From a virus (taxonomy: Duplodnaviria > Caudoviricetes): a stretch of 64,000 nucleotides of DNA. Numbering within the stretch: the first letter of the stretch is position 1; each line of letters begins with the position of its first letter. Below the pieces are notes generated by a model that worked only from the letters and a program-made list of their open reading frames with translations, had not been told where the DNA came from and searched no databases. The stretch covers positions 1 through 64,000 of IMG/VR virus record IMGVR_UViG_3300036833_000307; one strand, given 5' to 3'. The position numbers and the translations under genes were made by a program. Shown here piece by piece: positions 1 through 64,000 of this stretch.

Positions 1-2842
1 CTACTCGGCCAGCCAAATGCGTTGTCAGGTCGATACCACGCCCAGCCTTGCGGTGCGTGTAGCTGCCGGGCTCATCAGGTTTCTGCAAGCTTTTCCGGCG
101 CACTTTCTCCAATCGATCAGTGAGCGCAGCGACAAAGACTGGATCGTCCTGCTTGCCCATCCGACGCGCCTGGCTTAGCGCAATGGCGATAGCCTGCTTG
201 CGCGACTGCACCTTCGGCATCTTTCGCTTCGGCAATCCAGCACGAAACGAATGTAACTTGCCATGCTTGAACTCATGCATGGTCTGATGAATTTTCTCGC
301 GCGCTGCTGCCGAGGTCGGATAGCGCTGCTTGGCCATATCGCCCATCGGTTCGGCCAGCACCATCGGTCCCTTAGCCTGCAGCGGAAAGCCGGCCATGAC
401 GTTACGGGTATCGTTGGGATCGTGATAACTGAAATCGAGCGCATGCGCTGGCTCCCACTGATCGGAGCGCGCGGCACGCCATTGGCTAACCGTGTTGTCG
501 TCCTGCAGCAGGATGTTCTTGCGCAGCCGCTCGATCAGTTCGGCCTTCGCGGCATTGTTCTCGTCACGACTATGCGGCGCGAAGGCTGCACCGGTCAGGC
601 CGCCAGCGGCGAAGGTCGCGGCGGGATTACGCCGCGCCGCACGTCCAGCCAAGCCGCCTAGCGCTCCGCCCAGTTGGCGTGTCGTTGCCAATGGCTTGGC
701 ACGGAAAGCACGGCCAACCGTGCGTACCACTCCACCGAAGCCTGCTTTGCCCAACCGACGCTCGCCAGCCGCGTCCTCGCGCTGGTCGCGCTTGGTGCGC
801 TCATACTGAGCCATGGTCATGCCGAGCTTGCGTGCGCCGCGCCGATCCTCGCGCTCATCTTCGGCCGAGCCTTCATAAGCTTTGCGCATCCCATGGCGGG
901 ACAGCGCGGCCATTCTTTTGGCACCATATTTCCGGCGCCCGATCGCGGCTGCGACCGCACCAGGATCGCGAACTCCGCCACGATGCGCAATGCTACTTTC
1001 CAATGCCTTGAACCGCGCGCCCGAGCCGAGCTTCGGCTGCCGCTTGCGCAACTCATCGATCGGTTCCTGCTTGCTTGCCATCCGCTTAGGCCGCGGCGCC
1101 AACGCTCGCTCCGCCCGATTGCTGGCATGCCGCGTGCCCATTATGCCGGCTACATGACCAGCGACCGCGCCGGCTGCGGCGGCACCAATCACGCCACCGA
1201 CCAGTCGGTGCTTCTGCTTTGCCGTGAGCCTTGCGCCATGTGGCATCGTGGCTTCATGCAGCGCCAATGCCCGGCTCGCCGAGGGCGGCCCTCCGGGCCG
1301 GTGCCACTGTCCGTGCATGCCCTCCATGAACCGCGCATGACGAACGTTTCGTTCCGCGATATGCTCAGCAACCTTGGCGCCGATGCGCTTGCCAGCGTGA
1401 TATGCCACTTTGCCGCCAAGCACCGCGCCGGCCAGGCCGGCATGCGGCGCATAGCGGCGCGCGATCCGCGCGGCATGAACGCCCGCGGTGGCCGCCGCCC
1501 GCAGCACACCAGGATGCAGTTTCGAGAGATCGACCTGGCTCTCGGCCTTACCGGCGGTCCCCATGTCGGTATAGCCGGTACTGCTCGATGGCCGAGTATA
1601 AGCGCTGGTCGCGCCTTCACTCGATAACCCCGCTGATGGCGTCGGCGTCGCCGTGCCGGTCATCGTACCAGGCAGTTTCTTTTTGCCGTTAGTGGTCGGA
1701 CCCAGCGAAGCAGCAACAGGCGCGGGCGCAGCAGTGGGTGAGGTCGAGGTCGCCATCTGTTTGGCCAACCGCTCGTAGGGGGTCATGGCCTTCCTCACTG
1801 GCTTGCGGAAGCGTTTGCGCGGATAGGCGGTATCGGTGGCAGCCGCGAGTTGATCGCGCAGCTTTTCACGCAGCCGGTGCGCCGGATGAAACCCGTCGGC
1901 TTTGAAGAAGCTGCCACCTGGCCGCAGCTTTTTTGCCCGCACGACGCCGGTTACGCCACGCATTCCCGAATAGCCAGCCTTGTCGAGACTATCGCCATCG
2001 CTGTCATCCGACGGCGGCTTCGGCACCTTCGGCTTCTTCTTTTTGCCGCCGAACATGCCGCCGATCGCTGAGCCGCCGAAGCCGCCGATCGCGCCACCGA
2101 TCGCCGCACCGGGCAGTCCGCCGACCGCTGCGCCGAGCGCCTCGCCGGCGGTCGAGCCGATTTCGCCGCCGATCGCCTTGCCGGTGGACGAACCTTCGTC
2201 GTCGACCTGCGATCCCAGTGCAGTGCCAGCTGTACCACCAGCCGCGCCAGCCAGCATATGTGCCCATGGCGAGGCCTTGCGCAGCACCTCGCCGAAGGTT
2301 GGCGGCGGCAGCAACTCGGCAAAACTGCGCGGCATGCCTTTCAACATGACTTGCTCGGTCACGCCGTCGGATTTTGTCAGATCCATGATCCGTGCACTCG
2401 GGATGCACGGACTATCGACGAAAGAGATTTCCTGAATACGCGGTGTGTAGCGGGTATAGCCGGTCGGCTGGTCAGACCATTTTTTCAGATAGCCACCACC
2501 GATCGAGAAGCCGGTGTAACCACCCTCTGCGACCTTGATCCAATCGACCGGATCCAAGACCTTGACGCAGACATCAACCGCCTTGGCTTCATCGTTGTAG
2601 ATGATCTCGGCGATCTTGCCGGCCAGGTGCTTCGGGTTGTGCATGGCGCGGACGTTGCCGAAGCTCTTGCCGAGCGTGGCTTTGGCATAGCCGTCGCTCC
2701 ATTTCTGGAACTCCGGCTTGGCCGAGACGTAATCCATGATCTCACGCGACTTGTCGGGTTCCTCGACCGCCGCGCGGCCCCAGACCAGCTGTTTTCTCTC
2801 GTCCGCCTTGGTCAGCGGCAGGAAGAGGTTGAAGCCTTCCAT
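1..2842 (-). CDS. XkdF-type phage prohead serine protease with a >780-aa basic Gly/Ala/Arg-rich C-terminal extension (partial, runs off left edge)
   Basis: Absent from the ORF track because no stop lies in the window. Manual translation from ATG at 2842 gives MEGFNLFLPLTKADERKQLVWGRAAVEEPDKSREIMDY...NVRAMH...YTGFSIGG...EISFVDSPCIP and stays open to position 2. Contains a DUF6496-like segment (TMHEFKHGKLHS...KVQSRKQAIAIALSQARR). Confidence 0.85.
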   Translation of the reverse strand, partial: MEGFNLFLPLTKADERKQLVWGRAAVEEPDKSREIMDYVSAKPEFQKWSDGYAKATLGKSFGNVRAMHNPKHLAGKIAEIIYNDEAKAVDVCVKVLDPVDWIKVAEGGYTGFSIGGGYLKKWSDQPTGYTRYTPRIQEISFVDSPCIPSARIMDLTKSDGVTEQVMLKGMPRSFAELLPPPTFGEVLRKASPWAHMLAGAAGGTAGTALGSQVDDEGSSTGKAIGGEIGSTAGEALGAAVGGLPGAAIGGAIGGFGGSAIGGMFGGKKKKPKVPKPPSDDSDGDSLDKAGYSGMRGVTGVVRAKKLRPGGSFFKADGFHPAHRLREKLRDQLAAATDTAYPRKRFRKPVRKAMTPYERLAKQMATSTSPTAAPAPVAASLGPTTNGKKKLPGTMTGTATPTPSAGLSSEGATSAYTRPSSSTGYTDMGTAGKAESQVDLSKLHPGVLRAAATAGVHAARIARRYAPHAGLAGAVLGGKVAYHAGKRIGAKVAEHIAERNVRHARFMEGMHGQWHRPGGPPSASRALALHEATMPHGARLTAKQKHRLVGGVIGAAAAGAVAGHVAGIMGTRHASNRAERALAPRPKRMASKQEPIDELRKRQPKLGSGARFKALESSIAHRGGVRDPGAVAAAIGRRKYGAKRMAALSRHGMRKAYEGSAEDEREDRRGARKLGMTMAQYERTKRDQREDAAGERRLGKAGFGGVVRTVGRAFRAKPLATTRQLGGALGGLAGRAARRNPAATFAAGGLTGAAFAPHSRDENNAAKAELIERLRKNILLQDDNTVSQWRAARSDQWEPAHALDFSYHDPNDTRNVMAGFPLQAKGPMVLAEPMGDMAKQRYPTSAAAREKIHQTMHEFKHGKLHSFRAGLPKRKMPKVQSRKQAIAIALSQARRMGKQDDPVFVAALTDRLEKVRRKSLQKPDEPGSYTHRKAGRGIDLTTHLAGRV

Positions 2843-2848
2843 TGCCGT

Positions 2849-4315
2849 CTACGCGGCTTCGCGACGCACGATGACCGGCGATCTCGCCGGCTCCCAATCC
2901 ATGATGGCCTGGCCGAGATCGATCGGGATTTCCTCGGCCGTCGCCAATGCCTCGGCCACCCACTTCTTCAACTGGATTTGGTCAGGCTCGGCCTCTAGCC
3001 ATTCGGTCACGCTCGTATCGAGCGCTCGCTTGGCCAGACCTTGCTGCGGCAGTTGCCCACTCCAGGCCAGCAGATCAGCCGCATGGTTGGCGGCAGCGCC
3101 GGCAGCGAGGTCCTGGTCGTCTTCGTCGAGCTCGAGGATCGCCTCGATCATCTCGTCCGGCGCGATCTTCATGAGATCCTCAACGAATTCCGCCTTCGCG
3201 GCGGCTTCACCCTTCTTCTTCTTCTTACCGTTGCTCCACTGGCTGGGACCGTTGGTGTCGTCGTTCGTGACCGTGGCCACGCCGCTGCCGCTCTCGGAAC
3301 CGCGGACACTGCCCAGGCCTCCCGTGGTGCCCTTGCGACGGATGATGTCCGGATCGACCCCGCCATCGCCGGTATCGTTCGGGCCCGATCCTGGATCCGG
3401 GGTTTCACCATCACGTTGGTTGGGCGCCGGCGAACTGCCGCGCACTCGTTTGCCAGCGCCTTCAGAAGAACTGCGGCGCGGGATCGTACGCCGGATCGCC
3501 TGATCGGAACCTGTCTCGCTGCCATCGAGTTCGGCGCCGGCATGGCTCGGGGCATTGCCGATCACCTCACAGACCGGATCGCCGTCACCGTCGACACCAT
3601 CGGCGTAAATCCGGCGACCCGAAGCCGGCATGCCGGCGGTCAACACGTTTTTCTTGAGCTCGGTCTCAGCCGGATCGGCGGTCAGCCATGCGGTCATCGC
3701 CGCGTCGACCCGTTCATCCGGCTGGCCATATAGCGCGCCGATCAGATCGTTCATCTCGCGCGTGTAGTTGCCGATCTTGTGCAACAGATGCGCCCGCTTG
3801 GTATCGTCAATACAATTATCCACCATCTTGGCCAGCGCCTGTTCGGCTTCAGGCACCGGCGCTTGCTTGCGCAACGGGATTTCCTCGGCGCCGGCTGACG
3901 AATTCCACACCGCGCGTTTCAGCAGTTCGTCGCCTTCGGCGAACCACTGCTCGGCCACCTCGGCCGCCAGATCGTCATCGACGGTTGCCAGCATGTCGGC
4001 CTGCTTGGCCAATTCCTGACGATAGAACCCGATCTTAATGAGGATCTCAGCCTTGCGCTCAGGACTGCCGGCCGCTTCGACAAACTTGGCAAGTTCGCCA
4101 TCGAGGGTGGCCTGGATCTCGGCGGGATCGACTGCCATGGCTCTCTCCTGCTTGGTGACCGGTCCCGGTGGTCCGGTGCGACGTGGTTTGGGGGTGGCGG
4201 CGCGAACGCGGCGCTTGATCGGGCTATCCGTCTGCTCCTGGTTAAGCAGCACACGGCCACCGATTTCAGCGACGTCGGGGATGAGCAGCCCGGCATGGGA
4301 AAGCAGGTCGCTCAT
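2849..4315 (-). CDS. Hypothetical head-module protein (acidic, possible scaffold/internal protein)
   Basis: 488-aa ORF directly upstream of the protease, with many L-x-K motifs. Confidence 0.7.
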   Translation of the reverse strand: MSDLLSHAGLLIPDVAEIGGRVLLNQEQTDSPIKRRVRAATPKPRRTGPPGPVTKQERAMAVDPAEIQATLDGELAKFVEAAGSPERKAEILIKIGFYRQELAKQADMLATVDDDLAAEVAEQWFAEGDELLKRAVWNSSAGAEEIPLRKQAPVPEAEQALAKMVDNCIDDTKRAHLLHKIGNYTREMNDLIGALYGQPDERVDAAMTAWLTADPAETELKKNVLTAGMPASGRRIYADGVDGDGDPVCEVIGNAPSHAGAELDGSETGSDQAIRRTIPRRSSSEGAGKRVRGSSPAPNQRDGETPDPGSGPNDTGDGGVDPDIIRRKGTTGGLGSVRGSESGSGVATVTNDDTNGPSQWSNGKKKKKGEAAAKAEFVEDLMKIAPDEMIEAILELDEDDQDLAAGAAANHAADLLAWSGQLPQQGLAKRALDTSVTEWLEAEPDQIQLKKWVAEALATAEEIPIDLGQAIMDWEPARSPVIVRREAA

Positions 4316-4419
4316 GCGACGGCTCCTTGTAACGCTGGCGATCTGGGGTAATCATGCGAGCGAGCGCCGCCCTTGCCGGGGCAAGCGCTCGCTCTGACCC
4401 TACGGATGAGGAAGATCCG

Positions 4420-4962
4420 ATGAAGGCTCCACGCATCCTGCCGTCGCAGGAGTATCTTCGCGAGTGCTTCGACTACGATCCGCAGACTGGCGCGCTTCGC
4501 TGGCGAGTGCGACCGCGCGGGCATTTCTCTAACGATCATATCGAGGCCTCGTGGAACACTCGGCGCGCAGGAACAATCGCTGGCGCGCTTAGTGACGGTT
4601 ACCGCCTGGTCTGGATCAATTCCGAGGCGTTCAAAGCACATCGTGTGATCTGGAAATTGGTTGCCGGGGAAGAGCCAGCATCTCAGATCGATCACCTTAA
4701 CAATGACCGCTCCACCAACAGCCCTAAAAACCTTCGTGAAGCCAGCAATCAACAAAACCAGTTCAACAGAAGGGTTAGGAGCGACAACCCGTTCAAACTG
4801 AAGGGCGTTGCTCGCCAAAAAGGTAGACGGAAGGTTTACGCAAAAATTCGCATTGATGGCCACCAAGTTTGGCTTGGTTCGTTTAAAACGCCAGGAGAGG
4901 CGCATGCCGCTTATTGCCAAGCGGCCCAAAAATATCACGGCAAGTTTTGGAACCCAGGTTAG
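4420..4962 (+). CDS. HNH homing endonuclease with C-terminal AP2-like domain
   Basis: LRECFDYDPQTG...AHRVIWKL...IDHLNNDRSTNSPKNLREAS...WLGSFKTPGEAHAAY; antisense to the surrounding operon; GAGGA RBS before ATG 4420. Confidence 0.9.
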   Translation: MKAPRILPSQEYLRECFDYDPQTGALRWRVRPRGHFSNDHIEASWNTRRAGTIAGALSDGYRLVWINSEAFKAHRVIWKLVAGEEPASQIDHLNNDRSTNSPKNLREASNQQNQFNRRVRSDNPFKLKGVARQKGRRKVYAKIRIDGHQVWLGSFKTPGEAHAAYCQAAQKYHGKFWNPG

Positions 4963-4964
4963 CA

Positions 4965-7043
4965 TTATACAGCCACCGCCTGAAGTTGACCGCGCTTCGG
5001 CTTCAATATCCATTGCAGAGTGCACCGGCAGTTTATTACGAGTGCGGCAGGCGCTCCATCTTCCAAAGGCCACCGAATGGTCTCACCAGTTGAAGGCACC
5101 ACAAACGGTGTCTGAATTCCCTCGACCTCACGACCATCCAACTCCCGATGCGTATCGCGTGTCCGGTCATCATGCGTGGCCATCCAGCGTTTGGTTACGT
5201 CTAGCGACGGATAGTCGTCGAGGATCTGCTGTACTCTTGCTAAGCCGCCATACGAAGTAGCACGAATGCTCTCTGTTCTAGCGATAGTGACTGCTCTTAG
5301 GGCGACCGCTTTTCGGTGATAGGCGTCGGTCATGACGTCGATCTGCTCGGCTGACAGCGGCGTGTTGGTCTCGATCGCGCGGTTCAGCGTGCGGTCGTAA
5401 CGCTTATCGCGTAGCTGGCGCTCCAGCGCGCGCGGATCGAGCTCATCGAGTTGGCGGCGGAAGCTCGCCACCACGCCGCGCTGGTAGCTGGTGAGGCCGA
5501 TCGCCTCCTTGATGGTGCGCGCGACCTCCTTGGGGCCGATGCCCTGCAGCACCGCCTGCTCGCGCAGCGCGTCGCGGATCGCCTCACGCTGAGCGTCGGT
5601 CATCTCGACGATGCGGTCGAGCGCGTATTCGGCGATGTGGCGCAACTGCGCCGGATTGAGCAGATCGAAATCGACATCGATCTGATAATCCGGATGCTCG
5701 GGTTCGGTGATCGGCGGCTTGGTCAGTCCCTGGGCATAGGCTTCGGTAATGCCTGGCCCGAGCGCCTCGACCATACCGTCACCGAGATTGACCGGATCGT
5801 CGCCGCGGCCGAGCAGGCGGTCGATCCAGCGGCGATAGACCGCCGCCAGGTCGGGCCCCATCTGGCCTTCCGGCGTGTCGCGCGGCGGCCGCCGGGCCTT
5901 GAGCAATGCTTCCTGCGTCGAAACTTCCACTTTTTCTGCAGCGGATTTCTCTTGACTTTTGCGCCGTCCGGCGGTGGCGACGTGGTGCGCCAGTATGGCC
6001 ACGCCGGCGGTGGTCAGGCCAGCCACGCCGCCGATCAGGGCGCCGCGGCCAGAACGGCGCAGGATCTGCGAAGCGTAGCGGCCAGACAGCAGGTTCTGCC
6101 GCACCGCCTCGGCCATCTCCTCGATGGTACGGCGTTCGGCCGCGCTCACCAGGCGCTCGGTCTTGGCGGCATGCTGAGCGAGGCGCTCTTCCATGGTGCG
6201 ACGTGTCGCCGCGCGTTCGGTGCGAATGCGCTCCTGCAGGGCTTCGGTCGTTTCACCGCCCCGGTGCTGGCGCACGGCGCCGGCTTCCACGCGTTGCGGC
6301 TTCGGCGTCGGAATCGGCCGACCACGCCGGCGGGTTGGCGTGCGGGTGTGCTCGGCTCGCGCCTGGACGCGCGAGCCTAACCGCTGGAACCGCTCGAGGT
6401 CCTCGATCTCGCGCTCGATCGAGGCGACGTCGACCCGCACCCGGCGGGCGTTTGGCGCGGCTTCAGCCGCCTCCCGGTCGTCGCCGGCAGCCAGGTTGGT
6501 CTGGATGACAGCTTCCAGCCGACGCCGCGCCAGGACCAGGCGCCGCTGCGCCTGCCAGAGCTGCCGCGCATAAATCAACTGGTTCTCGACATTGCCGACG
6601 ATTGGCGAAACCCGGGCTGGCTGGCGCGGTGGTGGCCGGCCATGCCGTTCCGGATACCGCAGGCTTTCGATCGCTTCCTGCAAGGTCGGACGCCGTTCGG
6701 CGGCCGGCGCCTGGCGTATCTGCTCTTCGTAGAACTGTCGCACTTGCTGGAGTTTGTCGGCCCGCCGCGCCGCTTCCTGCTGCCGCGCGACATAGGCCTG
6801 GCGCACGCCGCGCACGCCGGCCGCTTCCGCTGCAGCACGCTCGCTGGCGCCGGTCAGCACCGCGCCACGAATGCCGCCGAGGATGGCGCCTAACGCAGCA
6901 GTTTTGCCGGCTGCCGCCCAGCGCGCGCGCGCCGCCTCACGCCGCTGGCGATGTTCGGCTTCAGAGAGAGGTTGCCCGGGCGTATGCTTGACAAGAAGCA
7001 ACAGCGACCAGTCCCCACAAAAAACGCGGCTCTTTGGCCGCAT
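4965..7043 (-). CDS. Head morphogenesis protein (Mu gpF / SPP1 gp7-like C-terminus) with long basic N-terminal extension
   Basis: IARTE...KRWMATHDDRTRDTHRELDG...INCRC motif. Confidence 0.85.
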   Translation of the reverse strand: MRPKSRVFCGDWSLLLLVKHTPGQPLSEAEHRQRREAARARWAAAGKTAALGAILGGIRGAVLTGASERAAAEAAGVRGVRQAYVARQQEAARRADKLQQVRQFYEEQIRQAPAAERRPTLQEAIESLRYPERHGRPPPRQPARVSPIVGNVENQLIYARQLWQAQRRLVLARRRLEAVIQTNLAAGDDREAAEAAPNARRVRVDVASIEREIEDLERFQRLGSRVQARAEHTRTPTRRRGRPIPTPKPQRVEAGAVRQHRGGETTEALQERIRTERAATRRTMEERLAQHAAKTERLVSAAERRTIEEMAEAVRQNLLSGRYASQILRRSGRGALIGGVAGLTTAGVAILAHHVATAGRRKSQEKSAAEKVEVSTQEALLKARRPPRDTPEGQMGPDLAAVYRRWIDRLLGRGDDPVNLGDGMVEALGPGITEAYAQGLTKPPITEPEHPDYQIDVDFDLLNPAQLRHIAEYALDRIVEMTDAQREAIRDALREQAVLQGIGPKEVARTIKEAIGLTSYQRGVVASFRRQLDELDPRALERQLRDKRYDRTLNRAIETNTPLSAEQIDVMTDAYHRKAVALRAVTIARTESIRATSYGGLARVQQILDDYPSLDVTKRWMATHDDRTRDTHRELDGREVEGIQTPFVVPSTGETIRWPLEDGAPAALVINCRCTLQWILKPKRGQLQAVAV

Positions 7044-7106
7044 TAAGTCAAGTTCTGCCGCAACCCACTGATGATTGCAACATTTCCGTCCTGACCGAGG
7101 TGTCCG

Positions 7107-8426
7107 ATGGCTGTTTCAGTGCCGACCATGGACGAGTTCAATGCGCTCGAGGCACGGGTTGCGGCACTCGAAGGTGCGCCGCCGGAGCTGCCCTCGGATA
7201 TCCCGCCCATTCAGGCCAAGCGCATTGCCGACCTGATCGAGCTGTTCGGCGTCAACACGTTCAGCCAGATCGACGACACCAACGTCTGGGGCAGCTATCC
7301 TTCGGACTATCGTTCGCAGACTGTCCTGGCAGCGCTCAAATACATGACCGGCACGACGAAGTTCTGCTTCGGCATCCGCGAGTATCACTACGCCGGGCGC
7401 GAGGTGATCCAGAAACCCTGGCTCGATGATATCAGGACTATCTACCCTAACAGCACAGTCACGATGTGTGTCAGCGCCAACGGCCAGGTCAGCGACGTGG
7501 CCTCAATGCTGCGAGTGGGTGGCGTCACTTACTTCGAGGGCATCAACGAACCGAACACCGATTTCGGCCAGGGTACCGTGCCGTTCGAGCAGACCAAGGC
7601 GATCCAGGACGAAGTCTGGATGCGCACCGAGACCATCGGCCAACAGCAAAACGTGGCCGGTCCGGCGATCGCTGCCGGCATGCCGAACCCGGAACAATGG
7701 ATCAAGGACTACTGCGGTAGCGGACTTGCTGCCCTGAACGCTGAGCTGCGGCACGGCAACGGCCATTATTACCCGCCGAGCTGCCCGGACCTCGCGCAAT
7801 CCGGCACTTCGCTCGCGGAGTATGCCGGCGGGCTACAGAACGCCTACGGGCAGCCGACGATGATCACCGAGTTCCATCCCTCGTTGCGCAGCACCGATGG
7901 CAACAAGCCGGGCGAAACCGGCTGGAGCGGCGATCGCGACGCCTATTACCTGCTGCTCAGCCTCTACCGCGCCGGCAAGCTCGGCATGCCGCTCTGGTGG
8001 TACGCCCTGTTCGATTATGCGGATGTCCATATCTGCGGGCTGTTCCCGCGCAACCAGCAGAACCCGCGCCCCGCGGCCACCGCGATGCGTAATCTCAGCA
8101 TCACCTGCGCCGATCCCGGTGACGACCTGCGAAGCTTCGCGCCAGGCACTCTGCAATGCCGCGCAACCGGCGAGGCCGGCGGGTGGGACTGGGATCTCTA
8201 CCAATCGAGCGACGGCAAGTTCTTCATCCCGCTCTGGCTGGCAGCGAAGGATCTCGGCGGCCCCTCCACCATGATCACCCTCGAACTGGCGAAGGTTCCT
8301 GCCGCGATCGCCCAATTCGATATCCGCACCGGCGCGCAGCTGCAGTTTCCCGAACCGCCGATGCAGGCGAAAACCTTCCATATCGAGCTCGATGCCAGCG
8401 CCCGGATGATCGTGATCCGGCCATGA
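7107..8426 (+). CDS. Glycoside hydrolase-like (clan GH-A type) protein
   Basis: FEGINEPN and MITEF candidate catalytic motifs; opposite strand to the head operon. Confidence 0.55.
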   Translation: MAVSVPTMDEFNALEARVAALEGAPPELPSDIPPIQAKRIADLIELFGVNTFSQIDDTNVWGSYPSDYRSQTVLAALKYMTGTTKFCFGIREYHYAGREVIQKPWLDDIRTIYPNSTVTMCVSANGQVSDVASMLRVGGVTYFEGINEPNTDFGQGTVPFEQTKAIQDEVWMRTETIGQQQNVAGPAIAAGMPNPEQWIKDYCGSGLAALNAELRHGNGHYYPPSCPDLAQSGTSLAEYAGGLQNAYGQPTMITEFHPSLRSTDGNKPGETGWSGDRDAYYLLLSLYRAGKLGMPLWWYALFDYADVHICGLFPRNQQNPRPAATAMRNLSITCADPGDDLRSFAPGTLQCRATGEAGGWDWDLYQSSDGKFFIPLWLAAKDLGGPSTMITLELAKVPAAIAQFDIRTGAQLQFPEPPMQAKTFHIELDASARMIVIRP

Positions 8427-8440
8427 TCGCCAGCTGAGCT

Positions 8441-8803
8441 TTACGGAACCGCCTGCACCACCCTAACCCCGGCCTCTCGCGCCTGTTGCATCATGTCACT
8501 GGTGCCCTTCTTGCCAGGAAAGGCGACGATGAGATTGGGCTTGCCTTCGAGCAGCATGCGCCGGTTGCGCATTGGACCGGCTGCTTTGCCATCGGCATGC
8601 CAGTAAGCGATGAAGCGCCTGGTGGGAACGCCGCGGCTGCCGGCCCAAGTCTCGGCCAGCGTGTCAGCGCCAGGTGCCGCGCCATGAATGAGCAGGCCGA
8701 TCGGCGTCGCCTTGTGCATCGCGTCGAGGTATCGACAAAGTCCATACCAATCGTCGAAGGTCCGGCCGCCGCAGACCAGGACGACGAGATCAACTCCGCT
8801 CAT
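8441..8803 (-). CDS. SLOG / YspA-like (DUF2493) protein
   Basis: VLVCGGRTF...IHGAAPGADTLA...AAGPMRNRRML...VAFPGKKGT. Confidence 0.85.
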   Translation of the reverse strand: MSGVDLVVLVCGGRTFDDWYGLCRYLDAMHKATPIGLLIHGAAPGADTLAETWAGSRGVPTRRFIAYWHADGKAAGPMRNRRMLLEGKPNLIVAFPGKKGTSDMMQQAREAGVRVVQAVP

Positions 8804-8970
8804 TCCGCGTCAAGCGCCTCCACGGCCTTCAGCAGTCGCACTTGAAGCTCAGCAATGCGGGCTTGGGTGTCGGGTGGCTGCAGATCGATCAGTTCGCCCA
8901 ACAGATCGCGCAGACAGTCGGTAACCTCGAGCAGAAAGACGGTCAGTTTCTCAGTGTCGGTGCCGCTCAT
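8800..8970 (-). CDS. Small hypothetical protein (56 aa)
   Basis: Manual translation MSGTDTEKLTVFLLEV...; overlaps both neighbours by 4 nt. Confidence 0.6.
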   Translation of the reverse strand: MSGTDTEKLTVFLLEVTDCLRDLLGELIDLQPPDTQARIAELQVRLLKAVEALDAE

Positions 8971-9386
8971 CGGTTTGGCTCAAAGACTGCCTGGTCGACC
9001 GCATCTGGAGCGACATCCTGGTCATGCAATTGCGCCTGAGTACGCGCTTGACGCCGTGCCGTGATCGCCTGGAAGAAACGCAGCACATGCGCCTCCTCGC
9101 CATAAAGCGCATGCGGGTAGCCGTCGATCCATACCAGCATGTCGCTGATGATGCGCGCCAAGGTATTGCGCGCTTCCGCCGCCTCCATCGCCTTGGCCGG
9201 ACGGATGGTGATCCCCTCGACCATGGCCGGCGCAGCGACATCGCCCTTGCGCTGCAACACCGGGACGACCTGAACGCGCTCGCCGGTCAATGACGACTTG
9301 CCGGGATCAAAGTCCGGAACATAGGTCAGGTCGCCGGCGGTGGCTGCGACACGCGCCGGCGGTACGGGCTTGACCTGGTCCGACAT
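8967..9386 (-). CDS. Hypothetical protein
   Basis: Tightly packed ORF in the leftward operon. Confidence 0.6.
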   Translation of the reverse strand: MSDQVKPVPPARVAATAGDLTYVPDFDPGKSSLTGERVQVVPVLQRKGDVAAPAMVEGITIRPAKAMEAAEARNTLARIISDMLVWIDGYPHALYGEEAHVLRFFQAITARRQARTQAQLHDQDVAPDAVDQAVFEPNR

Positions 9387-9388
9387 GA

Positions 9389-9715
9389 TTACTGCGTCGA
9401 GCCGACCCGGCTCCGCATCTGACCCAGCTCCATCAACGCGGCGTTAAGGTGCACGAACACCTTGTCCAACCGATCCATGGTGTCCCTTCGCAGCTGGACA
9501 TCGGCTGGCACGGCTTCCTTGTCGCCTCGGGTTACCGCCGAGGCCTTTTCGAGAAATTCGCTGATCCGCGCCAGGCCGTCGTTGACGCGCTGCTCCAGGC
9601 TGGCGTTGGCGCCATTGCCGGCAGTTCCGCTCGGGGCTTGTCGCGCCGCGCCTTCAGCTTGAGCAACGGTTACTCCGGCTGCGGCACCAGCAGCTTGCGT
9701 GGCACTTCCACTCAT
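9389..9715 (-). CDS. Hypothetical protein
   Basis: GGAG RBS, tightly packed in operon. Confidence 0.6.
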   Translation of the reverse strand: MSGSATQAAGAAAGVTVAQAEGAARQAPSGTAGNGANASLEQRVNDGLARISEFLEKASAVTRGDKEAVPADVQLRRDTMDRLDKVFVHLNAALMELGQMRSRVGSTQ

Positions 9716-9736
9716 CTCGCTATCTCCCCACCAGGA

Positions 9737-10261
9737 TTACATGGCCAACACGTCACCGTAGACGAACACATTGCAGGTCGCGGGCGCGCCATTCGCCGAC
9801 GTCAGTGACAGATAGAGCGGGCCCTGAAAGCATTTCGTGGCGCAGAGCGGCGCCAGTGTCGCCACCACCATCTCGCTGAGATCCGTGCCGGCCAGCGCGA
9901 AGCTCTGGCCAGCGGCCACTACCGCATCACCGCCTTTTTCCATATCGGTGTAGATCCCGCCCGCGGCAGCGGTGACTGGAGCCGAGGCTCCGGTGACAAC
10001 GACCTTGCTGAGGGAATATCCAGTCACCGGCCCGAGCGAGGAGCTGAACTTCTGATCCTCGGTCGAATTCATATCCGCATCCACCAGCACGAAGAGCGGG
10101 TAGCGGCCGGGGACCACCAGCGCACAGCCCATGGCCTCGAGATCAGTGACCTCAGTGCCTTGTGGCACATCGCGCAGCACGCCGGCACTGTCGGCTATGT
10201 AGGTGGTGCCGAGCCGCGTCAGGAACGAAGCATTCGCGGTCGGAGCGAGTAGCGTTGCCAT
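9737..10261 (-). CDS. Putative virion structural protein
   Basis: Ala/Thr/Gly-rich 174-aa ORF with AGGAG RBS in the head module. Confidence 0.55.
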   Translation of the reverse strand: MATLLAPTANASFLTRLGTTYIADSAGVLRDVPQGTEVTDLEAMGCALVVPGRYPLFVLVDADMNSTEDQKFSSSLGPVTGYSLSKVVVTGASAPVTAAAGGIYTDMEKGGDAVVAAGQSFALAGTDLSEMVVATLAPLCATKCFQGPLYLSLTSANGAPATCNVFVYGDVLAM

Positions 10262-10270
10262 TGGAAACTC

Positions 10271-13108
10271 CTATGGGTTCGCAGGGTTGGGCAGGTCCGC
10301 CCACCGGTTGTGGCGATGTAGCAGACCTGCGGTTAGCGCTGTCGCTCCTCCCAACGCTGCACCCGCGGCGACAGCCTTCCGCGAGGCCCGAACTTTCACC
10401 CCTGCACGAACCACTTTCGCCCGGTGCATCGGTGCCATCGACGCTAGCAACTTCCCGCGCGCGCGTCCGCGCGAAAGCGCGGCAGCCAGGGCGCCCCCGG
10501 CGATCGCGCCGACGGCGGCACGTTCCGCCGGATGCTGCTGGAGATGATGCACCGCTGGTATCGCCGCCGCCCCAGCCAGAACGCCAGCCGTCGCAGGATG
10601 GCGCCGGGTGGCTCCGGCAATGCCGCGGCCAACCGCGCCAACGACCCGGCCAGCCGTCTTGATGCCGAACGCCTTGCCGAGCAGCGGCGCAGTAGCCGCG
10701 TGAAACTCCTGTACCTTCTGTTGCAGCGCCTCTCTACGCTTCTTCTCGCTGACGATCAGGCCTCCAGCCAGCGCCGCGGTCGGTGCAAGACCCGCGGTTC
10801 GACCAATATGGCCGCCGATCCGCGCGCCACGTTCGCCGCCGATCCCGGCGCCAACCATGCGGCCCAGGCGATAACCTTTGGATTTGGGCAGGAAGCCGCC
10901 CATCGCCTCGGCTTCCGCCATCGCTGCGGCCACTCGTGGATGGCCAAACACCCGGTGCGACAAGCCGCGGCCGAACTGCATGGCGTTGCCGATAACGCCC
11001 TTGCGCACCTGGCCCTGCTCCGGTTTTGGCGGTTTCACCGCCCTACCCGCCCGGTAAGCCGTGTAGGCCAACGGGACGTAGTCGCTAGCAAGTCCGATAT
11101 GGCCGCCGATCTTGGCGCCGCGCGCGCCACCGACGCCGGCACCCGCCATGCGTCCAGCGACCATTCCCGGAGCGAGCGCCGATTTCACGCCATGCTGGCG
11201 CACCGTCGCCACGCCCTCGCGACCAGCACGGGATGCACCACGGCCAACGCCGCGGGCAGCACGAGCGCCCAGCCGCAGCGCCGAACCGGCGATGCCGGTG
11301 AAGACTTTTTCGAGAGAATTGCCCAAAATCGGGCCGATTTCGGGATAAAATCCCGCCGAATACGCTCCTTCGATCTTGCCGAAACCGCGCCCGGCACCGA
11401 GCTGCCAACGCTCCTGGCGGGTGACGCCGCCACCCAGCGCATGGCGCAGGCCGCGCTGGGTATTCAATCTCAGCGTCATCCGCCGTCGGTGCATCCGCGG
11501 CCGCATGGCGCGCCGCAGCAACAGCGCCGGGCTCGAGGAGTAATTGCCGAACGAAGGCTCGGAATAGGGATTGCTGAGCGGGAAGCTGGCATTGACCTTG
11601 CGCAGCTCCGGGTCGGGCTGCGCGGCGAACGCAATCGGCACTGTCTTGCCCAAGAGATGCCGCTCAACCCGGCGGGCGGCGTGTTTTACGTGCAGCTTCG
11701 GATGAAAGCGCAGCGCGCGAGAAGCGCCAGCTATTCGGCTGAAAGTCTCCTCAGATGCAGGGATATCAAGGCGCGGAAGGCTGCCATGTGCAGTTCGTGA
11801 TGGCATGGCCGACATAGCCAATCCACCTCCAGTGGTTTTCCGTAATCCTGGTGATGTCTCTGCACCGCTGTCACCGAACCGCACAACCGGCATGGCTGCC
11901 GTTGTAATCGACCGCGGCGCGTGTACGTCGAGGCGTAAGACCGTGCGATGTCCTTCTTCTTCTGTTCCTCGTTGAGCGGATGATCCTTTCGCCATTCTCG
12001 CATGTAAGCGGCGTGACAGCCCCGGCAGTACCGCTGTCCCGATGACGCGTTCCGTTCCCGACACCTTGAGCAGAGACACTTGTGTTCCACGTGGGTCAAT
12101 CTTTCGCAGGCGTTTCAACCGTGAAACACGATAGAGAAGGCCGTCAGGCCTTGCACTCCCCTGGTCGGTCGGACCGCGACCGGGCGAGCGGACCACCCCA
12201 GTCGCGTTGGTCCAGCTTTTGGCCAGTTTCACAAGCCTTTCGTTGGGCCTCATGCGATACCGCTCCGTCCCAGTCAGCTTGCCGTGCTTGCGGCTGCGAA
12301 ATTTGTGGCCGAATTGCTGCTTGAACGGCTCAAAGGCGCCGGACGGCGCTTCGGTATGCAACCGATCGAACGTTCGCCGATGAGCGTAGCGCATGAACCG
12401 TTCGAGCGGCCGAAACTGCCGCCGCGCCACCGTATCCATTTTGAAATCGTAATCGCCAACCCCAGCGCGGTGCAACGCCAGCAGCGAGGCATGCTTGAAG
12501 GCCCGGGACGCAACACTGCGGGGCGTATCCTTCGGGATTAAGCCTTTCTCGTAGCCGCGTTCGATTGCGCCCGCCTGGTGTTCGCGCACCACGCCGACCG
12601 CGTGCTGCAGCACCGCCCTCATCTTCGGATGGCGCATCGCCTCGACGAAGACCTCGGGGTTCTCCACCACCAGATCCCTGTGGACTTTACTGGCGCCTGC
12701 CCGATAGCGGGCACCGGCGATCTTGCCACCGCGGGTAGCGGGCGCTTCAGACAGCATCTCGGCCACCAGCGGGCGCCCCTTCTGCCGCGGCGCCTGCTCG
12801 CCGGGCGGACTGCGGTAGGCGTCCGGAAAATGCAACCGGAAGCGAGCATTGATGGACCCAACCGGCGCTTCGGTAGTGCGGGTATCCCACACGCTGCGCC
12901 CGGCCCTGGTACCGCCCCGCGCCTGGCCCTGGCGGAACAGGCCGACCGCCGCGCGGGAGGGTGCGCCGGTCGAGCCCTGCCGCACCGAGGGCGCGGTTTC
13001 GCCGGGATGGCCAGCACGCCTGGCACGTGCCGACGCCTTGCCCGCTTCCGAGCGCTGGCGGCGCTCGGCCTCGCTCAATAGGCCGGTAGTGTCACGCTTG
13101 CGGAGCAC
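10271..13108 (-). CDS. Very basic 945-aa protein, probable internal head polyprotein
   Basis: Arg/Gly/Ala-rich glycine-zipper-like blocks separated by L/M/V-x-K motifs; lies in the head module between portal and gpF genes. Confidence 0.7.
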   Translation of the reverse strand: MLRKRDTTGLLSEAERRQRSEAGKASARARRAGHPGETAPSVRQGSTGAPSRAAVGLFRQGQARGGTRAGRSVWDTRTTEAPVGSINARFRLHFPDAYRSPPGEQAPRQKGRPLVAEMLSEAPATRGGKIAGARYRAGASKVHRDLVVENPEVFVEAMRHPKMRAVLQHAVGVVREHQAGAIERGYEKGLIPKDTPRSVASRAFKHASLLALHRAGVGDYDFKMDTVARRQFRPLERFMRYAHRRTFDRLHTEAPSGAFEPFKQQFGHKFRSRKHGKLTGTERYRMRPNERLVKLAKSWTNATGVVRSPGRGPTDQGSARPDGLLYRVSRLKRLRKIDPRGTQVSLLKVSGTERVIGTAVLPGLSRRLHARMAKGSSAQRGTEEEGHRTVLRLDVHAPRSITTAAMPVVRFGDSGAETSPGLRKTTGGGLAMSAMPSRTAHGSLPRLDIPASEETFSRIAGASRALRFHPKLHVKHAARRVERHLLGKTVPIAFAAQPDPELRKVNASFPLSNPYSEPSFGNYSSSPALLLRRAMRPRMHRRRMTLRLNTQRGLRHALGGGVTRQERWQLGAGRGFGKIEGAYSAGFYPEIGPILGNSLEKVFTGIAGSALRLGARAARGVGRGASRAGREGVATVRQHGVKSALAPGMVAGRMAGAGVGGARGAKIGGHIGLASDYVPLAYTAYRAGRAVKPPKPEQGQVRKGVIGNAMQFGRGLSHRVFGHPRVAAAMAEAEAMGGFLPKSKGYRLGRMVGAGIGGERGARIGGHIGRTAGLAPTAALAGGLIVSEKKRREALQQKVQEFHAATAPLLGKAFGIKTAGRVVGAVGRGIAGATRRHPATAGVLAGAAAIPAVHHLQQHPAERAAVGAIAGGALAAALSRGRARGKLLASMAPMHRAKVVRAGVKVRASRKAVAAGAALGGATALTAGLLHRHNRWADLPNPANP
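11731..12099 (-). CDS. HNH-like zinc-finger endonuclease nested out of frame in the 945-aa ORF
   Basis: CSRC...CRGC...QPCRLCG...RHHQDYGKPLEVDWLCRPCHHELH; same family as 52697-53167. Confidence 0.75.
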   Translation of the reverse strand: MTHVEHKCLCSRCRERNASSGQRYCRGCHAAYMREWRKDHPLNEEQKKKDIARSYASTYTRRGRLQRQPCRLCGSVTAVQRHHQDYGKPLEVDWLCRPCHHELHMAAFRALISLHLRRLSAE

Positions 13109-13637
13109 GGCGTCTGGTCAGGAAAATCTCCCGCAGCGGGAGCAGTACCATCTTGGATTGGCCGCCATCGCCGCCGCAGCGCCAGTTGCCGCGTCTGTAT
13201 TGCTCACGCGCTAGTTCCAGCAGGACCTCTCGCGGGAACATCAGGTAGCAGAACACTTTGCCATTACGGCGCAACGCATGCACCCAGTAGCCAGCGGTGC
13301 TGGTCGCGATCCCTGACGGATGTCCGCGGCACCAGAATTCGAGCGCGAGGTTGAGGGTTTTCTCCCAAATCCATTTCTCGGTTTTCAGCTCGATCGTCTG
13401 GATGTCCCCTTCGGCAAAAATCTCGGCCAACCGCCGTTCTTCGATCAGCCCTTTATGCAACTGGATGTCGCGCTTTTTCCCTTTGGAGAAAGTCATCTTC
13501 TCGGTCTCTGGCGGTGCTGCCTGTTGCAACCGCACCACCGTTTTCTCCAGCGCGTGGAGTGCCTCGATCGCTTCCTCGAGCGTCAAGTTGCTCAGATGCA
13601 CGATCTCATCATTGACCCGAACAGCATCGACAATCAT
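13092..13637 (-). CDS. Phage protein, possibly restriction-endonuclease-like fold
   Basis: IELKTE...WEKTLNLALEF...PSGIATSTAGYWVH pattern. Confidence 0.55.
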   Translation of the reverse strand: MIVDAVRVNDEIVHLSNLTLEEAIEALHALEKTVVRLQQAAPPETEKMTFSKGKKRDIQLHKGLIEERRLAEIFAEGDIQTIELKTEKWIWEKTLNLALEFWCRGHPSGIATSTAGYWVHALRRNGKVFCYLMFPREVLLELAREQYRRGNWRCGGDGGQSKMVLLPLREIFLTRRRAPQA

Positions 13638-13858
13638 CGGCCGATCTCCCGGGTCTCGGACTGGATCTGAGGCTTCGACGCGCTGCGCTGATATCCGATC
13701 GCTTGTGCTTGCCGCTGATAGCCGGCCGCTTTTGCCTGCTGCAGCCGCACCAGCGCCTCTGTCACCGCATGGGAAGCCGCGATCGCCTGCTCGAGCGTCA
13801 ACTCCCGCAGCCGCACGATCCTCCCATCAAGGACGATCGCCTGGACATCACCCATCAC
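13634..13858 (-). CDS. Small hypothetical protein, paralogous to N-terminus of 13092-13637
   Basis: IVRLRELTLEQAI...VRLQQA vs IVHLSNLTLEEAI...VRLQQA. Confidence 0.6.
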   Translation of the reverse strand: MMGDVQAIVLDGRIVRLRELTLEQAIAASHAVTEALVRLQQAKAAGYQRQAQAIGYQRSASKPQIQSETREIGR

Positions 13859-15711
13859 CGCCTGCCTTTCATCCGTGCCGCATGCTGGCGGGCCACGCGC
13901 TCGCCCTCGGCCAGCGCCGCCTGTACCCCCGGATGCTGATGAAACGGAATGACATTGCCGGCGCCGCCCGGTACCACCTGATCGGTGGCTCCGCTCGAAG
14001 GCACCGAAATATTCGGATTGCGGCTGCCAAAGTCCACGCCGCCTGGCGCCGTCGGCTGATCCTGGTTTACCGGTGGTGCAGCACCAGCACCGCCAGCACC
14101 GCCAGCATGACCAGCAGCGTTAAGACTAGCGGAATTGCCCACCTCAGCGGGATCGATCCCGAGCGCCTGAAGGATTTCCGGCGGGAGGCTTTCGACGAGC
14201 TGGTCGACATTCTGGCCATTGCCGCCAGCCATTCCTGCACCTTCGGCACCTGGTGCGGGGGCTTGCGGCAATCCGGTGACGTCCCAGCCATTGGCGATGA
14301 CCTTCTTCACCCCGTCGATCGACATGAAGCCCATCGGGCCGATGCCACGGATGAATGGCGGCACGCCCAACGGCTCCATGCCGCGCTCGGTGCGGATGTC
14401 ATCGAGCGAGATCGCGCCCTCGTTAGCAAGCGTGACGTCGCGCTGCTCTTTCTCAGCCGGATCCACTTTCCTGACATCATCCCAAACCATCTCGATGTCG
14501 GCGAACCCGAACCACTGGACAATGATGAAATCGATCAGTCCCTTGATCCAGGTCATCAAGGGCATCAGGCCTTCCTGCAGCGCCTCTTCATACATCGTCT
14601 CGCCAGTCGCCCGGTTGACCAGGCGGACGAACGGTGTCGGCGGCAAGCTGAAGCAGAAGGCGATGATGCGGGCCAGCCACTCGTCGAACTGGTCGACCAG
14701 CGCCTCCGGCGAGCGCGTCATCACCGGCGATACCCCACCGGGAGCGAACCGCATTTTGCGGCGAGTGACAGCGTCGTTGACGACGCTATCCCAGTACGAC
14801 TGGAACTCGGCGATCTGCTGTGTCGACCAGTTCTGCGGCACTTGCCAGACCGCGTCCGGTATCGTGCCATCGGTGAAATAGGCGAGTTGCTGCGCCTGGC
14901 GCCGCAGCCCGATGTTCACCGTGACCAGTACTTGTTCCACACAGCTTTGGCCGTAGGCCTTATGGACGCGCCGGTTCCGCGGCGCATACAGCAACTCATC
15001 CTTGGTGAAATCGGCGGCGACGATGCCTTTGAGAATCTGCTGGTAGGCCGGACCTTCGGTCGGCGTACGGCCGTCGTAGTTCAACAGCGGCTTCACCGAA
15101 GCCCCGTCGATCAATTCGATCCCGATGGTCGAGCCGTCGCGCGCCCGCTTGCGCAGGATGGAGGCGGCATCGATGACCAGATGCTCCTCGGTCAGTTGCC
15201 CAATCCACTGCTGCCACTCGGTTTCGCCATCAGGCCGCTCGAACATCCGCTCGAGTTGCTGACAGCGCGCGTCGGCCTTCGGCCGGGTCGCCATGTCATT
15301 GGTCTTACGCGGCAGGATCGATTTCTTGAGGTTGCCGATCTGGTCCTTGCGGGTCTCGATCGCCAGCCGGATCAGGTCGTAGCCGCCGAGCGCCGGATCA
15401 GCGATCGAGCGCAGGAGATCGAAGCTGATCGGTTCGTAAGATCGCGGCGTGTAAATCGTGTTGTAGCTGGTCGGGTAGTCGAACCGCCGGCCGCCAGCAC
15501 CGGGCGCCACCGGATCGAGTGGCCGCCCTGGCGGAAAGAACGGCAATTCTGTCGAGCCTGGCTGATTGGCCCCGAGCCAGGAGCGGATCTGTCCGGAGAT
15601 GCGCGCGATCAGCCCGGGCTCAACCGGGGTCGAGGGCGCATTGTCCCGGCTGAGACCAGGCAGGTTCCAGGGCCTGGGATTAGGGTTCCAGGGCGACGGC
15701 GTCAGCGCCAC
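13855..15711 (-). CDS. Portal protein
   Basis: IELIDGASVKPLL...AYQQI...YGQSCVE...YFTDGTIPD...DEWLARIIAFCFSLPP...DDIRTERGMEP; downstream of TerL. Confidence 0.9.
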   Translation of the reverse strand: MALTPSPWNPNPRPWNLPGLSRDNAPSTPVEPGLIARISGQIRSWLGANQPGSTELPFFPPGRPLDPVAPGAGGRRFDYPTSYNTIYTPRSYEPISFDLLRSIADPALGGYDLIRLAIETRKDQIGNLKKSILPRKTNDMATRPKADARCQQLERMFERPDGETEWQQWIGQLTEEHLVIDAASILRKRARDGSTIGIELIDGASVKPLLNYDGRTPTEGPAYQQILKGIVAADFTKDELLYAPRNRRVHKAYGQSCVEQVLVTVNIGLRRQAQQLAYFTDGTIPDAVWQVPQNWSTQQIAEFQSYWDSVVNDAVTRRKMRFAPGGVSPVMTRSPEALVDQFDEWLARIIAFCFSLPPTPFVRLVNRATGETMYEEALQEGLMPLMTWIKGLIDFIIVQWFGFADIEMVWDDVRKVDPAEKEQRDVTLANEGAISLDDIRTERGMEPLGVPPFIRGIGPMGFMSIDGVKKVIANGWDVTGLPQAPAPGAEGAGMAGGNGQNVDQLVESLPPEILQALGIDPAEVGNSASLNAAGHAGGAGGAGAAPPVNQDQPTAPGGVDFGSRNPNISVPSSGATDQVVPGGAGNVIPFHQHPGVQAALAEGERVARQHAARMKGRR

Positions 15712-15712
15712 C

Positions 15713-16054
15713 TCAGAGCGCGCCCCAGACGGTCGCGATGGTCGTCACCGAGATCAGCCGCTTAATGGCAATGTGATACTGCACACCAGGCTGTACCGGC
15801 AGATTGACCACCGGCGTGGTGCTTTCCTTTGGTTCGAAGGTGATCTGGCCGGCGACATCGACCATGAAGCCGGAGACCCAGTTGACGTTGCCTTGCGGGG
15901 CATTGCGCTGCGGTAAGTTCGGCCCGGTGAGCGGACCCGGGCTGGGCGTCAGGACGAACATCTGGGTCCAGCGGTCGGAATACAGCGGATCCGGCATCGG
16001 GATTTTCCCTCCGGCATGGAGCCGGCAGGCGCCGGCGTCTTGGACCATAGTCAC
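15713..16054 (-). CDS. Hypothetical (possibly structural) protein
   Basis: Abuts the portal gene. Confidence 0.55.
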   Translation of the reverse strand: MTMVQDAGACRLHAGGKIPMPDPLYSDRWTQMFVLTPSPGPLTGPNLPQRNAPQGNVNWVSGFMVDVAGQITFEPKESTTPVVNLPVQPGVQYHIAIKRLISVTTIATVWGAL

Positions 16055-16084
16055 GCGGTTTCGGTCATTTCAACTGCGGCCAGG

Positions 16085-16420
16085 CTAGGCGAACCGTCCC
16101 GTCCGGGGTTCGACCTCGCGCGGGGAGACGGAGAAAGCGGTCAGCGGCTTGTTCGGCTTGCCGTCGTGGCGATAGGGCACCGTGGCGCTTTGGGTGTTCC
16201 AGAGCGCCATAACCTCCTCGATGGTGCGAAACCTGAGCGCCTCGCGCAAATTGTCGGTCATAATCACCTGACCGCGGCCGTCAAACGCCTCGGGATCGAA
16301 GCTCTTGAGATAGCGCATCCGTACCCGGCCCTGGATCAGATCGACCATGTGCCGGGTATGGCTCCGTTCGGTGAAGGGCACCGGCTCGGCAGCGATTTCC
16401 ATCACATAGGGCATTACCAC
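16085..16420 (-). CDS. Hypothetical phage protein
   Basis: YLKSFDPEAFDGRG...DGKPNKPLTAFSV; start uncertain. Confidence 0.6.
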   Translation of the reverse strand: MVMPYVMEIAAEPVPFTERSHTRHMVDLIQGRVRMRYLKSFDPEAFDGRGQVIMTDNLREALRFRTIEEVMALWNTQSATVPYRHDGKPNKPLTAFSVSPREVEPRTGRFA

Positions 16421-16584
16421 CAGCCGTAGCGCGGGCCGCCGATCAAGCCGACCAGCAGCAGGATCAACAGGATCACCAGTATGATGCTGAGCGGATCGCC
16501 CCAGGCCAGCCGACCGCCGCGATAGGCATAACCGCCACCGCCGAGCAGCAACACAATCACAATGATCAACAGGATCGTAATCAT
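16414..16584 (-). CDS. Small two-TM membrane protein (DUF3309-like)
   Basis: Manual translation MITILLIIVIVLLLGGGGYAYRGG...IILVILLILLLVG. Confidence 0.7.
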   Translation of the reverse strand: MITILLIIVIVLLLGGGGYAYRGGRLAWGDPLSIILVILLILLLVGLIGGPRYGWW

Positions 16585-16790
16585 CAGGGTCGCTTTTCGC
16601 GGCCTAACCGCCGCTTCTGCCGGGTGACGAAGTTAGCCAGCGCCTCCAGCAGCGAGAGGTCAAACTCGCCGCTCACCAACACCTTCAGTTGTTGGCCAGG
16701 GCCGCCTTCCTCGGTGAAGATTACCCGCTCAGGTGGGCTGGTGAGATGCAAGCCTGCGTCCATCGGCGGGTCCTCCCTCTCATCGCTCAT
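16584..16790 (-). CDS. Hypothetical protein
   Basis: MSDEREDPP... coupled to neighbours. Confidence 0.55.
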   Translation of the reverse strand: MSDEREDPPMDAGLHLTSPPERVIFTEEGGPGQQLKVLVSGEFDLSLLEALANFVTRQKRRLGREKRP

Positions 16791-17064
16791 GGCAATGCTG
16801 CCATAGCTCGCCGGCCAGTGGTACGGGATCGATGCCTGCCCGCTCCCACCAGGCCACTTCGTCGCCAGCATCCTCTACCGCGTCGTGACAGCGCCGGCAG
16901 AGCGGCACACAGAACTCATCGGAGACCTTCATGCCCATCGCTCTCGGCTGCATAAATTTGAGGTGGTGGGGATCGGAAGGCGGATCGGCACCGCAGACCA
17001 CGCAGCGGAGTGAGCCAACAAACCGGCGATGAGAGCGTGAGCGTTCATACCCAGACTTCTTCAA
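16780..17064 (-). CDS. DUF968-like HNH-fold zinc-binding protein
   Basis: CVVCG..SDPHHL...GMKVSDEFCVPLCRRCH. Confidence 0.8.
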   Translation of the reverse strand: MKKSGYERSRSHRRFVGSLRCVVCGADPPSDPHHLKFMQPRAMGMKVSDEFCVPLCRRCHDAVEDAGDEVAWWERAGIDPVPLAGELWQHCHER

Positions 17065-17344
17065 TTTCCGCTACGTCATCTGGATCACGCTGCAAGAATG
17101 TTAGTCCAAGCGGCAACATCGCCCGCAATTCATCGAGTGTGTCATGGATCATCACGAACCGGGTCGGCCGCGACGCTGGCAACGTAACATGCATCCGCGC
17201 CACCCATCGGCCAGGATATTCACGAGTGATCGGCCGATAGATCACCCACATCGGCAATCGCTTCCGCAACCGCCAGTGCAGCCGTGAGAAGTAGTCGGCG
17301 CTATTCACGCTGCGAGCCGTCAGGATTACGGGTGATCCCGACAT
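17045..17344 (-). CDS. Hypothetical phage protein
   Basis: WVIY...EYPGRWVAR...LDELRAMLPLGL...DDVAEIEEVW. Confidence 0.6.
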   Translation of the reverse strand: MSGSPVILTARSVNSADYFSRLHWRLRKRLPMWVIYRPITREYPGRWVARMHVTLPASRPTRFVMIHDTLDELRAMLPLGLTFLQRDPDDVAEIEEVWV

Positions 17345-17525
17345 TCACCCACATGGAACATTCGCGCAATTTACGCATGACATAGGTCTTGTCCGGACCG
17401 TCCGGCATCTCCTTCTCGAGCACACTGGTGAACAGTCCGAAAGCCGTGCGGCAACGGTCCATCGCCGTTCTCTGTTCGTCGGTCGGCACTAAATGCTGGA
17501 ATGTCGAACTATGCAGCATGGTCAT
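17301..17525 (-). CDS. Acb2/Tad1-like helical hairpin protein (candidate immune-signal sponge)
   Basis: STFQHLVPTDEQ...MPDGPDKTYVMRKLRECSMWVNVGITR resembles the F.YH.P..EQ...P..REKS.A..KLEE..MWAN.AI pattern. Confidence 0.6.
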   Translation of the reverse strand: MTMLHSSTFQHLVPTDEQRTAMDRCRTAFGLFTSVLEKEMPDGPDKTYVMRKLRECSMWVNVGITRNPDGSQRE

Positions 17526-17535
17526 CCCCGGGCTT

Positions 17536-17784
17536 TTAGTTCTTCGATCGCTTCGAGACCTGCACCTTGGTGTCCGGACCAAACCCGGTTGCCAGCAATT
17601 CGGTCAGCTCGGCTTCAGTGCGTCCGGAGAAGATCAGCACATCGATCGGCAAGTTCAGTTCCCTGCCGTCGATACGGATGTAGGTATCACTGGGTGCGGC
17701 GCGGAACTTGTCGAGATTGCCGTACGATAGACCAACGAACAGCACCTTGCGGCCATCGGGGGCTTGCCCGGTAGCTTTGATCAT
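17536..17784 (-). CDS. Hypothetical protein
   Basis: MIKATGQAPDGRKVLFVGLSYGNL... Confidence 0.6.
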   Translation of the reverse strand: MIKATGQAPDGRKVLFVGLSYGNLDKFRAAPSDTYIRIDGRELNLPIDVLIFSGRTEAELTELLATGFGPDTKVQVSKRSKN

Positions 17785-18909
17785 GGATCCCAGCTCCACT
17801 CGCGATAGGGCGGCCCCTGCGTCAACGGCGCCAACAGCACGACAGGCGGCAGGTTCGCAGTCTGCTGCACTTTGATCTCGGCGATCATCTGGCCGCCACA
17901 CATGAGGCAGCAGACATGCTGGCGAAACAAGGTCCTGAAGAAGATCGCCTTGCCGCGGCAGAAACCGCAGTCGATCCAGCTCGGCATCAGGCCATCGCGC
18001 TCATAGCGCTGGAAGTCGCCTGCCGCCCGCTTGGCCCGCCGGGACACTTCCGCCATCTGGCGCAGCTTGGCATCCCGGCGGTCCTCCCCCGTGCTCACAG
18101 GGCGTCCTCCTCCCCGTTGAAGGCCAGCAAGACCAGGAAGACCTGGCCGCCAATCGCTTCTATTATTCGATACTGCCAGATGTGCTGATTTATATGCGAC
18201 CGGGCGATGCCGCGCAACCAGGCGCCGCGTTCATTCCTTGCCTGGCGTTCGCCGCGGCCGCCGAAGGCGACGAACTCGTCGCCACTCTCGTATTCCGGTT
18301 CGATGCCCTCAAGGACCGCGGCGGCGGGATCAGCCACACAGCGGTCGGCCAGCGCCTCGCACTCCGCAGTCAACTCCCGCCATCGCTGGATGATCTTCTC
18401 GTTGGCCAGCTGCAAGCCCCCTTAGCGCAACACCATCCAGCCGCCGATGATCAGCAGCCAGCACACCACACCGATGAAGATCGCGTTCCTGATGCCGCGC
18501 AAGCCCTTTTCATTCAGTGCCGGTCGCGGCCACTTCATGCCGCTGGCGACGGATCAGGCGGTTGCCAATCTGCTTCTGGTTTTGGCATCGAAGCGGTCGT
18601 CTCGCTGATCAGCCGTACATTCAGCACCCGGTCCCGCGGAATCGTCCTGAGCGGCAACTCTTGGCGCAAGGTTGCGGCTTTACCGGCAGCGACCTCAGCG
18701 GCGATCGCCTGGGTGATAGTCAATTCGGTCGTACTCAACGCGACCGGATAAGCGTCCAGGATGGTCATCACGCCCTGGTTGCGCAGCTGCTCCGGCAGCG
18801 CCGGATCATCACGCAGTGTCTGCATGTACTGGATCCGCACCAGCAATCCGGTTTTTGCCGCGTGTTCGAACACCCGAAACTTCGCATCGGCATCATTGCC
18901 CCCACTCAT
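17781..18909 (-). CDS. Four small hypothetical genes (17781-18098, 18095-18415, 18422-18538 membrane peptide, 18535-18909)
   Basis: Overlapping or abutting ORFs in the leftward operon. Confidence 0.5.
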
Positions 18910-18921
18910 AGGAACTTCCCC

Positions 18922-19305
18922 CTATGCATCCACTATCGCTTCGACAGCGAAGAACCGGTCACCATCGTTGGCGGCTTTGCCTCGCCCGTCACGGAACCAG
19001 ATTATTCGCTGATGCACCGGCTGGCCGTGCCATTGGTCCCACACTAGCAAGCCGTCGATGTTGTCGGCGATCAGGATCGCCGCATGCGAGCTGCCATCGA
19101 GATTATTGCCATACGTGCCATCGGGCTCGAAGGTCGCGATCGCCGTGCCCGGCGTCAGATTCCCGCCGCGCACTTTCGGCCCGCGCCGCCAGGCCGCGGT
19201 CTCCGGGGTCTGCGCAGCGTTTCGTACGAACGCTGCACAGTGGCCGTCGCCCACGGTTCTGCCGCAATATTGCGCCGGCTTAAGCGCGACAAATCGCGAC
19301 GCCAT
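18922..19305 (-). CDS. NlpC/P60-type peptidoglycan amidase of the Tae2/BPSL0067-like family; probable endolysin
   Basis: VGDGHCAAFVR...WRRGPKVRG...GTAIATF...SHAAI...VWDQW (Cys/His dyad). Confidence 0.8.
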   Translation of the reverse strand: MASRFVALKPAQYCGRTVGDGHCAAFVRNAAQTPETAAWRRGPKVRGGNLTPGTAIATFEPDGTYGNNLDGSSHAAILIADNIDGLLVWDQWHGQPVHQRIIWFRDGRGKAANDGDRFFAVEAIVDA

Positions 19306-19566
19306 CTATCTCTCCCAACGTCCTCCGACCATCTCGGCTGAGGTCGGGATCGGGTAATCCCCGGCGGTGCGCGAGCCCAGCGCTCGCAGCCGGGCATCGA
19401 AGCTGGCAGCATAATCCTGGTGCAGCGCCAGCATGCGGGTGACCTCCTGGGCCAGCACGGCATGCCGGCGGCGCATGACGATGAACCGCCTGCCCAGCAT
19501 GACCACAACCAGCACCAGGACGACGAATTCGCCAGCGAGTGCAATCGCCAGCCATTCAACCGTCAC
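19306..19566 (-). CDS. Single-TM membrane protein (holin-like position)
   Basis: N-terminal hydrophobic helix; directly upstream of the amidase. Confidence 0.5.
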   Translation of the reverse strand: MTVEWLAIALAGEFVVLVLVVVMLGRRFIVMRRRHAVLAQEVTRMLALHQDYAASFDARLRALGSRTAGDYPIPTSAEMVGGRWER

Positions 19567-21050
19567 GGCGGCATGCCAACGCTGGCTCGCGAGGCGAGCG
19601 CCGCCTCGCGCATGAAGTCGATGATGCCGGTCGTGCTGTCCATCAGCAACATGTAGCCCAGCGCCACGGCATCGACCTGGTCATCGTGGCTGCCGGCGGG
19701 AAACGAGGTGAGTTCGTCGAGAAATGCCTCGGTCCAGTTAGCCCGGTAGAGTTTGACGTTGCCGATGCGGCATTGCGCGGCAAACGGATCGGCCCGATCG
19801 ATCTTGGTGTCGGACTGCGGAAACGCCGTCACCGGATAGCCGGGAATGACCTGGGTCACGTATTGCTGGGCCTGGAACTTGCCGGCCTGCGCCGGGTCCT
19901 GCGGGATCGCGATCTTGGTCATCGGCCCATCCTGTTGAGCCACCGCCTTGACCCGCTGCTGTACGCCGCCCGGGTCTTCGCGGAAACGGACCACCGAGGC
20001 GACATAGAGGATCCCGGTGGCGTTGTGGCGGCCGATCTTCACGCCGACCGACCAGTCTGGGTCAGCCTTGATCGATTTCGCGGTGCCTGCAAAATCCCAG
20101 CCGCGCGCCCAGGTGATGCCGTCGATCGGCATCTCGTCGACCACCTCGAACCACTCGCGCTTGAACAGGCCGCCCTCGCGTGAAGTCGGACGCTGCTGCT
20201 GCTGGCCGGCGACCGCGTAATCACGCAGCGTTTCCCACAGTCCTTCGAGGACCTCGTCACTGAACTTCTCCGGCCACAGCGGCTCGCCTGGGGTACGCCG
20301 CCAGTCATAGGCGTGCCGCTCCGGGTGATCCGGCTCGAACCGCGCCGGCAGGATGACATGTTGGTAGCCGCGGCGGATGCATTCGCCCTGCACATCGCCT
20401 TGGTTAACCCGTTGACCGATAACAACGGATACGCCCTGGTCTGGATTGTTGAAGCGCGAACTCATGCTTTCGAACCAGAACGAGATCGCCCGCACGCGAT
20501 CAGCGTCGCTTTCGGCATTCACCACATCGTGCGGGTCGTCAAACGTTGCGAAATCTGCCCCGTGACCGGTGATGCCGGTGTGGGGAGAACCGACATAACG
20601 CTGCCCGCCAGCGGTGGTCATGTAGAACATTTTTTGGTGCTGATCGCGCTCCAGCCTTACTTCAGGCCAACGTTCGCGATACCACGGATGTTCGACTAGA
20701 CGTCGCGTGGCAAGGCTGTCGCGCGTCGCTAGGCGCTGATCGTAGCTGCAAGAAATAATCTTACAAGACGGCCACCAAGTCCACAGCCAAGCCGGAAACG
20801 CCACAGAGCACAGCAGTGATTTAGAATAGCGCGGCGGGATGCAGATCAGTAATTTGAGGATTTCGCGCCGGGCGGCGCGCTGCAGATGATGTGTGATGAT
20901 CCGGATGTGCTTACCCGGCACGAATGGTGCTGGATCGATATAAGGCCATGCCATGATATAGAAGTCATGAAAGCTGCGCCGGCCTAACTCGCGTTCGGCC
21001 TCGATCCGCTTGGCCAGAAACTCGCTGGTGACGTTCGGATCAAACGGCAT
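19563..21050 (-). CDS. terL: Terminase large subunit
   Basis: IPPRYSKS Walker A, ATFDDPH Walker B, QQQQRP, WDFA, FPAGSHDDQVDA nuclease motif. Confidence 0.95.
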   Translation of the reverse strand: MPFDPNVTSEFLAKRIEAERELGRRSFHDFYIMAWPYIDPAPFVPGKHIRIITHHLQRAARREILKLLICIPPRYSKSLLCSVAFPAWLWTWWPSCKIISCSYDQRLATRDSLATRRLVEHPWYRERWPEVRLERDQHQKMFYMTTAGGQRYVGSPHTGITGHGADFATFDDPHDVVNAESDADRVRAISFWFESMSSRFNNPDQGVSVVIGQRVNQGDVQGECIRRGYQHVILPARFEPDHPERHAYDWRRTPGEPLWPEKFSDEVLEGLWETLRDYAVAGQQQQRPTSREGGLFKREWFEVVDEMPIDGITWARGWDFAGTAKSIKADPDWSVGVKIGRHNATGILYVASVVRFREDPGGVQQRVKAVAQQDGPMTKIAIPQDPAQAGKFQAQQYVTQVIPGYPVTAFPQSDTKIDRADPFAAQCRIGNVKLYRANWTEAFLDELTSFPAGSHDDQVDAVALGYMLLMDSTTGIIDFMREAALASRASVGMPP

Positions 21051-21071
21051 GCGTCAACAGCTCACAGCAAT

Positions 21072-21158
21072 CCGCCCCCGGTTATGGAAACCGAGGGCGG
21101 CTGCGCCTGCCGCGCCGTGACGTGACTGGCTTAGACAAGCCGTGACTTGCCTGGCCGC
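21072..21158 (-). ncRNA. Stand-alone GGC-NN mini-array (solo guide 1)
   Basis: Minus strand ggcCA ggcAA gtcAC ggcTT gtcTA agcCA gtcAC gtcAC ggcGC ggca ggcgc then a hairpin (21072-21100); TTGCCT at 21186-21191 upstream. Confidence 0.75.
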
Positions 21159-21669
21159 AAAGCGATTAACACGTCCCATCCCAATAGGCAAGTTAAACTT
21201 TGCCATCACATACGCTATCCCCAGGGCTCAAGCTTCCTCTCCAAATGCTGGCCGAACCGGACGAGCTCGAACAGCGAGTTAGCCAACACGATCCGTTCGT
21301 CGCGCGGAAAGCGCCGGGCAAACTCACGTTCGAGGAAGCTGATCGTCTGGTCGACCTCGAACACCCGAGGATCGACCGTGCTGTGCCAGCTATCGCTATC
21401 CTTGTCATCGGATCGCCGCAGATGGATGACCATGGTCATCTCCGAAGTCGCTCACGACGAGCTTACCCCGAAAGGAGGGTGAATATGATCCCGTCCGCGC
21501 CGACCGATTTCTGGGACCGCGTCATCGACCGCCTCGCCCGCCACATCTGGGACCGCGAGACATCCAACAACGCCTTTGTCAGCACTTCGATGGAACGGCG
21601 GATCGCGCTCACAAAAACGCCCTCGGCCGAGACCGAGGGCGTTCATCCGGGTAGTGAGCAGCGGTCGGC

Positions 21670-22401
21670 TTAGCGACGGCGGCGCAACCGAGTGATCCCG
21701 AGGCCCAGGAGGCCGACGCCGAGCACGGCGAGCGTCGCCGGCTCGGGAACCGGGATCATAGTGCACGTATTGTCGGCATTGAGCGTGCAGACGCCTGATA
21801 CGCGCGGCTGCTTGAACTTTTCGAAGCCGTATGGACCACTCGTCCCAGTGGCCTGAGTTACCTGGATATCGGTTATGACTTCGCCCGCGCTCGCTTCGAT
21901 GGTGACGAAGTTCTGCCCCTTCGCCAACACGTCGGAAAAGTTGTTGCCCATGTTATCAGTAACGTAGATATTGCTGGTGCCGATGCCGTTCTGCTCATTA
22001 AGGATGGCGTCGGTCCAGCCGAAACCCGGGCCGGGTTTCATTTCCATCGAGGTCAGCAGGTTAGTCAGGCCGCCGGCCGCGGTCGGGCATTTGGCCGCGG
22101 TGTCGGCGCAGATCAGCGAGCCCTGGCCGACGCCGTCCGCCTGGAACAGCTGTCCGGTGCCAGCACCACCGAGCGAGCCGGCCCCTTTGGCGAAGGTGGT
22201 ATCGAACAGCACCGGCGACATGGTCTTGTTGGTGTCGCCGTTGTGACTTAGGCCCGGCAGCAGGTTGGCGGCCTCGAACTGGATGTTCTGTTCGCTCGGC
22301 TGCGGCACCTGCCCGTCGATGAACACGATGGTGGCGCGAGCTTGCGTAGCGATGGCGGCGAGCATTGCCGCCATCACCCCCGCCACGATCAGGCTACGCA
22401 T
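21670..22401 (-). CDS. PEP-CTERM sorting-domain protein
   Basis: Signal peptide plus C-terminal VPEPATLAVLGVGLLGLGITRLRRRR. Confidence 0.9.
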   Translation of the reverse strand: MRSLIVAGVMAAMLAAIATQARATIVFIDGQVPQPSEQNIQFEAANLLPGLSHNGDTNKTMSPVLFDTTFAKGAGSLGGAGTGQLFQADGVGQGSLICADTAAKCPTAAGGLTNLLTSMEMKPGPGFGWTDAILNEQNGIGTSNIYVTDNMGNNFSDVLAKGQNFVTIEASAGEVITDIQVTQATGTSGPYGFEKFKQPRVSGVCTLNADNTCTMIPVPEPATLAVLGVGLLGLGITRLRRRR

Positions 22402-23126
22402 TAGCTGCGCCTCCGCAGCCGCCGCACTGCGCCAAGGCCGATTAGCCCAACGCCCATAATAGCGAGCGAGGTCGGCTCCGGCACCGCGGTAACGCTGGAA
22501 ACGATGGTCTGCCCGCGGCTCAACAGCGTGCCGCCAGCGTTCAAGCTGAACACGGCGTTTTCAGTCAAGCTGAACGGCGAGCTGGCCGCAAACGCTACCG
22601 GCACATTGCCGGTCGAGAAGCTGTCAGTGGCGCCGATGGCGGTATGCGAGAAGGTATCGAGCAGCGTGCCCGGAGTGACCCCTGGAGCAGTGGCGCCCTG
22701 CCCGTTGGCCGTGTCGCCAAACCACGTCAGGGTAGCGGTCGAGCCATTGCTGTTCTGGTAGGTGCCCGAGCCAGACAATGTTGCCGTCGTAACCGGTGCG
22801 GTAAAGCCTATATCGCTCACCGTGACAGTGCCGCTGATCGCGCCGGCATTGTTGTTGATCACCGACAGGCTGCTGGTGTTGAGGATGTTGGCGGCTCCGC
22901 CAGCAACGCCGAGCTGGCTGGTCTGGATGCTGCCGTTAACCGTCACCCCGCCGAGCGTGAGGTTGTTGAGTTGCAGCGTGCCGGTGGCCGGGTTGGTATC
23001 GCAAACTGCGTTGTCGGAGCAAGTGAAGATCACGCCATTTATATCGGCGGCGATCATCAGCGTGGCGCTGGCCGGAACGGCATAAGTCAGCCCGAGCAGC
23101 GCCGTTGTGGTGAGCAGTCGCTTCAT
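22401..23126 (-). CDS. PEP-CTERM sorting-domain protein
   Basis: MKRLLTTTALLGL signal peptide plus VPEPTSLAIMGVGLIGLGAVRRLRRRS. Confidence 0.9.
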   Translation of the reverse strand: MKRLLTTTALLGLTYAVPASATLMIAADINGVIFTCSDNAVCDTNPATGTLQLNNLTLGGVTVNGSIQTSQLGVAGGAANILNTSSLSVINNNAGAISGTVTVSDIGFTAPVTTATLSGSGTYQNSNGSTATLTWFGDTANGQGATAPGVTPGTLLDTFSHTAIGATDSFSTGNVPVAFAASSPFSLTENAVFSLNAGGTLLSRGQTIVSSVTAVPEPTSLAIMGVGLIGLGAVRRLRRRS

Positions 23127-23268
23127 TGGGTTCTCCCTTTTCCAGAGGCCCTGGGTGATATAGCCGTAGCCTCCAGTGATGAATTTAGCCGAGAACCCGG
23201 CATGCATGTTGTAAGAAGTTCAGAGCAGCTGGGGTTGCAATCCGTTTACACCTAAGTTAGCCTCAGGG

Positions 23269-23763
23269 ATGGCCATTAAGATCAATCCCCTGCCTGCCGT
23301 GGCTCTGCTCCGCAAGAGCTTCTCGTACGATCCTCAAACGGGAATATTCACCTGGAAAAAGCATCGCAGCATGACCGGCAAGCAAGCTGGATCAACCATG
23401 AGTACCGGCCATGTCTTGTTGCGGCTAGCCGGTCATCAGATGCTCGCCCACCGCGTCGCCTGGTCCTATGTGCATGGCAGCGTGCCGGTCAACCAGGAGA
23501 TCGACCATATCAACAACAACCACAGCGATAACCGCATCGTCAATCTGCGACTGGTCACGCATCAGATGTCCTGTCAGAACCGATCAGTCGATGGCGGCAT
23601 TTCTCGCAGCGGGAGAAAATGGCGCGTCCATGGTATCTTCGACGGCAAGAGCATTATCGTCGGTTCTTATACCAGCGAGAAAGCCGCGGCCCGAGCCTCA
23701 GATCGCTGGCGGCGGATAAATTATCCCGGCTACATCGGCGGCAAACCCAAAGCCAAAGCCTGA
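23269..23763 (+). CDS. HNH homing endonuclease (AP2-like C-terminus)
   Basis: FSYDPQTG...AHRVAWSY...EIDHINNNHSDNRIVNLRLVT. Confidence 0.9.
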   Translation: MAIKINPLPAVALLRKSFSYDPQTGIFTWKKHRSMTGKQAGSTMSTGHVLLRLAGHQMLAHRVAWSYVHGSVPVNQEIDHINNNHSDNRIVNLRLVTHQMSCQNRSVDGGISRSGRKWRVHGIFDGKSIIVGSYTSEKAAARASDRWRRINYPGYIGGKPKAKA

Positions 23764-23830
23764 GCCTTGAGGCCGACAAACGAAAATGCGCCCCGCGAGA
23801 GGCGCATCTCCGTGTTTCGTCAGGCGTCGT

Positions 23831-24427
23831 TCAGAGGGCCGGCGGCGTCCTCCCAGCAGCTGCTGGCGTCGGCACGCCAGGGTGGCTCTCGGAGGGCACG
23901 ATGGCCATCGTCCAGCCGCCTTCTTCCGTCCAGTACGCCACGACATCCCAATTTTCGAGCACCCGTTGTGGTCCTTCCGGCGGGACAACGATAGGATGGC
24001 TCGGGAGCGGCGGCCATATTGTTGTCGGGGGCGGAACGACTATCGGATGCTCCGGCCTCGCATTGGGCGGCCATATTTCCGGCGGCAAAACGATCGGGTG
24101 TGCGGGGTAACCGGGCACTGCCGGGGGTGGAATCACGATCGGATGTTCCGGGTGCGTTCCATCAATGAAGCCGGGCGGAATCACGATAGGGTGCACAGGC
24201 AGCGGTGGCGGTCCACCTGGGGCGATTGGATGGGCTGGATATCCTGGGCTGGGCCAGATGCCAGGAGGTGGGCCGCCAGGCGCTATCGGATGGCTGGGCA
24301 TGGGGGGCGACACGCCACCCCAGAAGCCAGGGGGAGCGCCGCCTCCACCGCTAGGCGGCAGGATCGGGCCACCGCCGACTTCCGGCAGGTAGATTTTGCC
24401 CACGAAGACTGCGTCGTATTGCGGCAT
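23831..24427 (-). CDS. Proline-rich protein with P-x-H-P-I repeats
   Basis: Repeated PSHPI/PAHPI/PEHPI; GAGGAG RBS. Confidence 0.7.
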   Translation of the reverse strand: MPQYDAVFVGKIYLPEVGGGPILPPSGGGGAPPGFWGGVSPPMPSHPIAPGGPPPGIWPSPGYPAHPIAPGGPPPLPVHPIVIPPGFIDGTHPEHPIVIPPPAVPGYPAHPIVLPPEIWPPNARPEHPIVVPPPTTIWPPLPSHPIVVPPEGPQRVLENWDVVAYWTEEGGWTMAIVPSESHPGVPTPAAAGRTPPAL

Positions 24428-24559
24428 GACGGTTTCTCTCCTCAGTTTGATGGCTTGGTCGGGGGCGGAAAGTTCGGCGACGTTCCAGGTTATCGCCCAG
24501 TGTCCACGATCATGGAAGGGGTTTAGTTTTCCACCGCTGCGCTGGTCATCGTTCGGTCA

Positions 24560-24907
24560 TCACCGATTGGTTGGCACACCAGGCCCGACGAGTGCCGCCG
24601 CCTTCTCGAACTCCTGTTGCGCAGCTTGCTGCAAATCGCCGATTATCCGGGTCAGCCGTTCGAACCCCCGCATGAGGTCTTCGAACTGCTGTTCGGTGAG
24701 CATCGGCTGGGCATCGACATTGAGCAGCTGCACCGCGACTGGCACGATCTGAGAATAATTGATTAATGTCCGGATACAACTCCGCAGGTTACTATCCAAC
24801 TCAGCTGCCTTGGGATAACCGCTGGCTTTGCGCTGCGCAATGACCGCATCAGCTGCAGGCAACGGAGCAGCAGCCGGCAGGATAGCCGGCAGGACGGGAA
24901 GCGCCAT
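24560..24907 (-). CDS. Hypothetical protein
   Basis: 115-aa ORF with plausible RBS. Confidence 0.55.
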   Translation of the reverse strand: MALPVLPAILPAAAPLPAADAVIAQRKASGYPKAAELDSNLRSCIRTLINYSQIVPVAVQLLNVDAQPMLTEQQFEDLMRGFERLTRIIGDLQQAAQQEFEKAAALVGPGVPTNR

Positions 24908-25032
24908 GGATCAGCCCCTACGGTGGATTAAATCAGCAATATCGCCTGCTCGGATCTCTCACAAGGCCGCGACCAAGGCTTCCGCTTCGACATAGCGGCG
25001 CCTTAATATCTGGTCCAGCGTAATAGGAACAA

Positions 25033-25278
25033 ATGCCGCCCCCCATTCCACCCGAGGTCGCCGAGGAAGTCACCTTGCTGGCCAACCGAATGACTGCCGG
25101 GCTCAATCTGCTCGAGGCCAGATATCGCAGCCATGCCGCGATCGCGATGATGATGCATCTGGCTGAACAAGTATTCCTCTACAGCAATTCTCCTGAAATC
25201 GGCTTTTTGCTGATGACCCAGATGCTCAACGAGACTTACCAGGAAGCGCTTTCCGGCCACGGCAAGAAAATCCAGTGA
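25033..25278 (+). CDS. Hypothetical protein, first gene of rightward operon
   Basis: AGGA RBS; 81 aa. Confidence 0.55.
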   Translation: MPPPIPPEVAEEVTLLANRMTAGLNLLEARYRSHAAIAMMMHLAEQVFLYSNSPEIGFLLMTQMLNETYQEALSGHGKKIQ

Positions 25279-25285
25279 GGTGCAT

Positions 25286-25876
25286 ATGTCAGCAATCGTG
25301 AAACAGCCGGTTGCGGCCCCGAGCGGTTGGCAGATCATGAAGATGTTGGAGATCGCCATCCAGCATCTCGAGCAACGCGATCGGGACATAACCGGCGACC
25401 AGGTTACCGAAGAACAGGACGAAGTTCTGGATACCGACATCGACGAATTGCTGGCGCTGCTGAAGAACAAGGGCTCCGATGTCGCCGGCATCATGACGGC
25501 ACTCCTGCTCGCCGGCGACGAGGGCAAACGCGAAGCCATGATGCTGGCCGAACGCGGCAAGCGCATAGCCTTGCGTCGCCAGCGCCGGCTGAACAAAGAG
25601 CGAAACTGCCGCAACGCCGCACTGCAGATCATGTTGACATTGCCCGAACTGTTTCCGGAGGGGAAATTCCGCGCCCCGCTGGTCGACGCTCAGGCACGGC
25701 CCGGTCGGCTGATCACCGCAGTCACTGACGAGACAAAAATCCCCGAGCGGTTCTTTGTCGTCACCCGCACGCTGGACAAGAACATGCTCAACGAAGCGGT
25801 CACCAAGGACGGCGAAGTAGTCGACGGCGCCGAGCTGCGCAACGGCGCGCCTTTCCTCGTCGTGAAAGTCACCTGA
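25286..25876 (+). CDS. Siphovirus Gp157-like protein
   Basis: Coiled coil plus DETKIPERFF...LDKNMLNEAVTKDGEVVDGAEL. Confidence 0.75.
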   Translation: MSAIVKQPVAAPSGWQIMKMLEIAIQHLEQRDRDITGDQVTEEQDEVLDTDIDELLALLKNKGSDVAGIMTALLLAGDEGKREAMMLAERGKRIALRRQRRLNKERNCRNAALQIMLTLPELFPEGKFRAPLVDAQARPGRLITAVTDETKIPERFFVVTRTLDKNMLNEAVTKDGEVVDGAELRNGAPFLVVKVT

Positions 25877-25907
25877 CGCAGCAATCCAAAGGAAGGAGAA
25901 ACCCAAC

Positions 25908-26762
25908 ATGCTGCTCACACGCCCATCGACCAAGACCCGCGGTAACGGTGCGCCTATGCCTCCCGCGCTGCCGAAGCGCCGCGGCCGGCCACCCAAGGTT
26001 GCCATGGCATTGGAAGTACCTGCCGCACCGGTCAAGCGCCGCGGCCGGCCGCCCAAGATAATCCGCGGATTGGAAAAAATGCGGCCGGTGAAAGCGAAAA
26101 TTCCGCCGCTCTCGGAGGGTGAGATCACTGCGCTATTGAGCGGCAAGCCACCACAGAAAATCGCTATCACCGCACCCAACCTTACCACCGCCACGATCAC
26201 CGTCGTCGGGGTAACCCCGTACGTCCAGAACGCCTTTACCGAAAAGCAACGGCTGATAATGGAAGAAACCCAACGCCAAGGTCAGCAGGCGCGTGGCAAA
26301 AAGGTGCGCAAGCCAAAGGATTTCGACGCCATCTACCGCAATGCCCAGCATCGCTCCAAGGAAGACTGGATTGGCATTCCGGCCGCCGCCTTTCGCAACG
26401 CCATGATCGACGCCACTCGTCTCGTCGGTGTCACCATGCAGCATGCCAAGATGAGCATTTTTATCGAAGCCGACGGCTACGACGCCCAAGACATGCGGGG
26501 ACTGGTCAAGATCCAGGGCGAGCCGCGACCATACAAGGCCCCGGTGCGCAATTCGAGCGGTGTCGCGGACATCAGATGGCGTCCGATGTGGGAAAAGTGG
26601 AAGGCCACCGTTCGTGTGACCTGGGATGCCGATCAGTACAGCGCAACCGACATCATGAACTTGATGTTGCGAGCAGGTCTCCAGGTCGGCATCGGTGAAG
26701 GCAGACCCAACAGTCCCAAATCCAACGGCCAGGACTGGGGCCGCTTTCGGATTGCCCCCTGA
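25908..26762 (+). CDS. RAMP/Cas7-like RNA-binding protein (VIPR-type effector candidate) with N-terminal AT-hook-like repeats
   Basis: TITVVGVTPY first strand, GIPAAAFRNAMIDA, IRWRP, C-terminal Gly-rich loop AGLQVGIGEGRP...DWGRF; two KRRGRPPK repeats; sits upstream of the GGC-NN array. Confidence 0.75.
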   Translation: MLLTRPSTKTRGNGAPMPPALPKRRGRPPKVAMALEVPAAPVKRRGRPPKIIRGLEKMRPVKAKIPPLSEGEITALLSGKPPQKIAITAPNLTTATITVVGVTPYVQNAFTEKQRLIMEETQRQGQQARGKKVRKPKDFDAIYRNAQHRSKEDWIGIPAAAFRNAMIDATRLVGVTMQHAKMSIFIEADGYDAQDMRGLVKIQGEPRPYKAPVRNSSGVADIRWRPMWEKWKATVRVTWDADQYSATDIMNLMLRAGLQVGIGEGRPNSPKSNGQDWGRFRIAP

Positions 26763-27283
26763 TGGCGGCGACACGCCGCCAGATCCGGGCCGAATTGCTA
26801 GCGCTCAAAAGCGACGACGGCCTCATCTACCCGGAGCGGGTACATGGATGGGCTCAGCGCCACCCGAATTCCGCGCTGTACAATTCGCTGAACTGGGACG
26901 ATGCCACAGCCGCGCACGAGCACCGGCTTTGGCAAATCCGACAGTTGATCCAGGTGCACATCACGATCGTCAGCGGCACCCGTGAATTCGTTTCGTTGAC
27001 CATCGACCGGGCAAGCGGCGGTGGTTATCGCGAGGTCGCCGATGTCGTCGCCTCCGGCAACCTACGGCAGATCATGTTGGACGATGCGCTCGAAGATTTG
27101 GAACGGGTGCGTCGCAAATACCAACTCCTCGACGAATTGGCGGGGGTCTGGAAGGCGGCAGAAGCCGCTCGTCCGACACCGCGCAGGAAACGGGCACAAC
27201 CCGCCCGCAAGAAGTCGTCACCCCGCCGACGGCGCCCGCTACCGGGCGGCGGTGATGATGGCCAGCCATCTGCGCCGGCATGA
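26762..27283 (+). CDS. Partner protein translationally coupled to the RAMP-like gene
   Basis: TGATG stop/start overlap; HPNSALYNSLNWDDATAAHEHRLWQIRQLI. Confidence 0.8.
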   Translation: MAATRRQIRAELLALKSDDGLIYPERVHGWAQRHPNSALYNSLNWDDATAAHEHRLWQIRQLIQVHITIVSGTREFVSLTIDRASGGGYREVADVVASGNLRQIMLDDALEDLERVRRKYQLLDELAGVWKAAEAARPTPRRKRAQPARKKSSPRRRRPLPGGGDDGQPSAPA

Positions 27284-27301
27284 AGCAGATGGATCGGCCA
27301 T

Positions 27302-28543
27302 GGCAGGCTCGGCAAGGCGCGTCTCGACGTGGCAGCGCATGGCATGTCTCGGCCGGACAGGGCAGGCACGGCAGGTCCTGGCGCGACGCGGTCGGGCAGG
27401 ACATGGCATGGCCGGGCAGGCCAGGCGGGGCGGGGCTCGACGCGGCTAGGCACCGCAACGCTCGGCAAGGCGGGTCCCGGCAGGCATGGCGTGGCGTGTC
27501 CAGGCCCGCCCGGGCATGTCCCGGCAGGCCGGGCACGGCGAGGCCTGTCACGACGAGCCACGGCTCGGCATGGCAGGCGCGGATGGCGCGGATGGCAAGC
27601 CAAGACGGGGCCGGGCAGGCGTGGCACGGCACGGTCAGTCCGGGCTACGCGCGTCCAGGCTTGGCAGGCGTGGCATGACTGGGCTTGGCGTGGCAGGGCG
27701 GAGCCCGCCCCGGCAGGCATGGCATGACTGGGCTTGGCGCGTCTCGTCTGGGCTTGGCGCGGCAGGCATGGCTCGGCCCGTCTTGGCCCGGCACGGCGGG
27801 GCAGCGCAGGCGTGGCAGGTCCCGACGAGGCATGGCCGGGCCTGCCGCGGCTCGGCGGGGCATGGCGGGGCAGGCGCGTCATGGCATGGCCCGTCCCGGC
27901 CTGCCGAGGCGTGGCCCGCCACGGCATGGCAGGCGTGGCAAGCCTCGGCGAGGCAAGGCGTGGCAAGGCCCGGCAGGGCAGGCGCGGCAAGGCGGGGCGG
28001 GGCCGGTCCTGGCTCGACATGCCCCGGCTCGGCAGGCACTGGCTCGGCAATGGCTCACCGGCCGAGCATGGCAGGCGTGGCTTGGCCTGGCGGGGCGTGG
28101 CCTGTCACGGCCCGGCCCGTCTCGGCAGGCTTGGCGCGACAGGCCCAGGCATGGCTCAGCTCGGCTCGGCGGGGCAGGCGTAGCAAGTCTCGGCTGGGCA
28201 AGACGTGGCAAGGCGAGACGAGCCTGGGCAGGCACGGCACGGCGAGCCTTGGCTTGGCTAGGCGTGGCCCGCCAGGGCATGGCAGGCATGGCGAGGCTAG
28301 CCTCGGCAAGGCGCGGCCCGGCGCGGCGTGGCAGGCCAGACGCGGCAAGGCGGGGCTCGGAGCGGCGCGGCGTGGCCAAGCGCGGCAGGCGCGGCAGGCT
28401 CGGCAACGGTTCACCGGCCGAGCCCACCCCGCGGCAGGCATGGCACGGCCTGGCCCGGCCCGACGAGGCACGGCGTGGCGAGACTAGGCAGGCGCGGCCA
28501 GGCATGGCTTGGCAAGGCTGGGCGCGGCAGGCAAGGAGTGGCA
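27302..28543 (+). repeat. Non-coding array of GGC-NN pentamers in about 23-25 units delimited by GGCA (putative guide-RNA array)
   Basis: Strict 5-nt period (GGC, sometimes GTC/GAC/GCC/AGC/CGC, plus 2 variable nt), mostly 7-12 pentamers per unit, phase reset by GGCA; all overlapping ORFs are low-complexity artefacts. Confidence 0.9.
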
Positions 28544-28551
28544 GACCCGCA

Positions 28552-29649
28552 ATGGAAACCATCCGCCTCGAGGACGACGAGATGCCACCCTCTCGGTACA
28601 CTCGATCACCCCCGCGGGTCTGCTCTCGCCATGGCACAACGTTCTTTTCGTTGTTCAATTGTCCAGCTTGCCGTCCGGAACACCTAGTCGCCCTGTCACC
28701 ATACGGATCCATGAATGCCAGTCAGCCTCGCCCAGCAGATCCGCTGCGTTGAACGCGAGCTCCGGCTGCGCCGCCACGTCTACCCACGCTGGATCGAGGA
28801 AAAGCGCCTCAGCCAAGCGGACGCGGACGCGGAAATTCTGGCAATGGAGGCCGTCTTGAGCACACTTGGCCGGCTATGGACCGAGCAGCATCCGGTCCAG
28901 GCCTCTCTGCCGTTGGAGAAGACCGACGAGGAGGGATGATATGCAGAACCGCCACCCCGACGATCCAGAAAAGCAAGACGATCCAGAAAAGCTGCCCAGC
29001 GATGGCTGGGAAGATGTCGCCTCCCGCAACATCGGCGATTACCTGGAGCGCATAGCGGTCCCTGGTGGGTGGCTGTATCGCCAGTATTTCGCCAAGGAAA
29101 CCACCCCGACATGCGTGGCCCTGGTATTCGTGCCGCAGCCGCCGTGATCGCGATCGACGGCCAAAACGTGAACCAAACACCAACCCCTTGCGGCGAATCG
29201 GAGCAAACCTGCACAGCGCGCTAGCCACCATTTACTTTGCGAGCTCGCCAGCCATGCCAGTGTTCCGCTCTCCGAGCGGTCGGATCAAACGCTTCATCTG
29301 CTCACGCGATATGTTCCTGCGCTGGGCCTGCTTGCCTTATGGCACGTGGTTAACCGGCGAAGGACGACAGATCCTGTTCAACCGGTTCTACGAGCCGATC
29401 TGGCAACGGCTGGCGGACGGCAGCACCGAACCGGCGGACCCGACGGAATGGGTCCAGAGCATTACCGACCGGCGCTGGTTTTACCATGACGGACACAACG
29501 AGCGTGAAAAACGCGTGATGGCACGCGCTGCGCTGCGGGCCTGGAGCTTGCCCGAGCCGAGCTGTGCGGACATCGCGGCGCTACAGCAACCGATCCGGCG
29601 AAGGTTGCATGAGCTAAGCCGCCGGCGGCTTCTCAGCGCGGTATCGTAG
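28552..29649 (+). CDS. Four small hypothetical genes (28552-28752, 28715-28939, 28941-29147, ~29144-29649)
   Basis: 28715-28939 (QQIRCVERELRLRRHVYPRWI) looks like a common phage family; the others have RBS or coupling. Confidence 0.55.
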
Positions 29650-30730
29650 GTTCAATCACCTCCGCCTCCGGCCCCAGGAGGTCGTCGATCGGATCGGGCA
29701 CCGGCGGCAACGGAATCGCCCGATGATCACGCTGGTGGCGCTCCAGCAACTCCATGCCCCGGCGAACCGCCCGCAAGTCCTCGGTCGAGAGACCATCCAC
29801 ATCGATCAATTGCGGACCATCGGCGTTCTCATCACCAGGGTCCCCGGGTTGCAGCCCGGACGGCACATTGCCAACGATGACCTTATTCAGCCCGGCCACC
29901 GACCGCTTCAGCTCGATCGAGCGGAACAACGCGTCCGACAACGTCCGCAAGCCGGCAGTGAAACTGTCCTTCTCGGTAGGAGCAATCATCCGAAGCGCAG
30001 TCCGCTGCGCCTTCGCCAGCGCCGCGTCAGCTTTTCGCTTGGTCATATTTGCCGTATCGACGTACTGGTGCGGCGCCAGATAGACCTCGAGCCAGTACCA
30101 GTATTTGCCGAGCAGGGTATCAAACCGCTCGAGCTGACGGATCTGCTCGACCGACATCGCCGCCCGGATCGCCGCCAGTGTAATACGCAACTGGGTCTTC
30201 TGCGGATCCTCACCAGGTCCGAGCACCTGGACCGCGGCGACTGATGGTTGCGGCGGCGGCGGCGCTTCGTCCCACTTTTCCTGCTTGCGCGCGTAATACA
30301 AAGCTTTCGTGTCGACATGGAGCACCCGCGCCAACTCCATCATGTTGGTCTTACCCGGCTGGTAGAGCTTGCGGGCGGCGGCAATTGCCTTGGCGGTATG
30401 GCTCTCTGCCGCCCGCCGCGGGCGCCCCCTAGTAGGCCGCCCTTTGTCACGTTTATCCGTTGTCGACGGCGCCGGCCGATGCGGTGGCACCTTGTCGGGT
30501 GCTGGATGCGGCAGTTCCTGGGTCATGATCGCAGCCTCCACCTCCTCAGCAATATTGCGAACGCCCTGATTGAACCGCATCCATCCCTCACGCTCGGCCA
30601 GCGAGTGCAGCGTGCCGTGATTAGTGCCAAACCGCTTGGCGAGCGTCGCGAAGCTGATGTTCTCGGTTTCGTACAGTACCCGGCATCGATCGCGGACCTG
30701 AAGTGGTAGAGCGTAGAATTCCAGCGGCAT
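29633..30730 (-). CDS. HTH protein, terminase small subunit candidate
   Basis: Two HTH-like repeats ending EREGW / KQEKW and C-terminal IDVDGLSTEDL; same strand as and upstream of TerL. Confidence 0.55.
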   Translation of the reverse strand: MPLEFYALPLQVRDRCRVLYETENISFATLAKRFGTNHGTLHSLAEREGWMRFNQGVRNIAEEVEAAIMTQELPHPAPDKVPPHRPAPSTTDKRDKGRPTRGRPRRAAESHTAKAIAAARKLYQPGKTNMMELARVLHVDTKALYYARKQEKWDEAPPPPQPSVAAVQVLGPGEDPQKTQLRITLAAIRAAMSVEQIRQLERFDTLLGKYWYWLEVYLAPHQYVDTANMTKRKADAALAKAQRTALRMIAPTEKDSFTAGLRTLSDALFRSIELKRSVAGLNKVIVGNVPSGLQPGDPGDENADGPQLIDVDGLSTEDLRAVRRGMELLERHQRDHRAIPLPPVPDPIDDLLGPEAEVIEPTIPR

Positions 30731-30834
30731 TGATACGCGTCCGTAAAACCACCATATAACGATGTGCCGAATATTCGGCACGCTGCGCCTGGACCGTTCG
30801 CGGCCAGGCGCTTGGCACGAGGAAAATCCCCTAC

Positions 30835-31143
30835 ATGGCAAAAAAACACAAGGACAAGTCGGCCAAGGCCGGGCTCCGCCCGGCGCCGGCCGGCGAGGAT
30901 CGCAAGCGCTTCACCGTCTATGTCGACTGCGAACACGAGGACTTCCAAGGCACGAAATTCGCCATCACCACGGGACGGCTGCTGATGCGTGTTATCGGCA
31001 AGATCGCCGAAGGCAAGCTCAGCGGCCCGATCAGCATGGGCGAGACGACGATCGGCCAGTGGAAAACCCACTGGCGCAACGATGATCCGGCCGACCGGAG
31101 ACCGAAGCGCTCGAGGTCCAAGCCCACAGCGACCACCACATGA
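30835..31143 (+). CDS. Hypothetical protein
   Basis: GAGGA RBS; follows a promoter at 30729-30757. Confidence 0.55.
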   Translation: MAKKHKDKSAKAGLRPAPAGEDRKRFTVYVDCEHEDFQGTKFAITTGRLLMRVIGKIAEGKLSGPISMGETTIGQWKTHWRNDDPADRRPKRSRSKPTATTT

Positions 31144-31176
31144 TCACACGGGGCGCTCTGCAACGGGGCGCCCTTC

Positions 31177-31205
31177 CTTGAATTTACGCAACGAAATCCC
31201 CATAT
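31177..31205 (+). promoter_or_regulatory. Promoter CTTGAA-N15-CCCCATAT (sigma32-like)
   Basis: Matches RpoH consensus; related motifs at 30729, 32406, 36972 and 45493. Confidence 0.65.
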
Positions 31206-31325
31206 AAGGGGAAGCCTCCTGTGTGCGGATAGCCCGTCGACTGAGACGCAGTCGTTAAAACCCAAGGGCGAGTTCAGCCGGCCACTCTCAAGGCCGGCGA
31301 AATCCTCACAACACAGGAGGGCAAA

Positions 31326-34300
31326 ATGCCTAGATCCCACCAATACCAACCGACCGACCCCGCAGACACCGTGACGGTTCTCGTCACTTGTCCCCACTCT
31401 GATGTCACCCTCGAGATGGTTATCAAAGGTCGGCTCGCCGTCCAGCCAGCCGCCGGAAGGACCAGCCGGGGCGGACCACTACACGCCGGCGGGGAACGGA
31501 TCGGTCAGTATTTCATCATTGAAGGCCCGCGCGTTTAGCGCGGGCTACCTTTCGTGCCGCACTCCGCAGCACGGCAGAGAGCGTCCCTGACTGGACGTAG
31601 AAAGATATAACCATGTCAGACCAATGGGATAGATTTGCTGGTCTCTTCCTGGCGCGTTTCCTGACAAGCCTGATACCGGCTTGTGTGATCGTACCCGTTA
31701 TCATCCCTATACTCCTTGCCGCCCTCGCTCTCGCAGCGATCTGGGTCGGAGGGGTTTATTACGGCGCACGCAACAAACCGGGCGCGGCCAAGCAAATACC
31801 ATCCAGCTAATCAAACGGCCTCAGTCCAAAACCTGAGGCTGCCTTTCGTGCAACAGCGTGTTGCACGGCAGAGAGCGCCCCTGACTGGGCGCGAAAGGAA
31901 GGCAAAACTCAATGAGTTTTACCATGCATGACGTTCCGCGACCGGTCTCCAGCGGCCTCTACAGCGCCGCCAGATCGATGATCAGCCCAGCGACACTTGG
32001 CGTCATGGCCAAGGGCTTCGCCGTCGCTGGCGCTGCCATCGCGATCACCGCCGGCTACCAGTTGGTGCAGGAGGAAGGTCGCAGCGTCATCAACAACATC
32101 CGCTCGACGCGGGCAGCGCGCAAGGCACGCAACGACACCGTGCTCTGCGCCCTGCTGGCCGAGGACGATTTTCCGCTCGACATCATCCAGTTTCTGGAGA
32201 CCAGGCGCGATGCATTTCGCGCCGCCATCCAGCTCTCATTGGACGAGAACGTGCCGAGCGAACAGCGTAGCAGGCTACGCGAGGCGTTGCGCAACCTGTA
32301 CCGCGCTTCGAACGGGTCCTGAAAGCCGGTTCCGGCCCTGTGGCATTTAGCAGGGCCGGTTGGGGCTAAAACACTGAAAAGCCAACGGTTTTTATTGCAA
32401 AAACCCTTGAAATATCGTTACGGAATCCCATATCCATGATATCTCATCACGGCAATATGCCAACGATGAGGGAGACAGTCGGCACTCCATCAACGCCGAC
32501 GAAATCAAGGAAAACCCCTAATGCTCTCACCCGAGAACGTTATGCCTGTCGTCTCCAACTTTGCCGAGACCCTCCGCGGCGCTGCCGCATGGGGGTTCGA
32601 ACAGGGTATCCGCGACATCGGCCGCGTCGCAACTATTGCGAGCGCCGTTGTCGTCGCCAGCGCTGCCTGTTACAGCATCGCCGGCACTGCCAAGTTCGTC
32701 GCGGCAAGGACCGAGACAACAACCAACTTCTTCCGCCGCACCTGGCGGGAGGCTGGCGAACGAAACGAAGTCAAGCACGAGTTTCAGGAGTTCCTGAAGA
32801 AGCGGAACGCTTCAAAGCAAAACTCCGACGCTCAGGCCGAACCGGTCGTCGCGTAGCAAAACGCCCCAGCCCTGATCAAACGGGGGTTGGGGCGTTTGCC
32901 ATTTTCTAGCGAACAAGAGAGATCACATGATCTTCTTCGCAACCGCGCTAGCCTTCCCATGGTGGGCCTGGATGCTCATCATCGGCTGTCTCATCGCAGA
33001 CCGCCTCATCGCTTAACCAAGCCACGCGCCGAAGTATCCGGCGCACATGTCCGAGCAGAAACGGCGCGTGGCTGCCCTATCGCCACACTCGTGGCGACTG
33101 ACGAGCCGGCAGCAACTTACCGGCGAAAGGGCATCATATGCTCTCAGTACCCTCGACTAAGAAGCGTCGTCGCAGCTGGGATCGTCGCGCAGCCTACATC
33201 AGGAAATACGGCCCGCTTGCTGGGCCGGTTATCCTGCGGCTGCTCGCGCTCCACGCCCGCGACCATCGCTGATTATCCCCTGGCCCCCTCGGGGGCCAGG
33301 ACCTCTCCCGCAGCATCCTGCGGGGCAGAGAGCGTCCCTGTTAGGACGTAGAAAGCACCCTCGATATGCGTACGCTCAAACGTACACTCAAACGTATTAT
33401 CATCGGCTTCCTATTGACCTTAGTGGTCTTGATCGGTGGTTTTGTAGGGCTCTTAGAATACTCCTACGAAAACACTCCGGTCATTGTTCAGCGAGCAGAC
33501 GAACCACGCGCCCGCACATGGGAACAACAACAAGCCGACCGAGAAGCTAAATGGGAGCAAAAACGCATCGACGATGCGTTATTTAACAGACAATCCAGCT
33601 CCACGACCTTCTGCAACACCGCAGGCTGCGTTACAAATTCCTTTGTACCAGGCCAAGGCTATACTAGTTGCACTACAACGAAGATCGAAGGAATTACTCA
33701 AACCGTCTGCGGGCCATCCCCGCTAAGATGACGAAAGGCCCCTGTTCTCCAGGGGCTTTTCTTTCCCGCCGCACATCGCGCGGGGCAGAGAGCTCGCCTG
33801 TAAGCCGAGCGCAAGGACACACATCCAATGACCGACACCAAGTTCGGTGGCGTCGAATACCGCGTCTCGATTGCCCTGCAAAGGCAGGGTGACGGCTACA
33901 CCGCCAAGGTAGCGATGATCGATCCCGGGTTCCCCGGACATAGAAACGACCATCTGCTGCCTGATCTGTACGGCACCCCACTGGAAGCCATCACGGCTGC
34001 CGGTGTCGAGGCCCGTTCGATGCTTAGCCGCCTGGTCGAGGACTTCGACCGTAAGGCGACACGGCAACACTGCGGTCACGATGACATTTACAACAACAAG
34101 CCCGCTTAGCGCGGGCGCCTTTCGGATCCATCGATCCGGCAGAGAACCCGGCTGTTCCGGGAGAAAGACCAAAACCAATGCGCTACGAGAAAGATAAACT
34201 GCGTGTATTCCAGCGCGAAGGTTATCTCGTCGTGCAAGCACCCAGCGGCAAAGAGGTTATGACGATCGACGTATGGGCGCTCGAGCGAGCCCCTCTGTTC

Positions 34301-34707
34301 TGCTTCAAACTGGTGGAAGCCGCCTTGAAGCAACACGCGGAAGAGCTAGTAAAGAGCCCGCCCATGCCACGCTTCGTCGAACCGGAGACGGAGGGGTAAT
34401 TCCCCTCTGCCTTTCGGATCACCTGATCCGGCAGAGAGCGACCCTGACTGGTCGCGAAAGAAACCACACAATGCCTAGCATCCTTAACACTCCGCCCGAA
34501 ACTCCGCTGGAGAAACTACGCCGGCTGCATCATCTGAAGGCCCGTTGCGTAGCCGGCGCTCGCAGCATCGACGATAACGTCGCAGGCCGTGCTGGCTGCA
34601 GCGTCGAAGAACTGACGAAATTGATGCACGACCAAGCCTTTCAGCAGCTTGTCGCCTACTACCGCAAGCAGTTCAAGCTCCAGCAAAACATACTCGACGG
34701 AGTGTGA
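31326..34707 (+). CDS. Cluster of small cassette-like genes (31326-31538, 31613-31810, 31912-32322, 32521-32856, 33366-33731, 33828-34109, 34178-34399, 34471-34707)
   Basis: Most are preceded by the repeated GGCAGAGAG leader and followed by a hairpin. Confidence 0.65.
31548..31604 (+). promoter_or_regulatory. Repeated structured leader (first of about 16 copies)
   Basis: CCTTTC-hairpin-GGCAGAGAG-hairpin with CTG loop-GAAAG, 4-15 nt upstream of ATG. Other copies near 31842, 33302, 33761, 34118, 34410, 35092, 35942, 36282, 46872, 47807, 48171, 48638, 48963, 49273, 54844. Confidence 0.85.
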
Positions 34708-34826
34708 CCACGAGCCAGGCTACCAGACACCAAGATTGACACCAAAAGCCCCTGTAACCCAGGGGCTTTTCGGCTTTTCTAGCCCAGAAAAATGCCCATA
34801 TATACAGCACATTGCGCTCGCAGACC

Positions 34827-35055
34827 TTGCGGCCGGTGAACCGTCGCCGCAAAGCCAGCCAAGCCTGCCGCGCCCAACCCGGCCCTGCCTGGCCGCGCCA
34901 TGTCCTGCCTGGCCTGCCGCCCCTGGCCCGGCCTAGCCCTGCCTGGCTGCGTCTCGCCATGCCGTGCCAAGTCCAGCCCTGCCTCGCCCGACCAAGCCAC
35001 GCCTGCCATGACCCGCCGTGCCTAGCCTGCCAGGGCCTGCCGCGCCTTGTCCCAG
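34827..35055 (-). ncRNA. Stand-alone GGC-NN mini-array (solo guide locus 2, about 3 units)
   Basis: Pentamer period on the minus strand; TTGACG(35081-86)-N18-TACGAT(35057-62) promoter; ends in a hairpin with the GACGGTTCACCG loop. Confidence 0.85.
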
Positions 35056-35155
35056 CATCGTATGCTCTATTTTACCGCGGCGTCAAATCAGCTCTCCCGC
35101 ACACCCTGCGGGGCAGAAAAGCGTCTCTGCGCTCAGACGCAGAAAGCATTCCATC

Positions 35156-35470
35156 ATGAACCAACGAACCATCAGCCTGCTGCTGGCACTCACCGCGGCA
35201 AGCTGCGCGTCTGACGCCTCGATCCAGCGGCTCGGCGCCCTACACAGCGCCTGCGCAACAGGCGATCAGCAAGCCTGCCAGCTAGTGCCGATCCAAGAGG
35301 AGACCAACCGGCAAGAGGCTAATGCCAACGCCGGCAAGGTCGCACTTGGTATTCTAACCGGTGCTCTGCTGATCGGCCTGTTTGCGTGGGCCGCTTCAAC
35401 CGAAAACGGCCACGAACATAGTTTCCATAACCATGGTGGCTTTGGCCACGGTGGCTTTGGTCATCGCTGA
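35156..35470 (+). CDS. Putative lipoprotein
   Basis: MNQRTISLLLALTAASC lipobox-like signal; second TM helix; His/Gly tail. Confidence 0.65.
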   Translation: MNQRTISLLLALTAASCASDASIQRLGALHSACATGDQQACQLVPIQEETNRQEANANAGKVALGILTGALLIGLFAWAASTENGHEHSFHNHGGFGHGGFGHR

Positions 35471-35504
35471 CCAGGCAGGGCCGCGCCGAACGCGGTCCCT
35501 GCTC

Positions 35505-35933
35505 TTACGCATGCCCACCCTCTGGATGGGTCACTGTCTTTGCCCTGACATCACCCCAGATTACCCGCAGTTGGCGCACCAGCTGCTCCAGCAAACCAGC
35601 ATCGCTGTAACGGTCGCTGCAATCACGACAGATCGGCACGAAGATGCCGGGTGCGGAGCGATCATCCGCCAGGATGATGAAGATCGTGTCCAGCGTGTCG
35701 AGGCTGATCCTGGTTTCGCAGCTCAAACACGTCGCGGTATCCGGCTCGGTCGCGACCTGGTGCACGAACAGCTGCACACCATAAGCGAGCCGCTCTGCTT
35801 CAGGATCGGACTGCGCGGCCTTAAGGACATTCAGCATTTCGCTCTGACGCACCAGATGCGCCGAGAAACACCCCCCGGATTTCGCATGAAACGTCTGCAG
35901 CCTATCGGCCCACTCCCCGGGTTCATTTGCCAT
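35505..35933 (-). CDS. Hypothetical zinc-binding protein
   Basis: CLSC...ICRDC; AAGGA RBS. Confidence 0.55.
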   Translation of the reverse strand: MANEPGEWADRLQTFHAKSGGCFSAHLVRQSEMLNVLKAAQSDPEAERLAYGVQLFVHQVATEPDTATCLSCETRISLDTLDTIFIILADDRSAPGIFVPICRDCSDRYSDAGLLEQLVRQLRVIWGDVRAKTVTHPEGGHA

Positions 35934-36004
35934 CGTCCATTCCTTTCGCATGCCATCGCATGCGGCAGAGAGCCTGGCTGTACCAGGTGAAAGACACAAC
36001 AACC

Positions 36005-36955
36005 ATGGAACTGATCAAGTTGTCATACGTGACTATGGGCGGCATGCCATCGCGGACCGGCAAGACCTGGATCTGGAGCGTCGAGGCTAACAAGGGCGGC
36101 CGATCCGTCGGCACCGTCTTGTGGTACGGCGGATGGAAAAAATACGTGTTCCGCCCCTCCGACATCAGCGCTCCGATATTCGAGGAGGTCTGCCTGCGCG
36201 AGATCGCGGACTTCATCGAAGCCCGCACCCGCGAATGGCGCGCCCAGCGCAAATGACCTGACCGGGCCTTCGGGCCTGGTCCCTTTCGCATGCCTCTGCA
36301 TGCGGCAGAGAGCCCATCTGTTCATGGGCTGAAAGGCACCATTCCAATGAATGACCTTGTTGCTGGCATTGTCGAAGGCTTAGAGCTCACCAAACCATTC
36401 TACGGTCAGCTGCCGGCGAAGACCCGGCCAATGACCAGCTTGTGGGCGGCACATGAAAAAGCTCTGCACGCCTTACGCATGCCACTGTATTATTCAAGGC
36501 TTGGCAAACCCAAGCCAAAACCCGCAGCGTACGACCAAGCCGTCCAAAGCGGCTTGGCAATCGCGGCGAGCTTTGCTCGCATAGCTGGCAGCCAACGCGT
36601 GATCATTCCGGTCCGCAACGGCATTGCCAGCAGCATCTCGATCCAGCCGCGCCCATGGCAACAAGCGAACTGGACCGCCGAACATGGCTTGTCATCCGGG
36701 CTCGTTGAGCCCTGCGATGATCCAATGACGGCAGACGATCCAAACCGGTTGCCACGCGTTTCAACATCGGATGTCATGCATCTGATGCGTAAGGTCGCGC
36801 TTGCGTTCGTCAGTGCACAGGACATCTGCTCCTTTCCCGGCACAGTAACCATCGAGTTCACCAACGATCGCGACCAGCCGAGCGCTCGGATGATCTTCAA
36901 GCCGTTCGACAGCGGCGATCACATGGTGCGGCGCGAGGCCCTACAGCCGTTGTAA
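36005..36955 (+). CDS. Two hypothetical genes (36005-36256, 36347-36955)
   Basis: Each preceded by the repeated leader. Confidence 0.65.
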
Positions 36956-37004
36956 TTTTGTTACAAACGCTCTTGATCACTACGGTTGGAATAACCATAT
37001 CTCA

Positions 37005-37445
37005 TCCGTAGCGATCAAGCGGTTAGCTTGCCCCCTAGTCGATCCCGTCAGTGTCGATTGAATGAGGCAGGCCGCCAGCTCCCGGCAGGGTTGGCGTCTT
37101 GATAGCTCTCAATCGTTCGATGCCACGACCATCGGCAGAACCTTGCCCTTGTGGTCCAAGGACTGATGCCAGTCACGTGGCGCCGGTGGATGGCTTTTGG
37201 CCCGTCCAATCGACCGGTTACCGATGTCGCATCATTTCCAGCGTAAAGCCATGCCTGTGCCTAGCGCAGGCGAAATTACCCCAACGATCCGCCCTTGGCC
37301 TGCGGATGGCTGCCAAGTCCAGGTCACCCTGGATGAGGTGGTGCGACAGAGGCTCTGCCAGCGCTCCCTTAAAAGTGGGGGCTAAAACAAAGGCAGGCAG
37401 ACGAAGCCCCGGTGTGACCAGCAAATCCCCTCACACCGGGGCCAG
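37005..37445 (+). ncRNA. Candidate large structured non-coding RNA
   Basis: Follows a promoter (36972-37000), no credible ORF, at least 8 consecutive hairpins. Confidence 0.4.
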
Positions 37446-37673
37446 AACCTCAAAATCAAACCTCACGAGCGCGGGCGATTTCCCCCGTCCGCGCTTCAGC
37501 GGCCAAGATGTTCTTCAGGCATTTGCCGGAATTAACCGGCCACTGTCTTGATCGGGTGGACAGTGCGGCCGCGCCGTATCATTCCAATACCCGAAACCCC
37601 ATGCCATGCGCGACTTGTCTGACCCCGCGCATGCATCCGGCAGGGCTTCCTGCTTCGTCCCTGCCGTCACTCC

Positions 37674-37725
37674 AACCCGCCGAAAGACCGTTCTTTACGA
37701 ACCCGGTCTTTCGGCGGGTTTTTTT
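37674..37725 (+). terminator. Rho-independent terminator
   Basis: aacccgccgaaagaccg...cggtctttcggcgggtt followed by a T run. Confidence 0.8.
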
Positions 37726-37942
37726 GCGTCCGGCGCCAGAAAAAACCCCGCGACTGGCATGGGCGCCGCGAGGTTTCAGGTACTTGTGTCATCCGCTTAG
37801 AGTGCCTTGCACCTGCTTGCCTTGTCCGGGCGCGTATCCAGTCCAGGGAGTTCGCGTCCGGCCACGACCGGCCTGAGCCATGCCGCCATAACAGGGGGAC
37901 ATCAGTCTACGGGCGGGTTCAGATCAGGGTCAACACAGACTG

Positions 37943-38039
37943 GACCCCGCAGCCGGCAAGCACCGAACCCGCGGGGTCGCCGTGCCTGCCCTGGCTTGCC
38001 GGGCCATGCCTCGCCGTGACACGCCAGGCCAGGCCTGCC
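37943..38039 (-). ncRNA. Stand-alone GGC-NN mini-array (solo guide 3)
   Basis: ggca + 9 pentamers + ggca ggcac, then a hairpin; TTGATC(38073-78)-N17-TACCTT(38050-55) promoter. Confidence 0.85.
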
Positions 38040-38074
38040 AGGTTACATCAAGGTAGACCGAGTTTGACTTGAGA

Positions 38075-38569
38075 TCAATGGAGAGCGTTATCACTCAAAA
38101 TCCGGCTCAGTGCACGCAGAGCCATCCTAAACATTGCCTTGCGTTCAGCCCCTCTCACCACACTTTCCCAGATCAGGGCATCGAACAGAACATTCCACGC
38201 ATCATGACCCAGCATGGTGCAAACACGCGCCAGCAAGTGGCGTGCACGCGCTTTCTCGGCTGAGGCGCTGATCGGCAACTCGGTTACAAGTTGGCTGTAG
38301 ACCAAACGTCCACGGACCTGAGCCAGATGAGCCATCTCGGCGAACCATTCACCTGCAGCGGCCAAGGCTGCGACGTCTTCACCAACATCACCGGCGGCAG
38401 CAATCTCCTCGAGCACGTTACGTGGCAGCACTCGCCCGCCGACTATGTCGCCCTTGGCAATCCGCTCCGCCGTCGCCCCTACAGGCGCTGGAGCGATGTA
38501 CTGGCCACTCCTCCGCTCCCACACCAACTCAATGGTGTTGCGGACAGCTCGACGCTTGTAGCCAGTCAT
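38075..38569 (-). CDS. Hypothetical protein, possible late-transcription regulator
   Basis: Helical C-terminus (VLFDALIWE...MFRMALRAL) resembling alphaproteobacterial phage Q-like proteins. Confidence 0.45.
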   Translation of the reverse strand: MTGYKRRAVRNTIELVWERRSGQYIAPAPVGATAERIAKGDIVGGRVLPRNVLEEIAAAGDVGEDVAALAAAGEWFAEMAHLAQVRGRLVYSQLVTELPISASAEKARARHLLARVCTMLGHDAWNVLFDALIWESVVRGAERKAMFRMALRALSRILSDNALH

Positions 38570-38637
38570 GGTTTAGGCTCCCGCCCAGATCGCCGAAAGC
38601 AACCCATTGTGCTAGACCGGCAGTCATGGATACCAGT

Positions 38638-39015
38638 ATGAGCGTTCAGCCGACCTTCAGCCACCGGATCGAGGCCTACGTCGACCGGGCGAACGTGCTG
38701 CTCGACGAGATCCGTCGAGCGGCAAACTACCTGCGCGGCAAGTACGGGTACACGCTGGCGATGTTGGAATCCGTTGCCAAGGTGCACAAAAACAGCTTGC
38801 TCAAGCTGGCCGACCCTGACTGGCGGCCGAAGATGGATACCCTGGTCCGCCTCGGAGCGCTGGTGGAGCGCGCGCAAGCGCATCGCCGCGGCGAGGTGTT
38901 CCGGTTTCCCGAGCGCCGCGGTCCCGGACGGCCACCCGGATCGAAGAACAGCAAATCGCGCCGTTCGCCGACCAAGGCGCGAAAAAATATGCCGAAAAGT
39001 ATTCCACCGCCATGA
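38638..39015 (+). CDS. HTH-like DNA-binding protein with GRPPGSKN (AT-hook-like) tail
   Basis: LESVAKVHKNSLLKLADPDWRPKMDTL. Confidence 0.6.
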   Translation: MSVQPTFSHRIEAYVDRANVLLDEIRRAANYLRGKYGYTLAMLESVAKVHKNSLLKLADPDWRPKMDTLVRLGALVERAQAHRRGEVFRFPERRGPGRPPGSKNSKSRRSPTKARKNMPKSIPPP

Positions 39016-39551
39016 CCGAGCCGGCCCAGACCAAGGTCCAGACCAAGGTCCAGACCAAGGTCCAGACCAAGCCCAACCAGCACGAGACCAGGCTGCAGAT
39101 CTACCTGGTCGAGTTGTTCATCAAGCACGTGAAGCGCGAAGACGCGGTGCTGGCGATGACCGGCAACGGCAGCTACCGCACGCCGGAAACCCTGCGGCTG
39201 ATCACCCGCATGGGCCTCGTCGAGGGTCTGCCGGACCTGGTGCTGATCCTGCCCGAGACCCGGCTGCACTGGATCGAGGTGAAGCTCGAGAAGACGCTGT
39301 GGCACAAACGCACCGACCTCACCGGAGCCCAGCCGGCAATGCATACGCTGCTGCGGACGATGGGTCACCGGGTGAGCACGGTGCGGAATGCCAAGGAGCT
39401 CTGGGCGATCATCGAGGCGGAGCGGATCCCCCACACACTGACCGAGTTTCCGCCCGAGCAGATGACCTTCGAGTACAGCCGGCGCCCGCTCAAACGGCGA
39501 CGCCGCACTTCACCCGAATCCGCTGCAGCACCGCCTCCTGCTTCTCCGTAG
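39012..39551 (+). CDS. VRR-NUC-like nuclease
   Basis: ETRLQ...MGLVEGLPDLVL...WIEVK...Q; N-terminal QTKV tandem repeat. Confidence 0.75.
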   Translation: MTEPAQTKVQTKVQTKVQTKPNQHETRLQIYLVELFIKHVKREDAVLAMTGNGSYRTPETLRLITRMGLVEGLPDLVLILPETRLHWIEVKLEKTLWHKRTDLTGAQPAMHTLLRTMGHRVSTVRNAKELWAIIEAERIPHTLTEFPPEQMTFEYSRRPLKRRRRTSPESAAAPPPASP

Positions 39552-42247
39552 GTGGCCGGAGCCGCTCGCCGATCGAAGTCTTCAGAAAGTCATGTTCCCA
39601 TTGGGACAATCGATTGCTGTATTCCTGCAGCAATGAATTGGCCTCGACTTGCCAAGGATATGGCTCTGGCGGTGGCGGTGGCGGCGGCGGACGCCTTGGC
39701 TGCGGCCTGGCCTGCTTAACTCCGGCGGCAAAGCCGCGCCGATAACCTTCCGCCAGCCCGCGCTGATAGCCTGCCGCCACCCCGCTCTGATAAGCCGCCA
39801 GCCCGCTCCGGTAATCCGCCTCATTGGGCTCTGCCGGCAGCAGGCCAAGCACATCGTTCCACTGCAGCTGGAGTTTCTGCACCAGGCGATTGGCCAGCCG
39901 CGCGGCATTGAGCGCTTCGCCGTCGTGGCCGCTGCCGATCATCCCGAGCAGCTGAGCAAGGCGCTTGCGATCCGGCCCTTCGATGCGCGCCACGGCCATT
40001 CAACGAGCGGCGACCTGCAGGCGCCACGTTGCCCATATCGCCGCTCTCGCCGTGGCTTCCCCGCTACGAACTTCCTCGTTCAAGTGATGAATTGCATCTC
40101 GCCCGGGAAGCCCATGGCAAGACATTGGGTCAACGATTGATCGAGCGCCCGGTCGAAGAAGCTGCGGCATTGTCGCACGGCGTCCGGCGAGCCAGTGCCG
40201 ATCACGGTGGAGGCGACGGTGAAGGCGAGCGCGTTGAGCGCTTCATAAATCCGGTCAGCGGAGCAGGGACCTTTGAGATAATTGCCACGGATCGCCTCCA
40301 GCATGATCAGGCTCAAGCTTTCTACCCGCTCTCGATCGAGTTCGTCCATCATCGTGTGCTCGGTTTATCTCGCGCCATCTTGTTGCGTCCAGTCGTGGCA
40401 CCGGCCGCAATAGCCTTCAGCGATGTCCTTCGGATGATAACTCGTCAGGCCGCAGCGCGGGCAGGTGATACTCGGCGGCGTATGCGCGGTTTTCCCACTC
40501 GAGGAACCACCGCAGCAATCGTCGAGTTCTTCCTGGGTCACTGGCGACGTGCGCCAACGGCCTGGCAGATCAAACAGGTCAGGCATCAGGATGGCTCGCT
40601 CGTACTGTGCTGCGATATCGGCGAATGGCGTCCGAAGCGCAGCAGCTGCAGCATCTCGGTGAGCAATTGCTGGGTTGCCGCAGGACCGCCTGCCGAGCTC
40701 AGGCAGTGCACTCGACCATCGCCGCCGGTGCGGAACATCAGGACGAACTCGCCGACATCATCGGGGAACGCATGCGCCAGCGTTTCGCCGATCACCTGGT
40801 AGTCCACATTCATCGCCGTTCCTCCTCGAGCGGGAGCAAGACGCCCTTCCGCCAGTGCCATTCGAACGCGGTGCGGTCGCCGGCGTCGAGGATCCAGATG
40901 CGTTCGATCCGGCCAACGCAGGCATCGATCGAGCGCAGCAGCCGGCGCACGGTATGGCTGGCGGTTGCCGCGTCGGTCCGGCCGGCGACCGCAAACGCGC
41001 TGCTGTCGAACAGCTGGGCGCAGACCTGGAACTGCCGGCTGTCGGCCTTCTGAGACGCCATCTCATCAGTCGGGATGGCCTTGGCTTGGCCTGGGAAGCC
41101 CGTAGGCGGCTTCCCGACTTCGCGGGCCTGCAGATACCCGAACAGCCGGTTCATGGCGCCAGCGACCGCCGGACGGCCAGCATCAGGCGGATCGCCCGGC
41201 GGGCAACTCGCGCAGCAACTCTACCATCATGCGCGCCGTCCCCATGGTCAGCTTACCGGCCTCGAGTTTGTCGACCACCGCCTGGGCCGCCCGTTCGGTC
41301 AGCGGCAGGGCGCAGCATGGGCAGAGACTGAGCGGTGGCCCGGCACCGTCATCGATGGCGAATCCGCCACCGGCCACCCGGCGGATGGTGAAGTTCATCG
41401 GCGTTCCCCTTTCCCCGAGCCGCAGAAATGGCAGCATTGCTGCCTTGATTTGGGATATCACCCTTCCGCAACCGGATCGGCCGGTCGGTCGAGAGCGTCA
41501 CCCAGCCGGTCGATAGCAGCGGTCATTCCCGCAATGGCGCGAGCGATGGCGAACAGTCCATCGGCCACGTTGGCGGAGACTGTATCGGTGCCGCGGGGAT
41601 CTTCGTAGGGGCTGACAAAGGCGTCGTCGATCGCCGTTGCGATGGTCTCGAGAGGGGTCACGAGAGCATCATCGGCCATGCTCGGGCACTCCGCTGCGGG
41701 TTTGGACGATGAGCGCTTCCATGTCGGCCCGATGGGTGCGGCAGGTCCAGCGGATTTGCGGCCAGGGTGTGAGCGGCGGGCCGAAGCCGAAGGGGGCGTA
41801 GGAGGCGCCGCAGAAGTGGCAGGGATGATCGCGCAGCGGTGGTGAGTATCTCTGGACAGTCACCGGCGGCCGCGGTGGAGGTCTCCGGGCCATATCACTC
41901 CCGCCAGTTCTTCTCTGGCGGCTTGCTTTCGTCTGCGGGATCTGAGCCAGTCATCAGTCGGCCTCCATTCTGCTCAGAGCGAGATCACGGCGTTCTCTGC
42001 ACACCTTGCGGCCGGGCGCCTTACAGGCTTGGCAACGGCGGGACGGCCATTTGCTGTCTGGAACGGTAAAGAGCTCAAAGGTGACACCGCAGGTCGGACA
42101 CTTGGTTTGCCAATAGACGACGAAGATCGTTTTACCACGACGGTTGACGTAATTGCCCAGCCGAACAAATCGATAGAGCTGTTTATCGAACTCAAAACTG
42201 CTGGGTTGCCGATGCTCCTCGGACAGAGGAATGCTTGGCTCAGCCAT
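39490..42247 (-). CDS. Leftward cluster of small hypothetical genes (39490-39999, 40080-40352, 40365-40586, 40586-~40813, 40810-41154, 41183-41461, 41458-41679, 41669-41893, 41954-42247)
   Basis: Coupled ORFs downstream of the helicase; several Cys-pair motifs; 39490-39999 carries LLGMIGSGHDGEALNAAR. Confidence 0.55.
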
Positions 42248-42419
42248 CTGCGCATCTCCTAATGCGTGAGGGTCAGGACCGGCCCGGAGGGTTTGCAGCC
42301 TCCGGGTTGGTCCGCTGATCCAACCCCTTCGGTCGACCAGCGTCAAGCATCCGAACCCCCCCCTCAAGCCCCGCGCGCGATTCGCGCGCGGGCGCGCGCG
42401 CGCCCCCCACTAAAGGGGG

Positions 42420-42612
42420 GGAGGACCAACGGACCAGCGGACCAAAAACGCCCCTTGGAGAGGCGTTTTGGTCCGGTTCTGGACCAGCAGAAGTTGTTGA
42501 TTTCATTGACATATTCGGACCGTAGCTTCAGCTTGCTTCATTGTTACGGTCCGGGACGGACCAGTTCGTTAACGGACCAGTCCAATGAAGCAAGGGACCA
42601 GCCCGGGACCGT
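42420..42612. repeat. GGACC iteron-like cluster, candidate replication origin
   Basis: About 11 direct/inverted GGACC copies in a non-coding gap immediately downstream of the helicase. Confidence 0.55.
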
Positions 42613-42618
42613 AATGGA

Positions 42619-43815
42619 TTACAAACCTGCTGCCTTCAGCACATCCTGGCCCTTTTGGGTCACCGACCAAGGACCGCGCTTACGTTGCTGCGCGATGAGC
42701 TTGTCGGCCGCTAAGGCCTTGATTGATCTATCAACCCGCGTCCTCAACGGCATGTCACCCTCACTGACCCACCCAGCTTCACGGCAGATTTGGTTCCGGG
42801 ACCAATCTGGATGGTCGCGCATGCTGCGTAGCACAATATCGTCGTTGGCCAGCGCTTGCTTCTGCTGATCCGCCGCAGCTTCCTCCGACATCGGCTCGGC
42901 GATGATGGTGACCTCGGGTTCGTCCCATTCATCGAGCAGGCCGGTTTCGACTGGCCGCAACCGATAGTGGAAGGTCGGGAAATCCGGACCACGGATTTTG
43001 CCGAGCCAATGCAATCTGGTGTTCTCGCCAAGCGCCTCCGACCATAGGGTCAGGTTGCCATCCAGCTCGTTGACAAATCCGCCTCCTCCACGAGGCAGAA
43101 GAGTGCCTTCGGTCGCGTTCTTCACCGGATGTGACAGCATCATGATGGCCGGCTTGCCGTTACAGCCGTTCAGTATCCGCAAGGTGCGGGCATACAACCC
43201 CATGGGCACGTTGGCGTTGTCGTCCTCGCCGGGGAAGAAGCTGGACGTGGTGTCGCCGACGATCAGACCGAACGGGATCCCCAGGGCGTCGATGTCCTGC
43301 TTGAGCGCCTTGATCGCCTCCTCGTTGAGCGGGAAGGCGCCTGGGAGCACAAACGGCAGATGACCCCTGGGCAACTTGTAGGCTTTTGCCATGCCCAGCA
43401 TACGAGCCTCGAGGTCGGCGGGGTTTTCCCCGGCCAGGAACAGCACGTTGCTTTTGAACGTCCGCAGATGGCCGATCATGCGGCCGGCGTGAATCATGCA
43501 GGCATTGAACAGCCAGACCGCGGTCTTGCCGTGGCCGGTGAGCGAGGTGCACGAGTAGAGCCTGCCGCGCTGCACAATGCCTTCGATCAGCCAAACTGGA
43601 GGGACGTGAGTGGCGACGAATGCGGCACCGGTCTTGATCCGCCCGTTGTCTTGGCCGTTTGGCTTGTATTCCTTCTCGGCATCGGGTGGCGGTTGGCCGT
43701 CCTTCCAGCCGTGCTCGCGCTGATAATCCTTACCCGGCGGTGGCATGTAGTCGGGGTCATCGGTGCCGTCGCGGTCACGCCATGGCTGGTCGTCATCGTT
43801 CTTGGAGCCGCTCAT
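42619..43815 (-). CDS. RepA/AAA_25-type (RecA-like) replicative helicase
   Basis: WLIEGIVQRG, SLTGHGKT Walker A, VLFLAGENP, LIVGDT, SHPVK, PRGGG. Confidence 0.85.
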   Translation of the reverse strand: MSGSKNDDDQPWRDRDGTDDPDYMPPPGKDYQREHGWKDGQPPPDAEKEYKPNGQDNGRIKTGAAFVATHVPPVWLIEGIVQRGRLYSCTSLTGHGKTAVWLFNACMIHAGRMIGHLRTFKSNVLFLAGENPADLEARMLGMAKAYKLPRGHLPFVLPGAFPLNEEAIKALKQDIDALGIPFGLIVGDTTSSFFPGEDDNANVPMGLYARTLRILNGCNGKPAIMMLSHPVKNATEGTLLPRGGGGFVNELDGNLTLWSEALGENTRLHWLGKIRGPDFPTFHYRLRPVETGLLDEWDEPEVTIIAEPMSEEAAADQQKQALANDDIVLRSMRDHPDWSRNQICREAGWVSEGDMPLRTRVDRSIKALAADKLIAQQRKRGPWSVTQKGQDVLKAAGL

Positions 43816-44648
43816 GCGCCAGCCGCTTTCAACCCTGACTGGATGGTCCGGGCGCTGGCCTTGATGTCGGCGGCCGAGACGAAGCCAGCGTCGCGCGCGG
43901 CGTTGGCCAGCAGGGTTTCGGCCTCGAGGCGTCCTAGCTCACCCTCGACCACGCGTCGGCCGAGGCACCACGCCCCCCAGTTCAGCATGGCGTTGCGGTT
44001 GCCTTCCGGGGTTTCGGCGATCTTGCGCAGGATTGCGCCGATGCCGGCCTCGCTGTAGCGGCGCGGATCGCCGGTGACCTTGGGTCTGGGCGGTGGTGGC
44101 GCCGGTGGAGGAAACAGCGCCTTGCTCAGCCAGTCCGGCCAGGGGGCTGGCGGTGCGCTGTTGAGCATCGGCAGGCCGGCGGCAAACCAGAAGATGGCGA
44201 AACCGCCTTCGCCGCGAACGTCGACGCCACGCAGCGGGTCTGGTGGTGCGCCTGTGCGCTTGTTGCCATGGGTGATCGAGCCGACTTCGGCGGTCGCCAG
44301 GAAATGCAGATGGATGCCCCCCCGCCTGGTACGCAATACGGTGGTCGGCAGCAGCGAGCGGCCGAAGATGTGCCACCAGGCGCGTGCGGTGTCGTGCTCG
44401 ACGTCGAGGTCCAGCACGATGCGGTTGGAAACCTTGCCGGTGGCAACTCCGATCAGCGGTCCCGGCCAGTTGCGCCACAGCCAGCCAATTTCGTCGGGAT
44501 CCTTCGAGGCGTCCTTGAACCCGTGCTCGCCTTCCTCGCCTTTCGGGCATGGCCGGGTTGGTCGCTTGTCATCGCCGCACGGGAACACGGCAAAGCCGCA
44601 GTTACGCGCCAGCGCTTGGGCCATGGTGCAGATATCTTCGTGCTTCAT
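43812..44648 (-). CDS. Bifunctional DNA primase/polymerase (Prim-Pol) with PriCT-like domain
   Basis: VFPC..DKRP, HGFKDAS, IGVATG, VLDLD, TRRGGIHLHF, GVDVRGEGG, EGNRNAML. Confidence 0.9.
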   Translation of the reverse strand: MKHEDICTMAQALARNCGFAVFPCGDDKRPTRPCPKGEEGEHGFKDASKDPDEIGWLWRNWPGPLIGVATGKVSNRIVLDLDVEHDTARAWWHIFGRSLLPTTVLRTRRGGIHLHFLATAEVGSITHGNKRTGAPPDPLRGVDVRGEGGFAIFWFAAGLPMLNSAPPAPWPDWLSKALFPPPAPPPPRPKVTGDPRRYSEAGIGAILRKIAETPEGNRNAMLNWGAWCLGRRVVEGELGRLEAETLLANAARDAGFVSAADIKASARTIQSGLKAAGA

Positions 44649-45040
44649 GACGCCACCTCCTGGCCGGAGGCCTGCGGCGACGGCAACTGGGCTTGCAGCT
44701 CGCCCAGCAGATGCGGGCGGTCGCGGCGGATCGCCTCGATCACCGCCGCCGACCAGCGGCGGCGGATGTCCGGGGTCTCGAAGCTGATCAGGTCATTCGA
44801 CCACACTAGCTTGCCGCCGGCATCGCGCAGCGGCTCCGACGAGCCGTCACGCAGCCGGAGCCGTGCCGGTGGCGCCGCCCAGCAGGTGTTGCCATGGCGG
44901 TGGATGCCGATCTCGCCGATGACGAGGCCGGATGGAAACACCATCCGGGCGAAGCCGATCAGCGAGCCTTTGGTGAAGTCGCGGAAGTGGATGAGCCGCG
45001 CGCGGTTGCCGTTTGACGGACCATTGAGCGGGGCATTCAT
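44645..45040 (-). CDS. Hypothetical protein (possible ssDNA-binding fold)
   Basis: KGSLIGFARM.FPSGLVI...WAAPPA; coupled to the primase. Confidence 0.65.
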   Translation of the reverse strand: MNAPLNGPSNGNRARLIHFRDFTKGSLIGFARMVFPSGLVIGEIGIHRHGNTCWAAPPARLRLRDGSSEPLRDAGGKLVWSNDLISFETPDIRRRWSAAVIEAIRRDRPHLLGELQAQLPSPQASGQEVAS

Positions 45041-45651
45041 CCATGCGCCCCCCTGGCCCGCGTGTGCGGCACATCACAATGGACAATTTTCGCGGGTATC
45101 GGGGGAACGAAACCAGAAACAATGAAGGCTATCGTGCTGTGCATAAATTTCCCTCCCCCGTGACCGCACCATGACGGATCGATGATCCGCCGGTGAAAAT
45201 GCCGGTGTGGAGGGCTGGTCTGCCGCGGGAAAAGCCTTGCTGCCGGATTTTCCGTCGCCTATATATTTCCATGGCGACGGGAAACCGGCGTTGCACAGGG
45301 GCTGCTCAACAAACCCTGCTGCTGCTCCGCGGTGTGGCTTGCAAAACCTCACACCGGTAGTTTTCTCCCAAACCGAAGGCCGGGGGGCGGGCTACGCTTC
45401 CCGGCCTTCATCGTTCAGGAAGCTATGCAGCCTAGCGCCAAACCGCGCTGCACGGCAAACCGAATTTCCGTCATAGCTTAATAGGCTAGCTGCTTGATGC
45501 GTCAGGCAAAAATCGCCATATAACCTTGTGCCGGATAGTTATCCCCAGGCTTATCCCCCAGAAACATTGAGCAACACTGCCGTGAGTTCCTGAAACCCGC
45601 TCGGGTCTCCGGGCGGAATTCCCCGCCCGGGTAGACAAGGAACCACTCATC

Positions 45652-46697
45652 ATGGCCTCATTGTTCCAGGTTCATAAGAACTCTGGCGACATTGTCGCGG
45701 TCAGCGCCCGCACCATGCTGGGCATGCTGGCCGATCCCTATTCGGCCGCGCGCCTGATGCGCGAGCTGGCGTTCGATCGCGAGGTCGAGGTCGAGCTGCG
45801 CGACGGGCCGGCCAAGGTCAAATACGCTGACCCATTACCCAAACGGCAGCGCGAGCTGCCGATCATCCCCTACGATGCTCAGGTGAACCTCGTCTTCGTG
45901 CTGCCGGCGCTGGTGAAGTGCCGCGCCAGTTCGGAGATGGAGGCCAAGCACACCATCGAGGAAATCCTGCTGCGCGCCGGCCGCTGGCCGAGCGACGGCT
46001 TCGATCTCATTCTCCGGCCCGAGGACCTGAAGGCGTTCATTGAAAGTCTGGAGATCAAAAGCACTCTGGCGATCCAGGACGTCGAATTCCTCAACGTCTA
46101 TCCATGCAAGCAGCTGACCCACGAGCGGAGGACCTGACCATGCTGATGTCGGTATTCCGCCAGGGCCAGCCCACGCTGCAGATCGACCACCTGGTCGCCA
46201 TACGCGAGGCGGTCGATCCGGATCACGCCGGCATGGTGTTGCACGCCTGGACGCAGAACGCGACCGTATTGATCGGTCTGCGTTCCGGCGAGGCGATCAT
46301 CAAGCCTGCCGCCGACGGCGATGAGCAGCTCAGCTTCGAGGCGCTCTATGACACCTGCATTTCGCTTTCGCAGTGGAAGCAGATGAAGGCTCAGCGCGTC
46401 GTCAAACCTGAGGACCTCGCACCGCATCTCTACGAGCTCGATGTTCTGCTCGAACAGGCTCGTCCGGTGCGTGTGCGGCTGCGCATTAAAGCCAAAACAA
46501 CCACCGAAGTAAGTCAGCTTCTCAATCGCTTGGTCCGTGAAGACAAAGAATTTCAGGATAGCTTGATGGCGAAGCTTACCGAGGCGTTGTTGATACAGGA
46601 CGACGGCTCGATCATTTCTACTTCAGTACACAAGGTTGAGCACGTTGCGCCTGGAGATGCGCCGCTCTGGTCGTTCGTCCCAGAGGAACCTGGCTGA
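45652..46697 (+). CDS. Two hypothetical genes (45652-46137, 46140-46697)
   Basis: AAGGA / GGAGG RBS; downstream of promoter at 45493-45521. Confidence 0.65.
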
Positions 46698-46752
46698 TGG
46701 CTCGGAAACCGCGCTTGCATTTCCAGTCCATGCCGCTAGACTGCATTTTGTC

Positions 46753-46850
46753 GGCTCGACGCGGCATGGCGCGACTTGGCCAGTCCCGGCTCGGCTTGGC
46801 AGGCACGGAGAAGCAGGACCCAGAAGCACCATGCCGCTTCCGGGTCCTGC
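46753..46850 (+). ncRNA. Stand-alone GGC-NN mini-array (solo guide 4)
   Basis: 9 pentamers + ggca ggcac + hairpin; TTGCAT(46715-20)-N16-TAGACT(46737-42) promoter. Confidence 0.85.
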
Positions 46851-46938
46851 GCTCGGTTTTCCGCACAGTGTCTTTCGCACGCCATCCTGGTGTGCGGCAG
46901 AGAGCCCGCTGTTCAACGGGTAGAAAGACACCAAAAAT

Positions 46939-47760
46939 ATGTCTGATATCGTAAGGATGTTATCGAACCCGCTGGCAAAATCCGCATCCCAAACCGATTT
47001 CTTTCTCCTTACATTGGCGGAATGTGCAAAATTCGGCGTGCCGCCGCAGGCGCTTGCGCTGCTGCGCGATGTGCATAGCATGTTGGGATATTCCAAACCG
47101 CTCGGCGAAAAACAGATCAGCGCCCTGGCTGGGCCGTTGGTGGCGTGGCGCACCGATCCCCGGCAGCCGCATTTCGAGCGCGTTGTCGATCTCGAACGGC
47201 TGGCCTTTCACCAGCGCGCGCTGATCGCCTTTGGCGGCGGCAAACCTGGCGAAATGGTGGGCCGTGCCGAGATCGTATACGCGATGGGAAATCTGCTGCA
47301 CGGGACCTCGCCGCCGGAATACTACGAAGTATTCCAGTGGGCCTCCGTCGATACGCTCGCGGAGATCGAGGGAGACAGCAAGGCGAAAATCCTGGCCGAC
47401 CGTGAAAAGGACGGCTGGACAGCCGTCGCCGATGCGGAAGTAACCCAGCCCGGTGGGCGGCTCTACGCCACCTACCAGGAAATCTGCACGTCGATCCGCC
47501 GCGAGGCAATCGCCGGACTGGAGCGGAACCCGGCGGGGCATCCACGCAACATACTGCGGCCAATGGCCGCTCTGGCCATCGCCAACCATGCCCGGATCAA
47601 ACAGGAACTCCTCGCCGAGGGGCGTCCCGAAGTGGTGGAGACACTCGACCGCACGATCGAACAGATCCGCGGCATGTTTCCTGGTCTTGGCTCGTTGGAC
47701 GATGAGCTCAAGCGGCGCAACCAGGCCGCTCTCAACGAGGTCCTGGAAGAACTCCTGTGA
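46939..47760 (+). CDS. Hypothetical protein (273 aa)
   Basis: Preceded by the repeated leader; contains a near-match to solo guide 4. Confidence 0.75.
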   Translation: MSDIVRMLSNPLAKSASQTDFFLLTLAECAKFGVPPQALALLRDVHSMLGYSKPLGEKQISALAGPLVAWRTDPRQPHFERVVDLERLAFHQRALIAFGGGKPGEMVGRAEIVYAMGNLLHGTSPPEYYEVFQWASVDTLAEIEGDSKAKILADREKDGWTAVADAEVTQPGGRLYATYQEICTSIRREAIAGLERNPAGHPRNILRPMAALAIANHARIKQELLAEGRPEVVETLDRTIEQIRGMFPGLGSLDDELKRRNQAALNEVLEELL

Positions 47761-47869
47761 GCCTCGCGGATCCCGGTGCGCAAGCACCGGGTTCCGGTCC
47801 GCCATCCCTATCGCCGCACTCATTGTGCGGCGGCAGAGAGCCGGCTGATACCGGCGCAAGGGAGGCCTT

Positions 47870-49804
47870 ATGGCTAAACCAACGAAGTATCCACGCAGAC
47901 TGCGGCGAACCCTCGAGAAGGTCGCCGACGGCCGGCGGGAGCGGGAAGCCAAAGCGGCGGCGGAGGACGATGTTCCACCGCTGTTCCGATCGTTCTACCA
48001 GTCAGGATTTCTGACCCAGGTGCAGACGATCCATACCCGTTTCAACGACGCGGCAACGCAAGCGACAACCATCTATCAGTTGCATCCGTTGCCGGCGAAC
48101 CGGCGTATTTTCGTGCCGCCGCCGTGGATCCTAAAACCCAAAAGCGACGCGTCCTGAGAGGGGCGCGCTGCTTATCCCGCAGCTTCCTGCGGGGCAGTCG
48201 AGCCGACGCTGCTCAGTCGGCGAAAGGAAACCCCATGCGGAAAATCATGCGAATGATGCGCGACGCCTGGCGGGCTGGGCGGTTGCCCGAGCCATTCAAC
48301 GTACGCGCCTTTCGTACGGCCTGCCCAGGTCTCGCCGCCACGACCTACCCGACGTTCCTGGCGAAGCACGCTAAGGACAATCCGGGTGGTAACTCGACAC
48401 GGTTCAAGCGTGTTTCACGTGGCTGGTACCGTTTCTACGATCATGAATGATCGGGACCGCGCGCAGTGGGTCGACAACGACGAGGGCCTGTATCGCTGGT
48501 GGCGCCAACACCGCCAGAGCAAAGCCGCCTTCATTCGCGCTAACCGCGCCGAGATCGACGAGATCATCGGCAAGATCCAACGCGGCGAACATAAGCCGCA
48601 TTACCTAGCCTACCCGCCTACGCGCAAAGCGTAGGCGCCTTTCGCACGCAGCATGCGTTGCGGCAGAGAGCCGGTCTGCCAACCGGCGCAAGGAAACCCC
48701 ATATAATGGCCAGTCCATTCGACTATGACCTCGACCTCAACCTCGACGCAATGGCCGAGGAAGACCTCGAGGCCTGCGCGAACCATCTGACAACGATGGT
48801 CGATTATTGCTCGCACAAGCTCCTGGCAATGCGGCAACGCAAGATCGGTCGCATCCAGGATGCGCTCGACAACGAGCGCGCATGCGAGCTGATCTACCAG
48901 CGCATCCCCGCCAACTGGCGGTGGTGATCCGCGCAAAACCAACGCCTGCGCAACGCAGGCGTCTCTCGCTTGATTTCAAGCGGCAGAGAACCGGTCTGAT
49001 CACCGGCGAAAGAATAATGATGAGCAACGAACGCAGCGCCGAGGCGGAGGTCCGCAATCCGCTCCTCAGCCTGCCGGCGATGCAGAAAATTCGGGCACTT
49101 CCGGCGCCGGCGCGCCAGGCGCTCGCGGAACTCCTGGTGGAGCTCCACAGCGATGCCGAGCGTCGGGCGCAGGTCGCCTGGAACCGCAGCAAAGCACCGA
49201 TGGCGGCGTACTGGAAATCGGTCGCCGTCTATACGCTGCACATCCACCGGGCGCTGCGAAAATAGCGCCCGGCTTTCGTGCAACAGCCTGTTGCACGGCA
49301 GAGAGCCGGTCTGCTCACCGGCGAAAGACCCCATTCCATGACCAAACCCGACAAGTCGGCCACAGCGCGCGCGCTGGAGCGGTTTTTGCGGCATATGCTG
49401 GCCGGCAAACGGCCCGCCACGCTCAACGCCTGGCACAAGCTGGGTAATGAGTTGCAACTGGAGCCACTGCCACCAGCCGAGGAAGTCCTCGAGGTGCTGT
49501 CAGGCTTTTCACTGTCGCGCACCATGGCCGAAAAAACCGACTAATGCCGAACCTCGCGCTCTGCGGAGCCGAGGCTCCGGGCAATTCCGCCCGGGCAGAA
49601 GAGGCACGACAGATGAAGATCACCACCGATCTTTACACCGGGAAGCCGTTCCGCTGGAACACCACGGTTTTGCATCGGGCACCCGACGGCAAACTTACCA
49701 CCGTGCCCGCCCGCAGCACATCGCGTAGTAGTACCTGGCTGCATCCTTCACGGGTGCCGGCGGCACTGCTAGCCGAATTGAACCCGGACAAGACCAAACC
49801 CTGA
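47870..49804 (+). CDS. Cluster of small genes (47870-48157, 48235-48450, 48443-48634, 48706-48927, 49017-49265, 49338-49544, 49613-49804)
   Basis: Nearly all preceded by a repeated structured leader. Confidence 0.65.
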
Positions 49805-49877
49805 ACGTGCCGAACCTCGCGCCGGAAAGCGGCCGGGGTTCCGGGCAATCAAGCCCGGGCAGAAGAGGCACGATCAA

Positions 49878-50630
49878 ATGTCGAAATCTGTCGCTCCGCG
49901 TCAGCCTCTCGATGAGCTGGCGCGGGCGTTGAACTCGTTCGACCACCGCCACCGCATCGACGAGATCTTTTTCAACTGGCTGGAAATGAGCGCGATCGCG
50001 ATCTCCAACGCGGTCGACCGGGCTCAGTACGACAAACGCGAGGCCCGCTACATGGCCATCGTCGGCAACTATTCGCGCGACGAGGCGCAACTGCTGGCCG
50101 AGATGACGGGCATGCTCTGGCTCGCGATCGCCAGAGGCGGTGCCCCGCTCAGCGAGCTGATGACCAGGCTCGAGCTTGGCAGCAAGGCGATGAAGAGCCG
50201 GCTCGGCCAGTTCTACACGCCATTCAACGTTTCCTACATGATGGCGAAAATGCTGCTCCAGCCACGCGACCAACTGGTCGAAGAGATTAAGGCGAAGGGC
50301 TACGTCACCATGATGGAGCCCGCATGCGGTGCCGGCGGTATGGTGCTTGCGTTCGCACAGGCATTCGAGGAAGCCGGGTTCAACCCCCACACTCAACTGT
50401 ACGTTGCCGCGGTCGACATCGATCAGGCCGCAGTGCACATGACCTATCTGCAGATTGCGATGCTCAGCATTCCCGCTGTCGTCTTCCAAGGCGATAGTCT
50501 TCGCGTCAACACTTCGGCGCACTGGCTGACCCCGGAATATGTTTCCGGCCGCTGGAACCTCCGCCTCAACGGCGAGACACCCAAGCCGGTTCCCGGGATT
50601 GCCCGCTGGAGCATCCGCCAGCAGATATGA
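49878..50630 (+). CDS. N6-adenine methyltransferase-like protein (SAM-binding part only)
   Basis: GQFYTP, EPACGAGGM, AVDID, QGDSL; no NPPY-type motif before the stop. Confidence 0.8.
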   Translation: MSKSVAPRQPLDELARALNSFDHRHRIDEIFFNWLEMSAIAISNAVDRAQYDKREARYMAIVGNYSRDEAQLLAEMTGMLWLAIARGGAPLSELMTRLELGSKAMKSRLGQFYTPFNVSYMMAKMLLQPRDQLVEEIKAKGYVTMMEPACGAGGMVLAFAQAFEEAGFNPHTQLYVAAVDIDQAAVHMTYLQIAMLSIPAVVFQGDSLRVNTSAHWLTPEYVSGRWNLRLNGETPKPVPGIARWSIRQQI

Positions 50631-51094
50631 CCAAACCCCCGAGGCTTCGCGCCTTGGGGGTTTTATTTTATTTTGCACTGTTGCGTGGGAGGGGTAAACC
50701 GGAGTAAGCTGGCTGATCCTGATAGGAAGTCGGCTGATGTCGTTCCTGTTGTCCCGCCCGGGTTATCCCCCAGCTTATTCGTCCTGGCCCATCGCCGCGA
50801 AAACCCGTCACACCAATATAGACTACGGGAGCACGGAGGTTGGCTATGCCCGAACCACGACGGCGGTCGGGGCGGATGACCATTCGCGAGGCGACGGTCG
50901 AGGTCGCGACTATGTTGCTCGGCACCGCCATCGGGTTGGTTATCGTCCTCGGCTTGGCTTACTGGTTAGGTCGCCACTTTCTCGTGGCCTTCCTGGGCGC
51001 CGTATCCGGACACTACTAGTCCGGGTACGGTGTTCCATCGTTTATGTGGTCTATGAAAATGTTTTGAGTTTAGTGGAAGATCGGCTAAGCTGTA

Positions 51095-51215
51095 GGCGCG
51101 GCTCGTCTAAGCCCGACATGGCAGGCTCGGCAAGACAAGGCACGGCGGGGCTCGGCATGGCCGGGCTTGGCAGGCGCGGCCTATGGACCCGGAGGAAACC
51201 TGCCTCCTCCGGGTC
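51095..51215 (+). ncRNA. Stand-alone GGC-NN mini-array (solo guide locus 5, 2 units)
   Basis: 5 + 9 pentamers separated by ggca, then a hairpin; TTGAGT(51064-69)-N16-TAAGCT(51086-91) promoter. Confidence 0.85.
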
Positions 51216-51253
51216 TTCGCTTGTACCCTTCGCTTCGATCGGAGGTTTGAGCA

Positions 51254-52057
51254 ATGAGTGAAGATCCAACATTGCCGAGGTTCTTCCCGCCGGAGGGTGC
51301 GCCGAAGGTCATCCAAGCCATTGTCGAAGTCATGCGGAACATCCCGGCGGTTCCCAAAAGTGGCCGCAATCTGGAGCAAAAATATAACTACGTCGAAGCA
51401 ACCGTCCTGACCGCAAAAATCCAGGATGCGATGATCAAGGCCGGCCTCGTTCTGGTGCCACGCGAGCTTTCGCGTTCAGTACAATCCGGTATTCTGTTTA
51501 TTCGTTTTGCCTTTGATGCGCACAGTGGCGATCAGTCGATTTTTGCCATCGGAAATTTTACCGGAGCATGTCGTTTCCAGTTTCAGCGTAGTGGCGCGTT
51601 TGACGACAAAGCGGCAAATAAATGCCTCACGACCGCGCTTAAACAATTCGAAATCGCATTGTTTAAAATCCCGGCTGATGTTGCCGATATAGAACGGGAT
51701 GAAGAGGTGCGCGAACCTTCGGGACGCGGCGACGGCCGAGACAACCCGCCCGATGAACCGCCGGATGACCGGCCGCCGCCGCACGACACCGCACCAGATG
51801 ACCAGCCACCCAGCGATGATGGCCCGCCGGACGACGAGCCTGTCGGCGATGCCGAACCGGGCGACGAAGCTCCAGTCGACTTCCAGACCCGGGTGCGCGA
51901 ATTCGCCCAGCGGCTGAAGACGGCGCAGAACCAACGCGAAGCCGACGCGCTGTGGAGCGACGAAGCGGTCATGCTACGACAGTGCAATGACACCACGTAT
52001 CGCTGGCTGGCCGATGCCTACGAAGGCCGCTGGAATATCCGTCCCCCGAAAGTATGA
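51254..52057 (+). CDS. ERF-family single-strand annealing protein
   Basis: VPKSGRNLEQKYNY...DDKAANKCLTTALKQF...LFKIP. Confidence 0.8.
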   Translation: MSEDPTLPRFFPPEGAPKVIQAIVEVMRNIPAVPKSGRNLEQKYNYVEATVLTAKIQDAMIKAGLVLVPRELSRSVQSGILFIRFAFDAHSGDQSIFAIGNFTGACRFQFQRSGAFDDKAANKCLTTALKQFEIALFKIPADVADIERDEEVREPSGRGDGRDNPPDEPPDDRPPPHDTAPDDQPPSDDGPPDDEPVGDAEPGDEAPVDFQTRVREFAQRLKTAQNQREADALWSDEAVMLRQCNDTTYRWLADAYEGRWNIRPPKV

Positions 52058-52072
52058 GGAGAGGAACAAGCT

Positions 52073-52672
52073 ATGGCTGGGCTGAACAAGGTCCAATTGA
52101 TCGGCAACCTGGGCGCTGATCCCGAAATGCGCACCACCCAGAATGGCGACAAGGTCGTCAACTTGCGAGTTGCCACTTCAGAGACCTGGAAAGATCGGCA
52201 AGGCGAGCGCCAGGAACGCACCACCTGGCACCAGGTGGTGATCTGGAACGAGAACCTTGGCGACGTCGCTGACAAGTATCTGCGCAAAGGTTCCAAGGTC
52301 TATCTCGAGGGCTCGCTGCAAACCCGCAAATGGACCGACAAGGACGGCCAGGACCGCTACACGACCGAGGTCGTGCTGCAGCGCTTCCGCGGCGAACTGG
52401 TGATGCTGGACAGCCGCCGTGACGACGATCGCGACGACGATCGCGGCGGCCGGGACCGCGGCGGCAGCCGTGAGCGCGACCGTGGCGACAGCCGGGACCG
52501 TGGCCGCGATGACCGTGGTGGCGGGCGTGACGATCGCCGGGACAGCTCCCCGGCACGTGGCGATACCAACGGCAGCGGCCGTAGCCGCGAGGGGCCGCTC
52601 GGGGGTGGCTATCGGCCGGGTGGCCGAGGCACCCAGAGCGCGCCCGACCTGGACGATGAAATACCGTTCTAA
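52073..52672 (+). CDS. ssb: Single-stranded DNA-binding protein
   Basis: [15 protein letters not shown]...[19 protein letters not shown]...DLDDEIPF. Confidence 0.97.
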
Positions 52673-52696
52673 TCTCCCTGCCGCAACAACATAGCC

Positions 52697-53167
52697 ATGA
52701 TCCTCATTCCTTGTCAAGAATGCGGGCTAAGGAAACGGAGGGTCGAGTTCCCCCCGCGCATCGGGAGGTACAAGCGGCGATGCAGAGCATGCATCGCTCG
52801 CTTGATGGGGCGGCTGGGCCCGGATGGCTATAGGCGACTGTTCGAGGATGAGCGCCTGCACGATCCACATCGCGTCGCTATGCGAGACGCCTATCGCAAG
52901 ACGGCTAACGGCCAAGAGCGGCTGACTGCCGGCAAGATCGCTTGGATCGCGCGCAACCCTGAGAAGCGCCAGTGCCACGTCATCTTCGGCAATGCGCTGC
53001 GTGACGGCAAGATCGAGCGCCAGCCCTGCCAACGCTGTAGCAACCCGAGATCCCATGCCCACCACAAGGACTACTCCAAGCCGCTGAAGGTCCGCTGGTT
53101 GTGCGCGGCGTGTCACAGCGCTTTGCACAAGCGTGAACGAAGGAGAATTGCCAATGCCGATCAGTAA
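52697..53167 (+). CDS. HNH-like zinc-finger endonuclease
   Basis: QPCQRC...HAHHKDYSKPLKVRWLCAACHSALH. Confidence 0.8.
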   Translation: MILIPCQECGLRKRRVEFPPRIGRYKRRCRACIARLMGRLGPDGYRRLFEDERLHDPHRVAMRDAYRKTANGQERLTAGKIAWIARNPEKRQCHVIFGNALRDGKIERQPCQRCSNPRSHAHHKDYSKPLKVRWLCAACHSALHKRERRRIANADQ

Positions 53168-55235
53168 CGCCGAACGGCTGGCCCAGGCGGTGCTGCTGTT
53201 CCATCGCGGCGGCCCGTGGACGGCCTTAGACAGCGGCCACTGGCTGGCGCTGACCGGCAAGGTGGACTGCACCACCAAGGTGCTCTGCGACCTTGCCCGC
53301 CGCATCCTCGAGACCGCCGAGCGTGAGGTAGTGATCCAGCTACCGTTGGAGCCATTGAGCGATGCGGACATCCGGCAGGCCGCGCTAGGCCCCCTGGAAT
53401 GGAAGCAGCGCTGATGCCGCGCTGGTCTGAGGTCGTCACCATCACCCTGCCGGACGGCACACAGGCTCAAGCCATCGTCTGTGGCAGCGGCAAGCGTCCG
53501 CGTACGCCGCGCTGCCGCTGCGGCCGGACGTCGAGCATCCAGTGCGACTTTCCGCTGCTGGATGGCAAGACCTGCGACCAACACCTGTGTCGCTCCTGCG
53601 CCGTCCCGGTCGGGCGCAACCGCGACTACTGCCCCGAGCATCCACGGTGAGTACCACCCGCCGCACCCCTCGTTACGAGGACGTCCAGCCGGTCAAGGAC
53701 CTCGTCACCAACGAGGAGATGTACGAGGCGATGGTCTACATGGACCAGAGCCCGCACGACTATGCCGAGGCGGTCGCTGACGCTGAGTACGCCGCGTACA
53801 AAATCCGCATGGCCGAGGCAGTCGGCATCCTCGTGTCGGGCGAACGGAACGCCGCCCGCCAACAAGCTGATGCCCGCACCTCGCAAGCCTATGCCAACGC
53901 CGTTGAGGACAACCGCCGCGCGCAGATGCAAGCCGAGATGATGAAAGCCAGGCGCGCCGCTGCACAGTTGAAAATCGAGGTATGGCGAACCCTTCGCGCC
54001 GACCAACGCGCCCGGGATGTGTCCGAACCAGGAAGTAGATGATGACGCGTGCGAAAAGGGCTCTCCAGCCTAAGCCGAAGAGCCCCGTGCCGCGTCCGGC
54101 GTTGCCACGTCCTGCCAAGCCTCGTCTCGCCGCAGCATGTCATGCCTGGCCGTGTGTGGCATAGGCACATCACGATATGCCACATTTTTTATCCTTGGCA
54201 ACGGTTCGCTGATGCCCTGCCGCGACTGTAATCACTGGAACCGGGTTCCGGTCTGCGCTGCCCTCGAGCGCTTTACCCCCGGCTGGTGTGAAGTCCAGCA
54301 CCGTGCGGTATTCCCGCACTATCACTGCCCCAGGTGGGTACAACGCGAGGTCACCCACGCCGAGGTCGGCCTCACCCGCGACGAAGTCGCCTGGGCGCGC
54401 CAGCATCGTGACGACCCATCGGTTCGCGCCCTCAACTTCCTGTTCCGCCGCATCCAGTTCCAGCCGCAGAACCCCGCGATCCGCGCGGAATTCACCACGA
54501 CGCTGGAAATCTGGCGCAGCAAGCGACGTATCGCATTCGGTCAACCGGAGGAAATGCCATGAGCGGGACCGGCTTCCCCGAAGGTTTCGCTATCGTTCAT
54601 GCCGGACAACTCTACCGACCGATTGGCACCCGGGAATTCGTCAACACCAAGGGTCAGCGGGTGATGTGCATCGACTGGCGTTCGGTCTGTCCGGAGTGCG
54701 GTGAGGCTTTCACCCTCACCACCGGCCGGCGCTGGCAGCGCCCGCACGCACGCCGTTGTCCGGGTTGTCGAGCGCCGGGCCAAGCGGTGCAAGATGCTCG
54801 TATCGGGCAGCGATAGACCCTATATAATAAGCCGCAACGATCTGCCTCCCGGCCCGAGCATCGGTGACCGGCAGTGAACCCGGCTGCTCCCGGGGGAAAG
54901 GCATATCAATGTCAGAACCAGTATCCCGCATCCAGATCCTCGCTCCTGAGCGGCTGGATGCCTTCTTCGCACACTATCATTCCGGCGCGGACTACGGGCT
55001 GTTTCGCCAGGGTCTCGCCCGGCTGCTGGAGCTCTGCTCCCGCTATTGCTCAAATCTTCCTGCTGGCGCGTACCGCGTCGCCAGCCTCATGCCTGACCAC
55101 CGCGATTTCCAATCAATCGACTGGTGCATTCAGGAAAATCCGGAGCCATCCGGATTCCACGGCAAGCACATCATCAATGGTGGCTTAAACCACCACAGCG
55201 ATGTTTCCACTCCAACGTGGAGCATCAACACTTAG
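53154..55235 (+). CDS. Small hypothetical genes (53154-53414, 53414-53650, 53647-54042, 54212-54562, 54559-54816, 54909-55235)
   Basis: Coupled ORFs, several Cys-rich. Confidence 0.6.
54058..54151 (-). ncRNA. Stand-alone GGC-NN mini-array (solo guide 6)
   Basis: 13 pentamers on the minus strand then hairpin + T4; TTGCCA(54196-201)-N18-TATCGT(54172-77). Confidence 0.8.
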
Positions 55236-55244
55236 AAGGGAGGA

Positions 55245-55895
55245 ATGGCGATGCCAGCCCATAAGAACTATCGCGTCAATCGCGATGCGTTCAAACCTCC
55301 CCTGTCAGCAGCGGCTGAATATTGGCTTGGCTTTCTGTTGGCAGATGGGAATATCGACCAAGGCGGCTACTGGCTACAGATTTTGCTGAGAGCAGGTGAC
55401 AGAGATCACTTGCAAAAATTCCGCACGTTTATGAAAGCCGAGACGCCAATCTATGACAGATTTATCAACGGTTATTCGCTCGTGCAGCTACGAATTGGAT
55501 CAGTCAAAATCTGCCAGGATCTGATCGCCCTGGGTGTCGTTCCAAGAAAATCCCTCAAGCAGCGAGCCGCTGACTGCGTCAAGCATAGTTGGCACTTCTG
55601 GCGAGGGATAATCGACGGCAATGGTTATGTCTCGATGGATCGGTTGCAACTCAGCGGGGGCAAAACTCTGCTGAGGCAATGGATCCAGTTCTCTCGGCAT
55701 AGAAACTCAACGCCAAAACTCCGGCAAAGCCGAAGCCATGCTTCTGAGGTTTTCTATGCCACCTGTTACGGCAGGACAATGCGTAGATTGCTTCACCACC
55801 TCTACAGCAAAGCCTCAGTGGCAATGCGTTTGGAGCGCAAGTTCCAGATAGCGGTGGCGACCTTAAGCAGGTTTCCGCAGGAGGATCACACATGA
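55245..55895 (+). CDS. Free-standing LAGLIDADG homing-endonuclease-like protein
   Basis: YWLGFLLADGNI and HFWRGIIDGNGYV motifs; lower GC than flanks. Confidence 0.85.
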   Translation: MAMPAHKNYRVNRDAFKPPLSAAAEYWLGFLLADGNIDQGGYWLQILLRAGDRDHLQKFRTFMKAETPIYDRFINGYSLVQLRIGSVKICQDLIALGVVPRKSLKQRAADCVKHSWHFWRGIIDGNGYVSMDRLQLSGGKTLLRQWIQFSRHRNSTPKLRQSRSHASEVFYATCYGRTMRRLLHHLYSKASVAMRLERKFQIAVATLSRFPQEDHT

Positions 55896-56761
55896 CCAAC
55901 ATCGACTGGAGCGATCCAGTCGATCGCCTGCGCTTGGTCGAAAAGCTTGGCGCAGCTCAATACAACGAAGCCTACCGACGCTGGCTCGCCTCGATCGTCG
56001 TCGCGACGGTCAACGGGCGCAACATCCATCCCGTCCAAACGAAATACGGTCGCCTCTATGCGGTGTCGAACACCGGCAAGGCGTTCGCCACCCAACAGGA
56101 GGCCGAAAACTACGCTGCTCAACTACCCAACCAGGAGAACGACAATGTCTGACGACGACAACGCCTATCGTGTCATTACGCTCAGCAACCGCGCTCCGGT
56201 ACGGATTGTGCACGCGGACTGGCCGGTCATCGCCCGTGGCGACTTCAGCCACTTCGTTGGCGAAACCGCCGATGAGGCAAGCCGGTCATGGCGGACCCGC
56301 ATTCGCGTGCGCCAGCATGCGGACGGACGGACCATCGCCTACGGTGTGTATAACTATCAGACCCAGTTCCAGCGCGAACAGGATCAGACCTGTCAGGCTG
56401 GCCTGTTGGTAACCGACGAGGATCTGGTTGCGGCCATTCAGACGGTTGTTGGGCTGCTGACGGCGCGGATCACCGATCGAGAAGAACACCCGAACGTCGA
56501 GGCGGCAGGTGATGCCGCCATCGCCGATTTGCCGCCGGAGGACCTGACATGAGTGACGCCCAACTTGTCGCTCATGCGCTGCACTTGCTGAAGACCAAGC
56601 CGCACTATGTCGCGGACGCCCGCCAGGGCGCTCGTCTCGGCAATTCGATTATCGGCAGCATCATGAACCTGACGCTGAAGTCTCCGCGCCAGATGACCGA
56701 GGCCGCCGTGGTCGAAGCGCTGCAGCTCCTCGACGCCGAAAAGCGGAGGCAACAGCCATGA
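55892..56761 (+). CDS. Three hypothetical genes (55892-56152, 56145-56552, 56549-56761)
   Basis: Coupled, with strong RBS. Confidence 0.6.
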
Positions 56762-56894
56762 GAAAACCCAACCGGGCGAATGACGCGTTTCCCAACCTCA
56801 GTCCAGGCGAACGTGAGTTCATCCTGACCGGCGTAACGCCGCAGGAATGGCAACAGCTGGTGGTTGGTCCGCCCGATGATGAGGAGGGCGATCC

Positions 56895-57281
56895 ATGCTG
56901 AAACCTGCCGCACTCCTCAATGGATTGAGCCAGTTCTGCGGGACCGAGAAATGGACCCGTCACGCACTGGCCCGCAACGTCGTCATGACCGATGGCATCC
57001 TTTATTTGCGTGAAAACGCGGACTGCTACTGGCTGATCGACGCAATCGCTTCGCACATCGCGACGAACGCTACCTTGCAGAAGGTGCCATACCAGCACTG
57101 GATGCTCTGGTGCTTTGGTGAAGAAGCCAACAGCGCCGTACTTTCTGCCAGCGGCTCAGGTGATCCGATTGTTACACAGAAGTTCGAGGTCACCAATTTC
57201 CCGCTGCCGGAGATCAGGCTGCTAGCGGTGTGGGACGAGGGCATGCGCGCCTTCGTCCTGATGCTGCCAAGCGAATACTGA
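56895..57281 (+). CDS. DUF6876-like protein
   Basis: LSQFCGTEKWTRH...TDGILYL...CYWLIDAIAS...LMLPSEY. Confidence 0.75.
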   Translation: MLKPAALLNGLSQFCGTEKWTRHALARNVVMTDGILYLRENADCYWLIDAIASHIATNATLQKVPYQHWMLWCFGEEANSAVLSASGSGDPIVTQKFEVTNFPLPEIRLLAVWDEGMRAFVLMLPSEY

Positions 57282-57293
57282 GGAGGACGGGCG

Positions 57294-58111
57294 ATGAATG
57301 ACCGTCCGCCTGCAGGCATCGGGCACAACCGCCCGCCCGCTCAATCGCGCTTGGCCAAGCTGCCGCTGGACGCCGAAGCCGTGCAGCGCCTCATCGAGGA
57401 GCTGCACCGGCTCAGGGCGGCCGCGATCACCGAATGCCAGGGACACATCCGCGACTATGTGCAGGTGTCGCCCTGGCGGTTCTCGCCGTCGCGGTTGGAG
57501 AGGTGGCCAACCGGCCGGCAGACCCTGGCGACCATCCTGGACCTCACCTGGCCCCAAGCGATCGCCAAGCGATTGCCGCAGATCGCACGAGTGGAGCGCA
57601 AGCTCGCCCGCCTCTGTGCGGACTGGCCGGGCCTCTCCGAGGCCCAGCTCACCGAAGCGCCGTGCGGTGAATTTTTCAGCACAGCGGTCGGCGATACGTG
57701 GTCGGTAAGATCGTTATTGACGGGAAAGGAGGCGCCGTTATGCCGCAGGCCAAAGTGATCTTTTTCGCGCTCGCCGGCGGCCTCGTGGTCGGGACGCTGG
57801 TGGATCACTGGATCGCCTTCACCCTGGCCGCTGCCGCCCTCGCGGCCGGCTTTATCCTCGAATACCGGGAGGACTGAACCATGGACCAAATCCACGAAAT
57901 GGATGAACTGCTCGCTTATCTCGATGAGATGACCAAGCGAGCCAAATCAGCCGCTCCCTTCGGGGTTAAGGCGAATGTCGAAAGCATCTGCGCGCACATG
58001 TGGCAGCGGTTTACCCCGCACGCGTTGAGCTTTTGGACGCCGGCAGGAGTGTTGCAGCACATCGCTACTTGTCTGTCGCCACCCGAACCCGAAGCGGATG
58101 AGGAGGACTGA
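57294..58111 (+). CDS. Hypothetical genes (57294-57758, 57881-58111)
   Basis: GAGGAG / GGAGG RBS; GIGHNRPP motif. Confidence 0.55.
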
Positions 58112-58114
58112 GCC

Positions 58115-58333
58115 ATGGCCGGACTTCGCAAATGGGAAAGAGGCGACAGTCCCTGGTCGGACGCAACTGTGGTTCACCTGCGCCAGCTGTGGGGCACCGA
58201 CCTTTCCGCCACCAAGATCGGTCGCAAGCTCGGCGTGTCGAAGAGCGCCGTCATCAGCAAGGCGCATCGGCTCGATCTGCCGGCGCGGCGGTCGCCGATC
58301 AAACGCCAAAGCAAGGGGAGCATAGACGCATGA
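58115..58333 (+). CDS. gcrA: GcrA-like cell-cycle regulator (N-terminal HTH only)
   Basis: WSDATVVHLRQLWGTDLSATKIGRKLGVSKSAVISKAHRLDLPARRSPI. Confidence 0.8.
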   Translation: MAGLRKWERGDSPWSDATVVHLRQLWGTDLSATKIGRKLGVSKSAVISKAHRLDLPARRSPIKRQSKGSIDA

Positions 58334-59324
58334 GCACCGTCATTATCACCATCGACACCGAAAACGACGTCTTCGCTGGCAACCCAGCCGGAGAAGTCGC
58401 GCGGATCCTTGAGGAGCTCGTCGTCACGCTACGCGACGGCCATCCACGGATGGGCACGACAGCGTTGCGCGACATCAACGGCAACCGTGTCGGCTCGATG
58501 AAGATCGTCCAGGGAGAGACTAATGATGGTTGCTGATCAAAAACGCAGCAATGTCCGCCAGCGACTGCAACGGATGGACTTCCATCCCTGGCATCGCTGC
58601 TACGGGCTCGACGTGTGGCGTAACCACATTCGCGAATGGTGGTTCTCGGTCAACGGTCAGATCGTCTCGAAGGAACATGGCATCGATGCCGCCGTCGCCT
58701 TCGTGATGGCCAATGGCTGGGAGGATCAACCATGACCGGCTATGTCACTGTCATGAGCCCGTGCATTGGGTGCGGGCGCGTTTTCTCCTACAACCCGCAT
58801 CGGGTGCCATCGTCATCGGCGCTGACCGGCGAACGAGAGCCGATCTGCCGCCCGTGCGTGGATCGCCTCAACGTCATACGCAAGGCGAAGGGCCTGGAGC
58901 CCATCGTCCCCGCAGCGGATGCTTACGAGGCGATCGAGGAGAGCGAGCTATGAACGCGCTATTCCCCGATTGCCGCCAGCCCGACGACTGCGAGTGCCGC
59001 AAGCGCGGCTACGAGCATGAGGCGGACAGCTGCCGGATCCCGCTGGTTAAGCGAGCCATCGAGACGCTGTTTTTCAGCGACGACGATCTGTTGGAATGGA
59101 GTGACGACATGCTGATGCAGTTCGTCGCCGCTGCCATTCTGGTCGCCGAAGGCACGGTGCCACCGCTGCCCGAACAGGGCGAAGGCCTCCGCCTGGTCCC
59201 CTGGGCGATCGCGCATGTCTCGCCCCAGGTGTTCGCCGCTGCCGTCAAACGCGCCGAAGCGATGCCGCCCAGCGAACGCGGGCAGCATCTGCGCAAGGCG
59301 ATCGATGGCGCCACCGATGCATGA
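58330..59324 (+). CDS. Four small hypothetical genes (58330-58536, 58523-58735, 58732-58953, 58950-59324)
   Basis: Translationally coupled chain. Confidence 0.6.
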
Positions 59325-60001
59325 CGAAAGACAATGGGATGAGTAACAACCCAGATGTTCGCTCAATCGCTTCGGATGTCGATATCGACGCTCTGTTCGA
59401 AGGCAATACCGTTGCCAGGCTTTTGCCAGGCGGTGGTTATGCCATCGAGGCAAGGCCTCCAGGAGGCCGCCAATGCGGCACCTGCACGCTGTGCTGTAAG
59501 CTCGTCCCGGTCCCCGAGATCCGGAAGTCCGCCGGCGAGCGCTGCCGTTATCAGCAGGCCGGCAAAGGCTGCCGGGTGTATCGCAAGCCGGGCTTCCCCC
59601 GCAGCTGCCTGCTATGGAGCTGCCGGTGGCTGTCTGATCCCGATACTGCGGGGCTGGCCCGGCCGGATCGCTCGCACTGCGTGATCGACGTGATGACCGA
59701 CGTGGTGCAACTCGGCGGCCAGCAGGTGCCGGTCATTCAGATCTGGGTGGACCCGGCGTTTCGCGACGCCTGGCGCACCCAGGAGATGAAGGCCTACATC
59801 GAGCGGGTCGGCAAAAGCTATGGCTGCATGACGATCATTCGCTGGGACGCCGAAAGCGGCCTGGTGGTCTGTCCACCGGCACTTTCAGAGGACGGCGAAT
59901 GGCACGAGCGATCCGGCCAATCGATGCCGCGCGACGCGTTCGAGGCGCAGATCCTGGCTGACGCCAGGGCCGCGAAACTTGCGCAAACAAAATCCAACTG
60001 A
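59321..60001 (+). CDS. Cys-cluster (YkgJ-like) protein
   Basis: CGTCTLCCK...C...GCRVY...P.SC...C.WL...RPDRSH. Confidence 0.7.
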   Translation: MTKDNGMSNNPDVRSIASDVDIDALFEGNTVARLLPGGGYAIEARPPGGRQCGTCTLCCKLVPVPEIRKSAGERCRYQQAGKGCRVYRKPGFPRSCLLWSCRWLSDPDTAGLARPDRSHCVIDVMTDVVQLGGQQVPVIQIWVDPAFRDAWRTQEMKAYIERVGKSYGCMTIIRWDAESGLVVCPPALSEDGEWHERSGQSMPRDAFEAQILADARAAKLAQTKSN

Positions 60002-60017
60002 ATCCTACTCGATCCAA

Positions 60018-60089
60018 TAACCCCCCCCACGGTCCGGGCCCCAACGAACTTGTTCGTTGGGTTCCCGGTGCGGCCGTGGGGGGTTTTTG
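60018..60089. terminator. Long hairpin terminator between convergent operons
   Basis: aacccccccacgg...ccgtggggggttttt. Confidence 0.75.
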
Positions 60090-60092
60090 CGT

Positions 60093-62171
60093 TCAGCGTC
60101 GCCAGGAGTGCTGTGGCCGGTCCTGATAGCCTCGCTCCAGGTCGAAGGTCGCGCTGTTGGCGAACAGCCACTCGCACGCCGCGGCGTAGTCGGGGTCGAT
60201 CCGCGCCGCTTCGGCCAGCACCGAGTTCATCAACTCGGCGTACTGCCGGATATCGCCTGGCGGCCAGGGCGAGCCGTCCGCGAGCACGAAGCCATGCTGG
60301 TTGGGTCGTGATGGATCGGCGCTCTGACCGCGCTCGCCGGTCAACTCCTGTGATTGTTCCCAGGTGCCACCGGCCCAGTACCAGTTGTAGCAAAGCCCGT
60401 TAGCGGGATTGTACTGCCCGTGCGCGGAAAACCGCTCGGTGATGTATGGCTTGAGCTTGTCGAGACAGTCGCGTGCCTGCGGCAGCCTCATGCGGATCGC
60501 GCGGATCAGCGTCGAGAGGTAGTAGTCCTGCTGCCACGGCGCCATGGCCGGCGGTGTCTCGGAGCCGTAGACGCCAGGGATGCTCAATTGCGCCTCGGTT
60601 GCGGTTTTTTCCAGCGTCTTCAGCCGCGTGAAGTTGTCCTGCACCATCGGCGCGAACACCGCCGACATTGCCGGCGAGATGTAGGCGCTGTCGATAAGCT
60701 GGCGCAGCGACCAAGCTTGCGAGCGCACCTGGATGTCGCCGCCGTAGACACCTTTCTCGTTGCCGCGCGAGCCGGGCGGCACCCACATGATGGCCCAGCC
60801 CGCCTGCGCGTCCAGCATATCGAGCCGATGCCGGTCGCCGGTCAGGAGATACGGCAGGTAATGCGCGTCCGGCTGATGGCCGGCTTCCGGCGACCAGCCG
60901 GTTCCCGCGGTGTCGATCGGCTGGGTCAGTCCGCCCTGCGCTGCGCTCTGGCGCGGATCGGCCCACAGCAGCGGGCGATCTTGCGGGTTGAGCCAACGGT
61001 AGTGCTCGATGTCCCACAGGTGCCACGGACAGGAACCCGCTGCGTCCGACATCGCCACCGCGTAGGCGTAGGCGCGCGGGTCCTGTGAGATGAGCCAGGC
61101 GGCGTTCCACAGCGGGTCGGGGCCGATGTCCGGCCGGCCGCCGCCGGCGCCCATGTACATCGCGAAATCGCCCGGACCCAGGGGATCGAACTTCGGTCCG
61201 TCGCACGGCTTGGCGAGCACCGCTTCGGCGACCGGACCCGGGCCGTAGACGTGCACCGCGCCAGAGGCCTCGAGCGCGGCGCGATCGTGGGCGATGAAAT
61301 GCCCTGGCGCATCGCCGATCCAGTACGTGTGGTGCCAGATCTGGTATTGGTGGTGCGTCAGCGGCCCGACGGCATAGACCTGCTGACCATTTGCGGTGAG
61401 CGCCATGGTATAGGTCTGCGCGCCGCCTTCCGGTCCCATCGCGCCGTCGTTGCGGAAGCCGAAGACGATGCGGACAGTATCGTCTTGGTAGCGGCGGATA
61501 TCGATTACCAGCCGCATAGCCGCGTGCACCGGCAGCACGTAACGCGTCTCGCTGGCGGACGATCCCTCGAAATACATGCTGCCTGGCCCGCTGGCGAGGA
61601 TCTGGTCGAGATCGAAGACCATGGGACCGTCATTGAAATCGAGCGTCAGCACCACGGATTTAGGCAACGGTCCGATGCCTACCATCGTCCCAGCCGATGC
61701 TGGATCAGCAAGGCTGAGTTCTACATCGTGGCTCTCGCCAGGAGCCAATGCGGGAGCGGCGATAGTGATCGCGCCATGGCGGACGGTGCCGTCCTCATGA
61801 ACCATCAATGGATTGAGTTGTTGGCCGGCGATGCCGGCGCCGGCTGGCACCTGACCTGGCGCAAACGGCAACGCGAAAGTCAACAGTCGCTCAGCGATCG
61901 CAGCAGGACCGATATTGCGCAGTCGCAGAGTTGCCAACGTGGCACCCGGCACTGGCGGCAGTTCGGTATCCGGCGGCTGCTCTCCCGGTGGGACAATCGG
62001 GCCCGGATGGCCGGGCACCGGCGGTATCGGGTGCTCCGGGTGCAGCGGCGGCTGCGGTGGCTCTGGTTCCGGTTTTCCGCCACCTGGCGGATGTTCCGGA
62101 TGCGGCGGATGCTCCGGATGCGGCGGATGCTCGTCGGGTTTGCTTGTGTCGGGCTTGGTGGGCTTGGCCAT
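60093..62171 (-). CDS. Large protein with Pro/His N-terminus, possible polysaccharide-active or tail-associated enzyme
   Basis: TFALPFAPGQVP...DGTVRHG, YMGAGGGRPDIG, HQP..HYLPYLLTGD, QVRSQAWSLR; resembles PcRGLX/YetA-like architecture (from memory). Confidence 0.5.
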   Translation of the reverse strand: MAKPTKPDTSKPDEHPPHPEHPPHPEHPPGGGKPEPEPPQPPLHPEHPIPPVPGHPGPIVPPGEQPPDTELPPVPGATLATLRLRNIGPAAIAERLLTFALPFAPGQVPAGAGIAGQQLNPLMVHEDGTVRHGAITIAAPALAPGESHDVELSLADPASAGTMVGIGPLPKSVVLTLDFNDGPMVFDLDQILASGPGSMYFEGSSASETRYVLPVHAAMRLVIDIRRYQDDTVRIVFGFRNDGAMGPEGGAQTYTMALTANGQQVYAVGPLTHHQYQIWHHTYWIGDAPGHFIAHDRAALEASGAVHVYGPGPVAEAVLAKPCDGPKFDPLGPGDFAMYMGAGGGRPDIGPDPLWNAAWLISQDPRAYAYAVAMSDAAGSCPWHLWDIEHYRWLNPQDRPLLWADPRQSAAQGGLTQPIDTAGTGWSPEAGHQPDAHYLPYLLTGDRHRLDMLDAQAGWAIMWVPPGSRGNEKGVYGGDIQVRSQAWSLRQLIDSAYISPAMSAVFAPMVQDNFTRLKTLEKTATEAQLSIPGVYGSETPPAMAPWQQDYYLSTLIRAIRMRLPQARDCLDKLKPYITERFSAHGQYNPANGLCYNWYWAGGTWEQSQELTGERGQSADPSRPNQHGFVLADGSPWPPGDIRQYAELMNSVLAEAARIDPDYAAACEWLFANSATFDLERGYQDRPQHSWRR

Positions 62172-62237
62172 CGGTTGTCTCCTCTTTCAGGATCAACTTG
62201 ACGGGACTGCTAAAATCTGGCACACATGAATGTGCCA

Positions 62238-62338
62238 GGCAGGCCGGGCTCGGCATGACGTGGCACGGTGCGGCGCGGCTGGGCTCGACATGGCATGGCC
62301 CGGCAGGCACGGGACCCTCCGGCTTCGGCCGGAGGGTC
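62238..62338 (+). ncRNA. Stand-alone GGC-NN mini-array (solo guide 7)
   Basis: ggca + 12 pentamers + ggca ggcac + GC hairpin with TTCG loop, antisense in the gap between two structural genes. Confidence 0.85.
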
Positions 62339-63023
62339 ATTGCAGCCGCAGGATCGCATGCGTTGCGTCAGCGGCAGGCATGACGATGGTAAAGGTTCCT
62401 GATGCGACTTGTTGGCGGCCACCGAAGTCGCCGGCATAGATCGCTCTGCCGCTGCCCGTAGTACTGGCGCCGCTGGCGCCACCGAGGCGAGGATTGACAC
62501 CGGAATTGTAAATTATGCAGCCATCGCTATCAATTGTGGCACTGGTCCAACTGATGGTGCCGCCAAAGCTGACGAACGCGGTAGAGCCGGCCACAGCGGG
62601 CGAGACGTTGCTGAGCCCCAGGCCGCCCGCGGCGTAGCCAACGCCGACCACCTCATCGACGTTGCTGGTGACATCGGCGTAGTTCACCGACGCCGCGCCG
62701 TAGGTGCCAACCGGAGCGTGCCGGATCAGCGCAATCCGGAACACATCGCCGTTGAAGCTCAGCGCGACGCCGGTCGCGGTGGCGGTAGCGTTCGGATAGA
62801 TCTTGATCGCCGTGGCGCTGGTGATCTGCGAGACGATGCAGCCGACCGGGATCCCGGGGCCCGAAACGCGCATTCCGACGCTGATCCCGACCATGCTAGC
62901 GAGCGTATCGACAATATCATTGCTATAAGTGTTGCCGGTCGTGTTCACGGTGCCGCCGAAGCAATGGGCGCCGGCGAACAGCTCGGACTTGAAACTGGTC
63001 GGCATCGCGGTGGTGATTGCCAT
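62337..63023 (-). CDS. Virion structural (tail-associated) protein
   Basis: MAITTAMPTSFKSEL...FRIAL...EVVGVGYAAGG...WTSATI...DFGG...GTFTI. Confidence 0.7.
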   Translation of the reverse strand: MAITTAMPTSFKSELFAGAHCFGGTVNTTGNTYSNDIVDTLASMVGISVGMRVSGPGIPVGCIVSQITSATAIKIYPNATATATGVALSFNGDVFRIALIRHAPVGTYGAASVNYADVTSNVDEVVGVGYAAGGLGLSNVSPAVAGSTAFVSFGGTISWTSATIDSDGCIIYNSGVNPRLGGASGASTTGSGRAIYAGDFGGRQQVASGTFTIVMPAADATHAILRLQ

Positions 63024-63036
63024 TGGACTAGCTCCC

Positions 63037-63528
63037 TCAGGCGGCAGCGGCGGCCACAGGCGGCTCTGGCAAGTCCGGCAGCCCATGAACCCGGCGATAA
63101 GCCAGACCGGCCTCCAGCCGCGTCCTGTCGGCGTGCCAGAGACGTTCGATGTGACGGATGTGGCGGATGTGGTCGGTCACCACCTGACGGATCGCGTCGA
63201 TCACCTCGGGACCGCCGATATGGCCTTCCCAGGGTGTGCCAGCGGCGGTCGCCTGCAGTTCGGCGAACAGGTGGCCGAAATCCGGATGGCCGTCGAGTTC
63301 GGTGGCAAAGCAGGCTGCGGCGTCGTCGCGCAGCGATTTGCGTTCCGCCTCCTGGATCGCTTGGTAATGCTCGGCCAGCACCTCGAGCAGCCGGCCGCGC
63401 AGAATGATGCCCTGCGACTGATGTTCGGCCGGGATGCCGTCGAGCGGGATGAGGTCTTCGCAGGTGACACGAGCCCAGTCGGCGGCGGCGTGGGGTCCGC
63501 CGGGAGTTGCCAGCACGCGGTTGTACAT
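63037..63528 (-). CDS. Hypothetical protein
   Basis: Coupled to the upstream gene. Confidence 0.6.
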   Translation of the reverse strand: MYNRVLATPGGPHAAADWARVTCEDLIPLDGIPAEHQSQGIILRGRLLEVLAEHYQAIQEAERKSLRDDAAACFATELDGHPDFGHLFAELQATAAGTPWEGHIGGPEVIDAIRQVVTDHIRHIRHIERLWHADRTRLEAGLAYRRVHGLPDLPEPPVAAAAA

Positions 63529-64000
63529 CAGAAAACGCCTCCCATGAAAAAGATGTAGCGTTTAACGACGCCGCCGGCGATCGCAAACAGTATGCCTGGT
63601 ACACCGGTGGCGTAGACATCGACCAGGAAGACGGCCGGGCCGGCATAGGCTTGTACCGCCTGTGCCATGCCGGTGGCAGCCACGCCGGCGAGCGGCACGA
63701 TACGCGGAATGACGATCGCTAACGTACCGACAGCGCTGATGGCGGCGACACCGGCCAGGACCGGGGCGATCGGCGCGACGAGGGCCACGCTTATCGTGCC
63801 AGCTATACCGGTAGCGGCGACGCCGGTCAGGTTTCCGGCGATGCCGACTATCGTGATCGGAGCTTCGTTGAGAATGCTGGGCAGCGACGTGGCGTAACTG
63901 CGCGTCGTGGTGCGCATGCCGATCGCCGAGCCGAGGCCGGCTCGAGAGGCGGTCAGCGCGTAGGCTGGTCCGATGATCGATTGAATGGCGATCGTTGCCC
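63528..64000 (-). CDS. Tail-type structural protein (partial, 5' end beyond right edge)
   Basis: LxGVAAT repeats; frame appears open to the window end. Confidence 0.55.
   Translation of the reverse strand, partial: ATIAIQSIIGPAYALTASRAGLGSAIGMRTTTRSYATSLPSILNEAPITIVGIAGNLTGVAATGIAGTISVALVAPIAPVLAGVAAISAVGTLAIVIPRIVPLAGVAATGMAQAVQAYAGPAVFLVDVYATGVPGILFAIAGGVVKRYIFFMGGVF

Follow-up and report, generated by a model that had tools for sequence, protein, structure and literature searches.

P2 gpO, Mu gpI/Z and lambda C/Nu3 are protease–scaffold fusions. The prohead proteases HK97 gp4 and T4 gp21 (MEROPS S78/S77, assemblin fold) comprise ~200–225 residues with a short targeting tail, and their genes lie ahead of the capsid gene. 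In HK97, cleavage falls after Lys (K103/S104, TFNK/S; PMC10275583), as an initial annotation of the present locus had noted and as is proposed here; Lys or Arg at P1 is documented for HK97-type proteases (PMC10275583; PMC8569155). It is also established that prohead proteases process head-internal proteins in T4 and in phiKZ-like giant phages, where the cargo genes are separate and have their own targeting signals; T4 internal proteins with capsid-targeting sequences and the ejection proteins of phiKZ and SPN3US are cut in this manner (PMC5694885, PMC10052503, PMC9026906). Here we describe a phage protein in which, unlike HK97 gp4 and T4 gp21, a protease of this kind continues, in one polypeptide, into a modular cargo of over 1000 residues. 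Because the modules are separated by Leu/Met-x-Lys, the protease probably brings this chain into the capsid and cleaves it. Judged from sequence and structural modelling, a protease fused in cis to ~1040 residues of cargo that it takes along and cleaves into small proteins is the explanation that we favour, with reasonable though far from complete confidence.

The window, 64,000 nucleotides from IMG/VR record IMGVR_UViG_3300036833_000307, contains a 947-codon frame on its minus strand at 2..2842, open at the 3′ end. The whole record, a viral contig of 102,563 bases, comes from an uncultured phage (102 kb); because the first 127 bases of the contig equal its last 127, the assembly is circular. 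Across the junction the frame extends to 1226 codons (record 101598..102436 plus 1..2842), and the 1273-residue protein of a sister phage, L005, aligns colinearly with it over this junction. The ORF that the initial annotation had placed at 1-2842 is therefore present, but it lies on the minus strand and runs past the window edge to 1226 residues in full.

Prediction of the N-terminal fold required homologues: AF2 reached a pLDDT of 29 from the single sequence of residues 1–192 and of 82.6 from an 18-sequence alignment. Foldseek matched the latter model best to T4 gp21 (5jbl, probability 1.0) and next to the herpesvirus assemblins of HCMV, EBV and KSHV, so that the domain has a herpesvirus-assemblin-like fold. 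His68 and Ser113 are invariant in the 18 aligned relatives and form, at the sequence level, a conserved, putatively catalytic pair with spacing similar to that in HK97 gp4 and T4 gp21. In hhalign, Ser113 falls opposite Ser114, the catalytic serine of HK97 gp4, at an alignment probability of only 2.7%, and the EIS..D.PC motif of the protease aligns, also with low probability, with HK97 EIS…PAN. Among profile families, the head maturation protease phrog_9427 matches the domain (E 1.8e-5); PF14550 (XkdF) reaches 16.6 bits (E 0.008), short of its gathering score of 24; and PF04586 (Peptidase_S78) gives no match, so that this protease, unlike those of the HK97 type, is not recognized above threshold by the Pfam S78 models. 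A distant relative (P0112) does carry PF04586. Sequence and profile searches of the PDB returned chance matches only. On the strength of the model and the conserved Ser/His pair, residues 1–168 are a capsid-maturation protease of the HK97/T4-gp21/herpesvirus fold with Ser113 and His68 as the predicted catalytic residues, and the prohead protease initially annotated at the N-terminus is borne out. At the linker position that follows, F-x-x-[LM]-x-K recurs in nearly all of the 18 aligned relatives, the short free-standing ones included.

Gene position is likewise that of a prohead protease, between the portal/MuF and the scaffold/major capsid genes, and in HK97 and T4, too, the protease gene precedes the capsid gene. 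Between the MuF gene and the capsid gene lie four genes that are translationally coupled, with the protease–cargo gene in second place; they encode, in order, acidic orf488 (net charge −28), the basic protease–cargo protein (+68 for the extension, pI 10.4), basic orf1584 (+47) and an acidic scaffold (−37). The same synteny surrounds the protease gene in L005, L006, L008 and the Brevundimonas phage Polewnik. The ORF thus belongs to a set of four coupled head-internal genes, and the notion of a stand-alone device did not hold. The phage also has a 2023-residue ORF, a candidate tape-measure protein, and a tail tube.

Table 1. Features of the protease–cargo gene and of the neighbouring head genes, in window coordinates; a slash marks a proposed cut.
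Feature	Position	Strand	Evidence
Portal protein, start of head module	13855..15711	-	PF04860 E 9e-14
orf945, portal–MuF interval, candidate further substrate	10271..13108	-	[LM].K 12 observed vs 4.4 expected; third in proteome
MuF-like head morphogenesis protein, 692 aa	4965..7043	-	PF04233 E 4.7e-10; phrog_3517 E 1e-61
orf488, acidic (net −28) upstream partner	2849..4315	-	[LM].K 11 observed vs 2.5 expected; reverse motif 0; second in proteome
Prohead (capsid-maturation) protease domain, aa 1–168	2339..2842	-	Fold, invariant His68 and Ser113 (GFSIGG)
Linker, aa 169–189, ending FGEVLRK189/A, proposed self-release site of the protease	2276..2338	-	Motif kept in relatives
aa 190–288: glycine zipper, then KKKKPKVPKPP, then acidic tail ending SLDK288	1979..2275	-	
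aa 289–441: basic stretch and Thr/Ser/Pro-rich insert	1520..1978	-	Pairwise alignment with L005
aa 442–600: very basic (net +18), two glycine-zipper stretches, ending ELRK600	1043..1519	-	Conserved in L005
aa 601–654: KLGSGxRF…IGRKKYG module, net +12, between ELRK600/ and GMRK654/	881..1042	-	
aa 655–699: YEGSAEDxxED…AAGERRLGK module	746..880	-	Free-standing relatives; phrog_31625 E 5e-4
aa 700–775: basic glycine-zipper module ending RLRK775	518..745	-	
aa 776–838: acidic conserved module (NILLQDDNTVSQW…) ending DMAK838	329..517	-	Conserved in L005 and L006
aa 839–897: DUF6496 module, net +13, between DMAK838/ and RRMGK897/	152..328	-	PF20106
aa 898–913: 16-residue spacer QDDPVFVAALTDRLEK913	104..151	-	Kept behind DUF6496 in many relatives
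aa 914–947: start of last, His-rich conserved region	2..103	-	

The extension is modular and basic, as the initial annotation had it, but a large part consists of glycine-zipper sequence rather than of small basic modules. Residues 190–288 match PF13488 (Gly-zipper_Omp; E 1.8e-5, 25 bits, at the cut-off), and their PHROG matches fall in glycine-zipper stretches of tape-measure proteins. The last, His-rich region continues beyond the window to residue 1226 (record 101598-102436; L002:662-1627:-), and the full protein terminates with a glycine zipper and an acidic stretch. When ten segments were scanned separately against Pfam and PHROG, residues 289–600, 601–654, 700–838 and 914–1226 gave only sub-threshold noise; for residues 955–1150 of the His-rich region the ESM Atlas gave no usable match either. 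The module-by-module HMM search that had been proposed accordingly recovered the glycine zipper and DUF6496 while Pfam and PHROG stayed silent for most other segments, and enzyme effector domains were found by these scans in none of the segments.

Three of the modules have identifiable kin. The DUF6496-like peptide noted at the outset is a member of PF20106, with a score of 50 bits (cut-off 24; E 3.7e-13) over residues 844–897 and profile positions 3–52 of 58. Its flanks and its place in the protein vary among family members; an [LM]-x-K lies ~15 residues ahead of the MHEFKHG core in 30 of the 31 listed family sequences, about 20 of which continue from DUF6496 into ARR/GR[LMV]GK, the others having variant endings. 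Behind the domain, four family sequences terminate just past the 16-residue spacer, and ten BLAST HSPs stop at residue 913. The KLGSG module retrieves 773 cluster representatives at E <= 1e-3, mostly proteins of 58–100 residues covered end to end, so that the predicted 601–654 product is co-extensive with a family of free-standing proteins. This module occurs at no fewer than 429 IMG/VR loci (at least), and 71 of 83 carrier ORFs are no longer than 100 residues; in all four loci checked, the free-standing gene sits among virion structural or packaging genes. Across 80 viral loci, no protease of the present kind (A1-type) occurs within 8 kb of a free-standing KLGSG gene, and hence the family is not tied to this protease clade. 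For the YEGSAED module there are free-standing relatives of 61–71 residues (P0161, P0235 and P0247). The original impression that modules resemble stand-alone small phage proteins therefore proved correct for KLGSGARFK…IGRRKYG and YEGSAEDERED, both of which match free-standing proteins of 60–90 residues that are common in viral metagenomes and to which no Pfam or PHROG family is assigned.

Comparison with relatives reveals exchange of whole modules. In L005, unrelated sequence replaces the 601–654 module between the same two sites, K600 and K654; residues 315–441, bordered by FFK314 and LSK441, are missing from that phage, and alignment with it places insertions of whole modules between these two sites and behind RRMGK. 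L006 carries three tandem modules, each ending in …QERRG[DN]L[DE]K. At least 92 protein clusters combine the protease with a long tail, ~35 of them with DUF6496, and the extension ranges from 827 to 1570 residues. Such free variation in length is also what one would see if the tail were, as in the protease–scaffold fusions of P2 gpO, Mu gpI or the Brevundimonas phages, an enlarged sacrificial scaffold or core that helps to build the procapsid, is degraded at its Lys sites and is expelled with no product kept. The motif is densest in scaffold-like proteins, and the closest cultured relatives, the Brevundimonas phages Polewnik and Strzyga, fuse the same protease (51% identity) directly to scaffold, which agrees with that idea. 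Nevertheless we consider it unlikely, because the C-terminus of the Polewnik/Strzyga scaffold matches a separate downstream scaffold gene of this phage (E 1e-5), whereas the fused tail shows no similarity to the Polewnik scaffold and no scaffold was found in the same polypeptide. The strongly basic character of the tail further contrasts with the acidic scaffold and orf488, and conserved module families that also exist as free genes in virion clusters are unexpected for a disposable spacer.

All 12 putative cleavage sites listed in the initial annotation are present (K189, K288, K351, K361, K441, K600, K654, K699, K775, K838, K897 and K913). Within the protease–cargo ORF, [LM].K occurs 20 times against 8.6 expected, a count that 0 of 2000 shuffles reach. 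The remaining phage proteome, unrelated proteins included, already has a 1.43-fold excess of L.K, and relative to other Lys contexts the enrichment was borderline and not significant for the ORF alone (p = 0.06), weaker for the extension (p = 0.15) and clear for the pooled head-internal proteins (p = 6e-5). Set against non-head proteins, the motif is indeed concentrated in head assembly: the four largest excesses among 93 phage proteins belong to the scaffold, orf488, orf945 and the protease–cargo ORF, all in the head module. The MuF-like protein is not enriched by shuffle count, and orf1584 has little excess (11 observed, 6 expected). The excess in orf488 is also present in relatives, and this protein is likely to be a scaffold-like substrate of the protease.

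A scan of all residue pairs with gaps of 0–3 in the extensions of 92 family members ranked L.K as the most enriched pair (619 observed, 258 expected), G...G second and M.K third; [LM].K totalled 812 against 345 expected, and the reverse motif was not enriched (319 against 347). The z-scores of this family-wide comparison are inflated because the members are related. Five capsid proteins contain one [LM]-x-K apiece at the same N-terminal place (for example SPLAK/AWLQ and GLAK/STF), and in the capsid protein of this phage the single such site lies at that conserved position. Site lysines were not significantly better conserved in L005 than other lysines (11/15 against 27/57, p 0.09), and the borders of BLAST HSPs coincide modestly with sites (starts p 0.07, ends p 0.012). 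A preference for Gln at P1′ ([LM]-x-K-Q, seen 13 times in head proteins and once elsewhere) was dropped from the motif, as it is not kept in relatives. Support from the family-wide counts and from site positions is nonetheless strong, and the module borders in L005, in L006 and around DUF6496 support [LM]-x-K as a delimiter of modules both here and family-wide.

Some large internal proteins, for example the N4 virion RNA polymerase, are packaged uncut (PMC5512222), and the present protein might similarly remain a single very large internal or ejection protein in which Leu/Met-x-Lys is a structural or binding feature, such as a helix periodicity or a shell contact. The L.K excess in unrelated phage proteins would fit, as would the several sites inside conserved modules; ARRMGK and RRLGK, among others, lie within the conserved module itself and may belong to the domain instead of signalling a cut. 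We regard an uncut protein as improbable in view of the directionality of the motif, its placement where exchanged modules meet their neighbours, where the protease domain ends and at a single conserved N-terminal place in five capsid proteins, and its agreement with the P1 = Lys preference of HK97-type proteases (PMC10275583). That the cargo is mainly membrane-active, with ejected glycine-zipper peptides (also from orf1584) entering the host envelope to aid DNA entry and the basic modules as accessories, accords with the Pfam and PHROG zipper matches, the high rank of G...G and the multiplication of such modules in L006, yet as a main role it has little probability, given the candidate tape-measure ORF and tail tube of the phage itself, and, being compatible with cargo loading and cleavage, it chiefly specifies what one portion of the cargo might do.

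Under the favoured explanation of a protease that cuts its own fused cargo, the protein would co-assemble with scaffold into the procapsid and become active there, cutting after the Lys of [Leu/Met]-x-Lys. It would release itself at K189 and trim ~30 residues off the capsid protein, while the acidic scaffold-like proteins would be shredded and then exit the capsid. From its own tail it would cut glycine-zipper peptides as well as small basic proteins, namely the 54-residue KLGSG, 45-residue YEGSAED and 59-residue DUF6496 modules; the basic products would remain with the DNA and probably be delivered with it. Packaging, cleavage, capsid retention and any function of the products are what we infer from sequence here, and the explanation gives no account of procapsid targeting, no scaffold being fused. 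A wider proposition, which we advance tentatively and as somewhat the less probable outcome, is that fusion to a prohead protease serves as a general loading platform: the DUF6496, KLGSG and YEGSAED families would shuttle between free genes and the tail, and would be released in the capsid at Leu/Met-x-Lys as proteins resembling protamines or adenovirus core proteins, or as first-wave injected proteins.

What is new is the direct attachment of the cargo to the protease and its module-by-module variation among relatives. Literature searches of incomplete coverage on DUF6496 and on prohead proteases with polyproteins yielded no description of this architecture, which argues only weakly for novelty. 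Provided that the cuts occur, DUF6496 would be a virion-internal protein, as would the members of two unnamed small viral protein families that are very common, [LM]-x-K would be a simple rule for predicting substrates of this protease clade, and phages would have a natural route for loading passenger proteins into capsids. Should the loading platform prove general, it would assign functions to a number of large, uncharacterized families of small proteins and supply a natural rule for designing phage heads that carry foreign proteins.

Several known systems resemble parts of this arrangement. In adenovirus, core precursors (pVII, pX/mu) are cut by the viral protease (PMC4246237), and small basic DNA-associated peptides are thereby made inside the capsid at a short motif with an upstream hydrophobic residue; the likeness is an analogy only, as an unrelated protease acts there, on precursors from separate genes and in a eukaryotic host. 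The polyvalent proteins that phages and conjugative elements encode (Iyer et al. 2017) are multi-module proteins co-delivered with DNA, often linked to MuF or other head genes and proposed to be cut by an embedded peptidase (PMC5512222). They combine enzymatic effector domains with a zincin-like MPTase, which that study takes as the processing peptidase (the one occurrence of 'prohead' found in its main text is in the reference list; PMC5512222), whereas here the prohead protease itself is embedded and Pfam and PHROG scans found no enzyme effector beside it. In the protease–scaffold fusions, too, a longer head-assembly protein begins with the protease that cuts it, but the fused part here is basic, not scaffold-like, and built from modules with free-standing relatives, and the scaffold that Polewnik and Strzyga fuse to the protease is a separate gene in this phage. 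The cargo of T4, phiKZ and SPN3US consists of partly basic head-internal proteins that enter the procapsid, undergo trimming by the prohead protease at a short motif and remain with the DNA, as we propose here. Those proteins come from separate genes, with their own targeting peptides and other motifs (L/I-x-E in T4); in this phage, by contrast, protease and cargo form one chain, in which the cargo units are modules of 45–160 residues.

The gene fusing a protease to a long cargo tail (the fusion ORF) lies on the minus strand; the window contains 947 of its codons (2..2842), and the frame remains open at the window start. Because the first 127 bases of the 102,563-base contig are identical to its last 127, the contig is a circular assembly; read over the junction, the fusion ORF comprises 1226 codons and stops at position 101598 of the full contig (G000). 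The join is real, as the protein of a sister phage (locus L005; 1273 aa, 50% identity) aligns colinearly over it. The apparent direct terminal repeat (window 1-127, G000 102437-102563), exactly 127 bases long, interrupts a conserved gene; rather than a physical terminal repeat, it probably reflects a k-mer overlap left by the assembler on a circular or permuted genome.

The N-terminal domain is very probably a prohead protease. Searches yielded a sub-threshold XkdF match alone in Pfam (PF14550, E 0.008) and a head maturation protease family in PHROGs (E 1.8e-5). For a domain model built with an 18-sequence alignment (pLDDT 82.6), T4 gp21, the capsid assembly protease, gave the best PDB matches with its three chains (probability 1.0, E ~1e-4), ahead of herpesvirus assemblins. 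His68 and Ser113 (GFSIGG) are invariant in the protease alignment; an hhalign alignment to HK97 gp4, of low probability, places Ser113 opposite catalytic Ser114 and the EIS..D.PC stretch after it opposite EIS…PAN. PF04586 (Peptidase_S78) was found in one distant homologue, and F-x-x-[LM]-x-K ends the domain in nearly all relatives.

The tail (~110 kDa, net charge +68, pI 10.4) is modular. The initial annotation had likened its modules to stand-alone small phage proteins, correctly so, since small-protein relatives match the KLGSG and YEGSAED modules; the DUF6496-like peptide it named is indeed DUF6496. A full HMMER search of aa 590-700 against 1.84 billion representatives (E <= 1e-3) returned 773 matches, most of them 58-100-residue proteins covered almost end to end, and the YEGSAED module matches proteins of 61-71 residues. 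The KLGSG module is encoded in at least 429 IMG/VR loci, with 71 of 83 carrier ORFs being <=100 aa, and by alignment the predicted aa 601-654 product is co-extensive with the conserved core of this family. In each of the four loci checked, genes for virion structure or packaging surround the small gene (in L036, MuF lies on one side and the major head protein on the other). Very common and without a Pfam family, PHROG family or name, the KLGSG proteins (loci L013-L092; P0113-P0262) may constitute a new family of virion-associated domains.

Head-region genes in minus-strand order, and modules of the fusion ORF tail (G000, full contig; L003, contig section outside the window)
Feature	Position	Strand	Evidence or order
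Portal	first in head order	-	PF04860
Small ORFs	between portal and orf945	-	gene order
orf945	window 10271-13108, after small ORFs, between portal and MuF	-	no Pfam match
Few further ORFs	between orf945 and MuF		gene order
SLOG/YAcAr-family ORF	window 8441-8803, between orf945 and MuF	-	PF10686, E 6e-20
Weak glycosyl-hydrolase-core ORF	window 7107-8426, between orf945 and MuF	+	PF11790, E 3e-4, slightly below cut-off
MuF-like head morphogenesis protein	window 4965-7043	-	PF04233, phrog_3517
HNH_3 endonuclease ORF	window 4354-4962, between MuF and orf488	+	Pfam E 7.8e-13
orf488	after HNH, directly before fusion ORF	-	gene order
Fusion ORF	between orf488 and orf1584	-	gene order
orf1584	L003:12848-17602 = G000 96847-101601, outside window	-	next gene after fusion ORF
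Scaffold-like protein, ~500 residues	between orf1584 and major capsid gene	-	gene order
Major capsid protein, 513 residues	after scaffold	-	phrog_13692; tblastn matches to annotated Arthrobacter phage capsid proteins
Head-tail adaptor, then tail tube	after major capsid gene	-	gene order
Glycine zipper	aa 190-288		PF13488 at threshold
Basic, Thr/Ser/Pro-rich stretch	aa 289-441
Very basic module, two glycine zippers	aa 442-600
KLGSGxRF…IGRKKYG module	aa 601-654
YEGSAEDxxED…RRLGK module	aa 655-699
Another glycine zipper	aa 700-775
Acidic conserved module	aa 776-838
DUF6496	aa 839-897		E 3.7e-13
16-residue spacer	directly after DUF6496
His-rich conserved region	aa 922-1149
Glycine zipper with acidic end	C-terminus of fusion ORF

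The fusion ORF stop and orf1584 start overlap by 4 bases; overlaps of <=4 bases likewise link the ORFs for protease fusion, big protein and scaffold in the related phage loci L005, L006 and L008. The orf1584 product is basic (+47) and rich in glycine-zipper stretches, has no match in Pfam or PHROG, and is kept in relatives as a counterpart of 1597-1657 residues. Since MuF and orf488 abut in L005, L006 and L008, the HNH_3 ORF seems to be a homing-endonuclease gene inserted in the head operon. In the MuF protein (692 residues), the MuF domain is confined to the last ~250; the ~430-residue Arg-rich N-terminal part gave no family match.

All 12 sites listed in the initial annotation are present in the fusion ORF, where [LM]-x-K occurs 20 times against 8.6 expected from shuffles (0/2000 reach 20) and the reverse motif 14 times against 8.7. 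Given the 1.43-fold baseline excess in the remaining phage proteome, and p = 0.06 against other Lys contexts (0.15 for the tail extension alone), the enrichment check proposed there is unconvincing for the fusion ORF by itself. The evidence beyond the fusion ORF is much stronger. Pooled head-internal proteins against the rest of the proteome give p = 6e-5. Scaffold and orf488 carry 13 and 11 sites (2.6 and 2.5 expected), neither with a reverse-motif excess. When all 93 predicted proteins are ranked by baseline-corrected excess, the top four are scaffold, orf488, orf945 and the fusion ORF, all encoded between portal and capsid. Being third (12 observed, 4.4 expected), orf945 may be a further head-internal substrate. 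The pattern recurs in L005, L006, L008 and the Brevundimonas phage Polewnik; in these, MuF, portal and capsid proteins show no such excess, and terminase a weak one (5 versus 2.5). Across 92 long-tailed proteins with this protease, [LM].K totals 812 versus 345 expected, and the reverse motif 319 versus 347. In a scan of all residue pairs at gaps 0-3 in this set, whose related sequences make z-scores overstate independence, L.K ranks first (619 versus 258), G...G second and M.K third.

In five capsid proteins, [LM]-x-K occurs once per protein, always at an equivalent position ~30 residues in and immediately ahead of the conserved part (SPLAK↓AWLQ, SPLAK↓AFLQ, SPLTK↓FFVQ, GDLAK↓AWVQ and EGLAK↓STFA; arrows, proposed cuts). 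By analogy, a hydrophobic-x-Lys rule is in line with this protease class: the HK97 capsid protein (…GAKTFNK↓SLGSDADS) is cleaved at K103/S104 (PMC10275583), after TFNK and thus with a hydrophobic P3 and Lys P1; its delta domain also has LMK, LTK and LIK; and phi12, a staphylococcal phage, has its capsid protein cut after R128 and its Ccm after K87 (PMC8569155).

Sites also coincide with module borders. L005 has unrelated sequence in place of the KLGSG module, exactly between LRK/LSK and MRK/VTK. Residues 315-441 of the fusion ORF are an insertion relative to L005, beginning after FFK314 and ending in LSK441, where L005 has MFK↓; conversely, L005 has 55 extra residues after RRMGK, readable as one inserted module with a VEK↓ end. 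L006 contains three tandem glycine-zipper modules, each ending in …QERRG[DN]L[DE]K↓. The DUF6496 module varies in location (254-1142) and flanks; of the 31 family sequences listed, 30 have [LM]-x-K ~15 residues ahead of its MHEFKHG core and ~20 have ARR/GR[LMV]GK after the module. In two weaker tests, 11/15 site lysines are conserved between the fusion ORF and L005 versus 27/57 others (p 0.09), and BLAST HSP borders lie close to sites at roughly double the random frequency (starts p 0.07, ends p 0.012). Part of this coincidence could be domain sequence, because some sites belong to the conserved module itself: ARRMGK and RRLGK lie within modules, and free-standing YEGSAED proteins end in a similar RRL.K.

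The best explanation, which we consider rather probable and in which packaging, cleavage and function are all inferred, is that the fusion protein would enter the procapsid together with scaffold and its protease would cleave after the Lys of [LM]-x-K. The protease domain would be freed at K189, the capsid protein trimmed, both scaffold-like acidic proteins (net charges -37 and -28) destroyed and the basic cargo diced. Basic products would remain with the DNA, perhaps to be ejected; glycine-zipper peptides could act on membranes.

In the nearest cultured phages, Brevundimonas phages Polewnik and Strzyga, a 593-residue protein encoded immediately before the capsid gene is 51% identical to the fusion ORF N-terminus over its first 165 residues, and its C-terminal end matches the separate scaffold gene of the present phage (E 1e-5). 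The simplest history is a protease-scaffold fusion, with ~2600 residues (fusion ORF tail plus orf1584) added between protease and scaffold in this lineage.

A purely sacrificial scaffold or core is an unlikely role for the tail. That the cargo serves mainly membrane-active delivery, a reading that overlaps the diced-cargo explanation, seems improbable. Equally improbable is that the protein stays uncut as a giant internal protein in which the motif is structural.

A literature search of incomplete coverage found no paper in which a prohead protease carries, fused in cis, a variable string of small basic modules that also occur as free-standing virion-cluster genes; on this limited evidence, the combination is absent from searchable papers, whereas each element is known separately. 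The HK97 and T4 proteases are precedents for one element, as are protease-scaffold fusions, from which the fusion ORF differs in that its scaffold is a separate gene. Another partial precedent is offered by polyvalent proteins, in which an embedded MPTase does the processing (PMC5512222), although the fusion ORF has neither effector enzymes nor an MPTase. The prohead protease also trims T4 internal proteins and the ejection proteins of phiKZ/SPN3US (PMC5694885, PMC10052503); these, like adenovirus core peptides (PMC4246237), each parallel a single element of the fusion ORF.

Follow-up and report, generated by a model that had tools for sequence, protein, structure and literature searches.

Probable stand-alone vrRNA genes of an uncultivated phage, most of them probably programmed against relatives' versions of their flanking genes

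Seven GGC-NN tracts scattered over the first 64,000 nucleotides (the window) of an uncultivated phage genome of 102,563 bp with direct terminal repeats are probably stand-alone (solo) vrRNA genes of the VIPR system of this phage, most of them being programmed against the flanking gene as relatives carry it, with the phage's own copy altered. VIPR, which was described in three bioRxiv preprints of 2026 (10.64898/2026.04.26.720920, 10.64898/2026.04.26.720927 and 10.64898/2026.10.15.759431), comprises a minimal RAMP protein (Vipr), built on an RRM core with a G-loop, a vap gene and GGY/NN vrRNAs that are read with a one-base skip. Each vrRNA consists of GGY/NN repeats and a structured 3' tail and is bound by the Vipr RAMP (10.64898/2026.04.26.720920, 10.64898/2026.04.26.720927). 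According to the VIPR preprints the tracts contain at least four pentamers, typically 9-16, in which GGY is conserved and NN variable; solo vrRNAs were described in 10.64898/2026.10.15.759431. The kind of system is already published, and the targeting of neighbouring genes by scattered solos is the addition made by the present analysis.

All seven pentamer tracts listed in an earlier note were recovered on the strands claimed there; for the minus-strand sites, the low coordinates that it gave were hairpin ends and not guide cores. Two more solos were located beyond the window, at 70158-70211 (-) and 91318-91372 (-). The whole genome contained 11 clusters of GGC-NN tracts, compared with a mean of 0.08 in first-order Markov surrogates. 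The loci within the window were as follows.

21070-21191 (-), solo 1: promoter TTGCCT-17-TAATCG at 21163-21191; guide of 9 pentamers at 21108-21156; tail hairpin at 21070-21107
34827-35086 (-), solo locus 2: promoter TTGACG-18-TACGAT at 35057-35086; mini-array of 4 units at 34866-35051; tail hairpin with GGTTCACCGG loop
37943-38078 (-), solo 3: promoter TTGATC-17-TACCTT; guide of 9 pentamers at 37987-38035; tail hairpin at 37943-37986
46715-46850 (+), solo 4: promoter TTGCAT-16-TAGACT; guide of 9 pentamers at 46753-46801; tail hairpin GGACCC...GGGTCC
51064-51214 (+), solo locus 5: promoter TTGAGT-16-TAAGCT; short unit of 5 pentamers at 51095-51123; guide of 9 pentamers at 51124-51172; tail hairpin
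54058-54201 (-), solo 6: promoter TTGCCA-18-TATCGT at 54172-54201; guide of 12 pentamers at 54092-54151; terminator-like hairpin
62198-62338 (+), solo 7: promoter TTGACG...GGCACA-N6-TGTGCC; guide of 12 pentamers at 62242-62305; tail hairpin at 62313-62338

The pentamer scaffold was G(G>T,A,C)C, with NN varying from unit to unit and between syntenic solos of two phages. Sigma70-like promoters had been proposed upstream of the tracts, and a score test against random windows found them for most solos: 13 of 18 upstream regions from this phage and a relative exceeded the 95th percentile (Mann-Whitney P = 4e-10), while a generic promoter scanner by itself detected two solo promoters only. TTGACG, an 18-nt spacer and CATnAT were common to 11 solo promoters of this phage and its syntenic relative G001, and in several solo promoters the palindrome GGCACA-N6-TGTGCC overlapped the -10 element. 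The strong hairpin said to end each tract was likewise found, since GGC(A/G)C-GG and then a GC-rich hairpin followed 3' of every solo (-26 to -36 kcal/mol, z-scores -2 to -4). Most solos were closed by GGCA-GGCRC-GG before the hairpin, the closing GGCA being absent from the guide of solo 6, and a clear U-run was present in two hairpins only. The GGTTCACCGG-loop hairpin of solo 34866 was seen again at array ends in G001 and, within the main array of this phage, near 28035-28070 and 28397-28430; the GACCC...GGGTC stem also occurred at the main array end. No Rfam family was matched at gathering score in the 64-kb window.

The main array belongs to a putative VIPR locus with the following components.

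25956-26762 (+), vipr: RAMP/Cas7-like protein of 268 aa; ORF open from 25908
26762-27283 (+), vap-like accessory gene: 173 aa; overlaps vipr by ATGA
27296-28540 (+), main staggered vrRNA array: about 22 units, each of 8-12 GGCNN pentamers and closed by GGCA

The RAMP-like assignment of the first of these proteins was upheld by a Cas7 fold and by a profile match to SUSP1 Vipr. Foldseek searches with its AF2 model (pLDDT 77) gave type VII Cas7, Csm3 and Cmr4 as best matches (E = 1e-4, probability 1.0), and a profile of 25 homologues, out of more than 1200 found in metagenomes, had the SUSP1 Vipr protein (36pp) as its sole match in the PDB (E = 3.8e-4), spanning the G-loop region with the motif G.G.GRP. 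The vap-like protein matched phrog_15946 and had no match in Pfam; its gene separates vipr from the array, an arrangement shared with published VIPR loci. Neighbouring array units overlap by 1 nt, which corresponds to the 'staggered arrays' of 10.64898/2026.04.26.720920 (fig. S18). The VIPR features present here thus comprise a minimal RAMP, vipr with one vap-like gene, units of 8-12 pentamers, a structured tail and candidate targets read with a 1-nt skip. Identification as VIPR rests on the Cas7 fold, on the profile match to SUSP1 Vipr only, on the order vipr, vap, staggered array, and on agreement with the preprints in repeats (GGY/NN), tail and one-base skip. The proposal that the tracts act as guide RNAs read from the GGC strand, as independent mini-genes serving the RAMP-like protein, would accordingly agree with published VIPR. 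As had been noted, no reverse transcriptase, Cas1 or integrase (sought as the tyrosine type) was found across the whole genome and, with neither Cas1 nor a repeat-spacer array, the main array is not a CRISPR array.

Solos 21108, 34866 and 37987 are 5-11 kb from vipr, solos 46753, 51124, 54092, 62242 and 70158 are 20-43 kb away, and solo 91318 is about 64 kb away on the linear record. Lopez et al. define a solo vrRNA by the lack of a vipr gene on the contig or by a nearest vipr more than 20 kb off (10.64898/2026.10.15.759431); the owner of the present solos is VIPR-positive.

The genome-wide top target lay within 1.5 kb, in the flanking gene, for six of the nine solos of this phage and for five of seven in G001, as compared with 28 of 320 shuffled guides and four of 44 array-internal units. 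In seven of eight near-matches (seven solos and the first array unit) the skipped base coincided with a codon wobble position in the flanking gene. The same neighbour rule was seen in a third phage (L028), whose guides point at the portal gene and the gene adjoining it, and in L018, which has another repeat flavour and lies upstream of terL. The matches within the owner's own genome (self sites) were as follows.

20611-20637 (+), solo 1: inside terL, codons 139-147; skip base at wobble; 15/18
38268-38294 (+), solo 3: in gene 38075-38569 (-); unique genome-wide top match; skip base at wobble; 15/18
47407-47433 (+), solo 4: in gene 46939-47760, codons 157-165; unique top match; 16/18
53922-53957 (-), solo 6: in gene 53542-54042 (+); tied for top; 16/24
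62502-62537 (+), solo 7: in gene 62337-63086 (-); 17/24
27062-27094 (+), first array unit (27306-27364): inside vap; 17/22

For solo locus 2 (34866-35051) no significant neighbouring target was detected, and the guide of solo locus 5 (51124) had a weak candidate only, the N6-methylase gene 49878-50630 (13/18 in self, 15/18 in G001).

Self matches numbered about 13 over three phages, none of them perfect, and the owner's mismatches fell at otherwise conserved residues or were synonymous recodings. Solo 1 is situated immediately upstream of terL (19563-21050), where the motif DQNQKxFYQTTAGG has Met in the owner alone, Gln in six relatives and His in one. The self mismatches of solo 4 correspond to K->T and I->V, most of 50 homologues keeping K and I, as the guide reads. 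The guide of solo 7 is out of register and reads codon positions 2 and 3; position 2 matched at 12 of 12, and all seven mismatches were wobble transitions, six of them synonymous. Two mismatches of the first array unit to vap were CTN/TTR leucine switches. Three self sites reached 83-89 %, above the 80 % cut-off at which the VIPR preprints call a target, which counts against reading these changes as escape.

The comparison between relatives involved few genomes, G001 being the main one. The terL guide (solo 1) matched 15/18 in self, 17/18 in G001, 18/18 at the metagenomic locus L015 and 17/18 at L016, whilst the neck guide matched 18/22 in self versus 21/22 in G001, which was the sole match in all of IMG/VR to its 20-base pattern. 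Guide 70158 scored 15/20 in self (serine AGC) versus 17/20 in G001 (serine TCG), and the solo 6 guide (54092) 16/24 versus 19/24 at the orthologous G001 site, where it was the clear top match. The terL, neck and 70158 solos, whose guides match the G001 alleles well, are missing from G001; its first array guide, reciprocally, matched 20/22 on the vipr of the present phage versus 18/22 on its own. At the three positions with a solo in both phages, G001 alleles matched the guides of this phage no better than self. The 18/18 site in L015 terL was the one perfect natural target, exact scans for perfect targets of the other guides having found none.

When presence or absence and NN content were compared in relatives, as the earlier note had suggested, solos were seen to come and go as cassettes of about 160 bp and to differ in NN. 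One cassette formed a clean insertion in the gap separating two genes, its junctions showing ATGAG microhomology, and a 10-unit array occupied the position of solo 3 in G001. Promoter and tail were conserved between solo 4 and the syntenic G001 solo, with different NN content; for solo 7 they were about 90 % conserved, with NN identity of about 44 %.

Under the favoured reading, a sigma70-type promoter would drive a short RNA of 9-12 GGC-NN pentamers, to be closed by the GGCA-GGCRC-GG and hairpin tail. As in the published system, Vipr (25956-26762) would polymerize along the GGC triplets and display the NN pairs, which would bind double-stranded DNA with every third base skipped, so that transcription of the bound target would be silenced. 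In a mixed infection the guides may shut down essential genes of a rival (the predicted targets being the terminase large subunit, a neck/tail-completion protein and several genes without known function), from which the owner should escape because its copies differ at a few letters under the guide, and recombinants would be spared self-targeting by the tight linkage between a guide and the allele that resists it. A solo and its altered neighbour might then form a linked poison-antidote pair that spreads like a gene drive, module by module. This extension is put forward tentatively; the adjacency could also be the footprint of a local guide-writing process.

It is unlikely that the solos are instead partial-match repressors tuned to the phage's own flanking genes, for example for late-gene timing, rather than weapons against relatives. 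The targets are indeed its own neighbouring genes, three sites are matched at 83-89 %, and the palindrome overlapping the -10 element in several solo promoters hints at regulated expression; however, no self match is perfect, relatives without the solo match better (up to 18/18), and the self mismatches, being either derived changes of conserved residues or recodings that keep the amino acid, form the pattern expected of escape and not of a maintained operator. The published behaviour of F5-satellite solos (10.64898/2026.10.15.759431) provides a precedent for decoy or anti-VIPR RNAs, which would soak up or redirect the Vipr of a rival phage instead of arming the phage's own, and this phage and G001 each have a first array guide that points at the vipr/vap genes of the other. 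Such a role seems improbable here, as a vipr gene is present in the phage itself, the solo tails and own-array hairpins have the GGCRC-GG and hairpin form and the GGTTCACCGG loop in common, and the targets are single-copy essential phage genes and not multi-copy decoy sites.

Somewhat less probable again is a templated process that copies codon positions 1-2 of the neighbour into a pentamer cassette, after which the gene drifts, linkage selection not being the cause. It would account for cassettes alike in promoter and tail and wholly different in NN, for the clean insertion with ATGAG microhomology and for guides that each correspond to the flanking gene as it is inferred to have been earlier, and point mutation of 18-24 specific bases is hard to picture; against this, searches of the genome yielded no candidate enzyme (reverse transcriptase, Cas1 or integrase), no intermediates were seen, and linkage selection explains the adjacency without new biochemistry. 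That the tracts are inert repeats with chance similarity and no RNA function is extremely improbable, even though their transcription is predicted from sequence only, given 11 clusters versus 0.08 expected, promoters and hairpins conserved across two phages while NN varies, and non-random matches to flanking genes.

The type II VIPR exemplars of Escherichia phage SUSP1 and a Pseudomonas fulva prophage (10.64898/2026.04.26.720920; structures in 10.64898/2026.04.26.720927, PDB 36pp) resemble the present system in having a minimal RAMP beside a small accessory gene, GGY-NN pentamer guides with a structured 3' tail, and a one-base skip on the codon wobble, on either DNA strand, with targets in competing phages. 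Differences are the greater length of the protein (about 235-268 aa in the present system versus 202) and its low sequence similarity, a tail in which GGCRC-GG leads into a plain GC hairpin and not the pseudoknot of SUSP1, and a staggered main array accompanied by guides scattered over at least nine loci. The solos of F5 satellites and VIPR-null SUSP1-family phages (10.64898/2026.10.15.759431) are also stand-alone vrRNA genes away from vipr, some of which are aimed at relatives, with self scores below non-self. Those solos, however, are directed at REP decoys, vipr or other vrRNAs, and their locations are satellites or the scar left by loss of a vipr-vap1 locus. In the present case the carrier is VIPR-positive and has many solos, each adjoining the phage's own altered version of the gene that it would target, terminase and neck genes included. 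Adjacency of guide and target was not found described in the text of the three VIPR preprints.

The Cas7-crRNA backbone of Class 1 CRISPR has a homologous RAMP fold, the protein polymerizing along the guide with periodic unpaired positions; the present phage, in contrast, has neither a repeat-spacer array nor cas genes (Cas1, Cas2 or others), and a VIPR guide has two paired and three bound bases per subunit, not 5 + 1. Virus-borne mini-CRISPR arrays serve conflicts between related archaeal viruses and are similar to the solos in directing few guides against relatives while the virus's own sequence is mismatched, but they consist of repeat-spacer units, depend on host Cas proteins and have contiguous guides that are not known to lie beside the targeted gene.

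Previously, natural VIPR targets had been established in a small number of phages of enterobacteria and Pseudomonas. This phage and its relatives would represent a different deployment of VIPR, with many scattered single-guide genes aimed at the rival version of a neighbour (terminase, portal, neck). The owner alleles appear to have escaped the wobble-skipping code through changes of conserved residues or switches between serine or leucine codon families. If the poison-antidote reading is true, a guide would silence a rival's allele of an essential gene, and only genomes or recombinants with the block of guide and resistant allele would survive mixed infection. From this pattern comes a concrete model of allele-specific warfare between sibling phages that can be tested, and a place to begin asking how vrRNAs might be acquired when neither Cas1 nor a reverse transcriptase is present.

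Scanning of the complete genome record (102,563 bp, direct terminal repeats, 62.6 % GC; IMG/VR) for five-base periodicity identified 11 clusters of GGC-NN pentamers genome-wide, compared with 0.08 in Markov surrogates. All seven GGC-NN sites of the earlier note proved to be real. The main array and the tracts found outside the window were as follows.

27296-28540, (+), main array, 1.24 kb (remaining clusters short)
70158-70211, (-), further tract outside the window
91318-91372, (-), further tract outside the window

One unit comprised 8-12 pentamers of the form G(G>T,A,C)C-NN followed by a closing 4-mer, GGCA; since the next array unit directly abuts this 4-mer, successive units are shifted in phase by one base. 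A coding repeat of the pentapeptide type was ruled out by the frame breaks at GGCA. The main array contains two hairpins with a GGTTCACCGG loop (~28035-28070 and ~28397-28430) that break its continuity, and may therefore consist of three separately tailed sub-arrays. No Rfam family, hammerhead models included, reached the gathering score within window positions 1-64000.

Three 2026 preprints concern VIPR systems. Such a system combines Vipr, a minimal RAMP protein, with an accessory gene, vap, and with vrRNAs, in which a 3' tail follows 9-16 GGY/NN repeats and which recognize double-stranded DNA by NN pairing alone, skipping every third target base, usually the wobble base (10.64898/2026.04.26.720920). 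Structures of the VIPR filament and triplex have been described (10.64898/2026.04.26.720927), and solo vrRNAs are known from satellites and from phages in which vipr has been lost (10.64898/2026.10.15.759431). Staggered arrays with 1-nt overlaps are among the published forms, and the main array shares this form (10.64898/2026.04.26.720920). The product of gene 25956-26762 was Cas7-like in a structure model, as expected of Vipr, and SUSP1 Vipr was the sole match of its family profile in the PDB (E = 3.8e-4). We are confident that the stand-alone tracts (solos) are vrRNA genes. Two other candidates, a TRAP-like ring protein bound to GGC triplets and two-layer G-quadruplexes, were rejected on the strength of the VIPR literature and the Cas7 fold. 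Neither megablast nor blastn of the window and the vipr-vap region matched any GenBank phage.

The earlier note had proposed a shared promoter-pentamers-hairpin architecture, and this was borne out by a promoter test, the closing GGCA-GGC and GC-rich hairpins. A dedicated promoter test was used because a generic promoter/terminator scanner showed no overall enrichment at the solos. In 18 solo upstream regions (nine from this phage and nine from a relative), scores for a -35/-10 pair far exceeded those of random windows (Mann-Whitney P = 4e-10), 13 of the 18 lying above the 95th percentile. Eleven solo promoters had in common TTGACG, a gap of ~18 nt and CATnAT, together with an AAAA run and a palindrome, GGCACA-N6-TGTGCC, across the -10 element. 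The palindrome, present at many solo promoters of both phages, was seen at 62219-62236 and 54164-54181 in the window, at 7369-7438 of locus L027 and at several solos of the syntenic relative G001. Judged from its sequence it resembles an operator bound by a dimeric protein, and expression of the solos may therefore be regulated. A solo-type promoter without a pentamer tract (TTGATG...AAAA...GCCATA-N6-TGTGCC, 45494-45532) lies upstream of gene 45652-46137; promoters of this class are therefore not restricted to guides. Every solo ended in GGCA-GGC(A/G)C-GG followed by a GC-rich hairpin (z-scores -2 to -4), with two recurring classes, one with a GACCC...GGGTC stem and one with the GGTTCACCGG loop also present within the main array. 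Most tail hairpins lacked U-runs and are therefore not classical intrinsic terminators.

All units were decoded by the published skip rule and searched against the phage's own genome. Array-internal units had no remarkable self targets; the first main-array unit pointed into vap. For each of the solos listed below, the best site among 205 kb (both strands) adjoined the solo itself.

Table. Solo guides and their adjoining targets (self, guide NN bases agreeing with the phage's own site)
Guide 46753; flanking gene 46939-47760; self 16/18
Guide 21108; flanking gene terL; self 15/18
Guide 37987; flanking gene 38075-38569; self 15/18
Guide 70158; downstream gene, codons 2-11; self 15/20
Guide 91318; HK97 gp10-like neck gene; self 18/22
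Guide 62242; flanking gene 62337-63086; self 17/24

The top hit lay within 1.5 kb for six of the nine solos, compared with 19 of 180 shuffled guides, and solo 54092 had a tied top hit inside its neighbouring gene. With only one exception, the skipped base coincided with the wobble position in the flanking gene. The guides split evenly between pairing to the coding strand and pairing to the template strand (four each), which matches the expectation for DNA targeting.

G001 (IMGVR_UViG_3300036846_001176, 104.6 kb), located via the terminase protein, is syntenic with this phage at 65-84 % nucleotide identity. Besides arrays of its own it carries short tracts at eight loci. Seven of these were scored as solos, and five of the seven had their top hit next door, compared with nine of 140 shuffled guides. 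In the comparison of relatives suggested in the earlier note, some solos were syntenic and kept promoter, scaffold and tail while the NN bases largely differed; other solos occurred in one genome only. The two genes flanking the 91318 cassette, for example, overlap in G001, and ATGAG is found at both junctions of the cassette. Three solos are missing from G001, and the G001 alleles at these loci fit the guides well: 17/18 (self 15/18) for the terL guide, 21/22 (self 18/22) for the neck-gene guide and 17/20 (self 15/20) for the guide against a 382-aa gene. The terL guide also matched metagenomic terL relatives (L015 18/18, L016 17/18, two more 16/18). The alleles of this phage matched the G001 solos no better than those of G001 itself, so the asymmetry is one-way in this pair. 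The first array guide of G001 (30881-30939, equivalent to 10881-10939 of segment L008) matched vipr of this phage (26429-26461) at 20/22 and its own vipr at 18/22; the VIPR genes of each phage appear to be a target of the other.

Exact 1-nt-skip scans of IMG/VR returned nothing for the terL guide or guide 46753, and the 20-base neck pattern had no IMG/VR match besides G001. The 273-aa product of gene 46939-47760 gave no match in a related-locus search of IMG/VR, and none of 50 homologues was fully compatible with guide 46753 (best, seven of nine residues). The decoded sequence of array unit 27419-27482, G-P-F/L-D/E-F/L-V-Y-A-D/E-P-P-W, corresponds to the motif IV region of adenine methyltransferases; the unit had no exact 24-base target in a 1-nt-skip scan of GTDB representative genomes and IMG/VR, and did not match the phage's own N6 DNA methylase (49878-50630; PF02384, E = 5e-8).

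Similar arrangements were found in other phages. A third phage, L028, encodes a Vipr homologue, and its solos lie 4-6.5 kb from vipr; one matched its own neighbour at 16/20, and a guide upstream of vipr matched the adjacent portal gene at 18/22. The fourth example is contig L018, from a metagenomic relative whose terL is 66 % identical; its units read K-G-C-NN and are followed by a G-rich tail. The solo lying upstream of terL there scored 22/30 against the L018 terL and 26/30 against the L015 terL (background 16). Five long vrRNA-like genes of 15-28 (G/T)GC-NN units each were seen at 1100-2520 of L018, each preceded by a GTCTATACT box and ending in the G-rich tail GGTGGGTGGGTG; from their sequence these tracts look like a different VIPR flavour within the same phage group.

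Mismatches at the self sites give signs of escape in the owner of the guides. At the terL motif DQNQKxFYQTTAGG, where the guide reads CAn, the Gln/His codons of the relatives, Met is found in the guide's owner alone, Gln in six relatives and His in one. In the 273-aa protein, T and V of the owner stand at two positions where the guide reads K and I, the residues of most of the 50 homologues. Further self mismatches were Leu CTN/TTR and Ser TCN/AGY switches; a code that skips the wobble base can detect no other synonymous changes. For guide 62242, which lies out of register, all seven self mismatches were wobble transitions, six of them synonymous.

The main rival reading, autoregulation of the neighbouring genes, draws on three self matches at 83-89 %; it is disfavoured because these are imperfect, none of the self matches being perfect, and the matches to relatives are better. 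The preprints used an 80 % cut-off and reported no self-targets at that level. Since solo 4 (46753) exceeds it on its downstream gene (47407-47433, 16/18, 89 %), self-repression or a very recent escape is possible for this guide.

The earlier note saw no integrase, reverse transcriptase or Cas1, and this holds genome-wide, with integrase searched for as the tyrosine type; lacking an integrase, the phage is probably lytic. It encodes a terminase large subunit (19563-21050) and an Erf-like single-strand annealing protein (51254-52057). Most likely, each solo targets a rival allele of its neighbour, and the owner's allele has escaped the guide. A guide parted from its resistant allele would then target its own genome, which would favour linkage between guide and allele.

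Follow-up and report, generated by a model that had tools for sequence, protein, structure and literature searches.

The locus described here occupies positions 25908-28543 of a 64,000-nt stretch (the window, numbered from its first base) of an IMG/VR virus record, the 102,563-bp genome of an uncultured phage with direct terminal repeats (DTR). It holds a gene for a RAMP protein, vipr, an overlapping accessory gene, vap, and a 1.24-kb array of pentamers of the form G-G/N-C-N-N. Short dispersed tracts of the same kind lie further downstream, and the features of the window are as follows.

25908-26762, + strand: vipr, encoding a 284-aa single-RRM RAMP (Cas7-like); PHROG 4652 at E 6e-15
25974-26057, + strand: two AT-hook-like KRRGRPPK motifs, Vipr residues 23-30 and 43-50, from translation and alignment
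Vipr residues 261-267: G-loop GIGEGRP, aligned with GVGDWRP of SUSP1
26762-27283, + strand: vap, encoding a 173-aa accessory protein; PHROG 15946 at E 7e-16
27306-28543, + strand: staggered vrRNA array with stubs and 22 full guides; a guide has 7-12 GGYNN pentamers, and GGCA separates one from the next
27306-27364, + strand: guide 1, 11 NN; read as the reverse complement, it decodes to LR[DE][IM][IM]LT[DE]A[FL][DE], the vap motif of rival VIPR systems
27419-27482, + strand: guide 3, 12 NN; matches GPF[DE]LVYADPPW codons of ParB_N/MT-A70 DNA methylase genes
27873-27931, + strand: guide 12, 11 NN; matches [IV][AV]GTSTGGIIA codons, the catalytic GxSxG motif of patatin-like phospholipases
28041-28068, + strand: array hairpin 1, stem GCTCGGC/GCCGAGC, conserved loop AATGGCTCACCG
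28397-28424, + strand: array hairpin 2, the same element, loop AACGGTTCACCG; fold z-score -2.3
34816-35066, - strand: second, shorter vrRNA array, ending in the array hairpin element (loop 34833-34845)
37941-38059, - strand: stand-alone guide gene, from the GGY tract scan
51095-51198, + strand: stand-alone guide gene, from the same scan
62218-62341, + strand: stand-alone guide gene, from the same scan

VIPR, a CRISPR-like RNA-guided DNA silencer, was first reported in 2026 preprints (bioRxiv 10.64898/2026.04.26.720920 and 10.64898/2026.04.26.720927). We are confident, with a probability of about 0.9, that positions 25908-28543 encode a phage-borne VIPR system with a staggered guide array. VIPR is already published, and this locus adds one more system with an unusually long guide array; it also shows the staggered layout, the less studied one, at large scale in a phage genome that is complete and bounded by DTRs. 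A blastn search of deposited phages returned no match to it.

The predicted structure of Vipr (AF2, pLDDT 77) places the protein among the RAMPs, as the sequence-only reading of this DNA had proposed. Foldseek (E 3e-5) and VIA both returned Csm3, Cmr4 and Cas7 as best matches; VIA ranks 1-27 were CRISPR RAMPs throughout, headed by Csm3 (Z 9.7, rmsd 4.0 over 145 aligned residues). Neither Vipr nor Vap matched any Pfam or NCBIfam family, and a family profile built from 26 sequences found PDB entry 36pp_D, 'SUSP1 Vipr protein', at E 1e-4; with 60 sequences the same entry was found at E 2.9e-6, and no other match fell below E 0.3. The identity with VIPR that the sequence-only reading had suggested is supported by this match, the only significant PDB sequence match of the family. 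The similarity to SUSP1 Vipr is limited to approximately 50 residues, and these span the thumb-to-G-loop region in which a Gly-rich loop had been pointed out. In the SUSP1 structure, GGY is held by H17, R138, D177, W178 and R179. Within the region of similarity, the SUSP1 thumb residue R138 and the G-loop residues D177 and R179 correspond to R225, E264 and R266, and W178, which stacks on G2 in SUSP1, corresponds to G265. SUSP1 H17 is paired only tentatively with N108, where most homologues have His, since the N-terminal alignment is not significant. The AT-hook-like motifs sit in a disordered N-terminal extension (pLDDT below 55, residues 1-60), which is missing from most family members in the alignment.

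The vipr and vap reading frames share base 26762, in agreement with the two-gene unit with a TGATG overlap that had been described, and a vap homologue lies directly 3' of vipr in 61 of 80 relatives. The Vap model (AF2, pLDDT 86.6) begins with a winged-helix-like domain, followed by a helical hairpin and a tail of basic residues; it matches winged-helix structures only weakly, with Z no higher than 6.2 and Foldseek E values of 0.2-1.

From approximately 27291 to 28543, lag-5 autocorrelation reaches 0.55, compared with approximately 0.27 at neighbouring lags, which supports the 5-nt periodicity reported for this 1.24-kb tract. The period is not strictly unbroken, contrary to what had been claimed: each GGCA moves the phase by -1, and the two hairpins and a 9-nt duplication at 27578-27595 break it further. 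When parsed at GGCA, the tract resolves into 22 full units of 7-12 pentamers and three to four short stubs; 21 units end in GGCA and one in CGCA, and their lengths run from 39 to 64 nt, always as 4+5n. Neighbouring guides overlap by one base at the 4-nt GGCA step. The fixed triplet, described as a nearly constant GGC, is GGC in 145 of the 206 pentamers, followed by GTC (19), GAC (17) and GCC (14); C at position 3 is indeed almost invariant (203/206), but the middle G is conserved in only approximately 72%. All 16 NN dinucleotides occur, with an entropy of 3.88 of 4 bits, and the tract is accordingly not a simple tandem repeat, as the earlier reading had stated. It adjoins the vipr-vap pair on the same strand; a VIPR RNA locus is expected to hold four or more YNNGG/GGYNN pentamers in which NN is hypervariable. 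As side observations, the duplication at 27578-27595 consists of two copies of the 9-nt unit GGCGCGGAT, and guides 8 and 9, as well as guides 13 and 17, are partially similar.

A phase-aware scan requiring at least six of seven in-phase GGY triplets confined such tracts to the main array and a few short dispersed ones, and none was found in 20 shuffled genomes. The two approximately 28-nt hairpins, which are lineage-specific, divide the 22 guides into three blocks; among the six copies of this element in two phages, five pairs carry compensatory changes.

We compared the locus with 80 related viral loci of 12 kb each. Same-strand GGY/NN pentamer tracts accompany vipr homologues at 72 of the 80, which supports the co-occurrence that had been proposed as a check. 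The guides of these loci lie almost exclusively on the vipr strand (433, against 4 on the opposite strand), 265 of 460 guides have GGCA as their terminal unit, and among all 81 loci the main array described here has the most guides.

Among known systems, the closest in layout are the published staggered vrRNA arrays (10.64898/2026.04.26.720920, fig. S18), which likewise consist of vipr and vap followed by abutting GGY/NN guides, are phage-borne and lack cas genes and CRISPR repeats. Their guides overlap by one base, which is seen here as the 4-nt GGCA step; our locus differs in its 22 guides and in the three blocks split by a lineage-specific hairpin. That preprint names the ribozyme-interspersed and single-guide VIPR layouts as confirmed by small-RNA sequencing; only these two other layouts are named, and the staggered one is therefore left unconfirmed. 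Type II VIPR (Escherichia phage SUSP1 and a Pseudomonas fulva prophage; PDB 36pp) shares a homologous Vipr with aligned G-loop and thumb arginine, pentamer guides, a one-skip code, wobble-aligned targets, guides against rival VIPR genes and an absence of self-targeting. However, the vrRNAs of SUSP1 are separate RNAs of approximately 100 nt, each with an invariant 3' pseudoknot tail, whereas the guides here have no individual tail; W178 is replaced by Gly, the repeat is less strict at its middle G, the N-terminus carries the extra AT-hook-like extension, and the similarity reaches only E 1e-6. Because the guides abut at GGCA and only two internal hairpins occur among 22 of them, we did not file the locus as type II. 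Phages and satellites can also carry solo vrRNAs (bioRxiv 10.64898/2026.10.15.759431), and this genome resembles them in having single-guide genes scattered at a distance from vipr, as well as guides against the vipr and vap of relatives; here, unlike there, an intact vipr-vap pair is present in the same phage, and clade and layout differ.

With respect to CRISPR, the locus contains no repeat/spacer block and the genome no Cas1, and neither an Rfam CRISPR family nor any other Rfam family was found in 25000-29500; the sequence-only reading was therefore right to set the array apart from CRISPR. The backbone RAMPs of Class 1 CRISPR systems polymerise on their guide at a fixed period. Vipr shares with these proteins (Csm3/Cmr4/Cas7; PDB 9g9a_D, 6s6b_I) the RRM core, thumb and Gly-rich loop (Z 8-9.7), but the period is 5 here and 6 there, the target is read with gaps here, and the repeat/spacer array, Cas6 handle, large and small subunits and adaptation genes are absent.

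The guides were matched to candidate targets under the published one-base-skip rule. For long guides (at least 10 NN), matches of at least 90% numbered seven with a skip of one base, and zero, one and one with skips of 0, 2 and 3, respectively. A target class could be assigned for three of the 22 guides (1, 3 and 12). Of the ten best NN matches of guide 1 among the 80 relatives, nine fall on the homologous vap site, the best of them (locus L009) at 19 of 22; apart from this site, none of the guides matched the relatives' 12-kb loci above shuffles. Guide 1 of a sister phage matches the vipr gene described here at 20 of 22 positions, in frame, when the best of 300 shuffles gave 18. No guide matches its own genome above shuffles, and guide 1 alone has an above-null match there at the protein level, at 27062-27100 in vap. 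Each target match covers a unit exactly, from its first pentamer to its last, and since the matches start and stop at unit borders, the GGCA-delimited units find computational support as functional guides, as had been suggested.

Guides 3 and 12 have their database-wide targets through the forms shared with the sister phage: the matches are exact to the sister variant and carry one mismatch to the guide of this phage, whose own guide 3 matches the methylase target at 23 of 24 positions and whose own guide 12 matches the patatin target at 21 of 22. The sister-shared form of guide 3 has eight exact matches in metagenomes and three in MAGs; every one of them is in frame and skips the wobble base. 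The target gene contains Pfam MT-A70 (4.9e-23) and adjoins an integrase. Since the MAG matches are spread over two Actinomycetota and one Acetobacteraceae, the match tracks a conserved motif and not a taxon. The sister-shared form of guide 12 has 45 exact matches in IMG/VR, again all in frame. Ten of its target genes were compared with the PADLOC phospholipase effector models, and all ten matched (E down to 1e-107); a CD-NTase adjoins the target gene at three of the six loci whose neighbours were scanned. Some of the patatin targets are CBASS effectors adjoining cyclases. Exact gapped-pattern scans of IMG/VR with guides 1, 3, 18, 11 (NN 2-11), 21 and 15 gave zero matches, and these six other 20-22-base patterns indicate that chance matches of that size are rare. 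Guide 11, with three mismatches allowed, matched none of the records of five large relatives; across the whole sister genome, the only match of any guide was a solo guide outside the window (91371 on the genome); and no guide other than 3 and 12 converges on the methylase and patatin loci.

From these data and the SUSP1 precedent, we propose how the system may act. A single long transcript probably covers vipr, vap and the array; scans of 25000-29200 for sigma-70 promoters and intrinsic terminators found no consensus. Vipr protomers would polymerise along the array RNA, one per pentamer, holding each G-G/N-C triplet and displaying the NN pair. The earlier assignment of one GGC to each subunit needs revision in this respect, as the solved structure has two adjacent protomers jointly holding each GGY (10.64898/2026.04.26.720927). 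The GGCA step would form the border between successive filaments or guides, with processing into ribonucleoproteins (RNPs) of approximately 40-65 nt. Such an RNP would find double-stranded DNA by reading NN-x-NN-x, the skipped base usually being a codon wobble base, and would then, by analogy with SUSP1, block transcription, possibly assisted by the winged-helix-like Vap. Binding or repression as the output, as previously suggested, would agree with the published mechanism and with the lack of Cas1.

The alternative that survives best retains a VIPR-type system and changes its output: targets might be destroyed by a nuclease or helicase of the host that Vap brings in, or RNA might be what the RNP acts on. 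Some VIPR types have vaps that encode a nuclease or a helicase (10.64898/2026.04.26.720920), the Vipr described here is only distantly related to the characterised type II protein, and the vap family, with its weak winged-helix match, lies outside Pfam and NCBIfam. However, neither Vap nor the genes immediately next to the locus show a recognisable nuclease or helicase domain. Guides 1, 3 and 12 are antisense to their target genes and guide 1 of the sister phage is sense, and recognition of both strands suggests DNA rather than mRNA as the target. We consider an output other than simple repression improbable.

Far less plausible still is a tandem repeat without guide function, either neutral, for instance from replication slippage, or structural, for instance an array of DNA-binding sites. 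The sequence is duplication-prone, as the repeated 9-nt unit and the partly alike guides attest; yet conservation is limited to the fixed positions and the entropy of NN is close to its maximum, the strand linkage to vipr and the GGCA punctuation are conserved among the relatives, and the in-frame target matches are far above chance. That the tract is a stop-poor, low-complexity region encoding a Gly/Ala/Arg-rich protein is the least credible reading, for although ORFs of 277-355 aa span it, they coexist in several frames on both strands, the period is 5 and not 3, the frame shifts at every GGCA with unit lengths in all three modulo-3 classes, the 333-aa ORF has no Pfam match, the one-skip NN pairs decode conserved motifs of unrelated proteins, and the sister phage, with Vipr and Vap approximately 60% identical, has only two guides in common.

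Within the reading of the locus as a VIPR system, we speculate, as a tentative and rather doubtful extension, that the sister-shared guides have a broad-spectrum anti-defence role, silencing whole gene families of the host or of resident mobile elements, and not one rival, by matching the wobble-skipped codons of invariant catalytic motifs. The motifs concerned would be GTSTGG of CapV/CapE-type CBASS patatin effectors and ADPPW of ParB/MT-A70 methylases. As part of the same speculation, the GGCA-punctuated array with its own terminal hairpin would imply a new, uncharacterised route of guide processing. If the candidate target classes, the catalytic site of a CBASS-type phospholipase and the ParB/MT-A70 methylase of an integrative element, are real, then VIPR is turned on immune or epigenetic cargo in addition to rival phage genes; a term search of two of the VIPR preprints found no mention of methylase or CBASS-type targets.

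Our analysis confirms the pentamer-array observation in the region 25908-28543 and supports the view that the locus is a VIPR system, a kind of system described in 2026 preprints and made up of a Vipr RAMP, a vap gene and vrRNAs in which GGY alternates with NN, the two variable bases of each pentamer (bioRxiv 10.64898/2026.04.26.720920). The sequence-only reading had proposed this identification, and Vipr homology, array anatomy, linkage and guide matches now support it. In VIPR, there is one protomer per repeat, DNA is recognized with one base skipped between NN pairs, and the output is the transcriptional silencing of competing mobile elements. The chief point here concerns guides that spell catalytic motifs, those of a CBASS-type effector and those of a methylase; neither is mentioned in two of the VIPR papers searched by term. 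Also worth passing on are the array's size and block structure, a lineage-specific terminal hairpin, an AT-hook-like extension and a W-to-G change alongside a looser repeat.

The genome containing the window is 102,563 bp long, has direct terminal repeats and is rated complete in the IMG/VR record. As originally described, the two genes overlap within TGATG, sharing one base; the pentamer tract follows ORF2 after about 20 nt and ends at 28543.

Genes of the locus
25908-26762, plus strand, ORF1 (vipr), 284 aa
26762-27283, plus strand, ORF2 (vap), 173 aa

The gene directly 5' of vipr (25280-25876, +) encodes a Gam-like/Siphovirus Gp157 protein (Pfam PF05565 at 1.7e-7; PHROG 253, Mu Gam-like end protection). 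Because no promoter consensus was found between this gene and vipr, vipr, vap and the array may lie in an early recombination operon.

ORF1 has no match to a Pfam or NCBIfam family; it belongs to PHROG 4652, and its family counts 1,227 90%-identity clusters, 3,464 50%-identity clusters and 383 IMG/VR contigs. When all PDB sequences were searched, the 'SUSP1 Vipr protein' (36pp_D) was matched at E 0.54 with the single sequence, 1e-4 with a 26-sequence profile and 2.9e-6 with a 60-sequence profile, and no other PDB sequence fell below E 0.3. The alignment covers the region between the thumb and the glycine-rich loop, both included, and SUSP1 R138, D177 and R179, which hold the GGY bases in the cryo-EM structure (bioRxiv 10.64898/2026.04.26.720927), align with R225, E264 and R266 of ORF1. 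Unlike SUSP1 Vipr, in which W178 stacks on the second G, ORF1 has Gly at this position, a change that would fit the looser middle G of its repeat. The best 27 structural matches of the AF2 model (pLDDT 77) are CRISPR RAMPs only (Csm3 at Z 9.7, then Cmr4, Cas7-11 and type VII Cas7), which supports the initial proposal of a RAMP/Cas7-like gene. Residues 1-60 are disordered and carry two AT-hook-like KRRGRPPK motifs (25974-25997 and 26034-26057); an RGRP-type motif is present at the N-terminal extension in 6 of 26 aligned family members, and the term AT-hook does not occur in bioRxiv 10.64898/2026.04.26.720920.

ORF2 belongs to PHROG 15946 and lies directly 3' of vipr in 61 of 80 relatives. Its model, a confident one (pLDDT 86.6), has an N-terminal winged-helix-like domain plus helices, and structural searches gave weak matches (Z up to 6.2; Foldseek E 0.2-1); the predicted fold is compatible with, and no proof of, ORF2 being one of the 'WH-like' vaps mentioned in bioRxiv 10.64898/2026.04.26.720920.

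The lag-5 autocorrelation of the tract is 0.55, against about 0.27 at neighbouring lags. A phase-aware scan requiring at least 6/7 in-phase GGY found such tracts in the genome only at the main array and a few short dispersed places, and found none in 20 shuffled genomes. A register-tracking parse of the main array gave 22 full units of 7-12 pentamers each, ending in a truncated GGCA in 21 units and in CGCA in one; the register then moves by -1, and the units therefore measure 39, 44, 49, 54, 59 or 64 nt. The fixed triplet among the 206 pentamers is GGC in 145, GTC in 19, GAC in 17 and GCC in 14. Its first and third positions, G and C, are near-invariant, with conservation of about 72% for the middle G; the NN positions use all 16 dinucleotides (entropy 3.88 of 4 bits). 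The strict 5-nt periodicity claimed at first reading thus holds for the period and the variable NN but not for the register, which shifts at each unit end and is interrupted by hairpins; cutting by GGCA likewise stands, and the parse gives 22 full units plus stubs, where about 23-25 units had been counted. At 27578-27595, a 9-nt unit, GGCGCGGAT, is present in tandem duplicate and interrupts the pentamer register; it resembles a slippage scar within a degenerate sixth unit.

Seven VIPR types have been defined, and among the published layouts are 'staggered arrays', where neighbouring vrRNAs share one nucleotide (fig. S18, bioRxiv 10.64898/2026.04.26.720920); the 4-nt GGCA step observed here is exactly such an overlap, and the layout had already been drawn. 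In that paper, small-RNA sequencing support is stated for the ribozyme-interspersed and single-guide layouts, leaving the staggered layout unconfirmed. Type II VIPR has a 3' tail per guide, whereas the present locus has none and is for this reason not filed as type II.

Two copies of a hairpin with a conserved loop (AAYGGYTCACCG) break the main array, at 28041-28068 and 28397-28424. This element also closes a second, minus-strand array at 34.8 kb (hairpin at 34820-34850) and all three arrays examined in a sister phage, a related IMG/VR phage (L139:553-580, 2653-2680, 10013-10040 (-)). Because the internal hairpins correspond to this array-closing element, the main array resembles a head-to-tail fusion of three arrays, the first with 14 guides, the second with 6 and the third with 2 plus stubs. 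The hairpin core, GGCAAYGGYTCACCGGCC, is invariant and the outer stem covaries, with compensatory changes at 5 stem pairs among 6 copies; the hairpin is absent from the loci of the other 79 relatives and from Rfam. Possible roles for it are those of a terminator, a processing signal or a filament cap.

Most homologues of vipr have pentamer arrays beside them, as the sequence-only reading expected: in-phase GGY tracts lie on the same strand within about 1.5 kb of vipr in 72 of 80 IMG/VR loci. Under a looser parse of the 80 loci, 433 guides are on the vipr strand and 4 on the opposite strand, guides are most often 9-10 pentamers long, and 265 of 460 guides have GGCA as their terminal unit. Guide units also occur far from vipr.

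Dispersed guide units of the present phage
21040-21140, minus strand, GGYNN
34816-35066, minus strand, GGYNN
37941-38059, minus strand, GGYNN
46749-46812, plus strand, GGYNN
51095-51198, plus strand, GGYNN
54030-54130, minus strand, GGYNN
62218-62341, plus strand, GGYNN
genome 91282-91381 (outside the window), minus strand, GGYNN

Five of these eight places (seven in the window and that at 91.3 kb on the genome) passed the strict in-phase scan. Several dispersed units have a TAAAAT-like -10 box in front, and they end in GGCA-GGC plus a hairpin.

When 460 guides were compared with about 1 Mb of related DNA, matches of at least 90% were obtained for 7 guides of at least 10 NN with one target base skipped between NN pairs, versus 0, 1 and 1 with skips of 0, 2 and 3. 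One of the seven is the first guide of the sister phage (104.5 kb; 60% of the present genome aligns with it at about 72% identity), which matches the present vipr at 26430-26461 in 20/22 bases, in frame and with the skip at the wobble position (best of 300 shuffles, 18). The dispersed guide 91371(-) matches the sister genome at 66732 in 20/22 bases under the one-skip rule only. Guide 1 (27306-27364), read on the reverse strand, decodes LR[DE][IM][IM]LT[DE]A[FL][DE]; it alone among the guides has a protein-level match above the null within the phage's own genome (vap LRQIMLDDALE); in the 80 relatives, 9 of its 10 best matches fall at the homologous vap site (top 19/22). At the nucleotide level, guides had no match above shuffled controls in their own genome under any skip rule tried, and published VIPR loci are likewise without self-matching guides (bioRxiv 10.64898/2026.04.26.720920). 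Guide 7 (27618-27666) fits the own-genome site 54408-54433 (+) in 15/18 bases, one above the best of 30 shuffles; this site could be a resistant allele of its real target.

Only guides 3 and 12 are common to the present phage and its sister. A search with the shared form of guide 3 gave 8 exact matches on metagenome contigs and another 3 on MAGs, each of them in frame and encoding GPF[DE]LVYADPPW of ParB_N/MT-A70 methylases; the present phage's own guide 3 matches this target at 23/24, and in one locus the methylase gene adjoins a tyrosine integrase. With the shared form of guide 12, 45 IMG/VR sites matched exactly, all in frame and encoding [IV][AV]GTSTGGIIA of patatin-like phospholipases (own guide, 21/22). 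All 10 phospholipase target genes tested fit PADLOC phospholipase effector models (E as low as 1e-107), and a CD-NTase adjoins the target gene in 3 of 6 loci with neighbours scanned, an arrangement that constitutes a CBASS operon. None of six further guide patterns, each with 20-22 specified bases, had an exact match in IMG/VR, so chance matches at this length are close to zero. Every target match spans the first to the last pentamer of its GGCA-delimited unit, which supports the earlier proposal that each such unit is a guide; together with the terminal AG of GGCA(G), unpaired with the guide-3 target, this supports GGCA as punctuation.

That the locus is a VIPR system acting in another way, for example by recruiting a nuclease or by targeting RNA, is quite improbable: no such domain turned up in Vap or its immediate neighbours, and the strand of the target gene that is matched differs between guides. 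Translation of the tract into protein is very unlikely: the long ORFs that cross it do so in several frames and on both strands, the period is 5 and every GGCA shifts the frame, the product of a 333-aa ORF across the tract has no Pfam match, and the sister phage has swapped nearly all guides while flanking proteins stay about 60% identical. A neutral repeat does not explain the data, leaving strand linkage, conserved punctuation and in-frame targets unaccounted for.

Among the guides of this VIPR array, guides 8 and 9 (27667-27764) have partial NN strings in common, as do guides 13 and 17 (27932-28230); such guides may be variants directed at different alleles of the same target. On two other related viral contigs, the dispersed guides L015:2569 (-) and L016:2089 (-) match each other's genomes reciprocally (21/22 and 20/22), and a main-array guide of L015 matches the L016 vipr at 19/20.

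What the first reader, a model, noticed from the sequence alone, without database searches (positions are those of the whole stretch)
27419..28280. The variable dinucleotides spell protein motifs: a gapped code that skips the wobble base
Rule: take each unit's NN string, reverse-complement it and read each dinucleotide as codon positions 1-2. Unit 27419-27478 gives GG CC TT GA TT GT TA GC GA CC CC TG = G-P-[FL]-[DE]-[FL]-V-Y-A-[DE]-P-P-[WC], i.e. GPFDLVYADPPW, the catalytic motif of MT-A70-type adenine methyltransferases (no such gene in this window). Unit 27873-27927 gives [IM]VGTS[RS]GG[IM][IM]A, a GxSxG nucleophile elbow (alpha/beta hydrolase or patatin). Unit 27809-27868 gives PIPEASRISGLT (excisionase-like HTH), 27932-27976 LGLTLSELT (XRE-like), 27527-27571 MEVSVRSVR (HTH), 28231-28280 [IM]LGTYKNSVV (GcrA-like), 27667-27711 GGPLTKHIT. 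Inference: guides pair with the sense strand as NN-x-NN-x, making targeting insensitive to third-position synonymous escape, aimed at other mobile elements or host genes. Caveat: two-base codes are ambiguous and I chose favourable residues; the short HTH readings could be chance.
Basis: partly seen in the sequence, partly recalled or inferred. Interest (0 to 1): 0.95.

Follow-up and report, generated by a model that had tools for sequence, protein, structure and literature searches.

The report
VIPR guide-RNA array in a phage
The repeat is the guide-RNA array of a phage VIPR system, a CRISPR-like RNA-guided silencing system first described in 2026. Its variable dinucleotides do read out codon positions 1-2 of target genes, including a DNA methyltransferase and a CBASS phospholipase.

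Summary
Window 27302-28545 is a staggered array of about 25 guides. Each guide is GGCA followed by 7-12 GGCNN pentamers. The array lies directly after a RAMP/Cas7-like gene (25908-26762) and a partner gene (26762-27283) in a 102.6-kb phage. [quoted passage not shown]

- **Unit 27419-27478 (GPFDLVYADPPW).** A related phage keeps this guide with one Leu-compatible change. All 3 exact hits of their shared pattern in 596 Gb of genomes lie in frame in MT-A70 genes. One sits on a prophage- or satellite-like contig.
- **Unit 27873-27927 ([IM]VGTS[SR]GGIIA).** The related phage also keeps this guide. Of 45 exact IMG/VR hits, 44 are in frame in patatin genes, and three of four examined sit beside a CBASS cyclase. 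A shuffled control gave 1 hit.

The first guide matches a rival phage's vap gene at 21/22, against 17/22 for the phage's own vap. The five short HTH-type readings have no support. This is a new member of a known kind. The defence-gene targets may be new.

The parts
25908..26762 (+). vipr gene: RAMP/Cas7-like protein that would coat the guide RNA, one protomer per pentamer. The N-terminus carries two KRRGRPPK AT-hook-like repeats.
   Evidence: Homologs occur in 87 of 120 loci that were found only by the array DNA pattern. The family profile hits PDB 36pp_D 'SUSP1 Vipr protein' at E=2.7e-5, with the thumb Arg and G-loop acid and Arg aligned. The AF2 model has pLDDT 78.6, and its top-ranked Foldseek hits are Csm3/Cas7 RAMPs.
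26762..27283 (+). vap-like accessory gene (173 aa) with a conserved LRxIMLxDAL motif at 27062-27094.
   Evidence: Homologs lie next to vipr in 49 of 120 loci. The family has 78 members and no Pfam domain. The AF2 model has pLDDT 83.9 but gives only weak winged-helix-like fold matches.
27302..28545 (+). Staggered vrRNA array: about 25 guides, each GGCA followed by 7-12 GGCNN pentamers.
   Evidence: The register shifts by one base at each GGCAGGC, as in the 'staggered arrays' of the VIPR preprint, fig. S18. No Rfam family matches.
27306..27360 (+). Guide 1, decoding to LR[DE][IM][IM]LT[DE]A[FL][DE]. Predicted target is the vap gene of rival VIPR phages.
   Evidence: It matches 21/22 in frame in the vap gene of L121 (LREIMLNDALE). 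It matches only 17/22 in the phage's own vap, which is still the unique best hit in the genome.
27419..27478 (+). Guide decoding to GPFDLVYADPPW. Predicted target is motif IV of an MT-A70 adenine methyltransferase gene.
   Evidence: Its ortholog L123:10797-10851 is identical at 21/22, and the one change is TT to CT, both compatible with Leu. The shared pattern has 3 exact hits in genome contigs, all in frame in Pfam MT-A70 genes. The window guide matches them at 23/24.
27873..27927 (+). Guide decoding to [IM]VGTS[SR]GGIIA. Predicted target is the nucleophile elbow of a patatin-like phospholipase (CapV-type CBASS effector).
   Evidence: Its ortholog L123:10856-10910 matches at 18/20. Of 45 IMG/VR pattern hits, 44 are in-frame patatin genes. 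The window guide matches 19 of those loci at 21/22, and the L123 guide matches one at 22/22. A SMODS/DncV-like cyclase lies next door in 3 of 4 loci examined. A shuffled control gave 1 hit.
27809..27868 (+). Guide decoding to P[IM]P[DE]A[SR]R[IM]SGLT. Target unknown.
   Evidence: The decoding is verified. A synonym-tolerant pattern found no hit in metagenome contigs, and the exact pattern with up to 3 mismatches found none in MAG G002.
27527..27571 (+). Guide decoding to [IM][DE]VSV[SR]SVR. Target unknown.
   Evidence: Decoding verified. There is no notable match in the phage genome or the local loci.
27667..27711 (+). Guide decoding to GGPLT[KN][HQ][IM]T. Target unknown.
27932..27976 (+). Guide decoding to LG[FL]T[FL]S[DE][FL]T. 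Target unknown.
28231..28280 (+). Guide decoding to [IM]LGT[Y*][KN][KN]SVV. Target unknown.
28041..28067 (+). Conserved hairpin inside the array (GGCTCGGCAATGGCTCACCGGCCGAGC).
   Evidence: The fold is not distinguishable from shuffles in its local context.
28397..28424 (+). Second copy of the conserved hairpin (loop AACGGTTCACCG), followed by CACCCCGC. This is a possible tail-like element.
   Evidence: The same hairpin and ACCCCGC sequence end the array of the related phage L123. MFE is -33 kcal/mol with z = -2.7.
34865..35003 (-). Secondary small vrRNA array with units of 9 and 17 pentamers.
46753..46802 (+). Solo vrRNA with the tail GGCAGGCACGG and a strong hairpin. It decodes to KDGWKAIAD.
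   Evidence: Its unique best match in the genome is 16/18, in frame at 47407-47432 in the gene just downstream. That exceeds all 100 shuffles.
62242..62306 (+). Solo vrRNA with a promoter-like TTGACG..TAAAAT upstream, then 12 pentamers, GGCAGGCACGG and a hairpin.
   Evidence: The hairpin has z = -3.6.

Best explanation
Window 25908-28545 is a VIPR (Viral Interference Programmable Repeat) locus of an uncultivated ~102.6-kb tailed phage. It consists of vipr (a RAMP/Cas7-like protein), a vap-like accessory gene and a staggered array of about 25 vrRNAs.

Mechanism, taken from the 2026 preprints and inferred to apply here. The array is transcribed from the + strand. Vipr protomers polymerise along each guide, one per pentamer, and bury each GGC. 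The two variable bases are left exposed. These pair with two consecutive bases of the target DNA strand, and the next target base is flipped out. Five guide nucleotides therefore read three target nucleotides. In coding sequence the skipped base coincides with the wobble position, so synonymous changes at the third codon base are not read. Binding represses transcription.

Shown here by computation. At least three guides read real coding motifs:
- motif IV (GPFDLVYADPPW) of MT-A70 methyltransferase genes, one of them on a prophage- or satellite-like contig of an Acetobacteraceae MAG;
- the GTS(T/S)GGIIA nucleophile elbow of patatin-like phospholipases, which are CBASS CapV-type effectors;
- the conserved LRxIMLxDAL segment of a rival phage's vap gene.

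Inferred. The phage uses these guides to silence genes of competing mobile elements and possibly defence genes. Guides that resemble its own genes carry enough mismatches to spare them.
For: (1) System identity.
- The array pattern alone retrieves at least 120 IMG/VR loci with GC content from 0.42 to 0.73.
- 87 of them carry a homolog of 25908-26762 and 49 a homolog of 26762-27283.
- The family profile hits the solved SUSP1 Vipr protein (PDB 36pp_D) at E=2.7e-5. R209, E248 and R250 align to its R138, D177 and R179.
- The top-ranked fold matches of the AF2 model are Csm3/Cas7.
- 710 guides parsed from 124 records have a modal length of 9-10 repeats.

(2) The code.
- The preprints report GGY/NN vrRNAs, the 1-nt skip rule, wobble alignment and staggered arrays.

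(3) MT-A70 guide.
- The guide is conserved in the syntenic relative L123 at 21/22. The only change is TT to CT. No other guide but the patatin one is shared.
- There are 3 of 3 exact genome hits in frame in Pfam MT-A70 genes, with a Gly codon upstream that matches the window's extra GG.
- Three contigs of one MAG carry GPFDL[VI]YADPPW, while the backwards control found 0.
- The L125 contig encodes an excisionase-type regulator, a primase/helicase, a methyltransferase and TerS.

(4) Patatin guide.
- 44 of 45 hits are in-frame patatin genes, against 1 hit for the shuffled control.
- Match levels are 21/22 for the window guide and 22/22 for the L123 guide.
- CBASS cyclases are adjacent.

(5) Rival vap.
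- The match is 21/22 in L121 against 17/22 to the phage's own vap.

(6) Recurrence.
- (D/N)PP(W/Y/F) decodings occur in 5 of 710 guides, against about 0.6 in shuffles.
Against: - No RNA or binding data exist for this phage. Per the preprint, staggered arrays were not among the architectures confirmed by sRNA-seq.
- No perfect target of any window guide was found. The full exact patterns of guides 27419, 27306 and 70162 gave 0 hits in the collections scanned.
- Scans of the phage genome and of about 1.1 Mb of VIPR-bearing fragments show no general excess of 1-nt-skip matches over shuffles or over 0-, 2- or 3-nt skips.
- NN composition is only slightly closer to codon positions 1-2 than to uniform.
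- The host is unknown, so it is not shown that the MT-A70 or capV genes coexist with this phage.
- The W178 equivalent of the SUSP1 G-loop is Gly here.
Confidence: 0.9

Rival explanations
1. The array is an RNA (or DNA) that wraps or titrates an oligomeric protein through its GGC triplets, as the trp leader does with TRAP. The NN dinucleotides are meaningless spacers, and the decoded motifs are chance plus favourable choice of residues.
For: The units look TRAP-like: 7-12 conserved triplets separated by 2-nt spacers. Solo units sit between promoter-like sites and strong hairpins in front of genes. Most guides have no identifiable target, and the local scans show no global excess over shuffles.
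Against: The associated protein is a RAMP homologous to a solved Vipr, not a TRAP-like ring. Two guides are conserved between phages whose other guides all differ, and the differences are compatible at the protein level. Exact pattern hits fall almost entirely in frame in one gene family each, against 1 hit for a shuffled control.
Confidence: 0.04
2. The guides act on mRNA rather than DNA. The vrRNP binds sense transcripts of the target genes in codon register and blocks translation or stability.
For: All three validated targets are complementary to the sense strand. The reverse-complement orientation fits the codon 1-2 composition better than the forward orientation, with log-likelihood -763.9 against -780.4. 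The cryo-EM preprint shows that VIPR can pair with ssRNA.
Against: The preprints report dsDNA binding, repression from either strand, and unstable or incomplete filaments on RNA targets. Three targets are too few to establish a strand bias.
Confidence: 0.05
3. The region is a protein-coding low-complexity gene, or overlapping genes, encoding GxAxx-type pentapeptide repeats.
For: Long ORFs cross the array in several frames on both strands, for example 27486-28487 (+) and 27025-28050 (-). A gene caller annotated the equivalent array in L123 as a 252-aa product.
Against: No single frame spans the array, and each GGCA shifts the register. In low-GC phages the same arrays are plainly intergenic, lying between terminators and ribosome-binding sites. 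Conservation follows the 5-nt unit, not codons.
Confidence: 0.01

Closest known systems
VIPR systems (Viral Interference Programmable Repeat), exemplified by Escherichia phage SUSP1 and a Pseudomonas fulva prophage (type II). Sources: bioRxiv 10.64898/2026.04.26.720920, 10.64898/2026.04.26.720927 and 10.64898/2026.10.15.759431.
   Same: It is phage-encoded. It has the vipr (RAMP), vap and vrRNA layout, with guides built of GGY/NN pentamers. Targets are read by the 1-nt skip rule, with the skip on codon wobble positions. Some guides are aimed at mobile elements and at rival VIPR genes. Solo vrRNAs lie elsewhere in the genome, and the self-match is lower than the non-self match.
   Different: The Vipr is only distantly related, with one 51-residue profile match at E=2.7e-5 and Gly in place of the G-loop Trp. 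The guides form one long staggered array of about 25 units separated only by GGCA, not ~100-nt vrRNAs each with a pseudoknot tail. The preprint mentions that architecture but did not confirm it by sRNA-seq. The predicted targets include catalytic motifs of an MT-A70 methyltransferase and a CBASS patatin effector. None of the three preprints' main texts contains the terms CBASS or patatin, and two were also checked for methyltransferase.
Class 1 CRISPR-Cas effector backbones (Cas7/Csm3 filaments of types I, III and VII)
   Same: It has the RAMP fold. One protomer binds per fixed number of guide nucleotides, and thumb insertions interrupt the guide-target pairing periodically. The top-ranked fold matches of the model are Csm3/Cas7.
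   Different: There is no CRISPR repeat-spacer array and no Pfam-recognisable cas gene among the neighbouring ORFs scanned. Pairing is 2 of every 5 guide bases to 2 of every 3 target bases, not 5 of 6. According to the preprints, the guides are genome-encoded and there is no adaptation module.
TRAP and the trp leader RNA of Bacillus (11 (G/U)AG triplets with 2-3-nt spacers). This comparison is from my own knowledge.
   Same: Both have about 10 conserved triplets spaced by two variable bases and are bound by a protein oligomer.
   Different: The protein family is different. Here the spacers carry the sequence information. The function is guiding, not attenuation.

Membership tests
VIPR system | Vipr protein: a minimal RAMP with an RRM core, a glycine-rich loop and a thumb | tested here: met
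   The profile hits PDB 36pp_D 'SUSP1 Vipr protein' at E=2.7e-5 across the thumb Arg and the G-loop (GIGEGRP against GVGDWRP). The AF2 model has pLDDT 78.6, and its top-ranked Foldseek PDB hits are Csm3/Cas7 at E about 5e-5. The Trp that stacks on G2 in SUSP1 is Gly here.
VIPR system | vrRNA made of tandem GGY/NN pentamers (9-16 repeats in the characterised clades), with conserved GGY and hypervariable NN | tested here: met
   There are about 25 units of 7-12 GGCNN pentamers. Across 124 records, 710 guides have a modal length of 9-10 repeats.
VIPR system | Repeat array genetically linked to vipr and a vap accessory gene | tested here: met
   Of 120 loci found by the array pattern alone, 87 carry the vipr homolog and 49 the second gene. 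L123 and L121 are syntenic.
VIPR system | Natural targets obey the 1-nt skip rule, with the skipped base on the codon wobble position | tested here: met
   Shown for three guides: MT-A70, patatin and a rival vap. It is not shown for the other roughly 30 guides. There was no global excess over shuffles in the small local databases.
VIPR system | Encoded mainly by phages or proviruses | tested here: met
   The genome is a 102,563-bp virus record with HNH, Gp157/Gam-like and long structural genes.
VIPR system | Conserved structured 3' tail capping each vrRNA | tested here: inconclusive
   Main-array guides are separated only by GGCA, which is the staggered type. Two conserved hairpins lie in the array, and the same hairpin ends the L123 array. 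Solo units end in GGCAGGCACGG plus a strong hairpin. No covariation analysis was done.
VIPR system | vap accessory protein predicted to interact with DNA | tested here: inconclusive
   There is no Pfam domain. The AF2 model has pLDDT 83.9 but gives only weak winged-helix-like matches at E of 1.5 or higher. The basic C-terminal tail is visible in the sequence.
VIPR system | vrRNAs expressed and processed, bound by Vipr, and repressing target transcription | not testable with these tools
This needs sRNA-seq, pull-down and reporter assays.
CRISPR-Cas (class 1) | Array of identical direct repeats separating contiguous spacers, with cas genes beyond a single RAMP | tested here: not met
   No repeat-spacer array is present. 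The only periodicity is the 5-nt unit. The neighbouring ORFs that were scanned have no Pfam cas domains.
TRAP-type triplet-repeat RNA | Spacers between the triplets carry no information, and the partner is a TRAP-like ring protein | tested here: not met
   The spacer strings match in-frame gene motifs and are conserved between phages. The partner is a RAMP.

The most novel reading that the evidence does not exclude
In this VIPR clade, some guides are anti-defence weapons rather than anti-competitor weapons. A guide kept in two diverged phages reads the catalytic GTSTGGIIA motif of CBASS CapV-type patatin effectors. Another reads motif IV of MT-A70 methyltransferases. By aiming at invariant catalytic motifs in codon register, one guide could silence a whole family of defence or epigenetic genes across hosts and mobile elements. 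No such target class turned up in text searches of the VIPR preprints.
Probability: 0.4. Interest if true: 0.75.

Novelty: new member of a known kind. Interest (0 to 1): 0.6.

Why it matters

This locus still adds three things:
- It is a large example, about 25 guides plus about 8 solo or secondary units, of the staggered array type. The preprint describes that type but did not confirm it experimentally.
- It comes from a distant Vipr clade with hundreds of metagenomic relatives.
- It yields concrete, testable target predictions.

Two conserved guides read catalytic motifs of an MT-A70 methyltransferase and a CBASS phospholipase effector. If real, phages would be using RNA-guided silencing against defence-related genes as well as against satellites and rival prophages. 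It would also show that guides can be aimed at invariant protein motifs to gain breadth.

Tried and rejected
- **Similarity and RNA families.** Megablast of 20-30 kb of the window against the phage and plasmid collections gave no match. Rfam gave no family.
- **Relatives of the vap gene.** A peptide-pattern search in viral contigs found none.
- **Exact full-length patterns, all 0 hits.** Guide 27419 in viral, genome and metagenome contigs. Guides 27306 and 70162 in viral contigs. The shared MT-A70 pattern in viral contigs.
- **Guide 27809.** A synonym-tolerant pattern found nothing in metagenome contigs.
- **Guides against the target-bearing MAG G002, with up to 3 mismatches.** Guides 27809 and 27365 and the patatin guide found nothing. 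Guide 27981 found one 3-mismatch hit, at the level of the control. The other guides therefore do not converge on that MAG.
- **Shuffle-controlled scans with skips of 0-3 nt.** In the phage genome the 1-nt skip sum was 410 against 404.9 ± 3.2, and 6 of 100 shuffles reached it. About 1 Mb and 1.15 Mb of VIPR-bearing fragments showed no general excess. These databases are too small or are the wrong ones.
- **Composition test.** The codon 1-2 model beats the 2-3 and 3-1 models but is barely better than uniform. It is not decisive.
- **TRAP-like spacer hypothesis.** This was my own first idea. I dropped it.
- **Vap fold.** No significant match.
- **Tool limits.** 'relatives' is not available for a virus record.
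- **Related record.** The L002 record (104.6 kb) has no vap homolog.
Full report
**1. What is there**

Window 27302-28545 is a 5-nt repeat with three conserved bases and two variable ones. The conserved triplet is mostly GGC, sometimes GTC, GAC, GCC, AGC or CGC. The motif GGCAGGC occurs 25 times and shifts the register by one base each time. It cuts the tract into units, mostly of 35-60 nt, that is 7-12 pentamers. No reading frame spans the tract, and Rfam has no match.

The whole genome is one 102,563-bp virus record at 63% GC. It carries HNH, Gp157/Gam-like and long structural genes.

No MT-A70-like DPPW gene exists anywhere in the genome.

Further short units lie elsewhere in the genome: + strand at 46753, 51124 and 62242, and - strand at 34865, 37986, 54102, 70157 and 91312. 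Several have a promoter-like site upstream. They end in GGCAGGCACGG followed by a strong hairpin.

**2. What it is**

The pattern GGCAGGC(NNGGC)5 alone retrieved at least 120 IMG/VR loci, with GC content from 0.42 to 0.73. In the low-GC phages the arrays are plainly intergenic.

- 87 of the 120 loci encode a homolog of window 25908-26762, and 49 a homolog of 26762-27283.
- The first family has more than 765 members and no Pfam domain.
- Its profile hits PDB 36pp_D, "SUSP1 Vipr protein", at E=2.7e-5. The aligned stretch covers the thumb Arg (R209 to R138) and the G-loop (E248 to D177, R250 to R179, but G249 to W178).
- The AF2 model has pLDDT 78.6, and its top-ranked Foldseek matches are Csm3/Cas7 RAMPs.

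That PDB name led to three 2026 preprints describing VIPR systems. They report the following:
- Vipr is a minimal RAMP, accompanied by a vap accessory gene.
- vrRNAs consist of 9-16 GGY/NN repeats.
- One protomer binds per repeat and buries the GGY.
- The NN bases pair with the target while every third target base is skipped (the "1-nt skip rule").
- Skipped bases fall on codon wobble positions, which blocks escape by synonymous mutation.
- Targets are satellites, prophages and rival VIPR systems.
- Solo vrRNAs exist.
- "Staggered arrays" exist whose vrRNAs overlap by 1 nt.

The locus here fits the staggered type. The preprint notes that only the ribozyme-interspersed and single-vrRNA architectures were confirmed by sRNA-seq.

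**3. Test of the specific readings**

*MT-A70 (unit 27419-27478).*
- The closest relative found is L123, a 104.6-kb JGI contig with syntenic Gp157, vipr, vap and array. Its Vap is 60% identical.
- L123 shares just two guides with the window. One is the DPPW guide, identical at 21 of 22 positions. The single change is TT to CT, both compatible with Leu.
- The shared 11-dinucleotide pattern has 3 exact hits in 596 Gb of genomes. I expect about 0.14 under uniform base composition.
- All three hits lie in frame at ...GPF[DE]LVYADPPW... in genes that score as Pfam MT-A70, with E-values of 3e-19 to 4e-30. A Gly codon upstream matches the window's extra GG, so the window guide matches at 23/24.
- One hit is on a 5.3-kb Acetobacteraceae-MAG contig that encodes an excisionase-type regulator, a primase/helicase, the methyltransferase and a small terminase. 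That gene set looks like a prophage or satellite.
- Among 301 genomes of that family, only this MAG has matches. It has three contigs, all reading GPFDL[VI]YADPPW, and the backwards control found 0.

*Patatin (unit 27873-27927).*
- The L123 ortholog matches at 18/20 and decodes to AGTSTGGIIA.
- The shared pattern has 45 IMG/VR hits. Of these, 44 are in frame in proteins with DGGGxRG...GTSTGGIIA. A shuffled-dinucleotide control gave 1 hit.
- The window guide reaches 21/22 in 19 loci. The L123 guide reaches 22/22 in one.
- The four loci examined all score as Pfam Patatin. Three have a SMODS/DncV-like cyclase next door, which makes them CBASS CapV-type effectors. One also lies beside a phage integrase.

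- Its unique best match in the genome is 17/22, in frame in the phage's own vap at the conserved LRxIMLxDAL motif.
- In the vap gene of L121 it reaches 21/22 in frame.
- This matches the preprint's pattern of "self-match lower than non-self".

*The other five readings.* No target was found. A tolerant pattern for 27809-27868 gave 0 hits in metagenome contigs, and its exact pattern with up to 3 mismatches gave none in MAG G002. These readings remain guesses.

**4. Limits**

- No window guide has a perfect target in the collections scanned.
- Global shuffle tests on the phage genome and on about 1 Mb of VIPR fragments show no excess for any skip length. Those databases are small and probably the wrong ones.
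- NN composition is only weakly like codon positions 1-2.
- Other guides do not converge on the MAG that holds the MT-A70 targets.
- The host, expression, processing and binding are all untested here.

**5. Verdict**

The mechanism is already known, so this is a new member of a known kind. It is a distant Vipr clade with a long staggered array.

The possibly new element is the target class. Conserved guides read catalytic motifs of an MT-A70 methyltransferase and a CBASS patatin effector. None of the three preprints' main texts contains the terms CBASS or patatin, and two were also checked for methyltransferase.

(D/N)PP(W/Y/F) decodings also recur in other arrays, in 5 of 710 guides against about 0.6 in shuffles.

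Noticed in passing
window 46753-46802 (+). Also genome 70157-70211 (-), outside the window at G000:C1.: Solo vrRNAs whose best 1-nt-skip match in the whole genome lies in frame in the adjacent own gene, but imperfectly. One matches 16/18 at 47407-47432 (KDGWKAIAD against the own KDGWTAVAD). The other matches 15/20 at codons 2-11 of gene 68944-70092 (-). Several of the mismatches are synonymous codon-family switches (Ser TCN/AGY, Leu TTR/CTN). This suggests guides aimed at rival alleles of the neighbouring gene.
   Followed up: partly
window 34865-35003 (-), 37986-38035 (-), 51124-51178 (+), 54102-54131 (-), 62242-62306 (+). Also genome 91312-91371 (-).: Further solo or secondary vrRNA units are scattered through the genome. 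Most have a promoter-like site upstream and end in a GGCAGGCACGG tail followed by a GC-rich hairpin.
   Followed up: partly
window 25908-26060: The N-terminus of the Vipr homolog carries two KRRGRPPK AT-hook-like repeats. The database's gene call for the window's own protein starts later and gives 268 aa.
   Followed up: no
window 21670-23207 (-): Two tandem genes have PEP-CTERM sorting signals (Pfam PF07589), which is unusual in a phage.
   Followed up: no
L105:2525-2604, L108:8663-8702 (-), L060:6171-6225 (-): Guides in other VIPR arrays decode to [VI]xT[KN]PP[WY], which resembles the NPPY/NPPW motif IV of DNA methyltransferases. Methyltransferase motifs may be a recurrent VIPR target.
   Followed up: partly
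L043, about 7223 (-), just downstream of the array: One array is followed directly by a tRNA-like T-arm sequence (GGGTTCGAATCCCGG).
   Followed up: no
G002 contigs C173, C541 and C1035 (L172-L174): One Acetobacteraceae MAG holds three different contigs with MT-A70 genes reading GPFDL[VI]YADPPW, preceded by a conserved Cys-rich N-terminal segment. These may be several related prophage or satellite copies, or strain heterogeneity in the bin.
   Followed up: partly
The VIPR preprint describes hammerhead-interspersed vrRNA arrays, so a link is conceivable. I did not examine it.
   Followed up: no
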